DNA of 64,000 bases from Gammaproteobacteria bacterium (GTDB taxonomy: Bacteria > Pseudomonadota > Gammaproteobacteria > Thiohalospirales > Thiohalospiraceae), in the NCBI GenBank assembly GCA_024277595.1, contig JAJRUV010000090.1, forward strand, positions 547 through 64,546, written 5' to 3'. Below are positions 1-64,000 of this stretch, in pieces. The notes below the pieces were generated by a model that was given only the letters and a program-made list of their open reading frames with translations, was not told where the DNA came from and ran no database searches. How positions within the stretch are numbered: the first letter of the stretch is position 1; each line of letters begins with the position of its first letter. The position numbers were made by a program, and so were the translations under genes.

Positions 1-430
1 TCTCTGCTGGTAGGTTGCAGTCAAGTTTTTTCAGGTAGGCGGGCTTAAAGCCAAAGCGGGAATAGTAATCAGGGTAGCCGGTTACAACGCCTGCCGGGAA
101 GCCCTGTTTTCTGGCTTGTTCCAGTGCGGCTGTTATCAGCCCGGAGCCGATACCCCGGTGGGAGTGGGAAGGCAAAACCGACATTGGTGCCAGTGCCAGA
201 ATATCAATACGGGTATCCTGCTGATCCAGCCGCGCCAAAAACATCATCAGGTGGCCAACAATACGCCCGTGGTTTTCTGCTACCAGTGAGAACTCTGGCA
301 AGTACACCGGACTATGGCGAATTGCTGTTACCAGGCGGGCTTCGTCTTCCTCTTCAAAAGCACTGATGTTGACTATGTCGATGCCACGCAGATCCTCAAA
401 AGATTCGGGTCGAATTGTGATATCTGTCAT
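1..430 (-). CDS. GNAT-family N-acetyltransferase (3' end cut by window edge)
   Basis: I translated the minus strand from the ATG at 430: MTDITIRPESFEDLRGIDIVNISAFEEEDEARLVTAIRHSPVY...HRGIGSGLITAALEQARKQGF. It has an acetyl-CoA motif-A-like RGIGSG. It is absent from the ORF track because there is no stop in the window. The + ORFs 124..366 and 314..502 are antisense shadows of it. Confidence 0.75.
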   Translation of the reverse strand, partial: MTDITIRPESFEDLRGIDIVNISAFEEEDEARLVTAIRHSPVYLPEFSLVAENHGRIVGHLMMFLARLDQQDTRIDILALAPMSVLPSHSHRGIGSGLITAALEQARKQGFPAGVVTGYPDYYSRFGFKPAYLKKLDCNLPAE

Positions 431-730
431 TCTGTTGTCCCCTTTTTGTTGTTTCTTTGCTGTGTTTCAGCCATTGCTCCATATCGTAAGCAATGTTTAT
501 GACCATGATTATCGCACTTTTATAAAAAATTCTGTATTATCAAGCATCTTTTTTGTAATCCTGGTTTGGTTCTCTATCTTTTTTGGGAGCAGGTTGTGCT
601 CTTGCATTAAAAAAATGGCCGGATCTGCCGAAATATGGTTATGTAAATGTCACTTATCTGTTTCGGAAGTTGCCCAAGGGTTCAGTCAGGACGGAGGAAA
701 CTGCAGTTTTGTGGAAAGAGTTTACTATAA

Positions 731-2827
731 ATGAGCATGACCAGTAAAAACCATCATTTGCGCCTTATCCTTGTTGAGAACGAGACAAATGATAGTAAAG
801 AAATTATCGGTTTGTTACGCAGTGGTGGTTGCCCGGTTCTGGCCGAGCGAGTAGAAAATGCTGCGGATATGAAGCAGTTGCTTGATAACGAGCGATGGGA
901 CATGGTCATGACCCGGATGCCCCACAAGGATTTTCCTCCTGCCGAGGTATTGGCGGAAACTGTGCGCAGTGGCCAAGATCTCTCTTTTTTAATCCTGACT
1001 GATGAAAACGTGGAAAACAGCAATGATGTGATGGAGTTACTGCGCTCCGGGGCGCGGGGAGCAATCAGTTTGCGTTCTCCCGAACATTTCCGGTTGGTGG
1101 TTGGCCGAGAACTGCAGGATTTGGAGGCGCGGCGGGCTCAGCGCTATTTCACCCAGAAATATTTTGATTCAGAGCGGCGTGGCCGGGATCTGCTGGAAAG
1201 CTCCCGGGATGCTATCGCCTATGTGAGAGACGGGGTCTATATTTACGCCAATAGCACCTATATAAAGCGTTTTGGGTTTGCGGGGCTATGGGAGCTGCAA
1301 GGAGAGTTGTTGCTGGAAACAATCAGCAAGGATGACCAGGAGAAGGTGAAGTCATCCCTGCGCAGCTACGCAGAAGGAGAACAGGGTCAAAACGAACTGC
1401 AATTGCAAGGCCGGAATACAGATGGACATACGTTTGAGACCACGATGGAGCTGCGTGTTGCAACGCTCGGTGGAGAACCTTGTGTACAGATAACCATCCG
1501 TGAACGGTCGCACAGTAAAGAGTTGGAGAATCGGGTTCGTCAACTCAAGAACCTTGACCAGATTACCGGTTTGTTTAACCGGCAGTATTTTCTGCGGCGC
1601 TTGAGTGCGGAGGTGAAAAAGGCCCAGCAAGGCCATGTCAGTGGCGCTTTGTTGTATATAGAGATAGACAATTTCAAGAATATCCAGGAGAAACTGGGTG
1701 TTGTCGCCAGCGATCATCTGCTGGTTGATATTGCTCGCGTATTGCGGCAGAAGGGCAATCTGGCCCAGGGTTTGTCACGTTTTTATACCAACATATTTAC
1801 CGCTGTGGTACGGAACTGTAATGCTTCCACAGCGGGGAAAATTGCTGATCTGTTACGCTCCATGATTGAACGGCATGTGTCTGAAATTGACGGCCACTCG
1901 CTGCACACTACATGCAGCATAGGCATTACCCTGATTAATGAATCTGTACCGAATTCTCAGGAGGTATTGGCGCGGGCCAGCAAGGCATGCGCGGAGAGCC
2001 GGGAGGCGGGTGGCAATCGTGTTACCCAGTTCATTCCTGTTGTCGAAGATATGGCTGAGCGGGAGATGCAGGGTGAGTGGGTCAAGCGCATCCGTCAGGC
2101 GCTGGAGCAGGATGGGCTGCATTTGCTGTTTCAGCCGATAGTCAGCCTGCATGGTGAGCCAGGCGAGAAATATGAAGTGTTGTTGCGTATGCGTGAAGGT
2201 GGTCAGGAAATTTCACCTGCGGAGTTTATTCCAGTCGCACAACAGGCGGGGTTGCTTCCGGAGGTAGAGCGATGGGTAATCAGTCACGCCATTCGCGCCT
2301 TGGCAGAGCGTCAGAAAAAAGGCTTGAGTACCAAACTGTTTGTAAAGCTTTCGGAGGATTCCATCCAGGATGAAACGTTGTTGCTGTGGGTTGGTCAGCA
2401 GCTCCGCGATGCAGGGGTGGGTGATGGAGGGCTGGTTTTCGAGATTAGCGAGCAGTGCGCTCTATCCCGGCTTGGAGCAGTGACCCGGTTGGTTGACGGA
2501 TTGCGCAAACTGGGTTGTGGTGTTGCGCTGGATCATTTCGGTGTTGCTCCCAATGCCATTATGCTGCAAAAACGTCTCCAGGTAGCCTATCTGAAAATTG
2601 ATGGTTCGTTGATAACCAATCTGGATGAAAATCCTGAATCCCATGAGAAGGTTCGGCGTATTAATCAGGTTGCACGTGATAGTGGGGGAGCAACCATTGC
2701 CCAGTTTGTGGAGAGTGCCAACAGTCTTTCCCTGTTGTGGCAGACCGGAGTGAACTACATCCAGGGATATTTTGTGCAGGAACCCTCATCTACCATGCAG
2801 TATGATTTCACGGGGGAGGCGTCGTAA
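731..2827 (+). CDS. Response-regulator receiver / PAS / degenerate GGDEF / EAL c-di-GMP phosphodiesterase-type protein
   Basis: 698-aa ORF. N-terminal REC-like region (LRLILVENETND). GGDEF-domain core beginning ITGLFNRQYF, but the GG(D/E)EF position reads YTNIF (degenerate). EAL domain with EVLLRM, plus DHFG and QGYF motifs. Confidence 0.85.
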   Translation: MSMTSKNHHLRLILVENETNDSKEIIGLLRSGGCPVLAERVENAADMKQLLDNERWDMVMTRMPHKDFPPAEVLAETVRSGQDLSFLILTDENVENSNDVMELLRSGARGAISLRSPEHFRLVVGRELQDLEARRAQRYFTQKYFDSERRGRDLLESSRDAIAYVRDGVYIYANSTYIKRFGFAGLWELQGELLLETISKDDQEKVKSSLRSYAEGEQGQNELQLQGRNTDGHTFETTMELRVATLGGEPCVQITIRERSHSKELENRVRQLKNLDQITGLFNRQYFLRRLSAEVKKAQQGHVSGALLYIEIDNFKNIQEKLGVVASDHLLVDIARVLRQKGNLAQGLSRFYTNIFTAVVRNCNASTAGKIADLLRSMIERHVSEIDGHSLHTTCSIGITLINESVPNSQEVLARASKACAESREAGGNRVTQFIPVVEDMAEREMQGEWVKRIRQALEQDGLHLLFQPIVSLHGEPGEKYEVLLRMREGGQEISPAEFIPVAQQAGLLPEVERWVISHAIRALAERQKKGLSTKLFVKLSEDSIQDETLLLWVGQQLRDAGVGDGGLVFEISEQCALSRLGAVTRLVDGLRKLGCGVALDHFGVAPNAIMLQKRLQVAYLKIDGSLITNLDENPESHEKVRRINQVARDSGGATIAQFVESANSLSLLWQTGVNYIQGYFVQEPSSTMQYDFTGEAS

Positions 2828-3161
2828 TCCGGCCACCGTCCCCCGATGGTGTCGCTACCTCGTGATAGATTTTATGGCATCCCTGCCAAAAACCGACTCG
2901 CCTGCGCAACAGTTAATTCCTTCTTCCCCGGATTTTCACGCCCGTCATGGCTCCGTATGACTTCGTTCCTCGTCACAACTGCGCCATGACTACCTCAACT
3001 CTACGACAACCAAAGCCGCTGCTGCATCTTCTCCGTCACTCGCTACCGCTCCTGACTGCGAAAATTCTGCAGACGGCGTTGCCTGTCGCGGACTAACTGT
3101 CCTCGCTTCGCTCTCCATGGCGGTCAGCGAGGGTACTTCTTTCCAGTTCAACTAACTGGGT

Positions 3162-4043
3162 TCAAATATTCCGTAACGCGGCGATACGTTGTTCCAAGGG
3201 TGGATGAGACATGAAAAGGGCTTTCAGTCCATGCCCGATATGCCCTGAAATGCCGAAAGCGGCCATCTGATCAGGGAGTTGGTTTTCACCCGCACCACGC
3301 TGCAGGGCCTGGAGGGCGGCGATCATTTTTTCCCTGTTTTCCAGCCGCGCGGCACCGGCATCGGCGCGGAACTCACGTTGCCGACTGAACCACATCACGA
3401 TGATGGTAGCCAGGATACCCAATACCAGTTCAGCAACAATAGTGGTTATCCAGTAAGCAGGGCCATAGCCGTGCTCGTTTTTGAATATCACCCGATCTAC
3501 CGTATGGCCGACCACTCTGGAGATGAAGATAACGAAAGTGTTGACCACCCCCTGGATCAGGGCCAAGGTGATCATGTCTCCGTTGGCGACATGGCTAACC
3601 TCATGGGCCAGTACTGCCTCGACGGCATCTTTGTCCATTACATTCAGCAAACCGGTACTTACCGCTACCAGGGCGTTATTCCGGTTGGCTCCAGTGGCGA
3701 AGGCATTGGGTTCTGGTGAATCATAGAGTGCTACCTCCGGCATGCCGATACCGGCCTTGCCGGCCTGTTTCTGCACTGTTTCCAGCAACCACCGTTCGGT
3801 AGGATTGGATGGCTGCTGTATTACCTGGGCGCCAACCATACGCTTGGCGCTCCATTTGGAGATTAGCAGTGAGATTATCGAACCCGCAAAACCGAATACG
3901 GCAGCAAAAATCAGCAGACTGGTATAATTGAGTCCCCCTTGTGCATCGGTGATGCGATCGATTCCCAACAGGCGCAGGACGATGTTCAGTACCATGATAA
4001 CCGCAAGGTTGGTTACCAAAAACAGAAATACACGCTTCATCAT
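3162..4043 (-). CDS. htpX: Zinc metalloprotease HtpX (M48B)
   Basis: 293 aa. N-terminus [34 protein letters not shown] zinc motif, four TM segments, C-terminal HPPLEQRI. Confidence 0.93.
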
Positions 4044-4240
4044 TGCTTAAGTGCTCCATTAGTGACTGTCGATCACGGATAGGTAATTAGGCCACAGTTA
4101 ATCTTGTAGATGCAAGCAGCCAAGAGTGGTGGTGTAGTGATATCCTCTATTGAGTTGGCTCATAGGGTTTTAAGCTCCAGTGTGGTATGTTACTAAAGCG
4201 GGTTCTGCAGGGGTGTTGGACAAAAAATATAAAATCAGGG

Positions 4241-4392
4241 GTAACTATTCAGCATAGTTGAAAATAAACAAGTAACTGTTCAGATTGTCCCTGAAATTTG
4301 TCAGTTCAAGGCGAAAAATGTGAGTTTACACGGGTAAATGATCATTTTTTAACGCAGGAATAGCAGACTTCAGGGGTGAGCTGAATAATTAC
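4241..4392 (+). mobile_element. MITE copy A, long form (152 bp)
   Basis: GTAACTATTCAGC...GCTGAATAATTAC termini. About 90% identical to copies at 24782 and 47221. The flanking 8-mer AAATCAGG is repeated (4232-4239 and 4393-4400), with one extra G at the left junction. Confidence 0.9.
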
Positions 4393-4618
4393 AAATCAGG
4401 ATTTGTTTACCGGGGATCAGCCAGGTTCACGTTATCGTAGCAAGTGCGGTGGGAAAGAAAGTGCAAATTTTCACGGTTTTGAGATGCATGGCGGGATTGC
4501 ACAGCAGAACCCTGCAAGGGGGATTTGAACCTCTATCCTGCCAGTGGAGCAGGTTGTCTTTAAATCCGGCAGGTCCCGGTGTTCTCGATTAACCAGAGTG
4601 ATACAACCCTCTCAGCCC

Positions 4619-6103
4619 ATGGCGAGTGATAACTTTACTACCAGGGCGTGGCGAAACCTCCGTATCCCTATCGGGTACAAACTGGCTATCGCTATCACCC
4701 TGTTGATAACCTCGGCAATGTTGTTGCTTGGACTGCTGCTCATTGATCGGCAAGGGGTACTGTTGCGCGCAGATATCGCCCGGTTTGGTCTCACGGTGGC
4801 TAACCAGGTAGCCGATTCTGCCAAAGAGCTGGTGCTGGCCAAGGATGAGCTTGGCCTCAAAGTGCTGGTTACCAATTTGACCCGGAATGAGAATATCAAT
4901 GGTACGGCAATCATCTCCGCCAAAGGCAATGTTCTGGCCAGATCCGGGCTGGTACCACCGGAAGAAGAGATTCCCCATACTCGCGTTGACAAGGGTTCCC
5001 TGGAAGTGGCTAATATCCACGAGATCGAATGGTATGCTTCTGAAGAGCAAAAATATCTGGTTAGTTTCGTCAGTCCCATCCATTTTCAGGATGTGATAGT
5101 GGGTTACAGTCTGGCAACTTTCAGCAGACAGTCGCTGGTACAGTCACGGGAGGAGTCGGTGCGGTTGGTTGTGACAATCATATTGACGATGATTCTGCTT
5201 GGTATTAGCGGGGCTATTATCCTGGGAAGGCGTATTGCTCAGCCGATCCAGCAGTTGATTAAGGCCAGTAGCGAGATCAAGGCTGGCAATTATGAATACC
5301 GGATTACTGAACAGCGCAGCGATGAGCTTGGTCAATTGATGGTCGCATTTAACGAGATGGCACAGGGATTACGAAAAAAAGTACAGGTAGAGCAGGCATT
5401 CTCCCGCTTTGTGCCGGAAAGTGTAGCGAAGCACATGCTCTCTAATCTTGAGCAGGTGAAGCTGGGAGGAGAGACAGTAACTGCCAGCGTGCTGTTTGCC
5501 GATATTGTTGGGTATACTTCGTTGTCTGAAAAACTCCCGGCGGCGAAAATTGCGGAGCTACTGAACGAGTATTTCAGTTACATAGCCGAGGCGGCGCGAT
5601 TATGTGGCGGGACGCTGGACAAATACGTGGGAGATTGCGCCATGATTCTCTTTGGAGTGCCTGAGCAGGATTCCAGACATGCTTTTCATGCCATCTATTT
5701 TGCCGTGTTGTTGAAAAATCTGATTGAACGGTTGAATACCCAACGCTTGTGGGTAGGTAAAATACCCATCCAGTTCAGCATCGGGGTCAATTGTGGTTCA
5801 ATGCTGGCGGGAACCATGGGGTCAAAAAACCGCATGCAGTATACGGTGCTGGGGGATGCGGTGAATCTCGCATCACGTTTGTCCGGGGTGGCTGAAGCGG
5901 GAGAGATCATAATCAGTGAGGAGATGCTGCAGCAACCGATGGTTGGTAATTATGTGGATGTGGGTGGTTACCAGTCTGTCGTGCTGCGGGGGAAAGATAA
6001 ACCCGTGGCAACTTATCGTGTGGATGATGTCGTGACAACACTTCACCAGCAAATGCAGGAACAGATTGATTCGCTGCTGTCGCGGCGGATGGCGGGGGAA
6101 TGA
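4619..6103 (+). CDS. Membrane-anchored HAMP + class III adenylate/guanylate cyclase
   Basis: The ORF opens at GTG 4544. The first ATG (4619, MASDNF) precedes the TM segment. HAMP region (IAQPIQQLIKASSEIKAGNY...ELGQLMVAFNEMAQGL). Cyclase core VLFADIVGYTSLSE...KYVGDCAMILFG. The start codon is uncertain. Confidence 0.85.
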   Translation: MASDNFTTRAWRNLRIPIGYKLAIAITLLITSAMLLLGLLLIDRQGVLLRADIARFGLTVANQVADSAKELVLAKDELGLKVLVTNLTRNENINGTAIISAKGNVLARSGLVPPEEEIPHTRVDKGSLEVANIHEIEWYASEEQKYLVSFVSPIHFQDVIVGYSLATFSRQSLVQSREESVRLVVTIILTMILLGISGAIILGRRIAQPIQQLIKASSEIKAGNYEYRITEQRSDELGQLMVAFNEMAQGLRKKVQVEQAFSRFVPESVAKHMLSNLEQVKLGGETVTASVLFADIVGYTSLSEKLPAAKIAELLNEYFSYIAEAARLCGGTLDKYVGDCAMILFGVPEQDSRHAFHAIYFAVLLKNLIERLNTQRLWVGKIPIQFSIGVNCGSMLAGTMGSKNRMQYTVLGDAVNLASRLSGVAEAGEIIISEEMLQQPMVGNYVDVGGYQSVVLRGKDKPVATYRVDDVVTTLHQQMQEQIDSLLSRRMAGE

Positions 6104-7188
6104 AGTATTTTTTCCTTTTGCTACTGCTGCTTGCAAGCGGTTGTGCACACCTGCCTGATACGGGGACTATCAGCCTGATGCAGATTAATTTCTGGCTGGC
6201 GACAGGGGAGTACGGTAATGCGCTTGCTACGTTGCAGCGGCAGATTCAGTTGCATCCTGATGACGACTCCCTGCGCAATCTGCTGCAAACGATACAGCAA
6301 AGCGCCAACCGTTATGCCAGCAAGAAGATTACCATGGCCAACCGGTTGGCACAGAAAAACCGGTGGAACGAGGCGCTGCGGCAGATTGATGATGCGCGAA
6401 AACACTGGCCACAAAGTGCTGCGCTACGGGTGGCCCGGGACGTACTGGAAACTCGACGCCAACAGCGTATCGAGCAACTCCAGCTTGAATTGCTGTTGCA
6501 CGAAGGGGCGGCCCTGCTGGAGACTGCCCGCCAGCATCGCGAACTGGAGCTGGTGAATCCCGGCTATCTGTTTCTGGACTGGAATCTGCGCAAATACCAG
6601 GCCAAGAAGAGCACCGTTGCCAAAAAACTGCTTGAGGTGGGTATTCAGATGCAGAAGGAGGGAGATTTCCGGTTGGCCCGGCACTGTCTTGTTTTAGCCC
6701 AAGGGCTTGAAGACAGTCGGGAGGCAAGAGAGGCACTGCAGCGTCTGCCAAAGATAAAACAGGTCGAGGTAAAAGAGAGTAACGAGAGCAAAGAGATCCA
6801 GCCACAGCGCCCCTTGGCTCGGCGTGTTTCACGCAAGGCGGTGCAGCAACAGCGCATTGACCGCCTGTTGATTAAGTATGGGCAGGTTCGTGATCGCAAT
6901 GATCTGGTGGCTGCTCGTCGTATCATGTCGCAGATGCTGGAGATTAGCCCTGCGCATCCGCGGGTGAAGGAGTTGAATGCTGAGCAGGAGTTGCTTGTTC
7001 GGCAGTTTGTGCAGCGAAGCATTGCCTGGGGAGACGATCTCTACAGTCAGGAGCGGATCGAGGAAGCTGTCGAAGTATGGCAGGCCGCGTTACAGGTGGC
7101 GCCGTTAGACAAGGAGCTGCGAAACAAGCTGGATCGTGCGAAGACGGCGCTGAAATCGCTGCAGGAGCTTAAGCAGAATCCACGTTGA
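6100..7188 (+). CDS. Lipoprotein with TPR-like helical repeats
   Basis: Lipobox MKYFFLLLLLLASGC. ATGA overlap with the cyclase stop. Helical, Q/R/L-rich repeats. No specific family recognised. Confidence 0.7.
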   Translation: MKYFFLLLLLLASGCAHLPDTGTISLMQINFWLATGEYGNALATLQRQIQLHPDDDSLRNLLQTIQQSANRYASKKITMANRLAQKNRWNEALRQIDDARKHWPQSAALRVARDVLETRRQQRIEQLQLELLLHEGAALLETARQHRELELVNPGYLFLDWNLRKYQAKKSTVAKKLLEVGIQMQKEGDFRLARHCLVLAQGLEDSREAREALQRLPKIKQVEVKESNESKEIQPQRPLARRVSRKAVQQQRIDRLLIKYGQVRDRNDLVAARRIMSQMLEISPAHPRVKELNAEQELLVRQFVQRSIAWGDDLYSQERIEEAVEVWQAALQVAPLDKELRNKLDRAKTALKSLQELKQNPR

Positions 7189-8950
7189 GTTGCAGCCACA
7201 GCTCCAGCAGGGCAAGGTGCCACAGCTTGCTGCCCTTGATGCGGGTAAAATGCTGTTCGGGAGATGCCAGCAGTTTTTCCACATAGGCTGGCTCGAACAG
7301 CCCGCGATTGCGGCAGGCATCCGAGTGCAGGATCTCCTGCATGAATTCCAGGAACGGGCCGCGCAGGTATTTTAGCGCGGGCATGGGGAAATAACCCTTG
7401 GGACGGTCGATGACTGCGTCTGGCAGCAGGCCACGCGCAATAGTTTTAAGCGGGTATTTGCCACCGTCCTTCAGTTTGAGTTCGGGTGGCATCTGCAGGG
7501 CCAGCTCCACCAACTCATGATCCAGGAAGGGAACCCGGGCTTCCAGCCCCCAGGCCATGGTCATGTTATCCACCCGTTTTACCGGATCGTCCACGATCAG
7601 GGTGGTGACATCCAGGCGCAACACCTTGTCCATAAGGCTGTCTGCCCCCGGCACTGCCAGCAGCTCTGCTATTTTGTTCCGGGTGTAGTCCTCACCACGG
7701 TAGGCCGCAGTAACGATCTGCAGATACTCCTTATGGTCGCGATCAAAATAGTGTTTGGCAAATCGTTCCACCTCACTGCCATTCTGTTCCGCAGCCATTA
7801 GCGGATACCAGAAGTAGCCGCCAAACAGCTCATCTGCACCTTGACCACTCTGAACCACCTTGACCTGTCTGGATACCTGCTCGGCCAGCAGGTAGAAAGC
7901 GACGGCATCCTGTCCAACCATCGGCTCGGCCATGTTGGCTACGGCTTCAGGCAGTCGATCGAGAACCGTGTCATTAGGAATATGGATTTTGTGGTGACGG
8001 GTGTTGAAATGCTTTGCTACCTGATCGGAGTATTCGAACTCACTGCCACGTTCGGAGCCGATGTCCTCAAAGCCGATTGAGAAGGTAAGAATATCGTTGA
8101 CGCCAGTATCTGCAAGCAGCGCGACCAGCAGCGAGGAGTCAAGTCCTCCGGATAGCAGCACACCAACGGGAACATCTGCTACCACCAGGCGTTTGCCAAC
8201 GGCTTGTTGCAGTGATTGTTTTATGGCATCGCACCATTCTTTCTCAGTCCAGGGAGTGGCGGGGCGCCGGGCTTGCGGTTGCCAGTAGGTTCGCTTCAGT
8301 TCACGGCCGTCCGGGCCGATGGTCAGGGTGGTCGCCGGTGCGAGCCTGGATATTCCCTTCAGTATTGTACGCGGAGCCGGAATAACTCCGTGCAGTGCAA
8401 GTTGGTGATGCAAACCCACCGGGTCGATAGCGGTGTTTATATCACCGGTGGTGAGCAGCGCCTGTGTGTTGGAGGCAAAATAAAACCGGTTGCCGTTACG
8501 GCTGAAATAGAGCGGTTTAATACCCAGTCGATCCCGGGCCAGAAACAAGGTCTGATTATGTATGTCCCAGACAGCAAAAGCGAACATGCCGTGCAGGTAT
8601 TCCACGCACCGTTCACCCCAGGCTGCGTAGGCTTTAAGGATTGTTTCAGTGTCACTCCGGGAGAAGAACTCATGACCCATTTTCTGTAGCTGTTTGCGCA
8701 GAGCAGGGTAGTTGTAGATGGTTCCGTTGAAAACAACGACCAGTCCAGGGCCGTTGTCTATCATGGGCTGGTTGGCGTGTTTCGAGAGGTCGATGATTGC
8801 CAGCCGCTGGTGTCCAAGAGCAACGGGGCCGTCACTGAAGCTGCCCGAGTGATCAGGGCCGCGCTGTGCGAGCTTGTCCAGCATGCGATCCACGGTAGCC
8901 AGTTTCGGTGCACTGTTGTTCAGATGTAACGTTCCGCAAATACCACACAT
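7169..8950 (-). CDS. Asparagine synthase family (glutamine-hydrolysing) amidotransferase
   Basis: The ORF track extends to 9130, but the class-II amidotransferase N-terminus MCGICG (Cys2 nucleophile) sets the start at 8950. SGGLDSS PP-loop present. Whether it is AsnB proper or an NAGGN-type amidotransferase cannot be decided here. Confidence 0.88.
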   Translation of the reverse strand: MCGICGTLHLNNSAPKLATVDRMLDKLAQRGPDHSGSFSDGPVALGHQRLAIIDLSKHANQPMIDNGPGLVVVFNGTIYNYPALRKQLQKMGHEFFSRSDTETILKAYAAWGERCVEYLHGMFAFAVWDIHNQTLFLARDRLGIKPLYFSRNGNRFYFASNTQALLTTGDINTAIDPVGLHHQLALHGVIPAPRTILKGISRLAPATTLTIGPDGRELKRTYWQPQARRPATPWTEKEWCDAIKQSLQQAVGKRLVVADVPVGVLLSGGLDSSLLVALLADTGVNDILTFSIGFEDIGSERGSEFEYSDQVAKHFNTRHHKIHIPNDTVLDRLPEAVANMAEPMVGQDAVAFYLLAEQVSRQVKVVQSGQGADELFGGYFWYPLMAAEQNGSEVERFAKHYFDRDHKEYLQIVTAAYRGEDYTRNKIAELLAVPGADSLMDKVLRLDVTTLIVDDPVKRVDNMTMAWGLEARVPFLDHELVELALQMPPELKLKDGGKYPLKTIARGLLPDAVIDRPKGYFPMPALKYLRGPFLEFMQEILHSDACRNRGLFEPAYVEKLLASPEQHFTRIKGSKLWHLALLELWLQLNVDSA

Positions 8951-9208
8951 TGGAAAACCGGACTTCCTTTTGACGCTGTAGTTATTTTCTATCGCTATTC
9001 TCGCAGGAGGTAATGAATTATTCCAGTACTTCTGCTCAATCAGACTGATGGCGAATTGTTGAAAATTGGGATCTGTGTCGCAGATTACCCCGGACTTTCT
9101 GAACCTTCGTATGCCATTACTCAAGAACAAAACAACAAATACCGCTAATTAAAAAGCGGACAGCTGTCTTCCGGCACAAAACTAATACAGATCACGAAAA
9201 GGTTTTTT

Positions 9209-10840
9209 ATGAAAAAAATTCTGCCATTATTAATACCATTGGCCGTGCTGATCGCCGGCTGTGATGTCAAACTGCCTAGTGAGGGTACTGCACAGGAGGG
9301 TTTTAATGTCTCCGGCTTTGCTGCACCGCTATCTGAATATGAGTACTCCCGGCTTGGTAATGAACAACAGTACCAGGTCGCCAACAAGTTACTGGGAAGC
9401 ATGTACCGGGGCATTGCAGTAGCCGATTTTTACGATATCTCTCAAGGTATGGACAGACTTGCTCTGAAAGAGGGAGAGCAGTTTCTCTCTTCGGTAGAAA
9501 CTGCTCTGTCCACTCCGCTGGACAGCGCTACCCGGGAGCACCTCAACACGCAGATTAGAGGCGATGCAGAGGCCGGTATTGAGGCGCGGTTCAGCTTCAC
9601 CTCCCGGCAGGTTCCCAAGCAACTGCCATTGGCGCAGATATACCAGTATCCTCTGAGCAAGGATTTTTTTGATCGCTGGATTGCCTGGCATCTTGCCAAC
9701 AATATCTTGTTTTCCCCGGCGGAGGAGATTGACAGCGTCAATGTCACTGACGTGCAAAAAGTTTATACCAATCTGGTTGAAGATCTGCGTAATAACAAAA
9801 CCATTCGGGAAATTATCAAGCGCCATCAGAATACGCAGGAAAACTGGCGCAGATTTCGTTCGCCGGAAGACAATACCCGGGAGATGATTGAAATCTATCT
9901 GGGGCTGTTTGATCGTGATGAAGATGTACCCCGCGCATCAATGGCTTGCAAGGAGTGGTATCTTACCGATGAAAATCAGGGCTATGAGCGGGTTCGCAAC
10001 GGTGAGCCAAATACAGAACCTCAGTTGGTTCTCGATAGTTATGTCACTACATGCGAAGATTTTTACGAGTTGATTGCACAGCACCCCCTGGTAATCGGCC
10101 GGGTAACAACAGTTCTGGTTGAATATTTTTTTGCCGGCCGCAGCAATGCAGATCGGCTGAAAATAGTGGAGTCAATTGTTACCAGCAATCCTGAAACCTT
10201 CCAGGATATTTTCAAGGGAATACTTTTTTCCCGTGAGTATCTGTTGAAAACCGAGCGGCCAAGATCATTTGAGGAGAATTTTCTGGGTTCGTCTCACCGG
10301 CTGGAGTGGAGGGCGCCCACGGATCTGTTTCAGGGTATGGTTTCCCGGCGGGGAGGGGCGTATCGAGCAAATATGACCGAGATGAGCTGGCCTGCCATGT
10401 CACTTAAACTGGGCAGGCTTTTTGGTGTTCCCATGGACTCGCTGAGTTTTGCCCATTACCACAAGGCATACCGGGAGTTGTTGCTTTTCAGCAGGGATCG
10501 CTGGCGCAAAGGACTGGGATTGATCTGGATAGATGAACCTGCCGAGGACGCCACTGCAGAAGAACTGGCGTTGTACGAAATGAGTCAGCAAAGATTTTCT
10601 GTTGTGGGAAATATGAGTGTCAATGATTTTATTGATTACCTGTTTTTAAGCGCGGCGATGCGCCGTGCGGATGCAGTTGAAAAAACCACCCTGACAACAA
10701 TTGCTCTTGATGTTGGTTTTGTGAGAAACAAAAATGGCAAGGATTTGGTCCGGGAAGACTACCATGATGATTTTGCCCGGTTGGTGTTTGATTATATTTC
10801 CAGACTTCCCGAGTCCTATTATTTCAAGGCGATTGACTGA
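9209..10840 (+). CDS. Lipoprotein of unknown function (possible DUF1800-like partner of DUF1501)
   Basis: Lipobox MKKILPLLIPLAVLIAGC. 543 aa. It lies directly upstream of a DUF1501 gene, a pairing typical of DUF1800/DUF1501. The family assignment rests on context only. Confidence 0.6.
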   Translation: MKKILPLLIPLAVLIAGCDVKLPSEGTAQEGFNVSGFAAPLSEYEYSRLGNEQQYQVANKLLGSMYRGIAVADFYDISQGMDRLALKEGEQFLSSVETALSTPLDSATREHLNTQIRGDAEAGIEARFSFTSRQVPKQLPLAQIYQYPLSKDFFDRWIAWHLANNILFSPAEEIDSVNVTDVQKVYTNLVEDLRNNKTIREIIKRHQNTQENWRRFRSPEDNTREMIEIYLGLFDRDEDVPRASMACKEWYLTDENQGYERVRNGEPNTEPQLVLDSYVTTCEDFYELIAQHPLVIGRVTTVLVEYFFAGRSNADRLKIVESIVTSNPETFQDIFKGILFSREYLLKTERPRSFEENFLGSSHRLEWRAPTDLFQGMVSRRGGAYRANMTEMSWPAMSLKLGRLFGVPMDSLSFAHYHKAYRELLLFSRDRWRKGLGLIWIDEPAEDATAEELALYEMSQQRFSVVGNMSVNDFIDYLFLSAAMRRADAVEKTTLTTIALDVGFVRNKNGKDLVREDYHDDFARLVFDYISRLPESYYFKAID

Positions 10841-10844
10841 GAGA

Positions 10845-12311
10845 ATGTCCATGATGAAAAGAAGAACTTTTATAAAATCGGTTGGTGCACTTGGCTTCAC
10901 TGCCAGCTTGCCCGCAATGTTTTCCAGTGAGCTAATCCGGCGGGCTGCTGCTGCCCCTGCCCTGAATGAAGTTTACTTTATGGCGCCGTCAGTGATGCCG
11001 CAGGTTATTAACGTGTTTCTCTACGGCGGGCCATCAGAGTTAGCGGGAAATCTGACCAACATTGAGGACATCAATGGCAACTCACAGAACCCCTATCCCG
11101 CAGATCTGCTGAGAGCTATAATGGATGAGGAAGGGAAAATAACACCTAACGGTTTTTGGAGTGATGCGGGGGGTGAGGCGATGGAGGATATGCTGGCTTC
11201 TGGTGATATGTCCATCTATCGCACTGTTTATCGCCGCAAGCACAACTCCCGCGCCCACCGGCCCAGTATTTTTTCCTGTCTGACCGGAAATCTGGATATC
11301 AACAGCAGTCCCGGGATGGGCACAACGTTGGCGGCGGTTTTGTATAAAAACCAGAATGTTCTCGGCAAACCGATTGAAGAATTTGTTCTGCCTTTTGTTT
11401 CATTTGAAGGGGCTTCAACAGCATTTCTCAGTGGTGCGGGTAATCCGCTGCCGCTGGCAATTCGCTCCATCAGTCTGGATCGGAGATTTAACAATCCCTA
11501 TTTCCGTAGCGGTAATGCCCAGTTTAATACGGCGCTGGATAACCTGGCTGCGCAGATGAGCACCGGAGCTGATACGCGTTATGCCAACGCTTTTGCCGGG
11601 TTTAGGACTCGCCAGGATCTGGAGCAGCGTATCGGTGGCTTTGCGTTAACACTCAATGATACCGGTTCGCTCCCGCTGCTTCCTGTCGGTGATGTGGATG
11701 CCGGTGACAACGGGCGTCTGCGATATCCGGACACACGCTATACCGACCGGATAAAGGCAGCTGTTACCCTGGCAATTGCCAACCCCGACAGTCTGTTCAT
11801 CGCGGTGGGCGGCGGTATTGGAGGCTGGGATGATCATGACTCCGCGATTGAAAGGTATACTGATCGGATGCAGGCGCTGATGACGACCCTGCGTGCGGCC
11901 ACCAAGCATATCAAGTATGCAACCCGTCCCGGAGGCGGCAGTACCGGAAATATAATTATCAACGTATTTGGTGATTTTGGCCGCAACGTTAACCTGAACA
12001 ACTCCATGGGCTGGGATCATGGCAACAACCAGAATTTTTATACTTTTGGTGGCGCGGATCTTCGACCCGCAGGTGCACTGGGAAAAATTGTTGGGAAAAC
12101 GGAACGTTTTGGCAGCTCGAAAAAGAATCGCCAGTTTACCAGACCGGTTGCTGACAGTTACGAGTTTGAACCCACCGCAATTGCTGCGACCATGTACTCC
12201 TGGTTTGGCGTGCAGAACCCTGAAGTCTTAACCAGGGATGCGAAATACTCTCTCCAGGGGGAAACGGCAATAGATGAGACCGAGCCAGGAGAGGCACCGA
12301 TGTTTCCATGA
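10845..12311 (+). CDS. DUF1501 family protein with Tat signal
   Basis: Start set at MSMMKRRTFIKSVGALGF (twin-arginine signal). GGWDDHD and FGDFGRNVNLNNSMGWDHG motifs are typical of DUF1501 (sulfatase-like fold). Confidence 0.8.
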   Translation: MSMMKRRTFIKSVGALGFTASLPAMFSSELIRRAAAAPALNEVYFMAPSVMPQVINVFLYGGPSELAGNLTNIEDINGNSQNPYPADLLRAIMDEEGKITPNGFWSDAGGEAMEDMLASGDMSIYRTVYRRKHNSRAHRPSIFSCLTGNLDINSSPGMGTTLAAVLYKNQNVLGKPIEEFVLPFVSFEGASTAFLSGAGNPLPLAIRSISLDRRFNNPYFRSGNAQFNTALDNLAAQMSTGADTRYANAFAGFRTRQDLEQRIGGFALTLNDTGSLPLLPVGDVDAGDNGRLRYPDTRYTDRIKAAVTLAIANPDSLFIAVGGGIGGWDDHDSAIERYTDRMQALMTTLRAATKHIKYATRPGGGSTGNIIINVFGDFGRNVNLNNSMGWDHGNNQNFYTFGGADLRPAGALGKIVGKTERFGSSKKNRQFTRPVADSYEFEPTAIAATMYSWFGVQNPEVLTRDAKYSLQGETAIDETEPGEAPMFP

Positions 12312-12312
12312 C

Positions 12313-13299
12313 TCAGAGACACCAGAAATCGACCTCCTGGGCTTTGAGGAAATCGCGAGCCCGGCTTCCTTGCAGCATGGCCATGGTTGAAAGCATCCCG
12401 GCTTCCAGACAGGTATTGGCGATAACAGTGACAGCTCGTGGCGCATCCGGAACTGGCCAGCCAGTGGTTGGATCCAGGATATGACCGTAACGGATACCCT
12501 CTTTGAGCAGGTAGCGGCGTGCATCACCGCTGGTTGCCAATCCTCCTGTTGACAGATTCACTGCACCAATCTGATTGGTGCCAGTCGCTTGCGGATCGTC
12601 AACTCCTACTCCCCAGGGTTCTCCATCCGGTTGCGGACCCAGCGCGTACAGATCTCCACCGTAGTTGACAAGCACCCCTGTTTGCAGCTCTTTGAATATT
12701 AATTGAGCGGTTTGATCAACGGCATACTCCTTGCCAATTCCTCCCAGGTCAATTTCCATTCCCGGACGAAGAGTGATAACGGGTCTTTTCCATTCCACCT
12801 TGTCCCAGCCGAGCCGCGGCAGTATTGATGCTACCGCAGCCGGATCGGGAACGTTGGCACTACCATCAAATTTCCATACTTCGCGCAGCACTCCGGAGGT
12901 TATGTCAAACTTATGTTCGCTGAGCTGGTAGCATTGCCGGGAAAAGTCCAGCAGATTGGCGGTCTCTTCATCGACGGAAACCGGCGTTCCGCTACTGTGG
13001 TTGATCCGGTAAATACAGTTGTCCTGCCGGTAGCGGCTGAATTTCCGTTCAATGCGTTTGGCTTCGGCATAACCCAGTTGCAGCAGATCCTCCGCCAACG
13101 AGCGGTTATCGGTAGCGAGCAGTATTTCACATGGGCTGGCCATGGCCTGAAAGCAGCCACGCCAGTAGCCGGATTCTCTGGTTAGGACGGGGGACAAGAG
13201 TGTGTCCCCCCCAAGTCGCTGTAAAGGAACGATGAACAACAAGAGCGCCTTTTGAATATATGGCCATTCATATAGAAAACCCGGTTTGCTCTGTGTCAA
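12313..13299 (-). CDS. apbE: FAD:protein FMN transferase (ApbE family)
   Basis: 328 aa. Motifs AMASPCEILL, GGIGKEYAVD and HILDPTTGWP are characteristic of ApbE. Confidence 0.88.
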   Translation of the reverse strand: MTQSKPGFLYEWPYIQKALLLFIVPLQRLGGDTLLSPVLTRESGYWRGCFQAMASPCEILLATDNRSLAEDLLQLGYAEAKRIERKFSRYRQDNCIYRINHSSGTPVSVDEETANLLDFSRQCYQLSEHKFDITSGVLREVWKFDGSANVPDPAAVASILPRLGWDKVEWKRPVITLRPGMEIDLGGIGKEYAVDQTAQLIFKELQTGVLVNYGGDLYALGPQPDGEPWGVGVDDPQATGTNQIGAVNLSTGGLATSGDARRYLLKEGIRYGHILDPTTGWPVPDAPRAVTVIANTCLEAGMLSTMAMLQGSRARDFLKAQEVDFWCL

Positions 13300-13313
13300 T
13301 AATAACTATGATT

Positions 13314-13375
13314 GTAACTATTCAGCATAGCTGACAATGAGCAGGTAACTGTTCAGGTTACCCCTGAACAGTTAC
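13314..13375 (+). mobile_element. MITE copy B, 62-bp mini form
   Basis: GTAACTATTCAGC + 18-nt spacer + perfect palindrome GTAACTGTTCAGG-TTAC-CCTGAACAGTTAC. The flanking 8-mers CTATGATT and CTGCGATT match 6/8, a degraded TSD. It sits between the DUF3570 stop and the apbE start. Confidence 0.8.
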
Positions 13376-13381
13376 CTGCGA

Positions 13382-14596
13382 TTAATCAAATGCCTTCTTA
13401 TAGCTGGCTTGAAATATCAATGCCTTGTTGGTGTCAAACTCCGCCTCAGCAAAAGACTGGTAGAGGTATTCCAGACGGAACCGCAGCGTTCCTCCCCAGG
13501 CAGGCAGACCGTACTTTGTTCCCAGAGTCACGCTGTTCATCTCATCCAGGCGGTAATCAGCACTGGCGAACTCCGGTAACGGTTGCTCTTCCGAAACATA
13601 AGGCAGACTATGGGAAAAAAAGTTTGCGGCTGTCTGTGAGTAGAGACGCAAATGGGGTTCCAGGAAGTGGCCGTTGGCGAATTTTTTTCGATGCCGGTAA
13701 TTTAGGGTGTGGGAGTTGATATCCCAGTCGTCCCGGTAAAAACGGTAGGAGAGATGGATTGTGTCCTGGTTTCCCAGCCGGTGCACCAAAGCTCCATACA
13801 GGGTTTGCCGCAGACGGTTGTCGGGTCGGCTTTCATAATAGCGCTCTTTCTCTACGCCATTGGCGTCCGTCATACTGATCAGTTTGTAAGGATCGGTAAG
13901 ATAGCCCTCCTGGGAGCCAATGGTGTAATTAATTTGCGCCACGGTGCGCCGGTTAAGGGTTTTTGATATACCCAGCAATCCTTCATAACCGCGTTTTTTT
14001 CCGGCGTCATAAAACACCGCTTCATCAACATTGCCCATTGGTTGGGGCGTTCTTCCCGAACTCTGGAAAACAGCATCATAGGAACTGGCGATCCCGGCTG
14101 TGAAAGTCAGGTTACGGTCTGCCGTTTCCTTGTCGAAGGTCAGGCTTCCGCCATAGGCTTCATAGTCGCGTTCAACAGAGACGCTGGCGCCATAGTTTAT
14201 CTTGAAGGTTCTGCTGTATTTGCGTGTCCAGCCAACGTTGACTCCCAGACGAGTGTCATCAAACAGAATCAGATCAGGTGTCCCTGACGCTGTCTTGAAA
14301 CCGTTACCACCGGAAGATGGGGTAGTAACCGATACCGTATTAACCGATTTGACAGCACCGCTGGGAGTAGCTCCGGTTATCGTGTCGTAAACAGCTTCAA
14401 GCGAAAGGGCGTTATTGTCCCCTAGGGTAACATTGGCATTGGTGATGATTTTATGGACAGTTACCCTGTCAGCTTCACTGTATACAAGATAAGAGGTATC
14501 CGAGATCCAGGAGCTGTCCGTTGCGGCTGCCTGTTGTGCTCCTTGCGACAGAAGGGCACAAGTGGCAATGGCCAGTTTGCTGCGAATTGATTTCAT
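13382..14596 (-). CDS. DUF3570 family outer-membrane (beta-barrel-like) protein
   Basis: Start set at MKSIRSKLAIATCALLSQGAQQAAA (signal peptide). Alternating beta-strand pattern and C-terminal ...YKKAFD. It follows DUF4266, as in the conserved cluster. Confidence 0.75.
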   Translation of the reverse strand: MKSIRSKLAIATCALLSQGAQQAAATDSSWISDTSYLVYSEADRVTVHKIITNANVTLGDNNALSLEAVYDTITGATPSGAVKSVNTVSVTTPSSGGNGFKTASGTPDLILFDDTRLGVNVGWTRKYSRTFKINYGASVSVERDYEAYGGSLTFDKETADRNLTFTAGIASSYDAVFQSSGRTPQPMGNVDEAVFYDAGKKRGYEGLLGISKTLNRRTVAQINYTIGSQEGYLTDPYKLISMTDANGVEKERYYESRPDNRLRQTLYGALVHRLGNQDTIHLSYRFYRDDWDINSHTLNYRHRKKFANGHFLEPHLRLYSQTAANFFSHSLPYVSEEQPLPEFASADYRLDEMNSVTLGTKYGLPAWGGTLRFRLEYLYQSFAEAEFDTNKALIFQASYKKAFD

Positions 14597-14621
14597 TTTG
14601 TACTTTTCGTTAGCTGCATAG

Positions 14622-14855
14622 TCAGTTACACCCACACCCGCCGCCGCCAACACCCTGGCCACCGGTCGATGCTTCTCTGCTGAAGTAGATATGGTCATCA
14701 GCAAAACTTTCGGCAGGATCGGCATCCAGCTGCATCACCTGTTCAGCCAGCGTCCCTTTTTGCCAGGGTTTTACCTGTTCCATCTTGAATACGGCACATG
14801 CCTGCAGCGTAAGTCCCAGTGCACAAATCACGGGAAGTCGGAGCTTGTTCGTCAT
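14622..14855 (-). CDS. DUF4266 small lipoprotein
   Basis: 77 aa. Lipobox LTLQAC. Diagnostic C-terminus GGGGCGCN. Confidence 0.8.
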   Translation of the reverse strand: MTNKLRLPVICALGLTLQACAVFKMEQVKPWQKGTLAEQVMQLDADPAESFADDHIYFSREASTGGQGVGGGGCGCN

Positions 14856-15355
14856 TTGGCCAGCAGCTCCTCAATGGCTGTTTCCAGCTTGAATTTCTGG
14901 GTTTTATTGAAACCTTCGATTGTCTCTACGATGTGGCCGTTTTTGTCAATGAGGTAGGATGTAGGCATCACTTTCAGCCCATAGGCTTCAGCAACCTTCC
15001 CCTTTCGATCGAATGCGATGGTAAAAGCTGCCGGGTATTTGCGGAGAAACGCGGTCGCATCTTCGGGAGACTCATCAAGGGTAATGGCAATGACCTCAAA
15101 CCCCTTTTCCTTATAGCGTGCCTGAACCATGTTCATCCAGGGAAAGGACTTGCGGCAAGGCAAGCACCATGATGCCCAAAAATCAACGTAGACAACCTTG
15201 CCCCGGAAGTCGGCCAGGTCCACGACTCCGGTTGTTCCGGGCAGCCTGAAACGGGGAGCCTTGTCATCAGCAGCTGCTATTAATGGGTGCAACATCAGGA
15301 ATAACAGACTGAATATGCTGAATATGATAGTGGTGCTAACTGCTCGTTTAAACAC
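14852..15355 (-). CDS. TlpA-family thiol:disulfide oxidoreductase
   Basis: WASWCLPCRKSFP thioredoxin motif. I prefer the GTG at 15355, which is preceded by GAGG 6 nt upstream and gives VFKRAVSTTIIFSIF... as signal anchor. The ORF track start at 15391 (also GTG) remains possible. Confidence 0.85.
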   Translation of the reverse strand: MFKRAVSTTIIFSIFSLLFLMLHPLIAAADDKAPRFRLPGTTGVVDLADFRGKVVYVDFWASWCLPCRKSFPWMNMVQARYKEKGFEVIAITLDESPEDATAFLRKYPAAFTIAFDRKGKVAEAYGLKVMPTSYLIDKNGHIVETIEGFNKTQKFKLETAIEELLAK

Positions 15356-15717
15356 AATTACCTCTGAATTGTTTCCATTAATTGCCCACACTGCACACCG
15401 GGTTGATGTTAATCAAGCCGGAACTACATAAAGGCATCTCAAAAAACTGCTTATTTCACCACTATTGGCAACACAGGTATTTATTTTTACCGAGCACGAA
15501 AAGTCGATAACTGAATTATTAGAGATGCCCGCAAGTGAAATTTTCGGCAATTATAATATGATTTTCGTATAGTCGATAATTAACTAGTTTATATATCGGA
15601 ATATTATTCTTTTTATTTAGCCCCGGCTTGTGATACATGCCGCAAAACAGATGTTTCTGCCCGGACGGATATGGCTATCGTTTGCGTTGTTGCCGGAGGC
15701 AACTAACACACGTTGCC

Positions 15718-15773
15718 TTCAGGGGCAATCTTGAGTAGTTACTGCAATAATTTACAATTCGCTGAATAGTTAC
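15718..15773 (-). mobile_element. MITE fragment C (left arm only, reverse orientation)
   Basis: TTCAGGGGCAATCTTGAGTAGTTAC-N18-GCTGAATAGTTAC is the reverse complement of the left TIR, spacer, internal repeat and start of the core. No TSD. Confidence 0.7.
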
Positions 15774-15937
15774 AGCTGAATGAAATGACTGAGCCTGGCG
15801 CACTCCTGCAACCGATTGGCTTTAACCGACTTGATATGAATCCCCTGATTAAGAATCAAGGATTCTTCCGCATTGCAGGTGCATCTTTGTGCAAATAAAG
15901 GTTAGACTAGTGGGTTTTTGCAACGGAATAACAAGCA

Positions 15938-17752
15938 GTGATTCAAAATCTACGTAATATCGCTATTATCGCCCACGTCGATCACGGCAAGACCACGCTG
16001 GTAGACAAGCTACTGCACCAGTCCGGCACGTTTGACGACCGTGCCCGTATAGAAGAACGCGTGATGGACTCCAATGATCTGGAACGTGAGCGCGGTATTA
16101 CGATTCTGGCCAAGAATACCGCTATCAAATGGCGTGATTACCGGATCAACATCGTTGATACCCCCGGTCATGCTGATTTTGGCGGTGAAGTGGAGCGTAT
16201 TCTGTCGATGGTGGATTCGGTACTGCTGCTGGTGGATGCGGTGGAGGGTCCGATGCCGCAAACCCGTTTCGTTACCCAGAAGGCGCTGCAACACGGCCTC
16301 AAGCCAATCGTGGTGATCAACAAGATCGACCGGCCGGGCAGCCGTCCCGACTGGGTACTGGATCAGACCTTTGATCTGTTCGATCAGCTCGGGGCAACGG
16401 ATGATCAGCTTGATTTTCCGGTGGTTTACGCCTCGGCTCTGAACGGCTATGCAAGCCTGGACGCCGACAGTCATGGTGATGACATGACTCCTCTGTTCGA
16501 GGTGATTACCAAGCGGGTCAACCCGCCGGATGTGGACAGGGATGGCCCGTTTCAGATGCAGGTCAGCCAGCTGGATTACAATAGTTACGTAGGAGTTATC
16601 GGCATCGGCCGTATTGCCCGTGGCAGCATCAAGGCAAGTACGCCAGTGATGATTGTCGATACCGGGGGCAACCGGCGTAATGGCCGGATGTTGCAGATCA
16701 TGGGGTTTCATGGTCTTGAACGGGTCGAGATGGAGGGTGCTGAAGCGGGTGACATTATCGCCTTTACCGGCATCGATCAGCTGAATATTTCCGATACCCT
16801 GTGCGATCCTGCCGCAGTGGAGGCATTGCCGCCGCTGACTGTGGATGAGCCTACCGTGAGCATGACCTTCCAGGTCAATAATTCACCATTCTCCGGCAAG
16901 GATGGCAAATTCGTAACCTCCCGCCAGATCCATGAACGTTTGCATCGCGAGCTGGTACACAATGTAGCGCTGCGAGTGGAAGATACCGGTGATCCGGACA
17001 AATTCCGCGTTTCCGGGCGGGGTGAGTTGCATCTCTCCATACTTATTGAAAACATGCGCCGTGAGGGGTTCGAGCTGGGGGTGTCGCGTCCCGAAGTGAT
17101 TATTCGCGAAGTGGATGGCGAAAAGCAGGAACCCTACGAGCAGCTTACCGTGGATGTCGAGGATACTCACCAGGGTACGGTGATGGAAAAGCTGGGGCAG
17201 CGGGGCGCGGAACTCAAGGATATGCAGCCGGATGGCAAGGGGCGAGTGCGGCTGGACTATATGATCCCGGCGCGGGGCCTGATCGGTTTTCGAACCGAGT
17301 TCCTGACCGCCACCCAAGGCACCGGCCTCCTGTATAACGTATTCGACCACTATGGTCCTGTCAAGCAGGGTGATTTCGGGCAGCGGGTAAACGGCGTACT
17401 GATCGCCAACGGCGCTGGCAAGGCACTGGGATATGCGCTGTTCAATCTGCAGGAGCGGGGGCGTCTGTTTATCGGCCATGGTGCCGAGGTTTATGAGGGG
17501 ATGATTATCGGCATTCATGCGCGCGCCAACGACTTGGTGGTCAATCCCCTCAAGGGCAAGCAGTTGACCAACATTCGTGCCGCCGGAACGGATGAAAATA
17601 TTCAGCTTACTCCGCCGATTCGGATGTCACTGGAGCAGGCGCTGGAGTTTGTTGATGATGATGAACTGGTGGAGGTTACGCCACATCACATCCGGTTGCG
17701 CAAGAAACTGTTGCTTGAGCACGAACGCAAAAAGGCCTCACGAGCAGGGTAA
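15938..17752 (+). CDS. typA: Translational GTPase TypA/BipA
   Basis: 604 aa. [17 protein letters not shown]1 motif, DTPGHADF G3 motif, EF-G-like domains. GTG start. Confidence 0.95.
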
Positions 17753-17758
17753 ATCCGG

Positions 17759-18208
17759 GTGATTGGCTTGCTGCAGCGTGTCACTGAAGCCAGCGTTGTG
17801 GTTGCCGGCGAACAGGTGGGCGCAATCGGCACGGGGCTGCTGGTGTTGGTGGGGGTGGAAAAGGGAGATGGCAAGGTTCAGGCCGAACGGCTGCTGGAGC
17901 GCATGCTGGGCTATCGTATGTTTGCCGATGTCGCTGGAAAAATGAATCGCAGCCTCGCCGATATTGCAGGGGGGTTGCTCCTGGTGCCGCAGTTCACGTT
18001 GGCCGCCAATACCCGCAAAGGGATGCGTCCCGGCTTCACACCGGCGGCCTCGCCGGAGATTGGCGAGCATCTTTTTTCGTGGCTGCTTCAGCAGGCGCTG
18101 CAGCGGCATGGCACAGTGGCAAGCGGGTGTTTTGGTGCAGATATGCAAGTGCGGTTGATCAATGACGGCCCGGTGACATTCCGGCTGCGTGTTCCTCCTG
18201 CTTGTTGA
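17759..18208 (+). CDS. dtd: D-aminoacyl-tRNA deacylase
   Basis: 149 aa. MIGLLQRVTEASVVV...SQFTL-type region (VPQFTLAAN), C-terminal NDGPVTF. Confidence 0.9.
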   Translation: MIGLLQRVTEASVVVAGEQVGAIGTGLLVLVGVEKGDGKVQAERLLERMLGYRMFADVAGKMNRSLADIAGGLLLVPQFTLAANTRKGMRPGFTPAASPEIGEHLFSWLLQQALQRHGTVASGCFGADMQVRLINDGPVTFRLRVPPAC

Positions 18209-18274
18209 CGGCTGGCTTTTGATCTAATTAGATGATAGCGTTACAGTATAACTAAAAACTTATTCTCGGTTCAG

Positions 18275-19435
18275 GTGATGTCATCCCCACAAAAACAGCG
18301 AGATCTTGTACAGACAATTCAGCGCGGCATGGAGACCTCCACACTGGATGCACTGCGTAAAGAGAACCGGCAACTGCGCAGCCGGCTGGACGGGTTGTTG
18401 AAGCAGGCGCATGTCAATGAAAAAAAACTGCGCCGCTTGCAGATTCAGGAGATGAATCTGCTGGGTCTTGATTCGCTGGCAGACGTTATTTCTACCCTGA
18501 CTGTCGATTATCCGCGTGCCTTTGATCTCCTCCAGGTTGTGTTGGTACTGGTGGATTCAGATAATCAGATACAGAAATTGCTTGAGCAGCTCCCGGCAGG
18601 GGCGCATCAGTTTCAGGGGGTCATGCTGCTTCCTGACATGACCGCTCTCGAAGAGATATTTCATAACTCCCCCACGCCACGTCTGGGCGAGTACAATCCT
18701 GCTATTCATGCTCCCTTGCTTGGGCACACGCGGCCGGTTCCCCTCAGTGTAGCCATGATGCCGCTGTTGCGGCGGGGCCGTCTTATTGGCAGCCTCAACA
18801 TGGGGGCGCGAAATGCGGAGCGGTTTGCCACCAATAAAGACACCTATTTTCTGGGGCGTTTAGCGACCACGGTTGCAGTGTGTGTGGAGAGTGCCATCAA
18901 CCATGAACGGCTGGCCAATCTTGGTCTGACTGATCCATTGACCGAGGTTAATAACCGCCGCTTCTTCGATCAGCGTCTTGAAGAGGAGATTATGCGTACC
19001 ATGCGCGGAAAGACATCGCTGGCCTGCCTGCTGATCGATGTGGACTACTTCAAGCGGATTAACGACAGCTACGGACACCAGGCAGGTGACAGCGTGCTGC
19101 GCCAGGTTGCTGCTGTGTTGAGACAGCATCTGCGCGGACAGGATGTGCTGGCGCGTTACGGTGGCGAGGAGTTTGTTGCTCTGTTGAGCGCCGCCACCCT
19201 GGAGCGGGCCGAGGTGATTGCCGAGCGCATTCGCATGGCCCTGGAGCAGTGTGCTTTTCTCCAGGACGAGGGGAAGAGCTTGCGGATCACTGCCTCCATC
19301 GGTGTCAGCGTGTTGCGGCCCCGACAGCATCGAGGTGAGTTTAAACGCCTGGGAATGGAGCTGGTTGAGCGTGCTGACCAGGCACTCTACCGGGCCAAGG
19401 AGAGCGGCAGAAACCGGGTGGTCGCCTCTGCCTGA
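18275..19435 (+). CDS. Diguanylate cyclase (GAF/DUF484-like N-domain + GGDEF)
   Basis: Intact RYGGEEF active site with an RGQD (RxxD) I-site five residues upstream. DPLTEVNNRRFF start of the GGDEF domain. Confidence 0.88.
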   Translation: MMSSPQKQRDLVQTIQRGMETSTLDALRKENRQLRSRLDGLLKQAHVNEKKLRRLQIQEMNLLGLDSLADVISTLTVDYPRAFDLLQVVLVLVDSDNQIQKLLEQLPAGAHQFQGVMLLPDMTALEEIFHNSPTPRLGEYNPAIHAPLLGHTRPVPLSVAMMPLLRRGRLIGSLNMGARNAERFATNKDTYFLGRLATTVAVCVESAINHERLANLGLTDPLTEVNNRRFFDQRLEEEIMRTMRGKTSLACLLIDVDYFKRINDSYGHQAGDSVLRQVAAVLRQHLRGQDVLARYGGEEFVALLSAATLERAEVIAERIRMALEQCAFLQDEGKSLRITASIGVSVLRPRQHRGEFKRLGMELVERADQALYRAKESGRNRVVASA

Positions 19436-20522
19436 ACCGCTGGATTACCCTATCGACCGGTTTGCCGGACGACTGCTGGAGTGGTATGACCGACACGGAC
19501 GCAAGGGACTGCCATGGCAGCAGAACCGCACGCCATATACGATCTGGCTTGCAGAGATTATGCTGCAGCAGACCCGGGTGGTGACCGTTATCCCCTATTA
19601 TCGGCGTTTTCTGAAACATTTTCCTGACTTGATAACGCTGGCTGATGCCGGTATCGACGAGGTGCTGCATTTGTGGTCCGGTCTGGGATACTATGCCCGC
19701 GGCCGACATCTCCATCGTGCAGCACAGATGATTCGTGACCAGCATGATGTAATTTTCCCGCAGACCTTTGAGGAGGTCATTACCCTGCCCGGTATTGGCC
19801 GTTCGACTGCCGGGGCGATACTGTCACAGGCATTCGGGCAGCGTCATCCCATCCTGGATGGTAACGTCAAGCGGTTGCTGTGCCGGCTACACGCCATCGA
19901 GGACTGGCCGGGAAAAGCTGCAGTGCAGCAACCGCTGTGGCGACTCGCCGCGCAATATCTGCCACATGGGCGGATGGCGGACTATACCCAGGCGATGATG
20001 GATTTCGGGGCAACCCTGTGTAGTCGTTCCCGTCCCGCATGTGGCGAGTGTCCCTTTGCTGCTGGCTGTCTTGCCCATCGGCAGGGACGGGAACGGGAGT
20101 TGCCTGCTTCCAGAAAGTCCAGCCAGCTGCCTCTGCGCCACACAACCCTGCTGCTTATCACCGATACAGAGGGCCATGTCCTGCTGGAACAGCGCCCACC
20201 AGTGGGAATCTGGGGCGGGCTGTGGAGTTTTCCGGAGTGTGATGAAGAGGCAGATCCGATAGGTTGGTGCCGCAAGGAACTGGGTTGTGATATCGAGATC
20301 CAGAAGCCCCTGCCGCTGGTGTACCACACTTTCAGCCATTTTCGCCTGAAAATTACGCCATTGCCCGCTCGTCTGCTTGATAATCCTGCCGGGGCAATGG
20401 AAGCGCGCCCGCTACTCTGGTATAACATTCAGCAACCTGAAATTTGCGGACTTGCCGCACCTGTTCAGCGATTGCTTGAGCAGCTTGACCAAGGAGATAC
20501 TATAAATGAGTCACACTGTTAA
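19371..20522 (+). CDS. mutY: A/G-specific adenine DNA glycosylase MutY (start uncertain)
   Basis: [16 protein letters not shown], HhH-GPD region, 4Fe-4S cluster [22 protein letters not shown]-like C-terminal domain. There is no ATG between the upstream stop (19435) and the conserved N-terminus. In-frame candidates are TTG 19365 and GTG 19371, both inside the upstream gene. Confidence 0.88.
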
Positions 20523-20778
20523 CTGCGTCAAACTGGGCCAGAACGCCGAAGGGCTCGACAGACCGCCCTATCCTGGCAACCTGGGCAAGCGAATCTATGA
20601 AAATGTATCCAGGGAGGCGTGGCAGGGCTGGATTCGCTATCAGACCATGCTGATCAATGAGCACCGCCTGACACCGATTGATCCCGAGCATCGCAAGTTT
20701 CTGGAGCAGGAGATGGAGAATTTCTTTTTCGGCGACGGTGCATCCATGCCGGAGGGTTTTGTTCCTCCGCAAGGGTAA
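20506..20778 (+). CDS. yggX: Fe(2+)-trafficking / oxidative-damage protection protein YggX
   Basis: 90 aa. [24 protein letters not shown]...[11 protein letters not shown]. Conserved mutY-yggX linkage. Confidence 0.92.
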
Positions 20779-20861
20779 CTGCAGCCTGTCGTGCAGGAAT
20801 GAGTTTGGCACGCATTGCATGAATTCCGATTGGGTGATGCAGATAAATCAGGGAGAGAACA

Positions 20862-21440
20862 ATGTCAACCAGACAACAGCCGCGTATCTATCAACTAAAA
20901 GTTGCCCTGCAAGGTTCCCGACCGCCAATCTGGCGGCGTATACTGGTTGCTGGCAGTACTGAGCTCGGCACATTGCACATCATACTGCAAATTGTAATGG
21001 GGTGGACCAACAGCCATCTTCATCAGTTTGTTTGCAAAGACAAATACTATGGGGTGGTGGATGACGAGTTTGGGCTGGATTTTGGCCCTGAAATGCTGGA
21101 TGAAAACAGCTTTGTGATCTCTCGGCTACTGACACGGGAAAAGGACTCCTTGATTTATGAATATGATTTTGGGGATGGCTGGGAGCACAAAATTGTCGTT
21201 GAAAAAATCACACCTCATGACAGCGATTCAGGCAGATTGCCCCGCTGTATCAGGGGGAAGCGGGCCTGCCCTCCAGAGGATTGCGGGGGTATTTGGGGTT
21301 ATAGACAGCTTATTGAAATAGCGGGTGATCCGGCCCATCCGGAGCATGAGGAAACGCTTGAATGGCTGGGTGATGATTTCGATCCGGAGTATTTTGATAT
21401 AGCGGAAGTCAACGAGACACTGGATGAGTATTTGGGTTGA
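20862..21440 (+). CDS. pRiA4b ORF-3-like family protein
   Basis: IYQLKVALQGSRPPIWRRILV...GWTNSHLHQF...CPPEDCGGIWGY...FDPEYFD matches the hallmark pattern of the PRiA4_ORF3 domain. Confidence 0.8.
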   Translation: MSTRQQPRIYQLKVALQGSRPPIWRRILVAGSTELGTLHIILQIVMGWTNSHLHQFVCKDKYYGVVDDEFGLDFGPEMLDENSFVISRLLTREKDSLIYEYDFGDGWEHKIVVEKITPHDSDSGRLPRCIRGKRACPPEDCGGIWGYRQLIEIAGDPAHPEHEETLEWLGDDFDPEYFDIAEVNETLDEYLG

Positions 21441-21470
21441 TAGCCTGTTCATGTTGTCCTGCACTTCCGG

Positions 21471-22319
21471 ATGCTGCTAAGACGTCCCGGTAAATGGCTG
21501 TTATCTATCGGCCTGCTGGCGCTGGTTGTACTGGCGTTTCAGGGTGGAGCGGATGATGCGGGACGCAACTACACCGAGCAAGGTTTCAAGCGCGCGCTGA
21601 TTACCTTCGGGATTGCCCGTGGGTTGAATGGTGTTATCTCGGTTGCGCAGGGTACGGAGGTTTCGCTGCAGCCAGCCGGTGTGGGAGTAACACTGACTCC
21701 TGGCCAGATTCTTGATCCGGTCAATGATCTGATTGAACGTTTCTCCTGGGTTATGTTGGCCAGTAGCAGCTCGCTCGGGATGCAGCGGTTGTTGATTGAC
21801 ATTACGTCATGGCCGGGTTTCTCCCTGCTGCTGGCTCTAATGGCCATGGCATTGCTGTTGCTCCGGTGGCTGTCGCAATTTCAGCATTCCGGTGTGCAGG
21901 TGATTGCCAGCAGGCTGGTGATGCTTCTGCTACTGATACGGTTCGCAGTGCCATTTATCGCCATTGCCAATGAAGCGCTTTACGAACAGTTTTTGAAAGA
22001 TCAGTATGAAGTGTCTTTGCAGCACCTTGAACAGACTACGGAAACCATCAGCAACATCCAGCAATCCACTGCCGTTGAGCCGGATGCCGACGTAGATGTC
22101 TCTGTTTTTGAGAAAGCGCGGCATCTGCTTGCCAGTGCAAAACAGAGTGCCGATTTTGATGCGCGGATTGCTCAATACAAGGAGGTTGCCGCAAGCGCCA
22201 TCACGCATACCATCAACATGATAGTGATATTTGTGTTGCAAACGATCCTGTTTCCGCTGTTTTTCCTCTGGCTGCTGGTGCGATTGGCCAGAACGATGCT
22301 ATTCCAGCACAGTTCCTGA
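21471..22319 (+). CDS. Hypothetical membrane protein
   Basis: 282 aa. N-terminal signal/anchor, at least 3 further hydrophobic segments and a central acidic coiled region. No family recognised. Confidence 0.55.
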   Translation: MLLRRPGKWLLSIGLLALVVLAFQGGADDAGRNYTEQGFKRALITFGIARGLNGVISVAQGTEVSLQPAGVGVTLTPGQILDPVNDLIERFSWVMLASSSSLGMQRLLIDITSWPGFSLLLALMAMALLLLRWLSQFQHSGVQVIASRLVMLLLLIRFAVPFIAIANEALYEQFLKDQYEVSLQHLEQTTETISNIQQSTAVEPDADVDVSVFEKARHLLASAKQSADFDARIAQYKEVAASAITHTINMIVIFVLQTILFPLFFLWLLVRLARTMLFQHSS

Positions 22320-22976
22320 CTGCATCAGCGGGACGGAAAGCTGCTTAAACTGCATCGGTGCAATGTACTGTAACACCTCTTTTTGATCTGGCGAGAGGGC
22401 AATATCAAGCCCTTTTTCCGGATAAAGCCAATGTACAACGTTATTTTTCTGCTCGCGGATACGTTTGGCCGGAGTGCCGAACAGACGTGTTATTACCTCG
22501 GCATCCAGGTTAGTGCGTGGCAGGTAGGTAATGTTACCGATAGGTGTTTGATTGATTACGGTGATATCGTCGGGGTGCAGGGTTACCTTGCGGCCCCCAC
22601 CGCTTGATTTGCTTATCCGTAACCCGCGCTGGTACATCTGTTCCAGCTGTTGTTTGCCGAGAGCTGCGGCAATGACCATTTTTGCCCTGACATTCCCGAG
22701 TTTCACCTGCTCAAAATAGGCTTCAACCACCTTTTTTCCTTCAGGTGAAACGAACATGGTAATTTCCGGTTTCTCCTTGAGCCGGTGGGTTGCATCAGCA
22801 AGTGTACTGCGGCTCAAGGTTAATCCGAATACTTCACTGGTTCCGTCACTGTTGGCAACGATTTGCCACGGCAGACCGGTACGCTTCTCCATCGCCGTTT
22901 TCGGGGTCAGCAAAAGGCCCGCTGCGATAGCGATGATGCTGACGGCAATGACGCCCAGAACTGTTTTCCCTTCCAC
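22299..22976 (-). CDS. Hypothetical single-pass membrane-anchored protein
   Basis: 225 aa. N-terminal TM (VLGVIAVSIIAIAAGLLL). 4-nt gap to the upstream ORF, suggesting an operon. No family recognised. Confidence 0.55.
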   Translation of the reverse strand: MEGKTVLGVIAVSIIAIAAGLLLTPKTAMEKRTGLPWQIVANSDGTSEVFGLTLSRSTLADATHRLKEKPEITMFVSPEGKKVVEAYFEQVKLGNVRAKMVIAAALGKQQLEQMYQRGLRISKSSGGGRKVTLHPDDITVINQTPIGNITYLPRTNLDAEVITRLFGTPAKRIREQKNNVVHWLYPEKGLDIALSPDQKEVLQYIAPMQFKQLSVPLMQSGTVLE

Positions 22977-22980
22977 TGAC

Positions 22981-23490
22981 TCACTCTTCCGAAATAACGG
23001 CGATATCGTCCGGTTTGGGATAATGCTCCAGCATGGATTTAGACAATATCCCCTGACGGGCCTGGTTGATGGCTTCGGACTCCATGATTACCAGAGCAAG
23101 TACCGTCAACATCGTGGGTAGCATCGCCACACCTCCGAATGCGTAGTGCTGGGGTCTGGGTTCGCCACCGGAGAGCAGCAAAATGGTTACAATGGCTGCG
23201 GCCATAACGCCCAGCATAATAATGAAGAACATACTGCGCCTGGCGCATAGTTGCCAATGGCTTTTCACAAACCACGGATCCGTTGCAAGAGAGCACCGGG
23301 CGCGGATGATAAGATAACCGAGAATAGCCACGGAGATGCCGGGAATAACAAGTAGCAGGTAGGGGTAGGATGTCGCCATTCCTATCAGGCTGACAAACAG
23401 CAGAATATGGTTGACTATCAGGTTAATCAAAAAGATTTCATGCGGATGCCGCGCTTTAACGCGCTCTTGTTCTGAAATATCGAATCTCAT
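22981..23490 (-). CDS. Hypothetical 4-TM membrane protein
   Basis: Start set at MRFDISEQERVKARH (ATG 23490). The ORF-track N-terminal extension runs into the MITE flank. Four hydrophobic helices. Confidence 0.55.
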   Translation of the reverse strand: MRFDISEQERVKARHPHEIFLINLIVNHILLFVSLIGMATSYPYLLLVIPGISVAILGYLIIRARCSLATDPWFVKSHWQLCARRSMFFIIMLGVMAAAIVTILLLSGGEPRPQHYAFGGVAMLPTMLTVLALVIMESEAINQARQGILSKSMLEHYPKPDDIAVISEE

Positions 23491-23602
23491 AGTGAGTCGG
23501 CCCCGGGTAGTTGCGGTAGAAGGACAACGTCTTGCGTCCGGCGAAGGATACCGCAACACCCCCTCAGATGTCACCTGTGACGGGTACTTTCAAAGGATTT
23601 TC

Positions 23603-23671
23603 GTAACTATTCAGCATAGTTGAAAATGAGTATGTAACTGTTCAGATTTCAGGGGTGAGCTGAATAGTTAC
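23603..23671 (+). mobile_element. MITE copy D, 69-bp internal-deletion derivative with perfect 8-bp TSD
   Basis: Both TIRs are intact. The core hairpin is missing, with the junction at the shared GATT. GGATTTTC occurs at 23595-23602 and 23672-23679. Confidence 0.9.
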
Positions 23672-23700
23672 GGATTTTCCTGTTCGGGAATACCCCTGGT

Positions 23701-24561
23701 CTATAACAGCAACGGGCCTACACTGTTTTTCAGCTTTTGCAGCGCGCTTTTCTCCAACTGGCGGATTCGTTCTGCGGAGACATGGTATTTTTCTGCCAGC
23801 TGATGAAGGGTTGTTTTTTGCTCACTGAGCCAGCGCTGTACAACAATATCCCGGCTGCGTTCATCTAGAGCGGAGAGTGCCTGCTGGAGCTTGTCGCTGT
23901 TAAAGGCGGCGTTCTCCAGCTGCTCAACTTCCTGGGCGGGATCAGGTCGCAGATCGCTGAGATAGGTTGCCGGTGCCTGATGCGCAGTTTCACTGTCATC
24001 ACTCTCCCTGATATCAAAAGAGGTATCCCGGCTGCTCATGCGCTGTTCCATCTCAAGCACGGTTTTGCGGGAAACACCGAGATCCTTGGCGACAGCATCG
24101 AGCTCTTCACTGTTAAACCACCCCAGCCGCTTTTTAGAGCTGCGCAGATTGAAAAACAGTTTCCGCTGCGCCTTGGTGGTTGCTACCTTGGCGATGCGCC
24201 AGTTACGCAGGATGTACTCATGCATTTCTGCCCGAATCCAGTGAACCGCGAAAGAGACCAGGCGTACACCCACTGCGGGGTCAAAGCGCTTTACCGCCTT
24301 CATCAGGCCGATATTTCCCTCCTGAATGAGGTCAGCCTCAGGTAGTCCATAGCCGCTATAGCCGCGGGCAATACGCGCAACAAAACGCAAATGAGCCGTT
24401 ACCAGCTGACGGGCAGCATCCAGGTCATTCTTTTCCCGGAGACGCTGGGCGAGACTTTTTTCCTCCGCTGCGCTCAGCATGGGGATCGCGTTTATTTTTG
24501 TCTTGTATGCTTCAAGACTGCCGGTGGTAACAGCAGGTAATGAGTGGTAACTGTTTGCCAT
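23701..24561 (-). CDS. rpoH: RNA polymerase sigma-32 (heat-shock sigma factor)
   Basis: 286 aa. RpoB-box QRKLFFNLR, region 2 DLIQEGNIGLMKAVKRFD, region 4 LHQLAEKYHVSAERIRQLE. Confidence 0.95.
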   Translation of the reverse strand: MANSYHSLPAVTTGSLEAYKTKINAIPMLSAAEEKSLAQRLREKNDLDAARQLVTAHLRFVARIARGYSGYGLPEADLIQEGNIGLMKAVKRFDPAVGVRLVSFAVHWIRAEMHEYILRNWRIAKVATTKAQRKLFFNLRSSKKRLGWFNSEELDAVAKDLGVSRKTVLEMEQRMSSRDTSFDIRESDDSETAHQAPATYLSDLRPDPAQEVEQLENAAFNSDKLQQALSALDERSRDIVVQRWLSEQKTTLHQLAEKYHVSAERIRQLEKSALQKLKNSVGPLLL

Positions 24562-24598
24562 GATTACATTCCCTATATTTGCTGGGTATATGTTGATA

Positions 24599-24625
24599 TT
24601 AGCACTCTAATGGTGAGAGTGCTAA
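24599..24625 (-). promoter_or_regulatory. CIRCE element (HrcA operator) in the rpoH leader
   Basis: TTAGCACTC-TAATGGTGA-GAGTGCTAA is an exact match to both 9-nt arms of the CIRCE consensus with a 9-nt spacer. It lies 38 nt upstream of the rpoH ATG. Confidence 0.85.
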
Positions 24626-24664
24626 ACAGAACCAGAGTTCCCTGAACGACAAATCAATCATCTT

Positions 24665-24693
24665 TTATAAGGGAATATAGTCCGGATAAACAA
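24665..24693 (-). promoter_or_regulatory. Candidate sigma70 promoter of rpoH
   Basis: The minus strand reads TTGTTT-N17-TTATAA, about 40 nt upstream of CIRCE. This is a hexamer match only. Confidence 0.3.
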
Positions 24694-24703
24694 AAAAACA
24701 ATG

Positions 24704-24781
24704 GTAACTATTCAACTCACCCCTGATTTGCCCGATTATGGCGTCAAAAATGTTCATTTACACTTGTAAACTGCGCATTTT
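24704..24781 (-). mobile_element. MITE copy E1 (older, reverse orientation), left part, interrupted by E2
   Basis: GTAACTATTCAACTCACCCCTGATTTGCCCG... aligns at roughly 75-80% with the reverse complement of the right TIR plus half of the core. The alignment resumes at 24934 after copy E2. Confidence 0.8.
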
Positions 24782-24933
24782 GTAACTATTCAGCATAGTT
24801 GAAAATGAGTATGTAACTGTTCAGATTGCCCCTGAAATTTGTCAGTTCAAGGCGAAAAATGCAAGTTTACATGGGTAAATGACCATTTTTTAACGCAGAA
24901 ATGGCAGATTTCAGGGGTAAGCTGAATAATTAC
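24782..24933 (+). mobile_element. MITE copy E2, long form (152 bp), inserted into E1
   Basis: Full-length and high identity to copies A and H. The flanking 8-mers CGCATTTT (24774-24781) and CACATTTT (24934-24941) match 7/8. Confidence 0.9.
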
Positions 24934-24984
24934 CACATTTTTTCCTTGTCCTTGAACAAACCAGGAGCAATACCGAACAGTTAC
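24934..24984 (-). mobile_element. MITE copy E1, right part
   Basis: CACATTTTTTCCTTGTCCTTGAAC...CCGAACAGTTAC aligns with the rest of the reverse-oriented core and ends at the internal-repeat terminus CTGAACAGTTAC (short-form architecture). Confidence 0.65.
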
Positions 24985-25031
24985 AAACGGGTTGATATTT
25001 TTATAACCGGTGTGTGCGTACCATGCTCGGG

Positions 25032-25059
25032 TTGAAATCAATCCGGGTTGTCCTCATAT
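25032..25059 (+). promoter_or_regulatory. Sigma32-type heat-shock promoter upstream of hsp20
   Basis: TTGAAA-N14-CCTCATAT compares with the sigma32 consensus CTTGAAA-N13-15-CCCCATNT. It lies 44 nt upstream of the hsp20 ATG. Confidence 0.6.
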
Positions 25060-25102
25060 ATCACAGCAGGTTACTACATGAATATCATGAGGAGGAAATA
25101 CG

Positions 25103-25543
25103 ATGAATGTAATTCACTATCAGCCCTGGAACACATTGGATCAAATGCGCAGGGAGATGGACAAGGTATTTGCAAGCTACGCGGATCGGGATGACGGAAA
25201 CAGCGTTGTGGCAGCTGACTGGTTGCCGGCAGTTGATGTGCGGGAAGATGCGGAGTGCTTTGTCATTACCGCTGATGTGCCCGGTGTCGAGCCAAAGGAT
25301 ATTGATATCAACATGGAAAAAGGAGTGTTGACCCTCAGTGGTGAAAAACAGGTTGAGTCGGAAGAAGAGCTGAAGAACTACAAACGTGTTGAACGGGCAC
25401 GGGGGAGTTTTTATCGCCGCTTTACCCTGCCGGAAAGTGCCGATGCAGAAAGGATCAGTGCCAAATTTACCAACGGTGTGCTGGAGATAGTGATTCCCAA
25501 GCAGGAAAGGGTACAACCTCGCAAGATTGCTATCGAGAGCTAA
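25103..25543 (+). CDS. Small heat-shock protein (Hsp20/alpha-crystallin family, IbpA-like)
   Basis: 146 aa. RBS GAGGAGG. Alpha-crystallin domain WLPAVDVRED...FVITADVPGV...GVLTLSGEK...FTLPESAD...NGVLEIVIPK. Confidence 0.92.
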   Translation: MNVIHYQPWNTLDQMRREMDKVFASYADRDDGNSVVAADWLPAVDVREDAECFVITADVPGVEPKDIDINMEKGVLTLSGEKQVESEEELKNYKRVERARGSFYRRFTLPESADAERISAKFTNGVLEIVIPKQERVQPRKIAIES

Positions 25544-25621
25544 GCGGCTAAATCCTTGACGGGATATGCGATACCCCAACTGGTTGCGCTGTTGTTGCAA
25601 GGAATGGAGATCTGTTTGTAT

Positions 25622-25660
25622 GCCGCCTGGAAGCTCTTTCCAGGCGGCCTTTCTTGTTTT
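25622..25660 (+). terminator. Rho-independent terminator of hsp20
   Basis: GCCGCCTGGAA-loop-TTCCAGGCGGC (11-bp stem) followed by CTTTCTTGTTTT. Confidence 0.8.
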
Positions 25661-25700
25661 CCGATATTTCCTTGTGTGCCGGAAATACCGTAATCAATCG

Positions 25701-25728
25701 GGAACTGACGATCCTTTAACATGTCATT
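25701..25728 (+). promoter_or_regulatory. Candidate sigmaE-type promoter upstream of degP-like gene
   Basis: GGAACT-N17-TCATT compares with the E. coli sigmaE pattern GGAACTT-N16-TCAAA. The match is weak; the argument is that degP is a classical sigmaE target. Confidence 0.3.
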
Positions 25729-25800
25729 ATACCCAAGCTACCTGGAGATGCAGTTTGGGTATATTGGGGTCAGCAACCACTATCCAGAAGTACTGAAAAA

Positions 25801-27168
25801 ATGAAAAAAATACTCAACTACTCTTGTTTTCTGGCGTTGTTTGTATTGGTCGTCAGCCTTGGTTACGCCGCACTGCCTGCTGTCGACGGTAGTGGCAAAA
25901 GCCTGCCGACACTGGCGCCGATGCTGGAGAAAGCCACCCCGGCAGTGGTCAATATCGCCACGCGCGGGCGGGTACGGATACGAGAAAATCCGTTATTCAA
26001 TGATCCTTTTTTCGGACGCTTTTTTGATCTTCCACAGCAACCCAGGGAACGGATTACCCAGAGCCTGGGTTCAGGGGTTGTCGTCGATGCAGACAATGGC
26101 TACATCCTCACCAATAATCACGTCATAGATAGGGCTGAGGAGATTGAAGTAACCTTGCGTGACGGCCGCACACGGAAGGCGAAACTGGTGGGCAGCGATC
26201 TTGCTACCGATATTGCTGTTATTCAGATGAACGCAGAGGGACTGACGGCGCTGCCGTTGGCAAATTCTGATCAGTTGCGGGTGGGGGACTTTGTGATTGC
26301 CATCGGTAATCCATTCGGACTTGGGCAGACCGTTACTTCCGGTATCGTCAGTGCTTTGGGTCGAACCGGGCTTGGTATTGAAGGGTATGAGGATTTTATC
26401 CAGACCGATGCTTCCATCAACCCGGGAAATTCCGGTGGTGCGCTGGTGAATCTTCGTGGTGAACTGGTTGGTATCAATACGGCAATATTTTCCCAAAACG
26501 GTGGTAATATTGGTATCGGTTTTGCCATTCCTATCAATATGGCACATGAGGTAATGGAGCAATTGATCGCCCATGGCCGTGTGGAGCGGGGTATGCTGGG
26601 CGTACAGGTTCAGGATCTGACTCTGGAGCTGGCTCAGGCATTTTCTATTCCTGAACAGCGGGGTGTTATTATAAGCGCTGTTGTGCCAGGATCGCCGGCA
26701 GAGAAAGCCGGATTGAAGATTGGTGATATCATTATTGCGATCAATGATCGGGCTGTTGATGATAGTGCCGATGTGCGCAATACAATCGGTCTGATACGCG
26801 TTGGTAGTCGAGTTGAGTTAAAGATATTGCGGGATGGAAAAGAGCGTATCATTCGGGCCACTATTGGTGAAGAGCAGATAGCTGAACTCAAGGGTGAAAA
26901 ACTGCACCCCTACCTGGAAGGAGCTATACTTGGAGCCATTGGCGAGAACTCTTCCCTCTATAATGGTGTCAGAAGAGTTGTGGTGGTGAATGTTGCGCCG
27001 GGCAGCCGGGCTTGGCAAGCCGGCTTGCGAAAGGGTGATATCATTACCTCCGCCAATCGTCGGCCGGTGAGCACCCTGAAACAGCTTCGCAAGGCGGTTA
27101 ACAGGAAAGATGCCTTGCTGCTGAATATCCAGCGCGGGAAAACAGCCCTGTTTTTGCTGTTGCGTTGA
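25801..27168 (+). CDS. Periplasmic serine endoprotease DegP/DegQ (HtrA family)
   Basis: 455 aa. Signal peptide, trypsin-like domain with TNNHV, D...DIAV and GNSGGAL triad motifs, two PDZ domains. Confidence 0.93.
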   Translation: MKKILNYSCFLALFVLVVSLGYAALPAVDGSGKSLPTLAPMLEKATPAVVNIATRGRVRIRENPLFNDPFFGRFFDLPQQPRERITQSLGSGVVVDADNGYILTNNHVIDRAEEIEVTLRDGRTRKAKLVGSDLATDIAVIQMNAEGLTALPLANSDQLRVGDFVIAIGNPFGLGQTVTSGIVSALGRTGLGIEGYEDFIQTDASINPGNSGGALVNLRGELVGINTAIFSQNGGNIGIGFAIPINMAHEVMEQLIAHGRVERGMLGVQVQDLTLELAQAFSIPEQRGVIISAVVPGSPAEKAGLKIGDIIIAINDRAVDDSADVRNTIGLIRVGSRVELKILRDGKERIIRATIGEEQIAELKGEKLHPYLEGAILGAIGENSSLYNGVRRVVVVNVAPGSRAWQAGLRKGDIITSANRRPVSTLKQLRKAVNRKDALLLNIQRGKTALFLLLR

Positions 27169-27389
27169 AGCAACGGGTACAGATGGGTGTAAACTTTGCT
27201 CCTGTGGTATTATCGGCCTAGCGGAAGCTGGCTGGGAGTTAGTCGGTTGAATTATTTCTATGGGTCGGCTAGGGTGGTTTCCTTGTAAGCAGATATTCTT
27301 CAATCTTGGGTTTGCGATGGCTTTGTACAGGGGAAATCGCGGATTCGGATGGGTTTGTTTTTTTTTTAGATGACAGGAGTAAATTAAAG

Positions 27390-27728
27390 ATGGCACGGAA
27401 GTATTTAGCGATTGCGTTGGTTCTCGGGTTTTCCTTGGGAATGACAGCATGTGAGCAGGCATCGGATACAGCCGGTAGTGCGGCGGATGCGGCGAAGGAA
27501 GCAACGACCAATGCAGCCGATGCAGCTTCGGAGGCAGCAGCCGGAGCAGCGGAAGCTGTTGGAGATGCGGCGCACGAGGCCGTTGATGGCGCCAAAGAGG
27601 CGGCAGGTAACATGGTGGATGGAGCCAACGATATGGTCAATCCATGTGCTGTAACCGATGGCGCCAATGAAGCAGCAGATCAGGCCGGTGAAATGGTTGA
27701 CAAGGCCAAGGAGGAGGCTAAATACTAA
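27390..27728 (+). CDS. Small Ala/Glu-rich lipoprotein
   Basis: Start set at the ATG preceded by AGGAG. Lipobox LGFSLGMTAC. The mature part is low-complexity AADAAKEA-type helical repeats. No family recognised. Confidence 0.65.
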   Translation: MARKYLAIALVLGFSLGMTACEQASDTAGSAADAAKEATTNAADAASEAAAGAAEAVGDAAHEAVDGAKEAAGNMVDGANDMVNPCAVTDGANEAADQAGEMVDKAKEEAKY

Positions 27729-27757
27729 ACATCAAACCGGTTCACAAATAAAGCAAG

Positions 27758-27795
27758 ATACAAGGAAGGCGCAGTTATATGCGCCTTTCTTGTAT
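27758..27795 (+). terminator. Rho-independent terminator
   Basis: ATACAAGGAAGGCGCA-GTTATA-TGCGCCTTTCTTGTAT, a 16-bp stem with one G-T pair, located 30 nt after the lipoprotein stop. Confidence 0.7.
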
Positions 27796-27911
27796 GTTAG
27801 TCTGCCCCCGGCGATACTTGCCAATCCAGCTTGCTATCCCCCGGATTTTTACTGGCCAAGAATATCGGCGCACATTGTATCTCTGCGGGAATGCTTGTAT
27901 AACAGGCCTTG

Positions 27912-28298
27912 ATGGCTGACTACTACCCCTACATAAAACATCTTCATGTCATCTGCGTGGCGATTTCAATTATGCTGTTTTTACTGCGCAGCATGTGGAC
28001 CTTCCAGGATTCTCTTATGTTGGCTTCTCCCTGGGCGCGGAGCGTACCCCACTATGTCGATACCACGCTGCTTGTCGCTGCAATTTTTCTTACTACAATT
28101 ATTCACCAATACCCATTACAGGCCTCTTGGTTAACGGCCAAGGTGGGTGGACTGTTGGCACACATTCTGTTTGGTCTGCTGTTTTTTCATTACAAAGGAA
28201 GCTGGGCCGTCAGGAAGGTGGCGCTGGCTCTTTCATTATTGGCTTTTGCCTATATCGTAGCGGTGGCATTGACACGCAATCCGTTTCTGTTTGGTTGA
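27912..28298 (+). CDS. SirB2-family membrane protein
   Basis: MADYYPYIKHLHVICVAISIMLFLLR... with four TM helices, typical of the SirB2 (invasion gene expression up-regulator SirB) family. Confidence 0.75.
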   Translation: MADYYPYIKHLHVICVAISIMLFLLRSMWTFQDSLMLASPWARSVPHYVDTTLLVAAIFLTTIIHQYPLQASWLTAKVGGLLAHILFGLLFFHYKGSWAVRKVALALSLLAFAYIVAVALTRNPFLFG

Positions 28299-28376
28299 GC
28301 CTGAAAACCGTAATTGACCATCGCTATACGAATTCTTGTTACTCACGTCCCCCATCGACAGATCATTTCACTAACA

Positions 28377-28497
28377 GCAACTGTTCAGATTGCCCCTGAA
28401 ATTCGTCAGCTCAAGGCGAAAAATGTGAGTTTACACGGGTAAATGATCATTTTTTAACGCAGAAATGGCGGATTTCAGGGGTGAGCTGAATAGTTAC
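28377..28497 (+). mobile_element. MITE copy F, short form (~121 bp)
   Basis: It starts at the internal-repeat terminus GCAACTGTTCAG, has a full core and ends GCTGAATAGTTAC. Very high identity to copy H. No TSD detected. Confidence 0.85.
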
Positions 28498-28543
28498 AAA
28501 AGAGGTTTCAAGACTCTTGAGATGATACTTGCACTTGGATTTT

Positions 28544-28678
28544 TCAGAGACTCCTTTTGGATATTGACAAAATTGATGTTGATGCCGCAATCAACAATGC
28601 CATCAGCGCCATTTTATCCAGTGATTCAAACCCCTGCTGCCGCGTGCCTTTTAGTTGCTTGAAGGGTTTGTTATTCAT
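28544..28678 (-). CDS. Candidate 44-aa ORF translationally coupled to tcdA
   Basis: I translated it as MNNKPFKQLKGTRQQGFESLDKMALMALLIAASTSILSISKRSL. Its ATG overlaps the tcdA TGA (ATGA). One hydrophobic segment. Too short for the ORF track. Confidence 0.25.
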   Translation of the reverse strand: MNNKPFKQLKGTRQQGFESLDKMALMALLIAASTSILSISKRSL

Positions 28679-29469
28679 CTCGCAAGGGATCTGTTAACAA
28701 CTCGCGATGCAGCGATAAAACCAAAGGTAGCGGTAACAAACGAAGCTGATCCGTAACTAAAACGACAATCCAGAGAGATGCCGTGTACCCCTGGTTTTTT
28801 GTGGCTAACGCTGCCATCTGCTTTTGGATAGACTTTCTGTTGGGATGAAAATACGCACTCGACACCAAAACTGCGTTTTTGATTTCGGGTATATCCGAAC
28901 TCGGTCCGCAAACGGGAGCGCACTTTTGCTGCCAGCGGATCATTGTACGTGCGGCTCAAATCCGCAACCTTGATCATTGATGGGTCATTAATACCACCCG
29001 CACCACCTGTCGTAATAACGGGGATTTTATTGCGTTTGCAGAAATAGATTATTTCTGACTTGAACTTGATACTGTCGATCGCATCGATAACATAGTCATA
29101 TCCATGACTGACAGAAAGATGGTCCGCAATCGTGTGCGTGGTAACAAAATCCTCGATGGTATGACAACGGCAGTCTGGATTAATGGCAGCTACACGTTGC
29201 GCCATTACCCGCTGTTTTTTCCGCCCGACCGTATCACTCAAGGCATGCAACTGGCGATTGGTGTTGGTCAGGCATATCTCATCAAAATCAATCACAGTAA
29301 GTTGGCCGATACCCGTGCGAGCCAAAGCTTCTACCGCCCAGGAACCCACTCCACCCAAGCCAATCACACAAACGTGCAGAGTCTTCAGATGACGGAAGGA
29401 TTCCTCACCATACAGGCGAAGTATGCCACCAAAACGTTGCTGATATTCAGTTGCGGACTCTTCACTCAT
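28675..29469 (-). CDS. tcdA: tRNA threonylcarbamoyladenosine dehydratase
   Basis: 264 aa. RFGGILRLYG, GLGGVGSWAVEALARTG (ThiF/E1-like fold), NRQ motif. Confidence 0.88.
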   Translation of the reverse strand: MSEESATEYQQRFGGILRLYGEESFRHLKTLHVCVIGLGGVGSWAVEALARTGIGQLTVIDFDEICLTNTNRQLHALSDTVGRKKQRVMAQRVAAINPDCRCHTIEDFVTTHTIADHLSVSHGYDYVIDAIDSIKFKSEIIYFCKRNKIPVITTGGAGGINDPSMIKVADLSRTYNDPLAAKVRSRLRTEFGYTRNQKRSFGVECVFSSQQKVYPKADGSVSHKKPGVHGISLDCRFSYGSASFVTATFGFIAASRVVNRSLAR

Positions 29470-30194
29470 AAAACTTCAACGGGAGTTCCAATATCCAGAT
29501 CAAGCAAATTTCCGGCATGCCCCTTATTCACCGCTATCTCCGCCAAGCCATTGGCGTTTTCATACCAGAACAGTTTACCTTCAGGAACTGAAGAAAAAGT
29601 TCGTGCATAGCCAACAGACTTGCTTTTGACAATTAACTTGCTGTGTGGAGACAGGCAGGAGGCACGCAAACCCGACATGGCGTTACCAAAATGGTCAATA
29701 TACGCTACTTCAGGAAGCTCTTCCGGCCAGTCAGCAATCACCCGCTCCTCGCCAGAAATCAAATTGCCAGGCGGTTCTTCACCAGTGGCAATCCTTGCTG
29801 CGAGAGGGGCAAACAGATCCCGTCCATGAAAACTGTTGGATATCTGTGCAGGCCGCCAGACAACATCCCACCACTTCAAACTATGCGCCCGCATGGCCAC
29901 CACATTGAATAAACCGTTGTCCGGCCCCACATACCATCGTCCATCCGCACGAACAATGCAGGCTCGCCGCCGCTTGTCACCCACACCCGGATCAACAACG
30001 GCCAGAAAAACCGTATCAGGCGGAAACTCCGTTACATAGGCAGCGAGCAGGAAAGCCGCAGTTTTTGGATTACAGCGGGGCGCATCAGAAAACAAATCAA
30101 TGACGGGAACGGCTGGAGCAAGCCGGGCCAGCACCGCCTTCATCTGACCCACATAAGGCCCGGCCACACCAAAATCACTAAACAACACTATCAT
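29466..30194 (-). CDS. SAM hydroxide adenosyltransferase / chlorinase-fluorinase family (DUF62)
   Basis: MIVLFSDFGVAGPYVGQMKAVL..., VVDPGVG, FHGRDLFAP motifs. ATGA overlap with tcdA. Confidence 0.82.
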   Translation of the reverse strand: MIVLFSDFGVAGPYVGQMKAVLARLAPAVPVIDLFSDAPRCNPKTAAFLLAAYVTEFPPDTVFLAVVDPGVGDKRRRACIVRADGRWYVGPDNGLFNVVAMRAHSLKWWDVVWRPAQISNSFHGRDLFAPLAARIATGEEPPGNLISGEERVIADWPEELPEVAYIDHFGNAMSGLRASCLSPHSKLIVKSKSVGYARTFSSVPEGKLFWYENANGLAEIAVNKGHAGNLLDLDIGTPVEVL

Positions 30195-30265
30195 ACGATG
30201 CTCGGGGTCTGTTGGATTCGGGAAAAATCTACTGCGCTGGCAGGCGAGTACGGGTATAAAGAAAA

Positions 30266-30481
30266 CTACTGATCTTCTGCATCAGGCCAATGACGGGCAT
30301 CCGGTTTGCTGTCTTTTTTCATGTCACCGGGCAATAGCGGATCATCATCATCCATCAACAGGCGGTTACCGTCCCCCTCCAGATCATCATACTGCCCCCG
30401 CTTTATCGCCCATATCAATACCCCGACAATGCCCAATCCCATTACCAGCATACCGGGGATCAATGAGTAGATTACTTCCAT
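30266..30481 (-). CDS. ccoS: cbb3-type cytochrome oxidase maturation protein CcoS
   Basis: Start set at MEVIYSLIPGMLVMGLGIVGVLIWAIKRGQYDDLEG, the typical CcoS/FixS sequence. The ORF-track N-terminal extension overlaps ccoI. Confidence 0.88.
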   Translation of the reverse strand: MEVIYSLIPGMLVMGLGIVGVLIWAIKRGQYDDLEGDGNRLLMDDDDPLLPGDMKKDSKPDARHWPDAEDQ

Positions 30482-30530
30482 CGTTTTGACTCGTTCATTT
30501 TCAATGCCAATGCAAAAGATAGCCTGGTGA

Positions 30531-33023
30531 TTATTTGCCAAACAAGGTGCGGATGCGCGCCGAGTTTCCAATCACCAGCAGGGAGCTGATCGGCATGGCG
30601 ATTGCCGCCACCAGTGGCGTCACGTAGGCCATCATTGCCAGCGGCACCATGATACTATTGTAGACTAAGGAGATACCGATATTCTGGCGGATGGTACGCA
30701 GGGTGCGCCGCGACAGCGCTACGCTCTGCTGTACCATTTCCAACTCGTCACTCATCAGCACAATGTCAGAGCTTTCCATGGAGGCATCGGTACCGGAACC
30801 CAGCGAAATTCCCACATCGGCACGAATCAGCGCCGGAGCATCGTTGATACCATCTCCCACCATCGCAACACTCTCGCCCTTCTCCTGCAAGCACCTGATG
30901 ACGCTGTCTTTCTCATCGGGAAGCACTTCGGCAATCACCTCCATACCCCCAAGTTGTTCAGCGACTGCCCGGGTCACCTGCTCGCTGTCTCCGCTAAGCA
31001 GGGTTAAACGAATCCCCTGCCGACGTAGGGAGTCAAGCAGCCGAACCGCACCGGGGCGCAGTTCATCAGCAATACCAAACAGGGCGACTTCCCGGCCATC
31101 AATGGCCATATAGACGCAAGTTACCGCCTCTCTCTCCAGAGTACGGGTGGAGTCGGCAAACACCCTGGAATCCTCCACCCCGTTCCGGGCCAGCCAGGTT
31201 CGACTACCGAGCAGAATCTTCTGCCCATCCACCTCGGCACTAACTCCAAACCCCGATCGGTTTTCAAAGTGGGTCACCATGGAGGTGATTTTCTCCATCT
31301 CCAACTGGCCAGACTCCGCTCTAAGCACAATGGCCCGCGCAATGCTGTGCTCGGAATAACGCTCCACCATAGCCGCCAGGCGTACAATCTCCTGTTCATT
31401 GCTACCGCTGGCCAAACGCAGCTCCCGAACCTTCATCCGCCCTTCGGTCAGGGTTCCGGTCTTGTCGAACACGAAGTGGGAGATCCGGGACAGGGTCTCC
31501 AGTACTTCACCGTTCTTGATCAGAATGCCGTTGCGGGCTCCCAGCCCGGAAGCCACCGCAATCGCCATCGGTGTTGCCATCCCGAAGGCGCAGGGACAGG
31601 TGATAATCAACACCGAGATGGCCGCCATCAGCGCCAGCTCAACCCCACTGCCAAACCAGAGTGCGAACGTCACAGCCGCCAGCAGCAGGGTGACGATGAC
31701 AAACCAGGGAACGATTCGATCCGCAATGCGCTGAATCGGTGCCTTGGAGGCCTGTGCCTCCTCCACCAGATGAATGATGCGTCCCAGCGCCGTATCCCTC
31801 AGCACGCCGGTTACCCGAACCTGCAATGCGCTGGCAAGATTCATGGTGCCCGCCGATACAGCGTCACCGGGTTTCTTGTCCACCGGTCGTGATTCACCTG
31901 TGAGCATGGCCTCATTGACCAAACTGCGCCCGTCACTGATAATGCCATCCACCGGAACCTGCTCCCCGGCCTTCACCAGTATCAGTTCATCCGACTTTAC
32001 CGCGCGCACAGGCACCACCTGATCGGTGCCATCCCGTACCACCGTTGCAACCCGCGGCTGCAGATCCATCAGCCGCTGGGTCGCTGCCACGGCATGACGT
32101 TTGGACATCGACTCGAGATAACGCCCCACCAGCAGCACAAAGATCAGGTTGACCACGGTATCAAAATAGACATGACCCTGAACCGGATTGAATACCGTGA
32201 CATAGCCGGAGTAGAGATAGGTGGAGGTAGCGCCAATGGCGATGGGGAGATCCATGGTCAGATGCATACGCCGCAGCCCGGTCCAGGCCCCCTTGAGGAA
32301 GGGGAAACCGGAGTAGAACAGCGTGGGAGTAGCGAGAATGAACCCGACCCAGTAGAACAGGTGGCGGAACTCCCCTTTGTCCGCACCGGTATAAAGCGCT
32401 ATGGAGACCCATAGCAGATTCATCATCGCAAAACCGGCAAAGGCGATGCGGAACAGGAATGCCCGGTTCTGGCGCTTGAGCGCCCCTTCCGCCGCATCCG
32501 GATCGAATGGCACGGCCGCGTAGCCAATCTCGCCCAGCTTGGCCAGAATATGCGACAGCTGAATCGTACTGTTGTCCCAGCGCAAATGCAGACGCCTGCC
32601 GGACAGATTGACATTGGCGCCGATCACACCAGGAACCCCGGCCAGGGTTCGTTCGATCAACCAGACACAGGCAGCACAGTGGATCCCCTCTATCAGCAGG
32701 TCGATCTCCCGCTGCTCACCCAGGTCGGCAACATATTCACTCTGAACTTCATCCAGATCGTAAAAAGCCAGATCTTTTGGCAGTTCAGGAGGAGGAGCAA
32801 GCAATGCCCCTTCGGGAGTCCGCTGGTAGAACCCGTCCAGCCCGGCATCATAAATCACCTTGCAAACGGACTGACAACCAAGACAGCAAAAACACCTTGA
32901 ATGACCGTCGATCTCCGCTTCAAACAGCTCACGTTCAGATAGCGGCAACCCACAATGAAAACAGCCATCTGGTGTGGAAACCGGTTCATCGGAGACAGCC
33001 TCTGACTGCGGCCTAGATGGCAT
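30531..33023 (-). CDS. ccoI: Copper-translocating P1B-type ATPase CcoI/FixI
   Basis: 830 aa. HMA domain GIHCAACV, CPC motif (TCPCAFG), DKTGTLT phosphorylation site, GDGINDAP. Confidence 0.93.
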   Translation of the reverse strand: MPSRPQSEAVSDEPVSTPDGCFHCGLPLSERELFEAEIDGHSRCFCCLGCQSVCKVIYDAGLDGFYQRTPEGALLAPPPELPKDLAFYDLDEVQSEYVADLGEQREIDLLIEGIHCAACVWLIERTLAGVPGVIGANVNLSGRRLHLRWDNSTIQLSHILAKLGEIGYAAVPFDPDAAEGALKRQNRAFLFRIAFAGFAMMNLLWVSIALYTGADKGEFRHLFYWVGFILATPTLFYSGFPFLKGAWTGLRRMHLTMDLPIAIGATSTYLYSGYVTVFNPVQGHVYFDTVVNLIFVLLVGRYLESMSKRHAVAATQRLMDLQPRVATVVRDGTDQVVPVRAVKSDELILVKAGEQVPVDGIISDGRSLVNEAMLTGESRPVDKKPGDAVSAGTMNLASALQVRVTGVLRDTALGRIIHLVEEAQASKAPIQRIADRIVPWFVIVTLLLAAVTFALWFGSGVELALMAAISVLIITCPCAFGMATPMAIAVASGLGARNGILIKNGEVLETLSRISHFVFDKTGTLTEGRMKVRELRLASGSNEQEIVRLAAMVERYSEHSIARAIVLRAESGQLEMEKITSMVTHFENRSGFGVSAEVDGQKILLGSRTWLARNGVEDSRVFADSTRTLEREAVTCVYMAIDGREVALFGIADELRPGAVRLLDSLRRQGIRLTLLSGDSEQVTRAVAEQLGGMEVIAEVLPDEKDSVIRCLQEKGESVAMVGDGINDAPALIRADVGISLGSGTDASMESSDIVLMSDELEMVQQSVALSRRTLRTIRQNIGISLVYNSIMVPLAMMAYVTPLVAAIAMPISSLLVIGNSARIRTLFGK

Positions 33024-33055
33024 GCACTGCCTTGGTATTGTTATTATTCAACGAA

Positions 33056-33601
33056 CTATTTTCCAAGCACAAAAATACGCCGCTTGATAAGAACGTGATT
33101 TTCCTCACCTTGCTTTACGCTCAGGGTAATTTCCCAATGGCCTTTGAGGGGAAATTTTAGCTCGGACTGGTACATTCCAGGTGCATAACGCTCCATTTGG
33201 ACAGAGAAATCCGCATTTACATCCGAAGGACGATAAGTATCAATACGTACCTCCAGGTTATCAACCGGAACACCGACACGATCCACCGCGCTGAAACGGT
33301 ACACCGCGCCTGTACCCCGGCGATCCTCTTCCGGCATATCCAGATGAGCTGTCCAGCCCAAGGCATTCCGGGCCGCAATTCTTTTGAGCCGGTTTTGCTC
33401 GAAATCACGGCCCGACTCATAGTAATTTTTGTCCACCAGCCCCGGCCCGGTAACAAATGCCAGTGTTATCATTCCCGCATTAACTACCAGCACAACACTA
33501 AGCAGCAACAACCAGCCAATTACCCAGGGATTCTTCCAGGCTCGCTTGCTGCTTTGCGAGAAACGGTTTTCCATCGCTTTACCCATAATAAAATGCTCCA
33601 C
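33056..33601 (-). CDS. ccoH: cbb3 oxidase assembly protein CcoH/FixH
   Basis: 181 aa. Single TM (NPWVIGWLLLLSVVLVVNAGMITLAF) plus a FixH domain. Located between ccoG and ccoI. The start could be one of three nearby ATGs. Confidence 0.82.
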   Translation of the reverse strand: MEHFIMGKAMENRFSQSSKRAWKNPWVIGWLLLLSVVLVVNAGMITLAFVTGPGLVDKNYYESGRDFEQNRLKRIAARNALGWTAHLDMPEEDRRGTGAVYRFSAVDRVGVPVDNLEVRIDTYRPSDVNADFSVQMERYAPGMYQSELKFPLKGHWEITLSVKQGEENHVLIKRRIFVLGK

Positions 33602-33604
33602 TAA

Positions 33605-35032
33605 TCAACGACGCGGCCCAAAAAACATGCTTTCATATTCTGCACTCAGATCCGGCTGCTCCTCCACTGAAACCCGGAAAGTCACGGGAACACGCTCTCC
33701 CTCAAGACTCTTCCCCGGAACCCTGACAAATACCGTAAAGGCGGAAATATTGCCTTTGGGTGCAACAAGCGCCTTCTCTGTACCAATAACCTTCAAACCG
33801 ACCGGACCATCAGCAGTCAGTTTGACATGCATATCCTGACTGGTCTTGTTGAGCACCTTGATCTCGTATCTGTTCTGGATTGAGCCATCACTTCGCAGCA
33901 CAAACAACGGCTGGCGATCATGCAACACCTTGAGTTCAATCCCGGAGATATTTGCTATTCCATAAATTATACCGAGCAGAGCGATGGATATTATGGTCAG
34001 GCTAACCAGCACTTTTGGTCGTCTGAACAGCGGAATCTCCGGTTTTCCTTCAATTTCATCCAGTGAAGTGTACCGAATAAGGCCATGGGGGCGATTGACC
34101 TTGTCCATTACCTGATCACAGGCATCGATACACAGGCCACAGGTTATACACCCCTCCTGCTGACCATGACGAATATCGACTCCGGTAGGACATACCGCAA
34201 CACAAAGATTACAGTCGACACAATCACCAAACTTACCGTCATCGACCGAATCCCCTTTTCTGAGCCTTCCCCGCGGCTCTCCCCGTTTTACATCGTAAGT
34301 GGGAAGAATGGTTTCCGGCTCATACATAACCCCCTGGATACGGGAATAGGGACACAGCCAGAAACAGACCTGTTCCCGCATGAACCCGGCCAGAATGTAG
34401 GTGCCGGCAATAAACAGCCCCAGTGTCACCCAGGCTGCAGAATGAGCCTGAAGGGTAAAGAGATCATGCCAGAGCTGGTAAATGTCGGTAAACCAACCGG
34501 CAAAGGTGATCCCGGTAACAACGGCGATCAGTAACCACAAAAAATGCTTGGTAAACTTGAGGCGGATCTTGGTAGCATCCCAGGGTGCCTTGTCCAGTTT
34601 ACGGCGTTTTGCCGGTGGCCCTTCCAGCCACTCCTCAATCCAGGTAAAAACATCCGTCCATGCAGTCTGAAAACAGAAAAACCCGCAAAATACCCGCCCG
34701 GCAATAACCGTGGCGCCAATCAGCACAATAGCGAGAAACAGCAATACCAGCGACAACATCCATACATCCTGAGGCAGGATGGTCAGGCCAAAAAAATGAA
34801 ACTGGCGGTTAGGGATATCATACAGAATCGCCTGACGATCCCCCCAACGCAGATAAGGGCCAAGAAAATACAGTAACCAGATGGAAGATGCCAGCCATTT
34901 CAGCCGACGGAACCGCCCTGGAATCCGTTTGGCATGGATAGTTTCACCACCAGTGTTTACATGCCAGTGACCCGCCTCATCATACAGCTCGGAAAGAGTC
35001 TCATTTTTCCCCGGCCGATTACTATCGCTCAT
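33605..35032 (-). CDS. ccoG: cbb3 oxidase accessory 4Fe-4S protein CcoG/FixG
   Basis: 475 aa. Two ferredoxin motifs (CVDCNLCVAVCP, CITCGLCIDAC) and multiple TM helices. Confidence 0.93.
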   Translation of the reverse strand: MSDSNRPGKNETLSELYDEAGHWHVNTGGETIHAKRIPGRFRRLKWLASSIWLLYFLGPYLRWGDRQAILYDIPNRQFHFFGLTILPQDVWMLSLVLLFLAIVLIGATVIAGRVFCGFFCFQTAWTDVFTWIEEWLEGPPAKRRKLDKAPWDATKIRLKFTKHFLWLLIAVVTGITFAGWFTDIYQLWHDLFTLQAHSAAWVTLGLFIAGTYILAGFMREQVCFWLCPYSRIQGVMYEPETILPTYDVKRGEPRGRLRKGDSVDDGKFGDCVDCNLCVAVCPTGVDIRHGQQEGCITCGLCIDACDQVMDKVNRPHGLIRYTSLDEIEGKPEIPLFRRPKVLVSLTIISIALLGIIYGIANISGIELKVLHDRQPLFVLRSDGSIQNRYEIKVLNKTSQDMHVKLTADGPVGLKVIGTEKALVAPKGNISAFTVFVRVPGKSLEGERVPVTFRVSVEEQPDLSAEYESMFFGPRR

Positions 35033-35205
35033 ACTATTTTCTCATGTTACATACAGCGCTGTTTGGTTGTCTGCATCACAATAGCCAGTATTTACCGGGG
35101 ACCGCTCGATTTTATTTGCGGAATATGTACCCGAAAAACAATACAATGAAACTGAACGGGATCATTGTACCACGCACGACAGCGAAGAGAATCTGCTCTA
35201 CAAAA

Positions 35206-35249
35206 CCTGAACAGTTACATGCTCATTTTCAACTATGCTGAATAGTTAC
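35206..35249 (-). mobile_element. MITE fragment G (44 bp: left TIR + spacer + internal repeat, reverse orientation)
   Basis: CCTGAACAGTTAC-ATGCTCATTTTCAACTAT-GCTGAATAGTTAC is the reverse complement of the left arm of the long form. No TSD. Confidence 0.8.
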
Positions 35250-35350
35250 CAGTTTTATTACTATTAACCTGGGCATGAAGAAAATTTATACTGCCAAAGC
35301 ACAAGAAACGCACTGCGTTAATGGGGGAGATACAAACGGGAAATGCAAAC

Positions 35351-35373
35351 TCAAAAAGGGGTGAATCCCCTTT
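35351..35373 (-). terminator. Rho-independent terminator (end of cco transcript)
   Basis: The minus strand reads AAAGGGG-ATTCA-CCCCTTT followed by TTGAGTTTGCATTT. Confidence 0.6.
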
Positions 35374-35385
35374 CTGCTCCAAGTC

Positions 35386-35433
35386 GGTTGTTGTTAACCC
35401 GACTACTAAATGGTGGCCGGGTTAACAACAACC
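35386..35433. other. Perfect 16-bp stem / 16-nt loop hairpin
   Basis: GGTTGTTGTTAACCCG-N16-CGGGTTAACAACAACC. No adjacent U-run. It lies 10 nt downstream of the 37-aa ORF stop on the minus strand. Confidence 0.8.
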
Positions 35434-35443
35434 ACAAACCAGC

Positions 35444-35557
35444 TCAATCTTCTGAATGTGTGGTATTAATCAACTTCATAATTCTGACAGCAACTACGAT
35501 AAACACTACTATCGAACCTATTACTGAAAGGATAGCACCGATAAATACTGCATCCAT
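35444..35557 (-). CDS. Candidate 37-aa single-TM protein downstream of ccoP
   Basis: I translated it as MDAVFIGAILSVIGSIVVFIVVAVRIMKLINTTHSED. AAGGGG lies 8 nt upstream of the ATG. It is followed by a hairpin and a terminator. It is below the 60-aa cutoff of the ORF track; + ORF 35343..35564 is its antisense. Confidence 0.45.
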   Translation of the reverse strand: MDAVFIGAILSVIGSIVVFIVVAVRIMKLINTTHSED

Positions 35558-35650
35558 AACATAGTCCCCTTTTCTCAGGTTTATAATTGCCAGAGCATTG
35601 ACCCGCCCCGGCAATCTTCATCCAGGCCTGGTTTCAAAACGGCCCGGACG

Positions 35651-36508
35651 CTACTGTCCACCACCAAGCTTGTATACATAAACCGCCAGCTTGTTGATCT
35701 CGATTTCACTCATCTTGCCGACAAACTTGGGCATTACAGCATCCCGTGTTTTGGGATCCTTGGGCGCATTGACACCGTGCGTAATAGTATAGGCTATCGC
35801 CTCTTCCGTACCTGGTGAGAACCGCCAGATGCCATCAGTCAGGTTAGCTGAACCCAATGCCTCCATTCCCTTGCCATCCGGTCCATGGCAAGCGAAACAG
35901 GCACCCTTGCCAGCATATATCTCCTTCCCGGGGGCATATTCACCGCCCTCGCTCAACGCCTTGACATGCTTGGCAACATCAGCAATCTCCTGCTCACTCA
36001 GTGTTCCGGCCTGGCCAGGCATATTGCCCCGGCGACCATTGGCAATGCTCTGCACAATGTTCTCAATCTTGCCGCCGTACAACCAGTCGTCATCGACCAG
36101 CACCGGGTAATTCGGGTTCCCCGCACCGCCAGTACCGTGACAGGCTGCGCAATTATCACCGAACAACACCTTGGCGGAACGGGTAACATACTGGGTCAAC
36201 TCGTCATCTGCCAGAATAGCAGCAGCCGACATCCCGGGCAGCTTGTTCTCATATTTGGCGCGAACCTGCTCAATAGCCTGCATATCCTGCTTGAACTCCT
36301 TGATCGCGGTCCACCCCATAAGTCCTTTGAAATGGCTGTTTACCAGCGGAATTGATGGATAAACCAGCCAGTAAACGACCACCAGAGCCATACTGGCCCA
36401 AAAGCCGATCATCCACCATTTGGGCGGCTCGTTCAGCAATTCACCCAGGTTATCGTCCCATACATGCCCGGTAGTGGGAACCTTGTACGGATTGGTTTTA
36501 TCACTCAT
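35651..36508 (-). CDS. ccoP: cbb3 oxidase subunit III, dihaem cytochrome c
   Basis: 285 aa. N-terminal TM and two CxxCH motifs (CAACHG, CFACHG). Confidence 0.93.
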   Translation of the reverse strand: MSDKTNPYKVPTTGHVWDDNLGELLNEPPKWWMIGFWASMALVVVYWLVYPSIPLVNSHFKGLMGWTAIKEFKQDMQAIEQVRAKYENKLPGMSAAAILADDELTQYVTRSAKVLFGDNCAACHGTGGAGNPNYPVLVDDDWLYGGKIENIVQSIANGRRGNMPGQAGTLSEQEIADVAKHVKALSEGGEYAPGKEIYAGKGACFACHGPDGKGMEALGSANLTDGIWRFSPGTEEAIAYTITHGVNAPKDPKTRDAVMPKFVGKMSEIEINKLAVYVYKLGGGQ

Positions 36509-36723
36509 CTCTTATCCTCCGTCTCAAAACCATCATCATCCAGCGGAATATATTTGCGTGCTTCCAGATGCTCCCGGTTGGCCGGGTGAAACACATAGAC
36601 ATACGCAATAATCATCAGGATAAAGACGACAACTGTCGTGACCAGACCAATCCAGTCATTCAGCGTCAATGCCGCCCAATCCGTATGAAAATATTCAGCC
36701 AAACTACTCACGATAATCCACAC
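36505..36723 (-). CDS. ccoQ: cbb3 oxidase subunit IV
   Basis: 72 aa, single TM. Located between ccoO and ccoP, with an ATGA overlap with ccoP. The start overlaps the ccoO end by 20 nt, so it may begin a few codons later. Confidence 0.75.
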
Positions 36724-37429
36724 CCTCTTCGAAGGTAACCATGGTTCCCAGTACCTGCAGGTAGGCTACAGTCGCATCCAGTTCAGTCTTGCCCTTCACC
36801 TCCGCAGCAGCACCACTGAAGTCCGCTCCATAATCGTCAGCGGTATAAGGCACACCCAGCGTAGCCATTGCCGCCACCGTCTTGACAGCATTCTCTCCAT
36901 CCAGCATGTTTTTTGCCAGCCAGGGATAGTTGGGCATGACCGACTCCGGCACCAGCGAGCGCGGAGCAATCAAGTGCTGACGCTGCCATTCGTCGGAATA
37001 TTTACCACCAACACGGGCCAAATCGGGACCGGTACGCTTGGAACCCCACTGAAACGGATGATCATACATCGACTCGGAGGCCAGCGAGTAGTGTCCGTAA
37101 CGCTCATCCTCATCACGGAACGGCCGGATCATCTGCGAGTGACAGAGATAGCACCCTTCACGGATATAAACCTCCCGGACTGCCAGCTCCAGCGCCGTAT
37201 AGGGACGAACGCCATCACCAGGCTTCCAGTCAGCCAGCGTTTGGCCCTCCTGACGCTGCCAGACAATTTCAGGGTGTTTATTGTGTTCCATGGTTCCCTT
37301 CAGGTAGAACAGGGGAACAATCTCTACCAGGCCACCGACCGAAAGCACGATTGCCAGCATAACGAACATAACGAAAACATTACTTTCAACTTTGTCCTGA
37401 AACTTCGTTGAATGAATTTTATTTGACAT
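36704..37429 (-). CDS. ccoO: cbb3 oxidase subunit II, monohaem cytochrome c
   Basis: 241 aa. TM anchor, haem motif [11 protein letters not shown]. Confidence 0.93.
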
Positions 37430-37452
37430 TGTTTTCTACTCCTTCTCAGCCA

Positions 37453-38868
37453 TCAGGCTCTGGCAGGGGCACCAACGCCACGGGTTGCACTGGCCATGCG
37501 GATAGTCATAATCATGTTGTATAACATCACGGCACCACCCAACCAGAATATAATTCCGCCGACCGCACGCATCACATAGTAAGGATGCATGGCCGCAACG
37601 GATTCGGCGAAAGTGTAGCTCAGGGTGCCGAAGGCATCGTAGTCACGCCACATCAGCCCCTGCATGATGCCGGACACCCACATGGCGACGATATAGATAA
37701 CCGCGCCAATAGTGGCCATCCAGAAGTGCAGATTGACCAGCTTGTCGGAGTACATCTCAGTATTCCACAGCTTCATAATCATGTGATACAACGCACCGGC
37801 TGAAACCATGACAACCCAGCCCAACGCACCGGAGTGAACGTGGCCAATTCCCCAGTCAGTGTAATGGGACAGCGCATTCACCGTTTTGGAGGACATCACC
37901 GGCCCCTCGAAGGTGGACATGGCGTAGAAGGCCAAGGACATGACCAGAAAACGCAGCACATAGTCGGTACGCAGCTTGTCCCAGGCCCCGGACAACGTCA
38001 TCATGCCGTTCACTGCACCACCCCAGGAGGGAATAATCATCGCCAGGGAGACAGCCGCACCCAGCGAACCGGTCCAGTCAGGCAGCGCCGTGTACTGCAG
38101 ATGATGGGCGCCCAGCCAGACATAACCGAACATCAACGCCCAGAAATGAATAACCGACAAACGGTAGGAGAATACGGGACGGTTGGCCTGCTTGGGGACG
38201 AAGTAGTACATGATGCCCAAGAAGCCCGCCGTCAGATAGTAGCCCACTGCGTTGTGACCCCACCACCACTGAATCATCGCATCCTGCACTCCGGAGAATA
38301 TCGAATAGGACTTGAACAAACTGACCGGGATGGCCATGCTGTTGACCACATGCAGATAGGTAATCATCACCATCATGCCCAGGAAAAACCAGTTGGACAC
38401 ATAGATGTGCGAGGTTTTTCGCCTGGCGATGGTCATCGCGAAATTGAACGAATAGGCCAGCCATGCAATGGCAATCAGTATATCAAGAGGCCACTCCAGC
38501 TCAGCATACTCCTTACCCTGGGTAAGGCCGAGGGGCAAAGTGACCACTGCGCTGATAATGATGAAGTTCCAAAGGAAAAAGGCAAACCACGCCAGCTTGT
38601 TGCTCCACAACGGCACACCACAGGTGCGCTGAACTGTGTAGAAGGCCGTCCCCATCAGCGCACAACCACCGAAGGCAAAGATCACCGCGTTGGTGTGCAG
38701 GGGCCGCAACCGGCCAAAGGTCAGCTCGGCGATATCAAAATTCAACACCGGCCATGCCAGTTGCGATGCAATTATGACACCCACCAGGGTACCCACGACT
38801 AAATAGACGACCGCCATGATGGTAAACCATCTGACGACATCGAAATTATATTTCTCCGTCGCTTCCAC
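37453..38868 (-). CDS. ccoN: cbb3 oxidase catalytic subunit I
   Basis: Haem-copper oxidase subunit with 12+ TM helices and His ligands. I prefer the GTG at 38868 ([15 protein letters not shown]), which is preceded by GGAGGAG 7 nt upstream. The ORF-track start at 38925 lacks an RBS. Confidence 0.93.
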
Positions 38869-39040
38869 GAGTAGTCTCCTCCATTCAGAAAAATTGGTGC
38901 CAATCAACCAGCAAGAAAAGACCATCTGCCAAGCAACAACAAAAGGCCAGCAGATAAGGAACTATTTCGGGTGTCGGCTCTCTACTTTGTAATTCAAGAA
39001 CCATAGTAGTGAATGCCCTATGATGTGGCAAGTGCGTTAT

Positions 39041-39054
39041 TTGACATAATGCAA
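39041..39054. promoter_or_regulatory. Candidate FNR/Anr box upstream of ccoN
   Basis: TTGAC-ATAA-TGCAA compares with the consensus TTGAT-N4-ATCAA (7/10). It lies about 175 nt upstream of the ccoN start. Confidence 0.35.
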
Positions 39055-39064
39055 AAAAATAGTG

Positions 39065-39772
39065 CTATTTAGCCCTTTTTTGATTCTCAATCACTTGCTC
39101 TGTCAATCCGGCAACGTCAAGATACCTGGCCACTTTGTCTGGCGATGCGCAGGGAAGATACTCCACAACCCCAAGTAGCTGCCCTGGCAAATACCGGCTC
39201 AACGTTTCAATATTCTCTTCGACACAAGACATATCCGGCATCACCTGGTTGGCCACCCATCCGGCCAGAGAAATACCCCGGGCAATGATATTTTCTGCCG
39301 TCAGCATGGCATGGTTAAGACAACCAAGTCGCATACCAACCACCAGCACTACCGGCAGTTCGAGGTAGACCGCCAAATCGGCCATGGTTCGGGTATCGTT
39401 GAGTGGAACCATCCACCCCCCGGCTCCTTCCACCACGCAGATATCCGCCTGGCTGCCAATTTCTCGACACAGGGCACCTATCCGCTTCAGTTCGATACTG
39501 ACACCGGCCTGCGCAGCAGCAATATGCGGAGCAATCGGTGGCTGAAAGATATAAGGGTTAATAGTCTCATACGGGAAAGAACAACTCATTGCAGCGGCAA
39601 GCTGCAAGGCATCCTGGTTACGCAGACCTGACGGTGTGAGTTCACTCCCGCTGGCAACGGGTTTCATGGCTGCGGTGCGTAACCCCGCCCGGCGAAATCC
39701 AGCCAGCAGTGCACAGGCAATACGAGTTTTACCTACACCGGTATCTGTACCGGTTATGAACACGCCGTTCAT
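39065..39772 (-). CDS. bioD: Dethiobiotin synthase
   Basis: Start set at MNGVFITGTDTGVGKT (P-loop). ATGA overlap with the bioC stop. Confidence 0.92.
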   Translation of the reverse strand: MNGVFITGTDTGVGKTRIACALLAGFRRAGLRTAAMKPVASGSELTPSGLRNQDALQLAAAMSCSFPYETINPYIFQPPIAPHIAAAQAGVSIELKRIGALCREIGSQADICVVEGAGGWMVPLNDTRTMADLAVYLELPVVLVVGMRLGCLNHAMLTAENIIARGISLAGWVANQVMPDMSCVEENIETLSRYLPGQLLGVVEYLPCASPDKVARYLDVAGLTEQVIENQKRAK

Positions 39773-40665
39773 GAACGATGCCTTCTCACTGCGGAGCGCA
39801 TCTGCGCCAGCGATACAGTACTGCCCCTCCCATCCTGTTGCCGGGACAGGCAATATTCAGGCGCCCAAGCATGCCCATATATCACCTCATAGGTGGCTGG
39901 CAACACTCCATCACAACGATAACCTTCGTAATTTTCTATCATTCCGGCGAAGCGTTTTCTACCAGAAAGACCCCGCTGCCGCCCCACTGTGGCGTTGCGT
40001 GCTCCCAGAATCTTCAGATCCTGCATCAGTTCTCGAACCTCCCGGTAAGTCAGGGTAAAACATTCGGTATCCATAACCGGAGCAGCAAACTGGCTACCCA
40101 GCACCAGGTCGCCGATATCATGCATATCCGCAAAGGCGCTGACATGAGTAAAGTCATCCACCGTCTGCCAGCTGTGGCGCAGTTCCTTGAGCGTGTCCGG
40201 CCCGAAGGTGCTGAACATCAGCAGCCCGTCCGGCTTCAATACCCGACGCAGCTCACTGAAGGTCTGTTTCAAATCAGGACACCACTGAAGCGTGAGATTG
40301 GAAAACAACAGATCCACACTGGCATCGGCAAACGGGAGCTGTTCCATGTCCGCCGTCACGAAAGCCTGCTTCTGCCACCAGCGCTCCCAGACCGAGCCGC
40401 GCCCGGCCGCTATTTTAAGCATCTCCGGTGACAGATCAGCAGAAATCACCTCCGCCTTTCGATAGCGCTGAAGCAGTGCCTGGCTGCAATAGCCAGTTCC
40501 CGCGCCGATGTCCAGAATCCGGCCCGGCTGCAGGCGGATCAGCTCCATCCGCTCCAGCATTCGTCTGCCCACCTCTCGCTGAAGTACCGCAACCTCGTCG
40601 TAACGGGCCGCAGCCTGGTTGAACGACTGCTGTATACGCTGCTTGTCGAGCTGGTATCTACTCAT
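39769..40665 (-). CDS. bioC: Malonyl-ACP O-methyltransferase
   Basis: FNQAAARYDEVAVLQREV, SAM motif ILDIGAGTG, position within the bio operon. Start taken at MSRYQLDKQ. Confidence 0.88.
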   Translation of the reverse strand: MSRYQLDKQRIQQSFNQAAARYDEVAVLQREVGRRMLERMELIRLQPGRILDIGAGTGYCSQALLQRYRKAEVISADLSPEMLKIAAGRGSVWERWWQKQAFVTADMEQLPFADASVDLLFSNLTLQWCPDLKQTFSELRRVLKPDGLLMFSTFGPDTLKELRHSWQTVDDFTHVSAFADMHDIGDLVLGSQFAAPVMDTECFTLTYREVRELMQDLKILGARNATVGRQRGLSGRKRFAGMIENYEGYRCDGVLPATYEVIYGHAWAPEYCLSRQQDGRGSTVSLAQMRSAVRRHRS

Positions 40666-41431
40666 CAAGAAAGGCTCCAATCATCTCCCGGAAACGGGCG
40701 GAATGGAACAGAAAGGGCGCATGGCCCGCACCCGGAACCAGCTCCAGCCAGGCATCAGGCAGAAGTCGCCCCATCGCCTCGAGTGCCGCGATCGGAACCA
40801 GGCTGTCGTGTTCTCCCCCTATCAGCAACGTGGGTTGTGCCAGCGAGGGCAGCGCGCTGCGCAGATCGCTCTCTTTCAGTAGCGTCAGCCCGGCAGCCAG
40901 CGCCCCGGGTTCCGGTTCGCCGTGAACGAACAGCGCCTTCCGCAATGCCTGAACCTGCCGCCGCACATCTTCGCCGCCCCACGCCTGCAGCGCCAGAAAA
41001 CGCAGCAGAACCGCACGATAATCCTGTTGCAATCCAGCCGCAAACCCCTCCAGGGTGGCAACGGACTGTGCATAAGGCCAGTCGGCACGCTGTACGAAAC
41101 AGGCACTGGAAGCCACCAGAATCAGCCGTGATATCCGCCGGGGAAGATCCCGCGCTGCCTGCATCGCCACCAGACCACCCAGCGACCACCCGAGCCAGGC
41201 CGCCGTTGCCGGCGCCACTGCGGCAACGGCAGCGGCCACTCGAGAGAGAGTAGCAGCATGTGCCGGCTCCAGGGCCGGACTCAGACCATGTCCCGGCAGA
41301 TCGACCATCGTGATGCGGTACCGCTCTGCCAGCCGGTCACTCAGCTCTCCCCACATCGCGGAGTGCATGCCCCAACCGTGCAGCATCACCAGATCCGGCC
41401 CGCTGCCGCGGGTTTCACGATGCAGCCTCAC
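40658..41431 (-). CDS. bioH: Pimeloyl-ACP methyl ester carboxylesterase
   Basis: Alpha/beta hydrolase with LVMLHGWGM and the nucleophile elbow GWSLGG. The GTG start at 41431 forms a GTGA overlap with the bioF stop. The 102-codon ORF-track extension is the antisense/overlap frame of bioF. Confidence 0.85.
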
Positions 41432-42612
41432 ATCACCTCTTCCAACGCGGTGAGCAACCGCTCCACATCGGATCCGGTATGAGCCGCCGACAGAGTGATC
41501 CGTAATCGCGCGCTGCCTGCGGGTACGGTAGGGGGGCGAATCGCGCTGATCAGGATATTTCGCTCCCACAGTGCCTCGCTCATCCGTATCGCCTGCTTCG
41601 GCTCCCCCACCAACAGCGGCTGCACCGGCGTCTGCGATGCCATAAGAGGGAGATCCAGCTGGGCCGCCCCACTGCGAAAACGCCGCACCAGATTGTGCAG
41701 ATGTTCCCGGCGCCATGGCTGCTCCCGGATCAGACACAGGCTGACCCGTGCCGCCTCCGCAACCGCCGGCGGCAGAGCAGTAGTGTAGATGTAGCTGCGC
41801 GCCCGCTGGATCAACGACTCAACCAGCAGCTCACTGCCCGCCACAAAAGCGCCAAACACACCGAACGCCTTGCCCAGCGTTCCCATCAACACCGGCACCT
41901 GCTGCTGATTCAGATTAAAATATTCCAGCGTGCCGCGCCCTCCCGCACCCATCACCCCCACACCATGGGCATCATCTACCATCAACCAGGCACCATGCTG
42001 TTTTGCCACGGTCGCCAGCTGCGGCAATGACGCCAAGTCCCCGTCCATGCTGAACAAACCATCGCTGGCCAGCAGCACCCTGCCTCCCCCTGTCCTGGCC
42101 AGACGGCGTTCCGGATCGGCCGGATCACCGTGGATATAGCGCTGCAACCGCGCCCCGGACAACCGGGCAGCGTCCAGCAGCGAGGCATGGTTAAGGCGGT
42201 CTTCCAGCACAGTGTCGGCACGGCCGCACAGGGCGGTAATGACGCCCAGGTTAGCCATATAGCCGGTAGAGAACAACAGGACGCGATCCCGCCCGAGAAA
42301 ATCCGCCAACTCCTCTTCCAGCGCATGGTGGGCAGCAGTGTGGCCGGAGATCAGATGTGAAGCGCCACTGCCGACCCCGTAACGCTCCGCCCCTTCCCTG
42401 AATGCCGCCACCACGGCCGGTTCGCCGGCCAGGCCAAGATAATCGTTGCTGCAAAATGCCAGACACTCGCGACCATCGATGACAATCAGCCGGCCGGGAG
42501 GAGTTTCCGCAACTCGCCGGGTACGATACAGTCCCGCCTCCTTCCGCTGCCGGAGATCAGCCGAAAGCGACTCATTCCAGCCCTGCGGCACAGGCTCAGC
42601 CATACCGGCCAT
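41428..42612 (-). CDS. bioF: 8-amino-7-oxononanoate synthase
   Basis: SNDYLGL, the PLP lysine region TLGKAFG, position in the bio operon. Start at ATG 42612 or 42603; the latter overlaps the nnrS stop. Confidence 0.92.
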
Positions 42613-43780
42613 CGATCCTCGGCTTGACCAGTATCGGGGTATAAATAAAGACAAACAGGGTAAAAGCAGCTATCCACAGCAGTTGGGAGCCTGCGACCCA
42701 CAGCTGATAATGCTCCCCGGACAGCAACGGAAACAACACCCGGACAACAGCACCTCCTGCCAGCAGCAGAAACATCCACCAGACGGAGGAAGGGGGATCG
42801 AATACATTCCTGCCGGTATGGCCAAGAGCAACCCGCGCCATCATCCCCAAGGTCATCATGCCGACCCCACCCACGCTAAAGGCGTGCACGGCAACGGGCA
42901 CAGAGATGCCAAACAGAGCCGCTGACTTCAGCATGAATCCGATGGTTATCCAGATATACGCCACATAGAGAACCCACAGCAACGGTTTGCTCCAGATCCC
43001 CGGGGTGTACCAGTCCCGCAACCGGATAACGTTGAGAATCAGCAGAACCGCCGCCAGCAGCGCCGCAACCATCGGCAAGTCAGTGAACACGTCCACGACA
43101 GCAAACAGTACGTAACAAACCACAATGGCTATATCCAGCCACAGCCGGTTAGTCAGTTGAACAGGAGTGTCGCATCCACGTTCGATAAAGAAAGGGATGA
43201 CCCGCCGTCCCACCAGCAGAACCATCGCCACAACCAGATAGAGACCGGCATACAGCCCCATATAGACACCACCGGGAACGAACCCCGTCAGGCCGAGATA
43301 GAACAGCATATTGCTGCACGCCAGCAGCAGCACAATGGCAACAATGGCTAACTGATTCCAGCTCTTTGCCTTGACAACCGGATGCAACAGAGCAGCTGTA
43401 AAAGAGAGCATAAACAACGTGTCGAGTAAAAACACAACAGCTGGCGAACCAAAAAAAGGACTCAATCTGGCAGCCACCCAAAGCACAAACAACGCCATCA
43501 GGCTGTAGCCATGCAGTGTCTGCACATTGGTCCAGTTCTTTACCGCCGTGAGCAGAAAACCGGCGATAACCGCCATGCCATAGCCATAGATCATCTCATG
43601 AGCATGCCATACCGGTGCGGCATAGCCAGCCGGTACGATATTCCAGCCGAACTGATAGATCGCCATCCACGCGGCCATCAGCAATATGGCAAAAACCCCC
43701 GCGCCCAGAAAAAAAGGGCGAAAGGCCAAACGCCACAGGCCGACCCCGCCGTGAAAAGTTCTCTCCTCTATCTGCAGCAT
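42596..43780 (-). CDS. nnrS: NnrS-family haem/copper membrane protein
   Basis: [22 protein letters not shown]... with about 12 TM helices and conserved His residues, typical of NnrS. ATG 43780 lies 2 nt after the bioB TGA. The stop overlaps the bioF start. Confidence 0.85.
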
Positions 43781-43782
43781 AC

Positions 43783-44823
43783 TCAGGAACTCCTGCAACC
43801 ACGATAGTTGATCTCGCCGGAAGCAGTCGCTTCACGGCCGCTGTCAACCGGCTCCATCCGCTGCATCCCCAGACGCCGGAACAGATCGTCGTCACCGCCG
43901 GTTTCTGCATTGGTGGTAGTCAGCAGCTTGTCTCCATAAAAAACGGAGTTGGCGCCCGCCAGAAAACAGAGCGCCTGGAACTCATCGCTCATGCTCTCCC
44001 GCCCGGCAGAGAGCCGCACCAGCGATACCGGCATCATGATTCTCGCCACCGCAATGCAGCGCACGAACTCCAGCGGATCCAGCGGCTCGACCCCGTCCAG
44101 CGGAGTACCCTCCACCTGCACCAGCAGATTGACGGGGACACTGTCCGGGTGCTGTTCCATATTCGCCAGCTGCAACAGCAGTCCGATGCGATCCTTGCGC
44201 TGCTCACCCATGCCGAGAATGCCACCGCAGCACACCTTGATTCCCGCATCACGAACATGCCGCAGGGTATCCAGACGATCCTGGTAAGTGCGGGTGGTGA
44301 TCACCGTGCCGTAAAACTCCGGCGAGGTATCCAGATTGTGATTGTAGTAATCCAGGCCGGCCGCCTGTAACCGCCCGGCCTGCTCCGGATTCAGCATTCC
44401 CAGAGTCATGCAGGTCTCCATCCCCAGCGCCTTGACCTCGCGGATCATGGCCTCAACCCTGTTCAGATCCTCATCACCGGGATTGCGCCATGCCGCCCCC
44501 ATGCAGAACCGGCTGACCCCCGCCGCACGGGCAGCTTGCGCGGCCTCCAGCACCTGCCGCACCTCCAGCAGCTCCTCCCCCCCCAACCCGGTATCGTGAT
44601 ATGCGCTTTGCGGGCAGTAGGCGCAGTCCTCCGGACAGGAGCCGGTCTTGATGCTCAGCAGACTGCTGACCTGAACAGCAGCCGGGTCAAAAAAGGCGCG
44701 GTGAACGGTCTGGGCGCGAAACAGCAGTTCGTTGAACGGCAACTTAAATAACACCTCAACCTCCTGCCGTTGCCAGTCGTGACGCAGTTTCCCGATTGTG
44801 GAATAATTCATACTCTGACTCAA
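43783..44823 (-). CDS. bioB: Biotin synthase (radical SAM)
   Basis: 346 aa. [11 protein letters not shown] radical-SAM motif. YNHNLDTS and GGILGMGE regions. Confidence 0.95.
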
Positions 44824-44871
44824 TTATGATAGATGAATGATTGCTCAGCATAGTAATGCCTGCACAACGGC

Positions 44872-44902
44872 TGTCAACCTGACGCCATGATAATGGTTAA
44901 CA
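44872..44902. promoter_or_regulatory. BirA-type bio operator
   Basis: TGTCAACC-N15-GGTTAACA is an inverted repeat resembling the proteobacterial BirA site TGTAAACC-N14-16-GGTTTACA. It lies 49-79 nt upstream of the bioB ATG. Confidence 0.65.
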
Positions 44903-45603
44903 AGTGGATAAATTATATCCAGACCCAACTGCTCCCACCTCGCTGTGTTCTATGTGGCGATCCCGGTAGCCAGGGTATCGACCTCTGCCATAATTGTCTC
45001 ACCGACCTGCCACGCAACGAGCATTCATGCCCTACCTGCGCCTTGCCCCTGCCTGCCGAATCCAGCAAATGGCAGTGTGGAGCATGCCAGAAAAAACCGC
45101 CAGCCTACGATAGCTGTTTCGCCCCACTGCACTATCAATACCCGGTTGATCACCTGCTGACCCGGCTCAAATTCCACCAAAAACTGTCTCATGCCCGCCT
45201 GCTTGGCACACTCATGACCCGCTGGCTTCCCCGGTCACTCCGGCCCGAGCTGCTTATCCCGGTGCCACTGCACCCTGCCCGACTACGTGAACGGGGCTAC
45301 AACCAGGCTCTGGAACTGGCCCGCCCCATCGCCAGACAACTGCAACTTCCCATCAACACGCAAATCTGCCGGAGAACACGGGCAACAGCCGCGCAATCGG
45401 AGCTGAACACCGGGCAGCGACACAAGAATATGCGCAATGCATTTATTGTTACAGGAAAATTCCGGACGAAACATGTAGTCATCATCGATGATGTAGTCAC
45501 CACCGGCCATACCATTAACGAACTGGCCAGGGCTTTACGCCAGGCCGGGGCGGAGCGTATTGACGTATGGGCCGCTGCACGGGCTTCACTCCACCAGCAG
45601 TAA
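44887..45603 (+). CDS. comF: ComF-family phosphoribosyltransferase-like protein
   Basis: N-terminal Cys-rich zinc-finger region (CVLCG...CHNC...CPTC...CGAC) and PRT motif VVIIDDVVTTGHT. The first codons overlap the bio operator. Confidence 0.85.
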   Translation: MIMVNKWINYIQTQLLPPRCVLCGDPGSQGIDLCHNCLTDLPRNEHSCPTCALPLPAESSKWQCGACQKKPPAYDSCFAPLHYQYPVDHLLTRLKFHQKLSHARLLGTLMTRWLPRSLRPELLIPVPLHPARLRERGYNQALELARPIARQLQLPINTQICRRTRATAAQSELNTGQRHKNMRNAFIVTGKFRTKHVVIIDDVVTTGHTINELARALRQAGAERIDVWAAARASLHQQ

Positions 45604-45676
45604 GCCCAGGAGGGTATCAATAGTTGGCGACAACGGAAAAACAGAGTATCTTTAACCAAATAAAACCCGAACAAAA

Positions 45677-47215
45677 ATGATAGAAAACAGCTATATAAGA
45701 ACATTCTGTATTACCTCATTACTGTCTGGTCTGCTGGTGATGAACGGCTGCGCTACCAACCCGGTAACCGGCAAAAGCGAACTGCGGCTGGTCTCACAGA
45801 CGGAAGAGATCAAGATTGGGCAGAAAAGCTATCTCCCCACCCGGCAGTCGCAAGGCGGCGAGTATCGTCTTGATCCCGAACTCACCCGTTACGTTAATGA
45901 AGTGGGACAGAAACTGGCCAGGGTAAGTGATCGATCGGATCTGCCGTATGAATTTGTAGTCCTCAACAATTCGGTGCCCAATGCCTGGGCGCTACCTGGC
46001 GGCAAGATTGCGATCAACCGGGGATTGCTGCTGGAACTCGGCTCCGAGGCCGAGCTTGCGGCTGTACTTGGGCATGAGATCGTGCACGCGGCAGCCCGCC
46101 ATGGCGCACGTTCGATGGAACGAGGTATGCTGTTACAACTGGGGATAATGGCTGCCAGCGTAGCCACCGCCGGTGAAAAACATGCTGATTTGATGATGGG
46201 GGCAGCCGTTATCGGAAGCCAGTTGGCCAATACCAGATATGGCCGCAACGCCGAACTGGAGTCCGACAGATATGGCATGAAATATATGGCCCGGGCTGGC
46301 TATAACCCACAGGAAGCAGTGACGCTGCAGCAAACCTTTGTAAGGTTATCAAAGATGCGTGAAACCAACTGGCTGGAGGGGCTGTTCGCCTCTCACCCGC
46401 CATCGCAGGAACGGGTCGATGCCAACAGAAAATATGCCGCCACACTCCCCAAGGGGCTGAAAACAGGACGGCAGGAGTATCTGCAGCATATCGCCACCCT
46501 GAAATCCACCCAACAGGCCTATGCTGACTATGACGCTGGCCGCAAGGCGCTGTCTGAAGGCGATGCCGGTAGAGCGCTGACGCTGGCCAGGAAGGCGATC
46601 CGGCAGGAGAACCGGGAAGCACTGTATTATGGCCTGCAAGGGGAAGCCCTGCTGAAAATGGGGAACCCCGGGCAAGCAAAATCCCTGTTTGATGAGGCAA
46701 TCAGACGAAACGATGCCTATTTCGCCTTTTATCTGCAGCGCGGCCTGGCCAGGCAGAAAATGGCAGACCAGGCCGGCGCTCGTCAGGATCTCGAGCTAAG
46801 CGTGAAACTGCTGCCAACAGCAATAGCGCACTATACCCTCGGCACCATGGCGCTCAATGCACATAACGAAGAGAGCGCCATAACACACTACCGTGCGGCA
46901 GCCGCCTCTGGCTCCCCCCTGGGTCAGCAGGCTGCTATATCCCTCGCTACACTGGAACTGCCACGGAATCCAGATAAATATATCTCGGCACATGGCAAGC
47001 CGGACAATAAGGGCCGCCTCTTTGTCCAGGTAAGAAATCGTGCTCCGATTGCCGTTAGCCGGGTTGTGCTGGGCATCCAGTACCGTACCGGGGAAATGGA
47101 TAAAGTTCCCGTCCGTGACACCATTCCTGCCGGAAAAACAGTGACCCTGCGTCTGCCAAATCCGGGCGATAAAGTGCAACACATAAAGGTAGTTCGTGCT
47201 GCTCCCGCTCAATAA
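45677..47215 (+). CDS. M48-family zinc metalloprotease with TPR domain (lipoprotein)
   Basis: Lipobox LLVMNGC, HEIVHAAARH zinc motif, C-terminal TPR-like repeats. Confidence 0.85.
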   Translation: MIENSYIRTFCITSLLSGLLVMNGCATNPVTGKSELRLVSQTEEIKIGQKSYLPTRQSQGGEYRLDPELTRYVNEVGQKLARVSDRSDLPYEFVVLNNSVPNAWALPGGKIAINRGLLLELGSEAELAAVLGHEIVHAAARHGARSMERGMLLQLGIMAASVATAGEKHADLMMGAAVIGSQLANTRYGRNAELESDRYGMKYMARAGYNPQEAVTLQQTFVRLSKMRETNWLEGLFASHPPSQERVDANRKYAATLPKGLKTGRQEYLQHIATLKSTQQAYADYDAGRKALSEGDAGRALTLARKAIRQENREALYYGLQGEALLKMGNPGQAKSLFDEAIRRNDAYFAFYLQRGLARQKMADQAGARQDLELSVKLLPTAIAHYTLGTMALNAHNEESAITHYRAAAASGSPLGQQAAISLATLELPRNPDKYISAHGKPDNKGRLFVQVRNRAPIAVSRVVLGIQYRTGEMDKVPVRDTIPAGKTVTLRLPNPGDKVQHIKVVRAAPAQ

Positions 47216-47220
47216 TCGAT

Positions 47221-47371
47221 GTAACTATTCAGCATAGTTGAAAATGAGTATGTAACTGTTCAGATTGCCCCTGAAATTCGTCAATTCAAGGCGAAAATGT
47301 AAGTTTACACGGGTAAATGATCATTTTTTAACGCAGAAATGGCGGATTTCAGGGGTGAGCTGAATAGTTAC
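47221..47371 (+). mobile_element. MITE copy H, long form (151 bp), perfect 8-bp TSD
   Basis: GTAACTATTCAGC...GCTGAATAGTTAC. TAATCGAT occurs at 47213-47220 and 47372-47379. It fills the whole gap between two convergent genes. Confidence 0.95.
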
Positions 47372-48459
47372 TAATCGATCAGCGCCGCACTCTTTAACTG
47401 GGCAAACACCCTCATTTCCGGTTTCAAATGTAGTTTGACACAGGATTTTCGGGTGATCCGCGCCAGCAGCCGAGGGCCATCCCCGCTGGTATTGCAACGC
47501 AGCCGAACCAACACCTGGCTCGCAGATATATCACAGATATTCTCAACAACCGTTGGCCAGATATTGAGAATGCTGCTGTCACTGTTTTTTTCCAGATTGA
47601 TACTGACATCCCGCGCCGGAACATGAACCCTTACCGCACGCCCGGGATCCATGTCGAGCCGACTGACCCACACCCGTCCGCAACAGCCGTCAAGGGCTGT
47701 CAAATGATACTTGTCATCATGGAGAGCAATCTCGCACTCCAGTATCGCTCCAGCCTCATCACCCTGCTCCACTGACAGATCCAGGCGGGTGAGTACCCTT
47801 TGCAGCGAATCGGAGGCTCGCACCCTGCCCTCCTCCATCCACACCATATGGTCCGCCAGCCGTGCCACCTCTCTCAGTGAATGACTGACATAGATTACCG
47901 GGATGGAGAGCTCGCTATGCAGACGCTCCAGACAGGGAAAGATATCCCGTTTGCTGCGTTCATCCAGCGCCGACAGCGGCTCATCCATCAGCAGCAATCG
48001 CGGACTGGTCAACAGTGCCCGGGCGATGGCCACCCGCTGACGCTCGCCCCCGGACAGACGCGCAGCACCGCGCCCAAGCAAGCCGGACAATCCCGCCAGC
48101 GCCACGGCATCATCGAAGCTTACCTGACGCTGCCTGGCAGGAACACGTTTCATACCAAACTCAAGGTTACGCCGCACCGACAGATGGGGGAACAGGCTGG
48201 CCTCCTGAAACACATAGCCTACCGCACGGCGGTGAGTGGGCAGGTGAATGCCATTGGCATCATCCTGCCAGATCTCGTTATCAATTTGCAGAAACCCCGA
48301 GGCTCGCCGTTCCAGCCCCGCCAGGCAACGCAGCAGCGTGGTCTTGCCGGAACCGGAGTGACCAAACAGCGCAGTAACCCCTTTGCCCGGAGCCTGAAAT
48401 GCAACATCCAGGGAAAACTCACCCAGATCGGCAGTGAAACGAACCGTGAGTTCCCTCAC
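47371..48459 (-). CDS. modC: Molybdate ABC transporter ATP-binding protein
   Basis: GHSGSGKTT Walker A, LSGGERQR signature, C-terminal TOBE/Mop domain. The stop codon TAG uses the last base of the MITE. Confidence 0.92.
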
Positions 48460-49154
48460 CGGGCGATCTCTGGATGAGTACGCTTGTTGAGCAGATTCAG
48501 CAACAGAATAACTATAAATGAAAACACCAGCAGACCGGCCGAAAGCAGATGCGCGTTCTCATAGTCCAACGCCTCTACGTGATCATAGATGGCAACCGAC
48601 AGAACATGAGTCTCACCAGGGATATTGCCACCGATCATCAAGATAACACCAAATTCACCTACGGTATGGGCAAAAGCCAGCACCATGCCGGTCAGAAAAC
48701 CGGAACGCGCCAGCGGCACAACCACGCTCACGAACCGATCCAGTGCGGAAGCACGCAACGTTGCCGCCACCTCCAGAGGGCGATCACCGATCGCCGCGAA
48801 GGCATTCTGCAACGGCTGCACCATGAACGGTAACGAGTAGATCATCGAAGCCACCACCAGCCCCGGAAAAGTGAAAGGCAGTGTCTCCAGACCGAGATCC
48901 AGCATCAGTGAACCCACCGGTCCATTGGGACCCAACAGTATCAGCAGATAGAAACCCAGTACCGTGGGTGGCAACACCAGCGGCAGAGCAGTTATCGCCG
49001 CAACCGGCTGTTTGAGCCAGGAGCGGGTACGCGCCAGCCACCAGGCCAGCGGCGTCCCCACCAGCAACAGCAACAGGGTGGTCACGCTGGCAAGACGCAG
49101 CGTCAGCCAGATGGCCTGGATGTCGGTTTCACTCAGTGACATCGTTCCGGGCAT
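48456..49154 (-). CDS. modB: Molybdate ABC transporter permease
   Basis: 232 aa, 5-6 TM helices. Located between modA and modC with overlapping stops/starts. Confidence 0.9.
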
Positions 49155-49923
49155 TACTCGCGACTACATCGTGACCCATACTCCGAATGATCTCCCGGGC
49201 CTCACTGCCTTGCAGATAACGGAAAAAAGCGTTGGCGGCAGCACTCTTTTGTCCCCGCTGCAACAATACAGCCTGTTGCCGGATCGGTTGATACAGTTCA
49301 TCGGGCACATGCCAAACAGAACCTGAATCACCCGCCGCCCGAACCTGGGCCAGCGCCACAAAACCCAGCGAGGCGTTACCGCTAACGACGAACTGAAATG
49401 TCTGGGCTATATTTTCACCCCGAACCAGACGCCTGCGCAGGCCACTCCACAGTCCCAGCCTCTCCATCACCTGCTGCGCCGCCAGACCGTAGGGGGCAAG
49501 CCGGGGGTTGGCTATGGCCAACCGTTTGAAATCACCCTCTTTCAGAATAACTCCATGCTCATCAACGTATCCCGGCCGAGGACTCCACAGCACAATTCTC
49601 CCCAATGCATAGGTAAAACGGCTGCCCGGCACCGCCTTGCCGTTGTGCTCCAGCAGCTGTGGCCGTCTGCTGTCCGCCGCCAGAAACAGGTCAAAAGGGG
49701 CACCATGCTCTATCTGGGCAAACAGCTTGCCCGTGGAACCGGAACTGATGATGACAGTGTGTTCGCTGCTTTGCTGGAATGCCTCGCCAATCTCCCTGGC
49801 CGGGGCAGCAAAATTGGCGGCAACCGCAATGTTGACGCTGTCCGCCCAAACAAGGTGAGAGACAGAAAAAAACGCGACTGCAATAAAATACCTCAAACCA
49901 CCACCCTTTCCGCATAGTAGCAA
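49129..49923 (-). CDS. modA: Molybdate-binding periplasmic protein
   Basis: Signal peptide ...SHLVWA/DS. ModA-like SSGSTGKL and NPRLAPYG regions. An alternative TTG start at 49896 overlaps the upstream stop. Confidence 0.9.
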
Positions 49924-50192
49924 GTTGAGCGTAACGGTTTGAGGGTATACGGTTCAAGCCGGGCAACAGCCCTGGCATGCTCTTCAGTTGCTACCCATCG
50001 CTCCAGCATCTCCTGGCTATCGAATTCCAGCAACAGACTGCATCCATCCACAGTGGCATTTGCCTCTTTCAGCCATCGCACCTCCTGGAATCCCTGCTGT
50101 TTTTCCAGCTTTCCGGCAAGACACCGTAACCAGTCAGGAAAATAGCCGCACCCTTCCTCACTCAGAAAATGTTCAATGCGTACCAGAATCAT
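49893..50192 (-). CDS. Small ABM-like (dimeric alpha-beta barrel) protein, putative
   Basis: Start set at [10 protein letters not shown] (ATGA overlap with the kinase stop). 99 aa. The pattern resembles antibiotic-biosynthesis-monooxygenase-fold proteins, so the assignment is tentative. Confidence 0.5.
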   Translation of the reverse strand: MILVRIEHFLSEEGCGYFPDWLRCLAGKLEKQQGFQEVRWLKEANATVDGCSLLLEFDSQEMLERWVATEEHARAVARLEPYTLKPLRSTCYYAERVVV

Positions 50193-51496
50193 GCCTTGCA
50201 ATCTCCCCGGGCAAGCAGTGCCGCGCCATACGCTGCTTCGCTGAACGCAGGTTTGATCATCGGCACACCCGTGATTTGACCCCTGATCTGTTCCCATGCA
50301 TTGTTCACCGCCCCGCCACCCACTGTGCGAATCGCAGCAGGGTACGGAGTCCCCAGCCTGGACAGCAAGCGATAGCCATGCCGTTCAATACGCGTAATGC
50401 CCTCTATTATACCTTGGAAAAAGCGCAGATCATCTCTGGGCCGCGGACTAAGCCGCGGTTTGAGATGAGGATCGGAGACGGGGAAACGCTCTCCAACAGC
50501 AGGTAACGGATAATAATCGAGGCAGGTACGGCGGCTTGGGTTCAGGCGCACACTCATCTCTGTCATCTGCTCATCGGTAAAGAACTGCCGCAACACCGCT
50601 CCACCACTGTTGGATGCACCACCCACCAGCCACAATGCCCCGAACGGCTGGCTATAAATTCCGTAACGGGAGCAAAAAAATGGTTTTTCAGAAACAATCT
50701 TGACCACCAGCGTGGAACCCAGCGAGGTAACGGCATCGCCGGGACGGGAAACACCCGTGGCGATAACGGCGGCTGTGCTGTCAGTCGTTCCGGCAACCAC
50801 AGTCACCGCTGGCGGCAACCCCCATTCATCGGCCAGCACCGAACTAATACGCCCTGTTGGCGTACCGGGTGCAACAACCCGTGGAAGTATTCGGCGTGGC
50901 ACATTCAATCTGTCCAGCCAGTTCGGCCAGCACCGATTTACCGGATCATAGCCCAGCTTAAGGCTGTTGTTGCTGTCACTGAACCCGAACTCCCCGCACA
51001 GCCTTCCGGCAATCCAGTCTGCCTGATGCAAGGCATGGCAGGCTTCACCCATTCCCTGTTGCGCCAGCAGCCAAAGCAGTTTGGTCAGCGCAGAACCCGC
51101 CCCCTGCGCTGCGACATCCGGTGGCGCTGCCGCCGCAACCAGGGCCGCTTCATCCCCGGCCCGCGCATCGTTATACATCAGTGCAGGAGCAAGCGGCCGG
51201 CCGGCGGCATCGGCCAGCAACAGCGTGGCAGAGGTGCCATCCACAGCGATTGCCCGAACCGAACGGACATCAATCACAGCAAACAGTTGCCGCAGCACGG
51301 ATACAACCGACTGCCACCAGATTTCAGCATCCTGCTGAACCTCCCAGCCCTTTCGCACCGGCACCGGCAGTTCCTGCACGGCATGACCCCGCTGTTTGCC
51401 ATCGTCATCAATAGCAATGGCCCGGCACCCCGATGTGCCAATGTCGATGCCGATGAACAGGTTCAAGGCAGCTGCACAACCGTCGGCGGTGTCCAC
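50189..51496 (-). CDS. FGGY-family carbohydrate kinase
   Basis: [19 protein letters not shown]-terminal motif and C-terminal GGGAVN region. The substrate is not identifiable. Confidence 0.85.
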
Positions 51497-51852
51497 CCTG
51501 GTTTACGATGCTCGGCAACGACTGTGGTATAGATCCCGCCCCGCACATTAAACCTGCCGGTAAGGCGCATGAACCGCGGCGAGGTGGCATGCACCAGATC
51601 ATCCAGAATCCGGTTGGTGACCGCCTCATGGAAAACTCCCTCTTCCCGGAACGCCCACACATAAAATTTCAGTGATTTGAGTTCGACACACAGTCGATCC
51701 GGGACATAACTGACAGAAAGAGTGGCAAAATCCGGCTGGCCGGTTTTCGGACACAAGCAGGTAAATTCCGGTATTTCGATATGGATGGTGTAATCCCGAT
51801 CCGGAAGCGGGTTTTCGAATGTATCCAATTGTTTGCTGGGACGGCTAGGCAT
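51463..51852 (-). CDS. queF: NADPH-dependent 7-cyano-7-deazaguanine reductase (type I QueF)
   Basis: Start set at [15 protein letters not shown]. Catalytic [13 protein letters not shown] and QueF motif [10 protein letters not shown]. Confidence 0.92.
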
Positions 51853-51968
51853 GCAACACTCCATTGAGGTAATATTAGCGGTTATTATCTTTATTGACCC
51901 GGCCATATTATATATCGCCGGGTCAATACTCAATCCGCATTTATCGTCACGGTTACCAACAGGGAGTT

Positions 51969-54900
51969 ATGCGTCTTAGCAAAATCAAGCTGGCCGGATT
52001 CAAAACATTCGTTGATCCTACCACCATCCCGTTTCCCAGCAATCTGGTCTGCATCGTCGGCCCCAATGGTTGTGGAAAATCGAACGTGATCGATGCGGTG
52101 CGCTGGGTGATGGGCGAGTCTTCCGCCAAACAGCTGCGCGGCGATTCAATGAGCGATGTCATCTTCAATGGTTCCAGCACCCGCAAGCCGGTGGGACAAG
52201 CATCCATCGAACTGGTGTTTGATAACAGCGATGGACGGCTGGGAGGCGAATACGCCAGCTACAGCGAAGTTGCCATCAAGCGTGTCGTCAGCCGTGACGG
52301 CGCTTCCAACTACTTTCTCAACGGCGTACGCTGCCGGCGCCGCGATATTACCGGCATCTTCCTTGGCACCGGGCTGGGTCCGCGCAGCTATGCCATTATC
52401 GAGCAGGGCACCATCTCCCGGTTCATCGAAGCAAAACCGGAAGAGATGCGCCGGTTTCTCGAAGAGGCTGCGGGGATATCCAGATACAAGGAACGCCGCC
52501 GTGAAACAGAGAATCGTATCCGCCACACCCGTGAAAACCTGGATCGGCTCAGCGATCTGCGCGAAGAGTTGGGCAAACAGCTGGCACGGCTAAAACGGCA
52601 GTCCCAGACCGCAGCCCGCTACAAAAACCTGAAACAGGAAGAGCGCCTGATAAATGGGCAGCTGTACGCCCTGCGCTGGCAACGCCTCGACCGTCAATGC
52701 GGCGAACAGGAGAGCTGCAATCGTGAGCTGGAAACCGCACTGGAGGCACTCATCGCCAAACAACGCAGCAACGAAGCCGAGGTTGAAAAACAGCGTCAGT
52801 TGCACAGCGAAGGACTGGAAACGTTCAACCAGATTCAGAGCCGATTCTACAGCGTGGGGGCCGATATTGCCCGGTTGGAACAGGCCCTCCAGCACACCCG
52901 CGAACGGCGCCAGCAACAGCAGCAGGATCTGGCTAAACTGGAGCAGGCATGGCAGGAGGCCGACACCCACCGGGAGTCCGATCAACAAACCATCGAACGC
53001 CTGCAGGCCGAGCTGCAGCAGCATGAACCGGATCTGACCCGCACACAACAAGAAGAAAAACAGTCTGCCGCCGCATTGGCCGCCGCAGAACAGGCCATGC
53101 ATGCGTGGCAGCAACAGTGGGACGAGTTCAACCTGCGTTACGCCGAGCCGGCACAGGCGGCACAGGTGGAACGCACCCGGCTGCACAGTCTGGAGCAGCA
53201 ATCCAGCCAGCTGCAGAACCACATCGAGCGCCTGACCCGAGAGCGCAGCAGCCTGACCCCTGACGCCGAGCAGACCGACATCAGCCGATTGCAGCAAGAG
53301 CTGGAACAGGGCGAGCAACAGGCCGCCACGCTACAGCAAAACCAGACCGACCTCATTGCGCAGCTCAACACACAACGCGAACAAAACCACGAGCTATCCA
53401 GCCAACTGGACACACTGCGCGGCCGTTTGCAGACCCAGCGTGGACGGCAGGCCTCCCTGGAAGCCCTGCAGCAGGCAGCACTGAACCAAAATCAGGGTAA
53501 AACCGGCCAGTGGCTGACCCGCCAGCGGTTGCAGGACGCTGGACGACTGGTAGAAGAGATACAGGTAGAGAAAGGGTGGGAAAACGCGGTGGGAACTGTC
53601 CTGGGACACACGCTGGAGGCGGTCTGCATCGAAGGGCTGGGTGAACTGTCCACGGCGCTGCAGGAGCTGGATGGCACCCTGATGCTTTTCGATACCGCCG
53701 TTCAAACCAGTCCACCCCCCACTGCCGACAACACACTGCTGGCAAAGGTACGCGCACCCTGGTCACTGGAGCCACTGCTGGGATCGGTCCATATCGCCGT
53801 CGATCTGCCCCGGGCACTCTCCTTGCGCAACAAACTGGCCACCCATGAATCGGTCATTACCCCTGACGGTATCTGGCTGGGAGTAAACTGGCTGCGGGTA
53901 GCCCGGAGTGTCGATGAGAAATCCGGCGTGCTGGAGCGGGAGCAGGAGCTCAAGCAACTTGCCAATGAGACAGCCCGGCTAGCCGCCCGGGTCGAACAAC
54001 TGCACACCGAGGTTACCGCCGGGCGGGAACAGCTGAAAACTCTGGAACAGCAGCGCGAATCACAGCAGCGCGAACTCAATGAGATCAGCCGCCGGGTAGC
54101 CGGACGACAAGCCCGACTGAGCGGAGCTCGTGCACGGCTGGAGCAGTTTCAGCAGCGAACCCGGCGCATCATTTCCGAGCTGGAAGAGCTGACCCGGCAG
54201 GCAAGCAGCAGCACGGAAGAGCAGCACACCACCCACACCCGCCTCAATGAATCACTGGCTCTGATGGAGACCCTTGCCAGCCAGCGGGAACAGCTGACTG
54301 CCGAACGGGAAAAGCTGCAACAGACCCTGCAACAGCGCCGTGATCAAGCCCGTCAGAATCACGAAGCAACCCACAATGTCAACCTGAAGCTGCAAACCCT
54401 GCGCACTGAACTGGCCTCCACCCGCCAGGCGATCGAACGTATCGAGCAACAACGGATTCAGTTCTCCAGCCGGCGGGACGAACTGCAGCAGGCGCTGGAA
54501 CAAGGCAACACCCCGCTGGAGAAGATGACCGCCGAACTGGAACAGATTCTTGCCAAACGCAGTGGCATCGAACAGGAAATGGCAGAAGCCCGACGCCAGG
54601 TCGAGGCAATCGAACACTGGATTCGCGAACTGGACGGCACCCACAACCGGATTGAGCAGGAAACCGGGCAGATGCGCAGTTCGGTAGAGCGGGCGCGGAT
54701 GAGCTGGCAGGAGCTGAAAACACGCCGTCAGACCCAGCAAGAGCAGCTGGAAGAGGCCGGCCACAATCTGACCGCCCTGTTTGAAGAGATACCGGAGCAG
54801 GCCGATGAACAGGAGTGGCAAACCCGGCTGGCTTCTCTGGAGCAGAAAATATCACGGCTTGGTCCCATCAATCTGGCCGCTATCGAAGAGTATCAGCAGT

Positions 54901-55475
54901 CGGAAGAGCGCAAAAACTATCTGGACGCGCAAAACGATGATCTGATGGAGGCGCTTGCCACCTTGGAAAATGCTATCCACAAGATCGACCGGGAGACCCG
55001 CAGCCGCTTCCGGGATACTTTCGACAAGGTCAACAGCGGCTTCCAGGAGATGTTTCCACGCCTGTTTGGCGGCGGCAAGGCATCGCTCGAACTTGCCGGC
55101 GATGATCTGCTGGATACCGGAATAACCGTCATGGCCCACCCGCCGGGCAAGCGCAACAGCACCATCCACCTGCTGTCAGGAGGGGAAAAGGCCCTTACCG
55201 CCGTGGCGCTGGTATTTGCCATTTTTCATCTCAATCCGGCCCCTTTCTGCATGCTGGACGAGGTAGACGCCCCACTGGATGATGCCAATGTCGGCCGTTT
55301 TTGCGATCTGGTGCGCGAAATGTCAGACAAAACCCAGTTTATATTTGTTACTCACAACAAAATCACCATGGAACTGTCTCAGCAACTGAACGGCATCACG
55401 ATGAAAGAACCGGGAGTTTCACGCCTGGTCGCCGTGGATCTTGATGAAGCAGCCACTATGGCTATCAGTGCCTAA
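51969..55475 (+). CDS. smc: Chromosome segregation protein SMC
   Basis: Start at MRLSKIKLAGFKTF (RBS AGGGAG). GPNGCGKSN Walker A, long Q/E/R-rich coiled coils, hinge, LSGGEK signature, LDEVDAPLD Walker B. Confidence 0.95.
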   Translation: MRLSKIKLAGFKTFVDPTTIPFPSNLVCIVGPNGCGKSNVIDAVRWVMGESSAKQLRGDSMSDVIFNGSSTRKPVGQASIELVFDNSDGRLGGEYASYSEVAIKRVVSRDGASNYFLNGVRCRRRDITGIFLGTGLGPRSYAIIEQGTISRFIEAKPEEMRRFLEEAAGISRYKERRRETENRIRHTRENLDRLSDLREELGKQLARLKRQSQTAARYKNLKQEERLINGQLYALRWQRLDRQCGEQESCNRELETALEALIAKQRSNEAEVEKQRQLHSEGLETFNQIQSRFYSVGADIARLEQALQHTRERRQQQQQDLAKLEQAWQEADTHRESDQQTIERLQAELQQHEPDLTRTQQEEKQSAAALAAAEQAMHAWQQQWDEFNLRYAEPAQAAQVERTRLHSLEQQSSQLQNHIERLTRERSSLTPDAEQTDISRLQQELEQGEQQAATLQQNQTDLIAQLNTQREQNHELSSQLDTLRGRLQTQRGRQASLEALQQAALNQNQGKTGQWLTRQRLQDAGRLVEEIQVEKGWENAVGTVLGHTLEAVCIEGLGELSTALQELDGTLMLFDTAVQTSPPPTADNTLLAKVRAPWSLEPLLGSVHIAVDLPRALSLRNKLATHESVITPDGIWLGVNWLRVARSVDEKSGVLEREQELKQLANETARLAARVEQLHTEVTAGREQLKTLEQQRESQQRELNEISRRVAGRQARLSGARARLEQFQQRTRRIISELEELTRQASSSTEEQHTTHTRLNESLALMETLASQREQLTAEREKLQQTLQQRRDQARQNHEATHNVNLKLQTLRTELASTRQAIERIEQQRIQFSSRRDELQQALEQGNTPLEKMTAELEQILAKRSGIEQEMAEARRQVEAIEHWIRELDGTHNRIEQETGQMRSSVERARMSWQELKTRRQTQQEQLEEAGHNLTALFEEIPEQADEQEWQTRLASLEQKISRLGPINLAAIEEYQQSEERKNYLDAQNDDLMEALATLENAIHKIDRETRSRFRDTFDKVNSGFQEMFPRLFGGGKASLELAGDDLLDTGITVMAHPPGKRNSTIHLLSGGEKALTAVALVFAIFHLNPAPFCMLDEVDAPLDDANVGRFCDLVREMSDKTQFIFVTHNKITMELSQQLNGITMKEPGVSRLVAVDLDEAATMAISA

Positions 55476-55485
55476 GGAATAACAC

Positions 55486-58316
<2,831 letters not shown>

Positions 58317-58347
58317 TGTACCCTGTCTCCCGAAAGCCAACTGCCCC

Positions 58348-61140
58348 ATGAGCAGGCATAACCGTATTCGCATTAATGATATCCTCTATACGCTGTTGGT
58401 GCTGCTCTGCATTGCCATTGCATTATTGGTGGCAGGCGCCTTTGCGTGGCAGGATATACAGAAGAGTGACCGTCGCTTCCAGCAATTTGGGTATGACTAC
58501 GCCCGGCAGCTGTTACAAAAGGTAGAGCGCAGTAAGGCAGTCGTGGAAGGGATGGCCGCTTTAAGCCAAATCACCGGTGTTGAAAACCGCCAGGAACTGT
58601 CCCGTTATGCCAGCGAAATGAGTAAGCTGCACCCCTATGTTCATATGATTCAACTTTATGAACGAGTGGGGTATAACGAACTGGGATCATACGAGAAAAA
58701 GAGGAAAAGCGCCGGATTATCTGATTATTCCGTGCATGAACTTGGCATCGAACAACAACGGCAGCCCGTTGGCAAGCGCCTTTTTCACTTCCCGCTGGCG
58801 CTGATTCAACCGGATAAACCCGCTTTCACCAAACATCTCGGCTACGATATTTATTCCAGTCCAGAAGCACAAGAAGCTATCAAACAAGTTATCAATACCG
58901 GAAGAAGCGCCGCCAGCACTCCGGGTGAACTGATTGGGGGCGGATATGGAAGCACCCTGTTCAAACCGGTCTATTCCAGCAAGCTGGAAACCGGCACCGA
59001 ACAGGAACGGCTCGCTAAAACCGTCGCTATTGCTGCCGTTCAGCTGCACTTTGACAAACAGTTTTTCCCCCGTGACTCCCTGCCAGGATTAACAGTGCAA
59101 CTGACCTATGGCCACTCACGCGAAGACAGGGAGGCGCGTGGAGTCAAAGAGATATATCAACACACGGCATCACCCAACGATTCTACCATCAGCTGGTTTC
59201 CACAGCTCTCTTTTAACTCCACCATCCCCCTCGCAGGGAAAGAACTGAGGCTGTCACTGTCACGGCAGACCGGCTGGCAGGATTTGCGGCTGGGGATGAT
59301 TTTAATGTTCGTTGCCCTGATATCACTTGCCTTCTGGGCATTCCTGCGCCTCATCAAACGGCCACTTGCCTGGTATGGCTCGGAACAGTACCAGCATGAA
59401 GTTCTGTACCGGGCAAAAGAGCGCGCTGAAGTTACCCTGCACTCCATAGGTGACGGCGTAATTACCACCGACCTCAAGGGGAATGTCGACTATCTGAACC
59501 AGGTCGCTGAACAGATGACCGGCTGGCGTGACAAAGAGGCACATGGCCGGCCATTAAAAGAGGTCTTTAACGTAGTCAACGAGAACACGCGAGAATCCGA
59601 ACTGGGGAACCTGGACAACATTCTGAAAGATGGAGAGAAAATCAAAGTCACATCTTCTCCCGTTCTGCTGCAACGCCAGGGCGAGGAGTATGTCATTGAG
59701 AACACCATGGCACCCATCCGTCAGCGGGGCGGCAGCATTGTCGGTGCCGTGATTGTATTCCATGACGTCAGCCATGTGCGCAGCATGGCGCGGCAGCTCG
59801 CCTACCAGGCGACCCACGATTCACTCACCGGGCTGGTCAACCGGCGCGAATTCGAGCGGCAACTGGGACACGCCCTGCACAGTGCCAAATACCATGGCCG
59901 GCATCATGTACTCTGTTTCCTTGACCTCGATCAGTTCAAGGTAATTAATGACACCTGTGGCCACATTGCCGGCGACAAGCTGCTGAAACAGCTCGCCATT
60001 CTGATGGAACCCAAAGTCGGCGACGATGGCGTGCTGGCCCGGCTTGGCGGAGACGAATTCGGCGTACTGCTGTTCAACTGCCCTCTGGAACATGGCGTAA
60101 AAACGGCCCAGCAGATACGTCAGGTGGTTCGCAGCTACCGTTTTGTCTGGGAAGATAAAATCTTCGAAGTGGGCGTCAGCATCGGCCTGGTGCCATTCGA
60201 CGCCCAAAGCGGCGGGCTGCAGGAGATCATGCGCACTGCCGACTCCGCCTGCTACATAGCCAAAGATCAGGGCCGCAACCGGTTACATGTATATCAACCC
60301 GATGACAGCGCTCTTGCCCTGCGCCAGGGGGAGATGCAGTGGATCCACCGCATCAGCAAGGCATTTGACGAACGGCGCTTCTATCTGGCGCGTCAGTCTG
60401 TTCTTCCCCTGAGTTCCGAGGCAAGTAACCGGCCGCATTATGAAATACTACTGCGTATGCTTAGCGAAGATGGGAAGCACATCCTGCCCAGTGATTTCAT
60501 TCCCGCCGCGGAACGCTATGACATGATGCGGGATATAGACCGCTGGGTTATCAAAAGCTCTTTCGAGCTAATCCAGGGCCAGACCCATACGGCCTATGCC
60601 AACAACGGAGTCCCTCCCCTGTATAACATTAACCTGTCCGGGCACTCACTGAATGATGAAGCCTACCGTTTTATCATCGAGCAACTGAAGGAAACCGGAA
60701 TCGATCCCGGCGGAATCTGTTTTGAAATAACAGAAACCACCGCTATCGACAATCTTGGCTACGCTACCAATCTGATTCGACGGCTCAAGAAGCTGGGATG
60801 CCGGTTTGCACTGGATGACTTTGGCAGTGGCTTGAGTTCCTTCGGCTATTTGAAAATACTGCCTCTGGATTATCTGAAAATCGACGGCAGCTTCGTCCGT
60901 GACATGACCAGCGATCTCATCAGTCAGGCAATGGTGGAATCCATTCATCATATCGGTCACGTCATGGGACTTCAAACCATCGCCGAAGGGGTCGAAAACG
61001 AAATCATCCTGGCGAAAGTGCGCGAACTCGGCATCGATTATGCCCAGGGATATGCCATCAACGACCCCCAGCCGTGGGGAAACATGCCAATGATTGATCG
61101 GACAAACGGACAGTTTCAGAGGCCTGCCGGGTTGAGATAA
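58348..61140 (+). CDS. CHASE-like sensor / PAS / GGDEF / EAL c-di-GMP turnover protein
   Basis: TM-periplasmic domain-TM architecture, PAS (HSIGDGVITTD), intact GGDEF (RLGGDEFGVLL), EAL domain (EILLRM, DDFGSG, QGY). Start taken at MSRHNRIR; an upstream start at 58309 would overlap the ligA end. Confidence 0.88.
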   Translation: MSRHNRIRINDILYTLLVLLCIAIALLVAGAFAWQDIQKSDRRFQQFGYDYARQLLQKVERSKAVVEGMAALSQITGVENRQELSRYASEMSKLHPYVHMIQLYERVGYNELGSYEKKRKSAGLSDYSVHELGIEQQRQPVGKRLFHFPLALIQPDKPAFTKHLGYDIYSSPEAQEAIKQVINTGRSAASTPGELIGGGYGSTLFKPVYSSKLETGTEQERLAKTVAIAAVQLHFDKQFFPRDSLPGLTVQLTYGHSREDREARGVKEIYQHTASPNDSTISWFPQLSFNSTIPLAGKELRLSLSRQTGWQDLRLGMILMFVALISLAFWAFLRLIKRPLAWYGSEQYQHEVLYRAKERAEVTLHSIGDGVITTDLKGNVDYLNQVAEQMTGWRDKEAHGRPLKEVFNVVNENTRESELGNLDNILKDGEKIKVTSSPVLLQRQGEEYVIENTMAPIRQRGGSIVGAVIVFHDVSHVRSMARQLAYQATHDSLTGLVNRREFERQLGHALHSAKYHGRHHVLCFLDLDQFKVINDTCGHIAGDKLLKQLAILMEPKVGDDGVLARLGGDEFGVLLFNCPLEHGVKTAQQIRQVVRSYRFVWEDKIFEVGVSIGLVPFDAQSGGLQEIMRTADSACYIAKDQGRNRLHVYQPDDSALALRQGEMQWIHRISKAFDERRFYLARQSVLPLSSEASNRPHYEILLRMLSEDGKHILPSDFIPAAERYDMMRDIDRWVIKSSFELIQGQTHTAYANNGVPPLYNINLSGHSLNDEAYRFIIEQLKETGIDPGGICFEITETTAIDNLGYATNLIRRLKKLGCRFALDDFGSGLSSFGYLKILPLDYLKIDGSFVRDMTSDLISQAMVESIHHIGHVMGLQTIAEGVENEIILAKVRELGIDYAQGYAINDPQPWGNMPMIDRTNGQFQRPAGLR

Positions 61141-61141
61141 T

Positions 61142-61289
61142 TTACTCAGCGAGTAGCCAATATTGCCGGTAACTGCTCAGATTGCCCCTGACATTCGTCA
61201 GTTCAAGGCAAAAAACGGGAGTTTACATGTGTAAATGACCATTTTTTAACGCGAAAATGGCGGATTTCAGGGGTGAGCTGAGTAGTTAC
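61142..61289 (+). mobile_element. MITE copy I, long form with degraded left arm
   Basis: The core and right TIR are well conserved (...GGCGGATTTCAGGGGTGAGCTGAGTAGTTAC). The left arm is diverged (TTACTCAGCGAGTAGCC...). No TSD. Confidence 0.8.
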
Positions 61290-61552
61290 AACCCGGTTAA
61301 CCTGGAAACCGCAGTTGACCACTTCATTCCGAGACTACATTACTGATATGCAAACAGCCGACTTCAATGTGTCAATTCACCTACCGGAAAAATCGCGCTA
61401 CGGATTCCAGGCTGAAACAAACCCGGTGGAAAATCAGACGCAAATTTTTGTGATATTGAAATGCATAGCAGGACTGCACAACAAAAAAACGGGGAATTTT
61501 AAACCTCTCTCCTATCAGTGCAGTAGATTATCTCCAGGCCCACGGGGGTAGC

Positions 61553-62341
61553 ATGCAGGCCAATTCCTTCAGCGGAGCCCTCTATCTGATCCGTGGCCTG
61601 AAATTGATCCTTCGGCCAGGGATCCGGCGCTATGTCGTAATGCCGTTAGCGATCAATGTGGTGGTTTTTTCCCTGCTTATCGGTGCCGGGGCAAGCTGGT
61701 TTCACAGCTTTGTCACCTCACTGCTGCCCGGCTTGCCTGCCTGGCTGGACTGGCTAGTATGGCCAATATGGGTGGTTTTTGTTTTCGCCATACTGCTGGT
61801 GCTGTTTTTTACCTTTTCCCTGGTCGCCAACCTTATCGCCGCCCCCTTCAACAGCCTGCTGGCGGAAGCTGTGGAACGGGAACTGCGCGGTGAAGACCCC
61901 CTGTCAGGAACCAGTCTCTGGCAACTGCTTCGCGAAACACCGGCAATTATTTTTTCCCAGCTGATGAAGATGAGTTACACCCTGCTGCGGGCAGTTCCAC
62001 TGTTAATCCTGTTCATTATTCCTGGCATCAATATCATTGCGCCCTTTTTATGGCTCATCTTTGGCGCCTGGATGCTGGCCCTGGAGTATCTGGACTATCC
62101 CATGGGAAATCACGGCCTGTTATTCCCGCAGCAGCGCCGCCGGGCGCGAAAACATCGCTGGCTGGTACTCGGCTTTGGCGGAGCAACAACCGCACTGACC
62201 ATGATACCCATCGTCAATTTCCTGGTAATGCCCGCAGCCGTTGCGGGAGCTACCTCTTTGTGGGTGGAACAATTCGGGGACAATAACTCACCAGACAACG
62301 CAGCAAAAACAACCAAACAGCCCTCTCTAATAACTCCATAA
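61553..62341 (+). CDS. cysZ: Sulfate transporter CysZ
   Basis: 262 aa. FSGALYLIRGLKLILRPGIRRYVVMPLAINV, typical CysZ N-terminus, 4+ TM helices. Confidence 0.88.
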   Translation: MQANSFSGALYLIRGLKLILRPGIRRYVVMPLAINVVVFSLLIGAGASWFHSFVTSLLPGLPAWLDWLVWPIWVVFVFAILLVLFFTFSLVANLIAAPFNSLLAEAVERELRGEDPLSGTSLWQLLRETPAIIFSQLMKMSYTLLRAVPLLILFIIPGINIIAPFLWLIFGAWMLALEYLDYPMGNHGLLFPQQRRRARKHRWLVLGFGGATTALTMIPIVNFLVMPAAVAGATSLWVEQFGDNNSPDNAAKTTKQPSLITP

Positions 62342-63493
62342 CCGGCTCAGGCTGAAAGGCAGAGAACCAGGAGAGGGGTGTACATCCTTGATAGCAAATT
62401 GCTCCTTCTCGCCGGAATCCCGATGCCGCGGCCGTGCATAGTGCTCACCCTTGCTGTTGGCAATGCAGGCCAGCATCGGTCCGCCCAGCTCCCCCTTGCG
62501 CCGGATAACAACCGCTTTTTCACTATTTGCCAGTTGTACAATCGAACCCGGAGGGTAGATACCCAGTTCCTTGATAAACATTTGGGCCAGGCTGCTGCCC
62601 ACCTCCTGCCCGATATCCAGAAATATCCTGCGCAAAGCATTCTTGACCAGCATCCCGTTGCGGTAAGAGCGACCGGTCACCATAGCATGGTATCTGTCGG
62701 CCAGTCCGAGCAGACGGGCTCCCGGCAGTACCTCTTCTCCCTTTGCCCCGGCAGGATAGCCCCGGCCATTGATACACTCATGATGCTGTATTACAACCTG
62801 CAACCATAGTGGATCAGATACCCCGGCACCAAGCAGCATCTCATACCCTCGCCGGGGATGCGCCTGGATCGCATCCCACTGCACATCATTCAGCGGCTCC
62901 GCCTGTTCCACCAGCTCCGCCTGTAGCTCGGTCATAGCCACATTGCAACTCAGCGCTGCGGAGATAATGCTGAGGCGAGTCAAACGGGGCCAGTTCAATC
63001 GCCGCGCAACCTGTTCACATAGCAGCGCCGTATGAATGCTGTGACGAAAAGGGTATGGGGTGTCATGTTTCAGATGAGCTGCGCCCAGCGAGGCATCAGC
63101 ATCATAATCACAAAGCGCCTGAATAGCCCGCCCCAGCTTGCGGATACGCTGCTGCGGCGCAATATCGACACCCTGCTGGCGGATTGTGCCAAGAACGCCT
63201 TCCAGACGCAGGGTCAACTGTTCAATAGTGACAAAGGGGTTGCCGCCAACCTCAGACAAACCATCAGCTGCCGCACTGCCTGCTTCCGGAGATAAACTGG
63301 CGGCAGATCGCAATCCCTCTTTCAGCAACCGCCGCCGCTGACGCTCGTTGACGACAATATAACCTTTGCTGAGCAGTAGCTGTCCACTATCATCGTAAAC
63401 ATCCCACAATAGCGGCCGACCGGCCGCTATTTCCCCCTGCCGAACCCGGGTTCGGTCATCCTGGTGATCTGTTTGATCATCTGTAGCACCCAT
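62327..63493 (-). CDS. HD-GYP domain c-di-GMP phosphodiesterase-type protein
   Basis: HHECINGRGYP motif in the C-terminal HD-GYP domain. N-terminal domain unassigned. Confidence 0.85.
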   Translation of the reverse strand: MGATDDQTDHQDDRTRVRQGEIAAGRPLLWDVYDDSGQLLLSKGYIVVNERQRRRLLKEGLRSAASLSPEAGSAAADGLSEVGGNPFVTIEQLTLRLEGVLGTIRQQGVDIAPQQRIRKLGRAIQALCDYDADASLGAAHLKHDTPYPFRHSIHTALLCEQVARRLNWPRLTRLSIISAALSCNVAMTELQAELVEQAEPLNDVQWDAIQAHPRRGYEMLLGAGVSDPLWLQVVIQHHECINGRGYPAGAKGEEVLPGARLLGLADRYHAMVTGRSYRNGMLVKNALRRIFLDIGQEVGSSLAQMFIKELGIYPPGSIVQLANSEKAVVIRRKGELGGPMLACIANSKGEHYARPRHRDSGEKEQFAIKDVHPSPGSLPFSLSRLWSY

Positions 63494-63515
63494 GGCAGTC
63501 AGGGCTGGTACTCCA

Positions 63516-64000
63516 TCAAGAGGATAACAACCGCCTCATCAAGGCTACATCAAGGTAACTGGCATCACCCGCATTGCCTGATAAAACAGAAAATGGCTGG
63601 CCAGGCTCGCCTATCTGATCAACCACCAGAGCCGCCCCGGAGAAATCATCATCCCGCGTAAAGCCGTTGACGGTTACAATGGTTTTTATCCCCGCAGCCA
63701 GGGAGGACCGGACTCCGTTCACTGAGTCCTCCAGCGCCAAACACTGCTCCGGCTCCAGTTTCATCTGCTCCAGCACGTAGTCGTAAATGTCAGGAGCAGG
63801 CTTTTTGGCAGGAACAACATCACCCGCTCCAATAACTTCAAACCATGATTCTGCCGCCGGATCGAGCGCATAGTGCAACAGGGCTGATACGTTCTCCGGG
63901 CTTGTGGTTGTGGCAATTGCCAGCCGCAATCCCTCAGCCCGCGCCTGCTGCAGCAACTGTTTTACTCCAGGCCGCAACGGAATCGCGCCCTCAGACAGCA
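63516..64000 (-). CDS. HAD-superfamily hydrolase, CbbY-like (5' end beyond window)
   Basis: RLAIATTTSPENV, GDVVPAKKPAPDIY and ALEDSVNG motifs of HAD subfamily IA. The reading frame stays open to the window edge. Confidence 0.8.
   Translation of the reverse strand, partial: LSEGAIPLRPGVKQLLQQARAEGLRLAIATTTSPENVSALLHYALDPAAESWFEVIGAGDVVPAKKPAPDIYDYVLEQMKLEPEQCLALEDSVNGVRSSLAAGIKTIVTVNGFTRDDDFSGAALVVDQIGEPGQPFSVLSGNAGDASYLDVALMRRLLSS

Follow-up and report, generated by a model that had tools for sequence, protein, structure and literature searches.

Between the genes of the gammaproteobacterial DNA analysed here (64,000 nucleotides in all, hereafter the window), a short palindromic sequence recurs again and again, which raises the questions of whether it is mobile, which enzyme would move it and what its hairpin interior represents. 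A reading made from the sequence alone had proposed a non-autonomous transposable element with ten insertions, and had guessed at the IS66 family as the source of its ends.

Copies and anatomy of the repeat

Copies were sought by blastn, with copy 47221-47371 as the query, and by scanning the entire window with a covariance model, filters off. These searches recovered exactly the ten insertions that had been listed and none further: five are long, one is split by the insertion of another, and four are short derivatives (Table 1). Their density here is one insertion per ~6 kb. The copies are non-coding and range from 46 to 152 nt, all of them start with GTAAC, and by blastn the full copies share 90.8% and 94.1% identity with the reference copy 47221-47371, within the ~90-95% that the sequence-only reading had estimated. 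Every copy is located between genes, as had also been stated, though two touch stop codons (47371-47373 and 61138-61140). The terminal inverted repeats of the element are GTAACTATTCAGC / GCTGAATAGTTAC, and the 13-mer GTAACTATTCAGC has 24 matches at ≤2 mismatches in the 64-kb window versus 1.14 expected.

The basic unit is an imperfect palindrome of ~120 nt with the ends GTAACTGTTCAG...CTGAATAGTTAC, and it is this unit that recurs across relatives. The 151-152-bp "nested" form, previously given as the consensus, consists of this core plus an extra left arm that most copies carry; the arm is headed by an additional, outer end repeat, is variable and makes up nucleotides 1-31 of the 151-nt form. 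The entry that had been recorded as split at 24704 could be reconstructed as one older copy interrupted by a younger one: excising the nested copy 24782-24933 restores a coherent older reverse copy spanning 24704-24985. The internally deleted copy 23603-23671 has lost the segment between a pair of GATT repeats at the stem base, and the short forms would in general have arisen by deletions that cross the hairpin from one short direct repeat to another.

Table 1. Positions, strands and settings of the element copies in the window
Copy	Position	Core	Strand	Composition and setting
Full 152-nt copy	4241-4392 (4232-4400 including repeats)	4272-4392	+	Between divergent htpX and HAMP/sensor-type gene
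62-nt short derivative	13314-13375		+	Left arm and inner end repeat, folded back in a perfect 13-bp stem, GTAACTGTTCAGG-TTACC-CCTGAACAGTTAC; flanked by an apbE-like gene and an unnamed ORF, both on the minus strand
56-nt fragment (short derivative)	15718-15773		-	Outer end, different left-arm variant, inner end and stem start; upstream of typA
69-nt internally deleted copy (short derivative)	23603-23671 (23595-23679 with duplication)		+	Reference positions 1-46 and 125-151
Older ~120-nt copy, first part	24704-24781		-	Right end through centre, broken by the next element; 143 nt upstream of rpoH start codon
Full 152-nt copy, nested in older copy	24782-24933	24813-24933	+
Older copy, second part	24934-24985		-	Terminates in inner end repeat ...CCGAACAGTTAC
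121-nt core copy	28377-28497	28377-28497	+	No recognisable left arm or target duplication; between convergent sirB-like and tcdA genes, exactly at GC-skew sign change
46-nt left-end fragment (short derivative)	35204-35249		-	Restricted to outer end, arm and inner end; flanked by ccoG and ccoP
Reference 151-nt copy	47221-47371 (47213-47379 with duplication)	47252-47371	+	Between M48 peptidase gene (+) and modC (-)
Core copy plus degenerate left arm of another subfamily	61138-61289 (arm 61138-61168)	61169-61289	+	Right end GCTGAGTAGTTAC; arm overlaps TAA stop of GGDEF-EAL gene; no visible target duplication

Target-site duplications and empty sites

Duplications were scored as at least 7/8 identity of the 8-nt flanks at facing end pairs, with displaced flanks as the control. 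Such 8-bp duplications flanked 45 of the 184 facing end pairs taken from the window and from related loci, versus 0 of 184 controls, which places them well beyond chance, and the 43 duplicated 8-mers that were tabulated have an A+T content of 69%. All three 8-mers reported earlier as perfect duplications in the window are exact. GGATTTTC (23595-23602 / 23672-23679) and TAATCGAT (47213-47220 / 47372-47379) directly abut the ends of their copies, but AAATCAGG (4232-4239 and 4393-4400) is set off from the left end by one extra G at position 4240. The nested copy 24782-24933 is flanked by a 7/8 duplication, CGCATTTT (24774-24781) / CACATTTT (24934-24941), and no duplication was visible in 4 of 13 long copies examined by eye.

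Comparison with related genomes of the same gene order revealed empty orthologous sites at three window loci. Upstream of rpoH, relatives read ...AAAAAAACAATG^ATTGG... with the element absent, and the entire 282-nt nested pair (24704-24985) is missing from the orthologous site in four related contigs. Downstream of rpoH, the locus 23595-23679 is likewise empty in relatives, which hold a single GGATCTTC. At the junction of modC and the M48 peptidase gene, the related contig L144 carries a single CAATCAAT and no element, the two genes overlapping tail to tail at the empty site. In these relatives the flanking DNA is 78-84% identical, and no copy of the element was found in the loci compared. An all-against-all comparison of metagenome loci yielded no orthologous filled/empty pair.

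These observations bear directly on a rival idea, in which recombination or duplication has spread old, immobile relics like those of the REP/BIME type (solo ends and palindromic debris). Truncation or internal deletion in four of the ten copies, the lack of a visible target duplication in two long copies and the absence of a nearby transposase would all fit such an origin. The RAYT-associated REP elements are, however, palindromes of 20-40 nt that lack IS-type terminal inverted repeats and make no target duplications, whereas the elements in the window measure 120-152 nt and have IS-type ends together with 8-bp duplications. Furthermore, the perfect 8-bp duplications of unrelated sequence at many sites, the precise empty sites in relatives and the insertion of one copy into another speak against immobile debris, as does the 90-94% mutual identity of the window copies compared with ~80% for the flanking genes to their nearest relatives. 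We consequently regard the relic explanation as very unlikely, and the earlier rejection of REP-like debris is upheld. With duplications above chance, a copy within a copy and three empty sites, the element is a non-autonomous transposable element as had been proposed: it is small, below the ~300-500 bp that bounds bacterial MITEs, non-coding, bordered by terminal inverted repeats, flanked by target duplications and missing from precise empty sites in relatives.

Ends shared with the ISBst12 group of the IS66 family

The terminal 13-19 nt of the element match those of single-ORF IS66-family insertion sequences of the ISBst12 group, namely ISGst1, ISDge4 and a 1555-bp metagenomic IS. ISGst1 and an IS from Paraburkholderia start exactly with GTAACTATTCAGC (13/13 nt) and are flanked by 8-bp duplications. 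The 1555-bp IS is present in four independent intact copies with perfect 8-bp duplications, and its right end, ...GGGTGAGCTGAGTAGTTAC, is identical to that of window copy 61169-61289 over the terminal 19/19 nt. On a further metagenome contig (L074), a 1366-bp element with the same ends encodes an ORF matching PF03050 (DDE_Tnp_IS66, E = 3.5e-47), 490-aa homologues of which carry PF20042 and PF03050. Full-length ISs with matching ends, which the sequence-only reading had suggested looking for, are represented by the 1555-bp IS, ISGst1 and the Paraburkholderia IS. ISDge4, with the ends GTGACTACTCAGCA / GTAACTGCTCAGCA and an 8-bp repeat, has been observed experimentally to transpose (PMC12898284), and IS66 ends in general begin with GTAA, 8-bp repeats being characteristic of the family (PMC11946415). 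The guess of IS66 proved well founded, and the matching ends together with the 8-bp duplications narrow it to the single-ORF ISBst12 group.

The right end provides an additional link. In the 1555-bp metagenomic IS and its relatives, though not in ISGst1, the right end repeat contains the stop codon of the transposase gene; the right end of the element retains the Gly-stop codons of an IS66-type ORF, varying between TGA and TAA at precisely this point. The 18-nt end is common to several unrelated MITE interiors, and conservation of the same 13-nt end extends from Geobacillus and Deinococcus as far as Proteobacteria. The likeness to the ISs examined stops at the terminal ~19 nt, and a second end-like motif near the left end is absent from all five of them. 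The ISs with the closest ends belong to other, more GC-rich organisms. Several candidate partners were discarded: in L060, L034, L106 and L124, end-like motifs flanked ordinary genes by chance, and L030 holds only a truncated transposase C-terminus. In the window itself, tblastn with an IS66-type protein gave nothing better than E = 1.2, in agreement with the earlier statement that it contains no transposase, and no DNA match to the element was found among PLSDB plasmids or viral contigs.

Several IS families make 8-bp duplications, IS1595, ISL3 and IS256 among them, and a transposase of such a family could in principle move the element, the likeness to IS66 then being coincidental; that no partner IS came to light for this genome, of which the 64-kb window was covered, or for its MITE-bearing relative leaves room for this. 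Such a coincidence is nevertheless extremely improbable given that the element is identical over its terminal 13-19 nt to several bona fide IS66-family elements, drawn from four phyla (including PMC12898284), and that the right end keeps the Gly-stop codons, with TGA and TAA varying at that position.

Very probably, then, the window copies constitute a miniature non-autonomous transposon (MITE) moved by a DDE transposase of the ISBst12 group of the IS66 family supplied in trans. A single-ORF transposase with the Pfam domains PF20042 and PF03050, encoded by a full-length IS elsewhere, would recognise the ~13-19-nt ends GTAACTAYTCAGC...GGTRAGCTGARTAGTTAC, and the element would be cut or copied and then inserted at AT-rich sites through cuts staggered by 8 bp, whose repair would leave the 8-bp duplication. 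The right end would be a relic of the IS right end, with the last Gly codon and stop (GGG-TGA or GGG-TAA) inside the repeat, and the ~120-nt palindromic core would be family-specific cargo. Alongside mobilisation in trans, we infer a partner IS in the source genome and an origin for the extra left arm: this arm and its outer end repeat are most likely the product of nested insertions, after which the outer end was used.

The kind of element is ordinary; the family is undescribed. Relative to the ISBst12-group ISs (ISBst12, ISGst1, ISDge4), it shares the terminal GTAACTAYTCAGC, which is exact in ISGst1 and reads GTAACTGCTCAGCA in ISDge4, as well as the 8-bp target duplications, and with the 1555-bp IS and its relatives it shares the stop codon inside the right repeat that ISGst1 lacks. 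Conversely, these ISs span 1.4-1.6 kb and encode a DDE transposase of 450-490 aa whereas the window element is 120-152 nt long and non-coding, interior similarity is nil, and the two direct copies of the end repeat on the left side of the MITE occur in 0 of 5 ISs examined. Among better-known small repeats, the Correia (NEMIS) elements of Neisseria and the ERIC elements of enterobacteria are likewise numerous, intergenic imperfect palindromes of 100-160 nt with terminal inverted repeats and size variants formed by internal deletion. Both fold into long hairpins once transcribed. Neither has any sequence relation to the window element, however; Correia duplicates TA where the window element duplicates 8 bp of varied sequence, and the partner transposases of both are unknown or of other families, in contrast to the clear IS66-type partner class found here. 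MITEPsy1/ISPsy2 and Chunjie of Geobacter resemble the window element in having ends in common with an autonomous IS, duplications of that IS's length and many size variants, but they belong to different IS families with other ends and duplication lengths, 4 nt in the case of MITEPsy1 (PMC3189936, PMC10969869). The Thiomargarita MITEs are different elements, with a 10-bp repeat or TATA ends. In the MITE literature searched, no MITE was tied to the IS66 family and no IS66-family MITE with demonstrated mobilisation in trans was found; a search for "ISBst12" together with "MITE" retrieved no paper, and one for the terminal sequences returned unrelated primers only.

The hairpin core and what the family means

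The core was analysed in a covariation sample of 66 copies with identities down to ~65%. Across these copies 94.4% of cells pair, and compensatory changes are found in 24 of 35 pairs, a level reached by 0 of 500 shuffles, with slid controls at ≤52%; part of this signal is inherited because the copies are related. The core is also markedly asymmetric between strands, G·T outnumbering A·C by 367 to 51 cells and by 17 to 3 pair columns. The mean RNA folding energy is -54.9 kcal/mol for the top strand versus -38.9 kcal/mol for the bottom strand (consensus -35.2 versus -8.8), and the top strand is the more stable one in 65 of the 66 copies, with the reservation that the structure was predicted on the same strand as was scored. 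The bias is kept in all 23 subfamily clusters (134 versus 21), and the internal loops of the core hold the conserved unpaired motifs CAAGGCG and UAACGC.

A strand-specific fold could reflect a general need of IS66-type transposition, such as the joining of both ends of one strand. This explanation is weakened by eight other MITEs with the same ends, from which the asymmetry is absent; the asymmetry is thus a property of this core, not of the transposition system. It is possible, if somewhat doubtful, that the core works as a single-stranded functional module (small structured RNA or ssDNA hairpin) and spreads on acquired IS66-type ends. The compensatory changes, the G·T excess and folding-energy bias throughout the clusters, the conserved loop motifs and the restriction of the asymmetry to this core all favour such a module. 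Against it stand, besides the shared ancestry of the copies and the choice of strand for prediction, the lack of orientation bias relative to flanking genes (15 sense versus 13 antisense) and the lack of promoter-like or terminator-like sites in or beside the copies, scans of three copies giving promoters and terminators no better than shuffles. The left arm was considered as a promoter (TTGAAA-17-CAGATT), but it did not pass the scan, and transcription would start inside the stem. Likewise, Rfam 15 gave no match in the window at gathering thresholds, and a permissive scan only sub-threshold matches to generic long or plant-miRNA-like hairpins. Orientation showed no pattern relative to the GC-skew switch, and no E. 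coli-like dif site was detected. Tentatively, selection acting on one strand may have maintained the core throughout many diverged subfamilies in marine and hydrothermal bacteria while it rides IS66-type ends, and the fold would then be specific to this family as opposed to a general requirement of IS66-type transposition.

If the strand conservation of the hairpin does reflect selection, the family would be an example, open to testing, of transposition spreading a structured element, and the core would be a mobile structured-RNA or hairpin gene that might act for the element or for the host. The insertions adjoin core genes, on both sides of rpoH and at the stop codon of modC, and may therefore affect expression. 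They also mark strain-level differences among uncultured hydrothermal Gammaproteobacteria. More broadly, the window documents a dense, recently active MITE family tied to the ISBst12 group of IS66, a group for which the literature searched holds no MITE. To our knowledge the transposition chemistry of the ISBst12 group is poorly known, and short substrates with defined ends, such as those described here, could aid the biochemistry of its transposases.

Copies and anatomy of the element

In the window, the end 13-mer GTAACTATTCAGC matches 24 times at ≤ 2 mismatches, against 1.14 matches expected from shuffles. A blastn search with the copy at 47221-47371 (the reference copy) as query and a covariance-model scan of the whole window, built from 66 relatives and run with filters off, agreed on one set of copies with no additions, the same set that the sequence-only reading had listed. 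Identity to the reference (blastn) is 90.8% and 94.1% for the other full copies. In silico excision of 24782-24941 restores a single coherent copy in reverse orientation, and the split copy proposed at 24704 is thus real. Gene calls place every copy between genes, as had been claimed, two of them touching stop codons; the flanking genes include htpX, typA, rpoH, degQ, tcdA, ccoG/ccoP, an M48 peptidase gene, modC, smc and cysZ.

Copies of the element in the window, and other MITEs with the same ends at metagenome loci (L-numbers)
Feature	Position or locus	Strand	Form
Element copy	4241-4392	+	full, 152 nt
Element copy	24782-24933	+	full, 152 nt
Element copy	47221-47371	+	full, 151 nt
Element copy	28377-28497	+	core only
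Element copy	61169-61289	+	core; degenerate left arm starting 61138
Element copy	24704-24985	-	core copy, interrupted by the full copy at 24782
Element copy	13314-13375	+	short derivative
Element copy	15718-15773	-	short derivative
Element copy	23603-23671	+	short derivative
Element copy	35204-35249	-	short derivative
Other MITE family	L017, L039, L050, L058, L059		~318 bp
Other MITE family	L020, L040, L067		~202 bp
Other MITE	L124:3988-4118		131 bp
Other MITE	L031:1495-1688		194 bp

When the long copies of the window and of two MAGs were aligned, and then 66 metagenome copies, the recurring unit proved to be a ~120-nt imperfect palindrome bounded by GTAACTGTTCAG and GGTRAGCTGARTAGTTAC. An additional left arm of 21-51 nt is present in most mobile copies; it opens with a second, outer end repeat, and in armed copies the target duplications flank this outer end. 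Duplications of 7/8 or 8/8 were found on forms of 142, 151-152, 161-163, 172, 175 and 183 nt, and 7/8 duplications also on bare forms of 121-124 nt. The arm interior varies by subfamily, with at least three variants in the window. Since arm interiors vary and bare cores occur, the earlier description as a nested palindrome is replaced by that of a palindromic core plus a variable arm. We infer that nested insertions like the one at 24704-24985 produced the arms and that the outer end was used from then on; the doubled left end was absent from the five full-length ISs examined.

Two short forms of different subfamilies, one of 69 nt (at 23603) and one of 59 nt (locus L119), are missing the same stretch of interior between two GATT repeats at the stem base, as expected for deletion across a hairpin. 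In mini forms of 50-69 nt (23603-23671; L119:1496-1554; L075:10274-10323), which come from different subfamilies, the ends are retained and the duplications are perfect; these forms reflect either recurrent deletions or minimal forms that are themselves mobile. At 13345-13375, the right end of the short copy reproduces the inner left end in exact reverse complement (CCTGAACAGTTAC) in place of the usual GCTGAATAGTTAC, as though fold-back synthesis had used the other arm as template.

Target duplications, empty sites and neighbouring genes

End-like motifs that face each other at a distance of 40-2000 nt form 184 pairs in the window and fetched loci; in 45 of these at least 7/8 flanking bases were identical, compared with 0 of 184 for flanks displaced by 8 nt. 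The 43 tabulated duplicated 8-mers are varied and 69% A+T. The three exact 8-mers reported earlier are all present, but for AAATCAGG, at the 4241 copy, one extra G (4240) separates the left repeat from the element end.

Empty sites in relatives, put forward previously as a check on mobility, were found at three positions. The contigs, reached via homologues of the window's RpoH and ModC, keep the gene order of the window, are 78-84% identical in DNA and contain no copy of the element in the fetched loci. Upstream of rpoH, the relatives read ...AAAAAAACAATG^ATTGGCTG and the window's 282-nt nested pair sits exactly at ^. Downstream of rpoH, a single GGATCTTC corresponds to GGATTTTC-[69 nt]-GGATTTTC in the window. 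At the modC/M48-peptidase junction, contig JAJRUX010000195.1 has a single CAATCAAT and the window TAATCGAT-[151 nt]-TAATCGAT. This contig stems from MAG Dive96_bin10.247, which has the MITE elsewhere.

The 47221 insertion (47210-47380) lies between convergent ORFs, modC and the M48 peptidase gene, that overlap tail to tail in JAJRUX010000195.1 (locus L144). The left duplicate TAATCGAT provides the TAA stop of the peptidase gene, while the modC stop is now TAG, formed by 'TA' of the right duplicate and the MITE's last base. ModC ends ...ALID*, and would end ...ALIDY* without the insertion; ModC of one relative (P0243) is 363 aa, one residue longer. The nested pair (region 24562-25084) separates rpoH from a divergent HSP20-family gene and lies 143 nt ahead of the rpoH start codon; in the relatives this promoter region measures only ~260 nt. 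GC skew flips sharply at ~28.0 kb (+0.18 in 26-28 kb, -0.09 in 28-30 kb), with the cumulative maximum at 28000 and a shift in gene orientation from mostly + to mostly -. This looks like a switch of the replication-terminus type; a search for an E. coli-like dif site found none. The copy at 28377-28497 occupies the very gap where skew and orientation switch.

Closest to the window are MAGs and metagenome scaffolds, among them Gammaproteobacteria bacterium Dive96_bin10.247, whose ModC shows 86% identity. Of the RpoH homologues with a named source, those that score best (67-71% identity) belong to Thiohalomonadaceae, Thiohalospira, Thioalkalispiraceae and Sulfurivermis.

The probable transposase class behind the ends

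IS66-family elements have ends starting GTAA and 8-bp repeats (PMC11946415), and the earlier guess at this family was borne out by finding the same ends on IS66-family ISs with a PF03050 ORF and 8-bp duplications. Metagenome locus L074 holds a 1366-bp element with the element's ends and an ORF matching Pfam PF03050 (DDE_Tnp_IS66, E = 3.5e-47), whose homologues are 490 aa with PF20042 and PF03050. It contains an NN gap at 270-272 and is ~190 bp short of the intact 1555-bp copies; a natural short IS was therefore rejected in favour of an assembly gap or deletion. The intact 1555-bp IS, with ends GTAACTACTCAGCTCCC... and ...GGGTGAGCTGAGTAGTTAC, was found in four independent insertions, all with perfect 8-bp duplications, and its final 19 nt recur unchanged as the right end of window copy 61169-61289. 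The right repeat of the IS contains the stop codon of the transposase gene (TGA, or TAA in L030), which accounts for the G/A variation at that MITE position.

Among sequences of annotated plasmids, single-ORF IS66-family elements come closest, and 4/4 ISs examined have 8-bp duplications. ISGst1 (Geobacillus) and an unannotated Paraburkholderia IS start exactly GTAACTATTCAGC, like the window element, whereas ISs of Bacillus thuringiensis and Acaryochloris start GTAACTACTCAGA and GTTACTGCCCAGG, respectively. At the ISGst1 left end (L133:166-210), an inverted partial copy, GAGCTGAATA, follows 13 nt after the end repeat, giving a small hairpin in the IS itself. ISDge4 (Deinococcus, ISBst12 group) has ends GTGACTACTCAGCA / GTAACTGCTCAGCA and an 8-bp repeat, and its transposition has been seen (PMC12898284). 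No IS66-type transposase gene was found within the 64-kb window, in agreement with the sequence-only reading. The element represents a true MITE family with recent activity, derived from ISBst12-group IS66 elements and very probably moved by ISBst12-group IS66 transposases. Elements of this kind are well known; this family, its ISBst12-group link and its wide occurrence in marine metagenomes were not found in the literature searched.

A metagenome scan with the element's right end returned 120 loci, and ~90 of them contain sequences related to the window element at 65-97% identity. A further 34 have no such sequence, and many of these carry other elements of MITE size that share the end but have unrelated interiors. 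It would thus seem that different interiors have captured ISBst12-type ends more than once. These other families have a common 18-nt right end, GGTGAGCTGAATAGTTAC, and several show perfect 8-bp duplications. A 170-nt element with the same ends (L116:790-959) has an interior of tandem short repeats, CACAGTT units followed by TAACCSR / TAACTGG-like units.

Strand asymmetry of the hairpin core

Folded as RNA, the reference copy gives -63.1 kcal/mol on the + strand (z = -9.0) versus -45.0 on the other. RNAalifold predicted 35 pairs from the 66-copy alignment, with compensatory changes in 24. Pairing cells amounted to 94.4%, versus 79.6% in shuffles (0/500 matched the observed value) and ≤ 52% for slid partners. 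The top strand is favoured over the bottom strand in wobble-type cells (367 G·T versus 51 A·C, the latter wobbles if the bottom strand folds), pair columns with an excess (17 versus 3), mean folding energy (-54.9 versus -38.9 kcal/mol), copies in which it is the more stable (65/66 versus 1/66) and consensus energy (-35.2 versus -8.8 kcal/mol). Over 23 subfamily consensus sequences, wobble-type pairs number 134 versus 21; G·T positions recur between clusters, A·C positions being mostly singletons.

The strand that folds better is the one whose sense matches the IS transposase gene. Hairpin orientation showed no tie to host transcription (15 sense versus 13 antisense), and no recognisable promoter or terminator, in scans of three copies, accounts for the asymmetry. 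Eight other MITEs with the same ends do not share it, which makes it a property of the core rather than of the transposition system. The asymmetry may reflect selection on a single-stranded form or may stem in part from shared ancestry, combined with the structure having been predicted on that very strand. It stands as one unexplained feature of the MITE family and is worth following up.

Follow-up and report, generated by a model that had tools for sequence, protein, structure and literature searches.

Introduction

The inverted repeat CIRCE, operator of the repressor HrcA, is said to have been placed before rpoH in some beta- and gammaproteobacteria by Permina and Gelfand in 2003, and we know of no hrcA in Escherichia coli. 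For Geobacter sulfurreducens, a perfect CIRCE was predicted upstream of rpoH at about -50 from the start codon (Rodionov et al. 2004, Table 8, PMC545781), in a study that refers the reader to Permina & Gelfand 2003 where beta- and gammaproteobacteria are concerned. The wiring of HrcA to rpoH was already predicted about twenty years ago, and a sequence-only reading of the present locus was right to recall a precedent for it. HrcA in turn depends on GroESL (PMC7053576). On the promoter side, rpoH P3 of E. coli and Pseudomonas aeruginosa is a heat-inducible promoter dependent on sigmaE/AlgU (PMC13104619), and the sigmaE consensus comprises GGAACTT and TCAAA (PMC1312014). Here, we analyze a locus that appears to combine the two systems.

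A CIRCE element upstream of rpoH

The window, by which we mean the whole 64-kb stretch of DNA analyzed, contains the 27-nt palindrome TTAGCACTCTAATGGTGAGAGTGCTAA, which agrees with the CIRCE consensus at 18/18 positions and has the exact 9-nt spacer (Table 1). On the forward strand, where the spacer is TAATGGTGA, it reads TTAGCACTC-TAATGGTGA-GAGTGCTAA; in the orientation of rpoH (minus strand), it reads TTAGCACTC TCACCATTA GAGTGCTAA. No second match was found in the 64 kb even at ≤3 mismatches, and dinucleotide-preserving shuffles gave a mean of 0.01 chance matches, with a match in one of 100 shuffles. The perfect CIRCE announced by the sequence-only reading was, thus, borne out as the sole match in the window. 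It is promoter-proximal, upstream of a heat-shock gene; its proposed position before a true rpoH stands, while the distance to the ATG, given earlier as 38 nt, was counted as 37 nt.

The spacer in the rpoH orientation (TCACCATTA, 24608-24616) is also the exact reverse complement of that in a Methylothermaceae metagenome-assembled genome (MAG; TAATGGTGA, L050 2947-2955), as if the loop of the palindrome had been inverted, with chance also possible given the T.A constraints at both spacer ends.

Table 1. Features of the rpoH locus and its surroundings; coordinates are those of the window.
Feature	Coordinates	Strand	Basis or remark
CIRCE inverted repeat TTAGCACTC-N9-GAGTGCTAA (predicted HrcA operator)	24599..24625	.	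0 mismatches, unique in window
rpoH (sigma-32), 286 aa	23701..24561	minus	TIGR02392, 399 bits vs cut-off 323
Likely ribosome-binding site of rpoH, AGGGAA	24569..24574	minus	sequence inspection
SigmaE-type -35, GGAACTC (consensus GGAACTT)	24635..24641	minus	GAAC in register at 34/48 sites vs 0/48 mirrored
SigmaE-type -10, TCTCA, 16-nt spacer from -35	24614..24618	minus	spacer position 11 is A at 37/48 sites
Candidate sigma70 extended -10, TGCTAATAT (TGn + TAAnAT), CIRCE right arm + 3 nt	24596..24604	minus	conservation alone
Sigma70 candidate of the sequence-only reading, TTGTTT (24693-24688)-N17-TTATAA (24670-24665)	within 24665..24701	minus	weak, two-sequence comparison
Alternative sigma70 candidate, TTGTTT (24701-24696)-N16-TATATT (24679-24674)	within 24665..24701	minus	weak, two-sequence comparison
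hsp20-family small heat-shock protein gene, divergent from rpoH	25103..25543	plus	small-HSP models
Sigma32-type promoter of hsp20, TTGAAA (25032-25037)-N14-CCTCATAT (25052-25059)	25032..25059	plus	sequence inspection
DegP/DegQ-family protease gene	25801-27168	plus	beyond hsp20
MITE/REP-like element, ~1.5-2 copies filling the rpoH-hsp20 spacer	24694..24984	.	motif matches; outside operator
Repeat copies in the window	4241-4392, 13314-13375, 15762-15773, 23603-23671, 24694-24984, 28377-28497, 35207-35249, 47221-47371, 61169-61289		

Conservation across gammaproteobacterial rpoH loci

We scanned one genome per GTDB species with the RpoH protein and obtained 80 gammaproteobacterial loci, among which that of an uncultured Chromatiales MAG was the best match (80% identity). 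Counting CIRCE at ≤4 mismatches, we found it in 47 of the 80 loci, each from a different gammaproteobacterial species (16 perfect sites, 19 with one mismatch). All 47 precede rpoH at a distance of 27-202 nt, and the ~0.5 Mb of flanking DNA covered around the 80 loci contains no CIRCE outside this position. Together with the window they form a set of 48 sites, used below, which represent fewer independent events than the counts suggest, the carriers being phylogenetically related. The carriers include Chromatiales-like MAGs, Thiohalomonas, Thioalkalivibrio, Thiohalobacter, Ca. Thiodiazotropha and Methylothermaceae, and further Competibacteraceae, Woeseiaceae, Steroidobacteraceae, Xanthomonadales, Rheinheimera and Pseudoalteromonas. 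Loci without CIRCE include those of Halomonadaceae, Legionella, Idiomarina, Aeromonas, Tolumonas and Methylophaga. At the Xanthomonadales/Nevskiales sites (L044, L065, L066 and L068, ~2912-2957 each), both arms are altered jointly to TTAGCAGTC-N9-GACTGCTAA, which suggests a shift in the half-site specificity of HrcA.

Some CIRCE-less lineages retain relics of the element, with 6-13 mismatches, whose register relative to a sigmaE-type promoter is unchanged. In Spiribacter (L042 ~2922-2948), the left arm TTtGCACTC is kept and the right arm is degenerate; a gammaproteobacterial MAG (L055 ~341-370) carries TTGGCAC-N12-GTGCTAA with a 1-nt deletion. We read these relics as decay where selection was lost. 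In one locus of the related contigs described below (L149), the gene upstream of rpoH is co-directional with it, so that rpoH is the only possible CIRCE target there. The 47 orthologous sites among 80 loci, their exclusive placement at rpoH, the relics and the L149 layout strongly support the view that the CIRCE in the window is a genuine, selected operator belonging to rpoH.

Predicted promoter elements in register with CIRCE

The 48 sites were anchored on CIRCE and read in the rpoH direction, with the mirrored positions serving as comparison. With the first base of CIRCE as reference, a sigmaE-type -35 (GGAACTT) occupies positions -16 to -10, and GAAC is missing from this register at 14 of the 48 sites. 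The CIRCE spacer begins T-N-A, the A at position 11 being far more frequent than its mirrored counterpart, T at position 15 (37/48 vs 9/48). Together, these features spell GGAACTT-N16-TCTnA, in line with the sigmaE consensus, and a full, strict sigmaE-type promoter stands in the exact register at 22/48. The window itself has GGAACTC-N16-TCTCA (24641-24614, minus), the only strict sigmaE-type match on either strand of the 64 kb, in which both the -35 and the -10 deviate from the optimum; the CIRCE left arm supplies the first two bases of TCTCA and the start of the spacer the other three. Among CIRCE-less loci, 15 of 33 carry a sigmaE-type promoter upstream of rpoH, where the background would give 0.02 per 260 nt, and the E. 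coli rpoH locus has GAACTT-N16-TCTGA (L081 416-442). A comparison of the ~50 open reading frames (ORFs) of the window with NCBIfam found no rpoE among them.

A second element adjoins the other arm. Directly 3' of CIRCE, 'nAT' occurs at 38/48 sites, compared to 3/48 at the mirrored positions, and the right arm with its flank reads TGCTAAnAT across sites, a possible sigma70 extended -10. The arm variant TTGGCA, nearer than the consensus arm to the -35 consensus TTGACA, was counted 20 times in the left arm and three times in the right. Two control CIRCE sites (n = 2), located before groES (L088) and hrcA (L180), lack both the GGAACTT register and nAT.

Neighboring genes and a dispersed repeat

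The spacer between rpoH and the divergent hsp20 gene measures 541 bp. We take TTGAAA-N14-CCTCATAT before hsp20 to be a good sigma32-type promoter; the sequence-only reading had placed such a promoter ~400 bp from CIRCE, and we found it at ~410 bp. In the closest relative (L001), degQ rather than hsp20 is the divergent neighbor of rpoH. Further stress-proteostasis genes in the window are htpX and that of a BepA-like M48 protease (3162-4043, minus, and 45677-47215, plus, respectively). At a distance, ligA (56283-58317), encoding an NAD-dependent DNA ligase, contains a single in-frame TAG at 57765-57767 with the frame intact for ~180 codons beyond; presumably the affected position is a conserved glutamate in relatives, judged by E. 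coli LigA, and the TAG could be a sequencing error, the mark of a pseudogene or a readthrough codon.

Most of the rpoH-hsp20 spacer outside the operator is filled with copies of a repeat. We considered these sequences as regulator sites and rejected them, as they belong to a dispersed, MITE/REP-like element: its motif has 24 matches in the window where 0.5 are expected. The element is ~150 bp long and intergenic, with terminal inverted repeats GTAACTGTTCAGATTGCCCCTGAAAT ... ATTTCAGGGGTGAGCTGAATAGTTAC and a duplicated (31-nt) left end. Copies lie to either side of rpoH, at 23603-23671 and 24694-24984. An Rfam scan of 23400-25900 returned only a spurious, sub-threshold match to a plant miRNA (MIR8007), located on the repeat hairpin. 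The repeat also occurs in a Chromatiaceae MAG (SZUA-76, L004) and in 96 metagenome stretches. Some copies sit inside heat-shock operons, in the groES/groEL gap of L088 (1580-1700) and the grpE/dnaK gap of L163 (1267-1415).

HrcA and chaperone operons in related contigs

Neither hrcA nor groESL, dnaK or grpE was found among the ~50 ORFs of the window compared with NCBIfam, nor in the 80 rpoH loci when searched by phmmer with approximate probe sequences. Exact look-ups of the RpoH, Hsp20 and CcoO proteins matched no entry in the collections searched. The conserved core of the repeat was used as a lineage tag, and it was the scan of a metagenome collection with this core that yielded the 96 stretches; the link from these contigs to the source organism is a shared mobile repeat of 85-92% identity, which could cross lineages. 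Contig L163 has a repeat copy with 87% identity to one of the window copies, and on it the 3' part of hrcA (TIGR00331 positions 261-337, E = 4e-21) precedes grpE and then dnaK. L088 has a perfect CIRCE 86 nt before groES-groEL. In L149, where RpoH identity is 60% and ccoNO is close by, as it is in the window, rpoH is preceded by a perfect CIRCE that has GGAACTT in register.

Homologues of the L163 HrcA fragment were found in Thiogranum, Chromatiaceae and Steroidobacterales MAGs, and a related contig, L180, has a perfect CIRCE followed by hrcA-grpE-dnaK-dnaJ. Via the HrcA homologues, we found no single assembly holding both hrcA and CIRCE-rpoH, the contigs L178-L180 stemming from other samples. 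Taken together, the data support the existence of an HrcA/CIRCE regulon in the repeat-sharing clade. On L180 (9375-10432) and on L178 and L179 (~10001), hrcA and its neighbors are fragmented, most likely through frameshift errors in long-read assemblies. The best 120 HrcA matches listed span only 76-144 aa, a shortness that probably has two sources, this fragmentation and the truncation of genes where short contigs end.

Proposed regulation of rpoH and alternatives

We propose, with a probability of about 0.7, that HrcA controls rpoH transcription through the 27-bp palindrome, which would be a functional CIRCE fused in register to one or more rpoH promoters. Since the sigmaE-type -35/-10 overlaps the left arm and TAAnAT overlaps the right arm, HrcA most likely would occlude the promoter(s) rather than act within the leader. 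The sigmaE-type -10, lying inside the left arm and spacer, would set a start site within the palindrome, and the right arm plus three bases (TGCTAATAT) might serve as a sigma70 extended -10. At low temperature, a bound HrcA dimer would block RNA polymerase at the rpoH promoter; when unfolded proteins titrate GroEL, HrcA activity would be lost and rpoH transcription would rise, driven by sigmaE (under envelope stress or extreme heat), by sigma70 or by both. We infer that HrcA binds here, that the promoters are active and start as described, and that the source genome carries hrcA and rpoE; the GroEL dependence of rpoH control would follow the example of B. subtilis and Chlamydia (PMC7053576). 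Of the wiring put forward by the sequence-only reading, the HrcA-rpoH connection remains the best reading, given the sites conserved in 47/80 loci and the presence of hrcA and CIRCE-groESL in the repeat-sharing clade, while the leader architecture attached to it is probably incorrect.

That architecture would place a sigma70 promoter ~40-70 nt upstream of CIRCE, leaving the operator in the transcribed leader with HrcA as an elongation roadblock, and we consider it unlikely, although it could coexist with the overlapping promoters. Suitable hexamers exist: the TTGTTT-N17-TTATAA pair of the earlier reading is present on the minus strand, as is TTGTTT-N16-TATATT (Table 1), of which TATATT and a TTGT(A/T)T -35 are kept in L001, and upstream sigma70 promoters also occur at rpoH of E. 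coli and P. aeruginosa (PMC13104619). However, TTATAA is replaced by CTATGG in L001, and neither pair was reported by a simple sigma-70 scan. Across the 48 sites, no element further upstream is conserved, whereas those overlapping CIRCE are; it is this conserved register that speaks against a position of CIRCE in the leader. An upstream sigma70 promoter may still act in addition to the CIRCE-overlapping ones.

CIRCE has been reported to influence mRNA stability in some bacteria, and the palindrome might mainly form an RNA stem-loop in the rpoH 5' UTR that governs the stability or translation of the mRNA, HrcA playing a minor part or none. The predicted leader fold does contain a 9-10 bp hairpin, the common arm variants (G2 with T24; G26 with T0) keep G-U pairs in the sense RNA, and the mirrored variants, which would break pairing, are rare. 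We nevertheless regard this reading as improbable. The arms hold the exact HrcA consensus, beyond mere complementarity, the z-score of the leader fold is only -2.0 and hrcA is present in the clade. The overlapping promoter also accounts for the asymmetries, with TTGGCA nearer to TTGACA and T24 being the first base of TAAnAT, and the start site inside the palindrome implied by the sigmaE register would leave the hairpin incompletely transcribed.

Control of the divergent hsp20 (or hsp20-degQ) instead of rpoH, suggested by a heat-shock gene sharing the intergenic region with CIRCE, is scarcely credible, as is a non-functional relic or chance palindrome, because CIRCE lies 477 nt from the hsp20 ATG with repeat insertions between, hsp20 has its own sigma32-type promoter, CIRCE tracks rpoH in 47 loci with varied upstream neighbors (including the co-directional one in L149), and the site has 0 mismatches, compared to 6-13 in relics, against a chance expectation of 0.01.

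Beyond the single locus, the promoter-occlusion reading invites a more tentative extension, to which we give somewhat less than even odds: the rpoH control region in a large part of Gammaproteobacteria would be an ancestral composite, with the HrcA operator built into a sigmaE (possibly also sigma70 extended -10) promoter to form a three-regulator AND-gate that was lost with HrcA in some lineages. If so, sigma32 synthesis would need both sigmaE signaling (envelope stress or extreme heat) and inactivation of HrcA via GroEL titration. Enterobacterales, Halomonadaceae and Legionella would then have lost the operator along with HrcA and been left with a bare P3-type promoter, with some relics remaining.

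Comparison with known systems

A literature search, with key Xylella and Xanthomonas work outside its scope, returned no paper linking an HrcA operator and a sigmaE promoter at rpoH, and the fixed register that ties CIRCE to the sigmaE-type promoter and to the TAAnAT flank may be new. What the present analysis adds is the breadth of conservation, the operator-on-promoter architecture and a register that can be tested. Sigma32 control as known from E. coli, mainly post-transcriptional and with no HrcA input, would not be general for Gammaproteobacteria; judging from the conserved layout, rpoH transcription in many lineages appears to be gated by a GroEL-sensing repressor at a promoter used by sigmaE.

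Three described systems come closest. The CIRCE/HrcA pairs of groESL and hrcA-grpE-dnaKJ (the B. subtilis paradigm and proteobacterial examples) share with the window site the 9-N9-9 consensus, the promoter-proximal position and, presumably, the GroEL-dependent repressor activity (PMC7053576). They differ in their target, which is a chaperone operon rather than a sigma factor gene, and the groES (L088) and hrcA (L180) sites each directly follow an ordinary sigma70 -10, whereas the CIRCE of the window is interleaved with a sigmaE-type promoter. The predicted CIRCE-rpoH pair of Geobacter sulfurreducens has the same HrcA-to-rpoH wiring in a different lineage, the window belonging to an uncultured Chromatiales-like one, and we found no fixed sigmaE-promoter register described in that report. 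Lastly, rpoH P3 of E. coli and P. aeruginosa has the same promoter layout (E. coli GAACTT-N16-TCTGA, window GGAACTC-N16-TCTCA), but the E. coli promoter has no CIRCE, the corresponding stretch differing at 12/18 positions, whereas in the window a predicted HrcA operator fills the spacer and -10.
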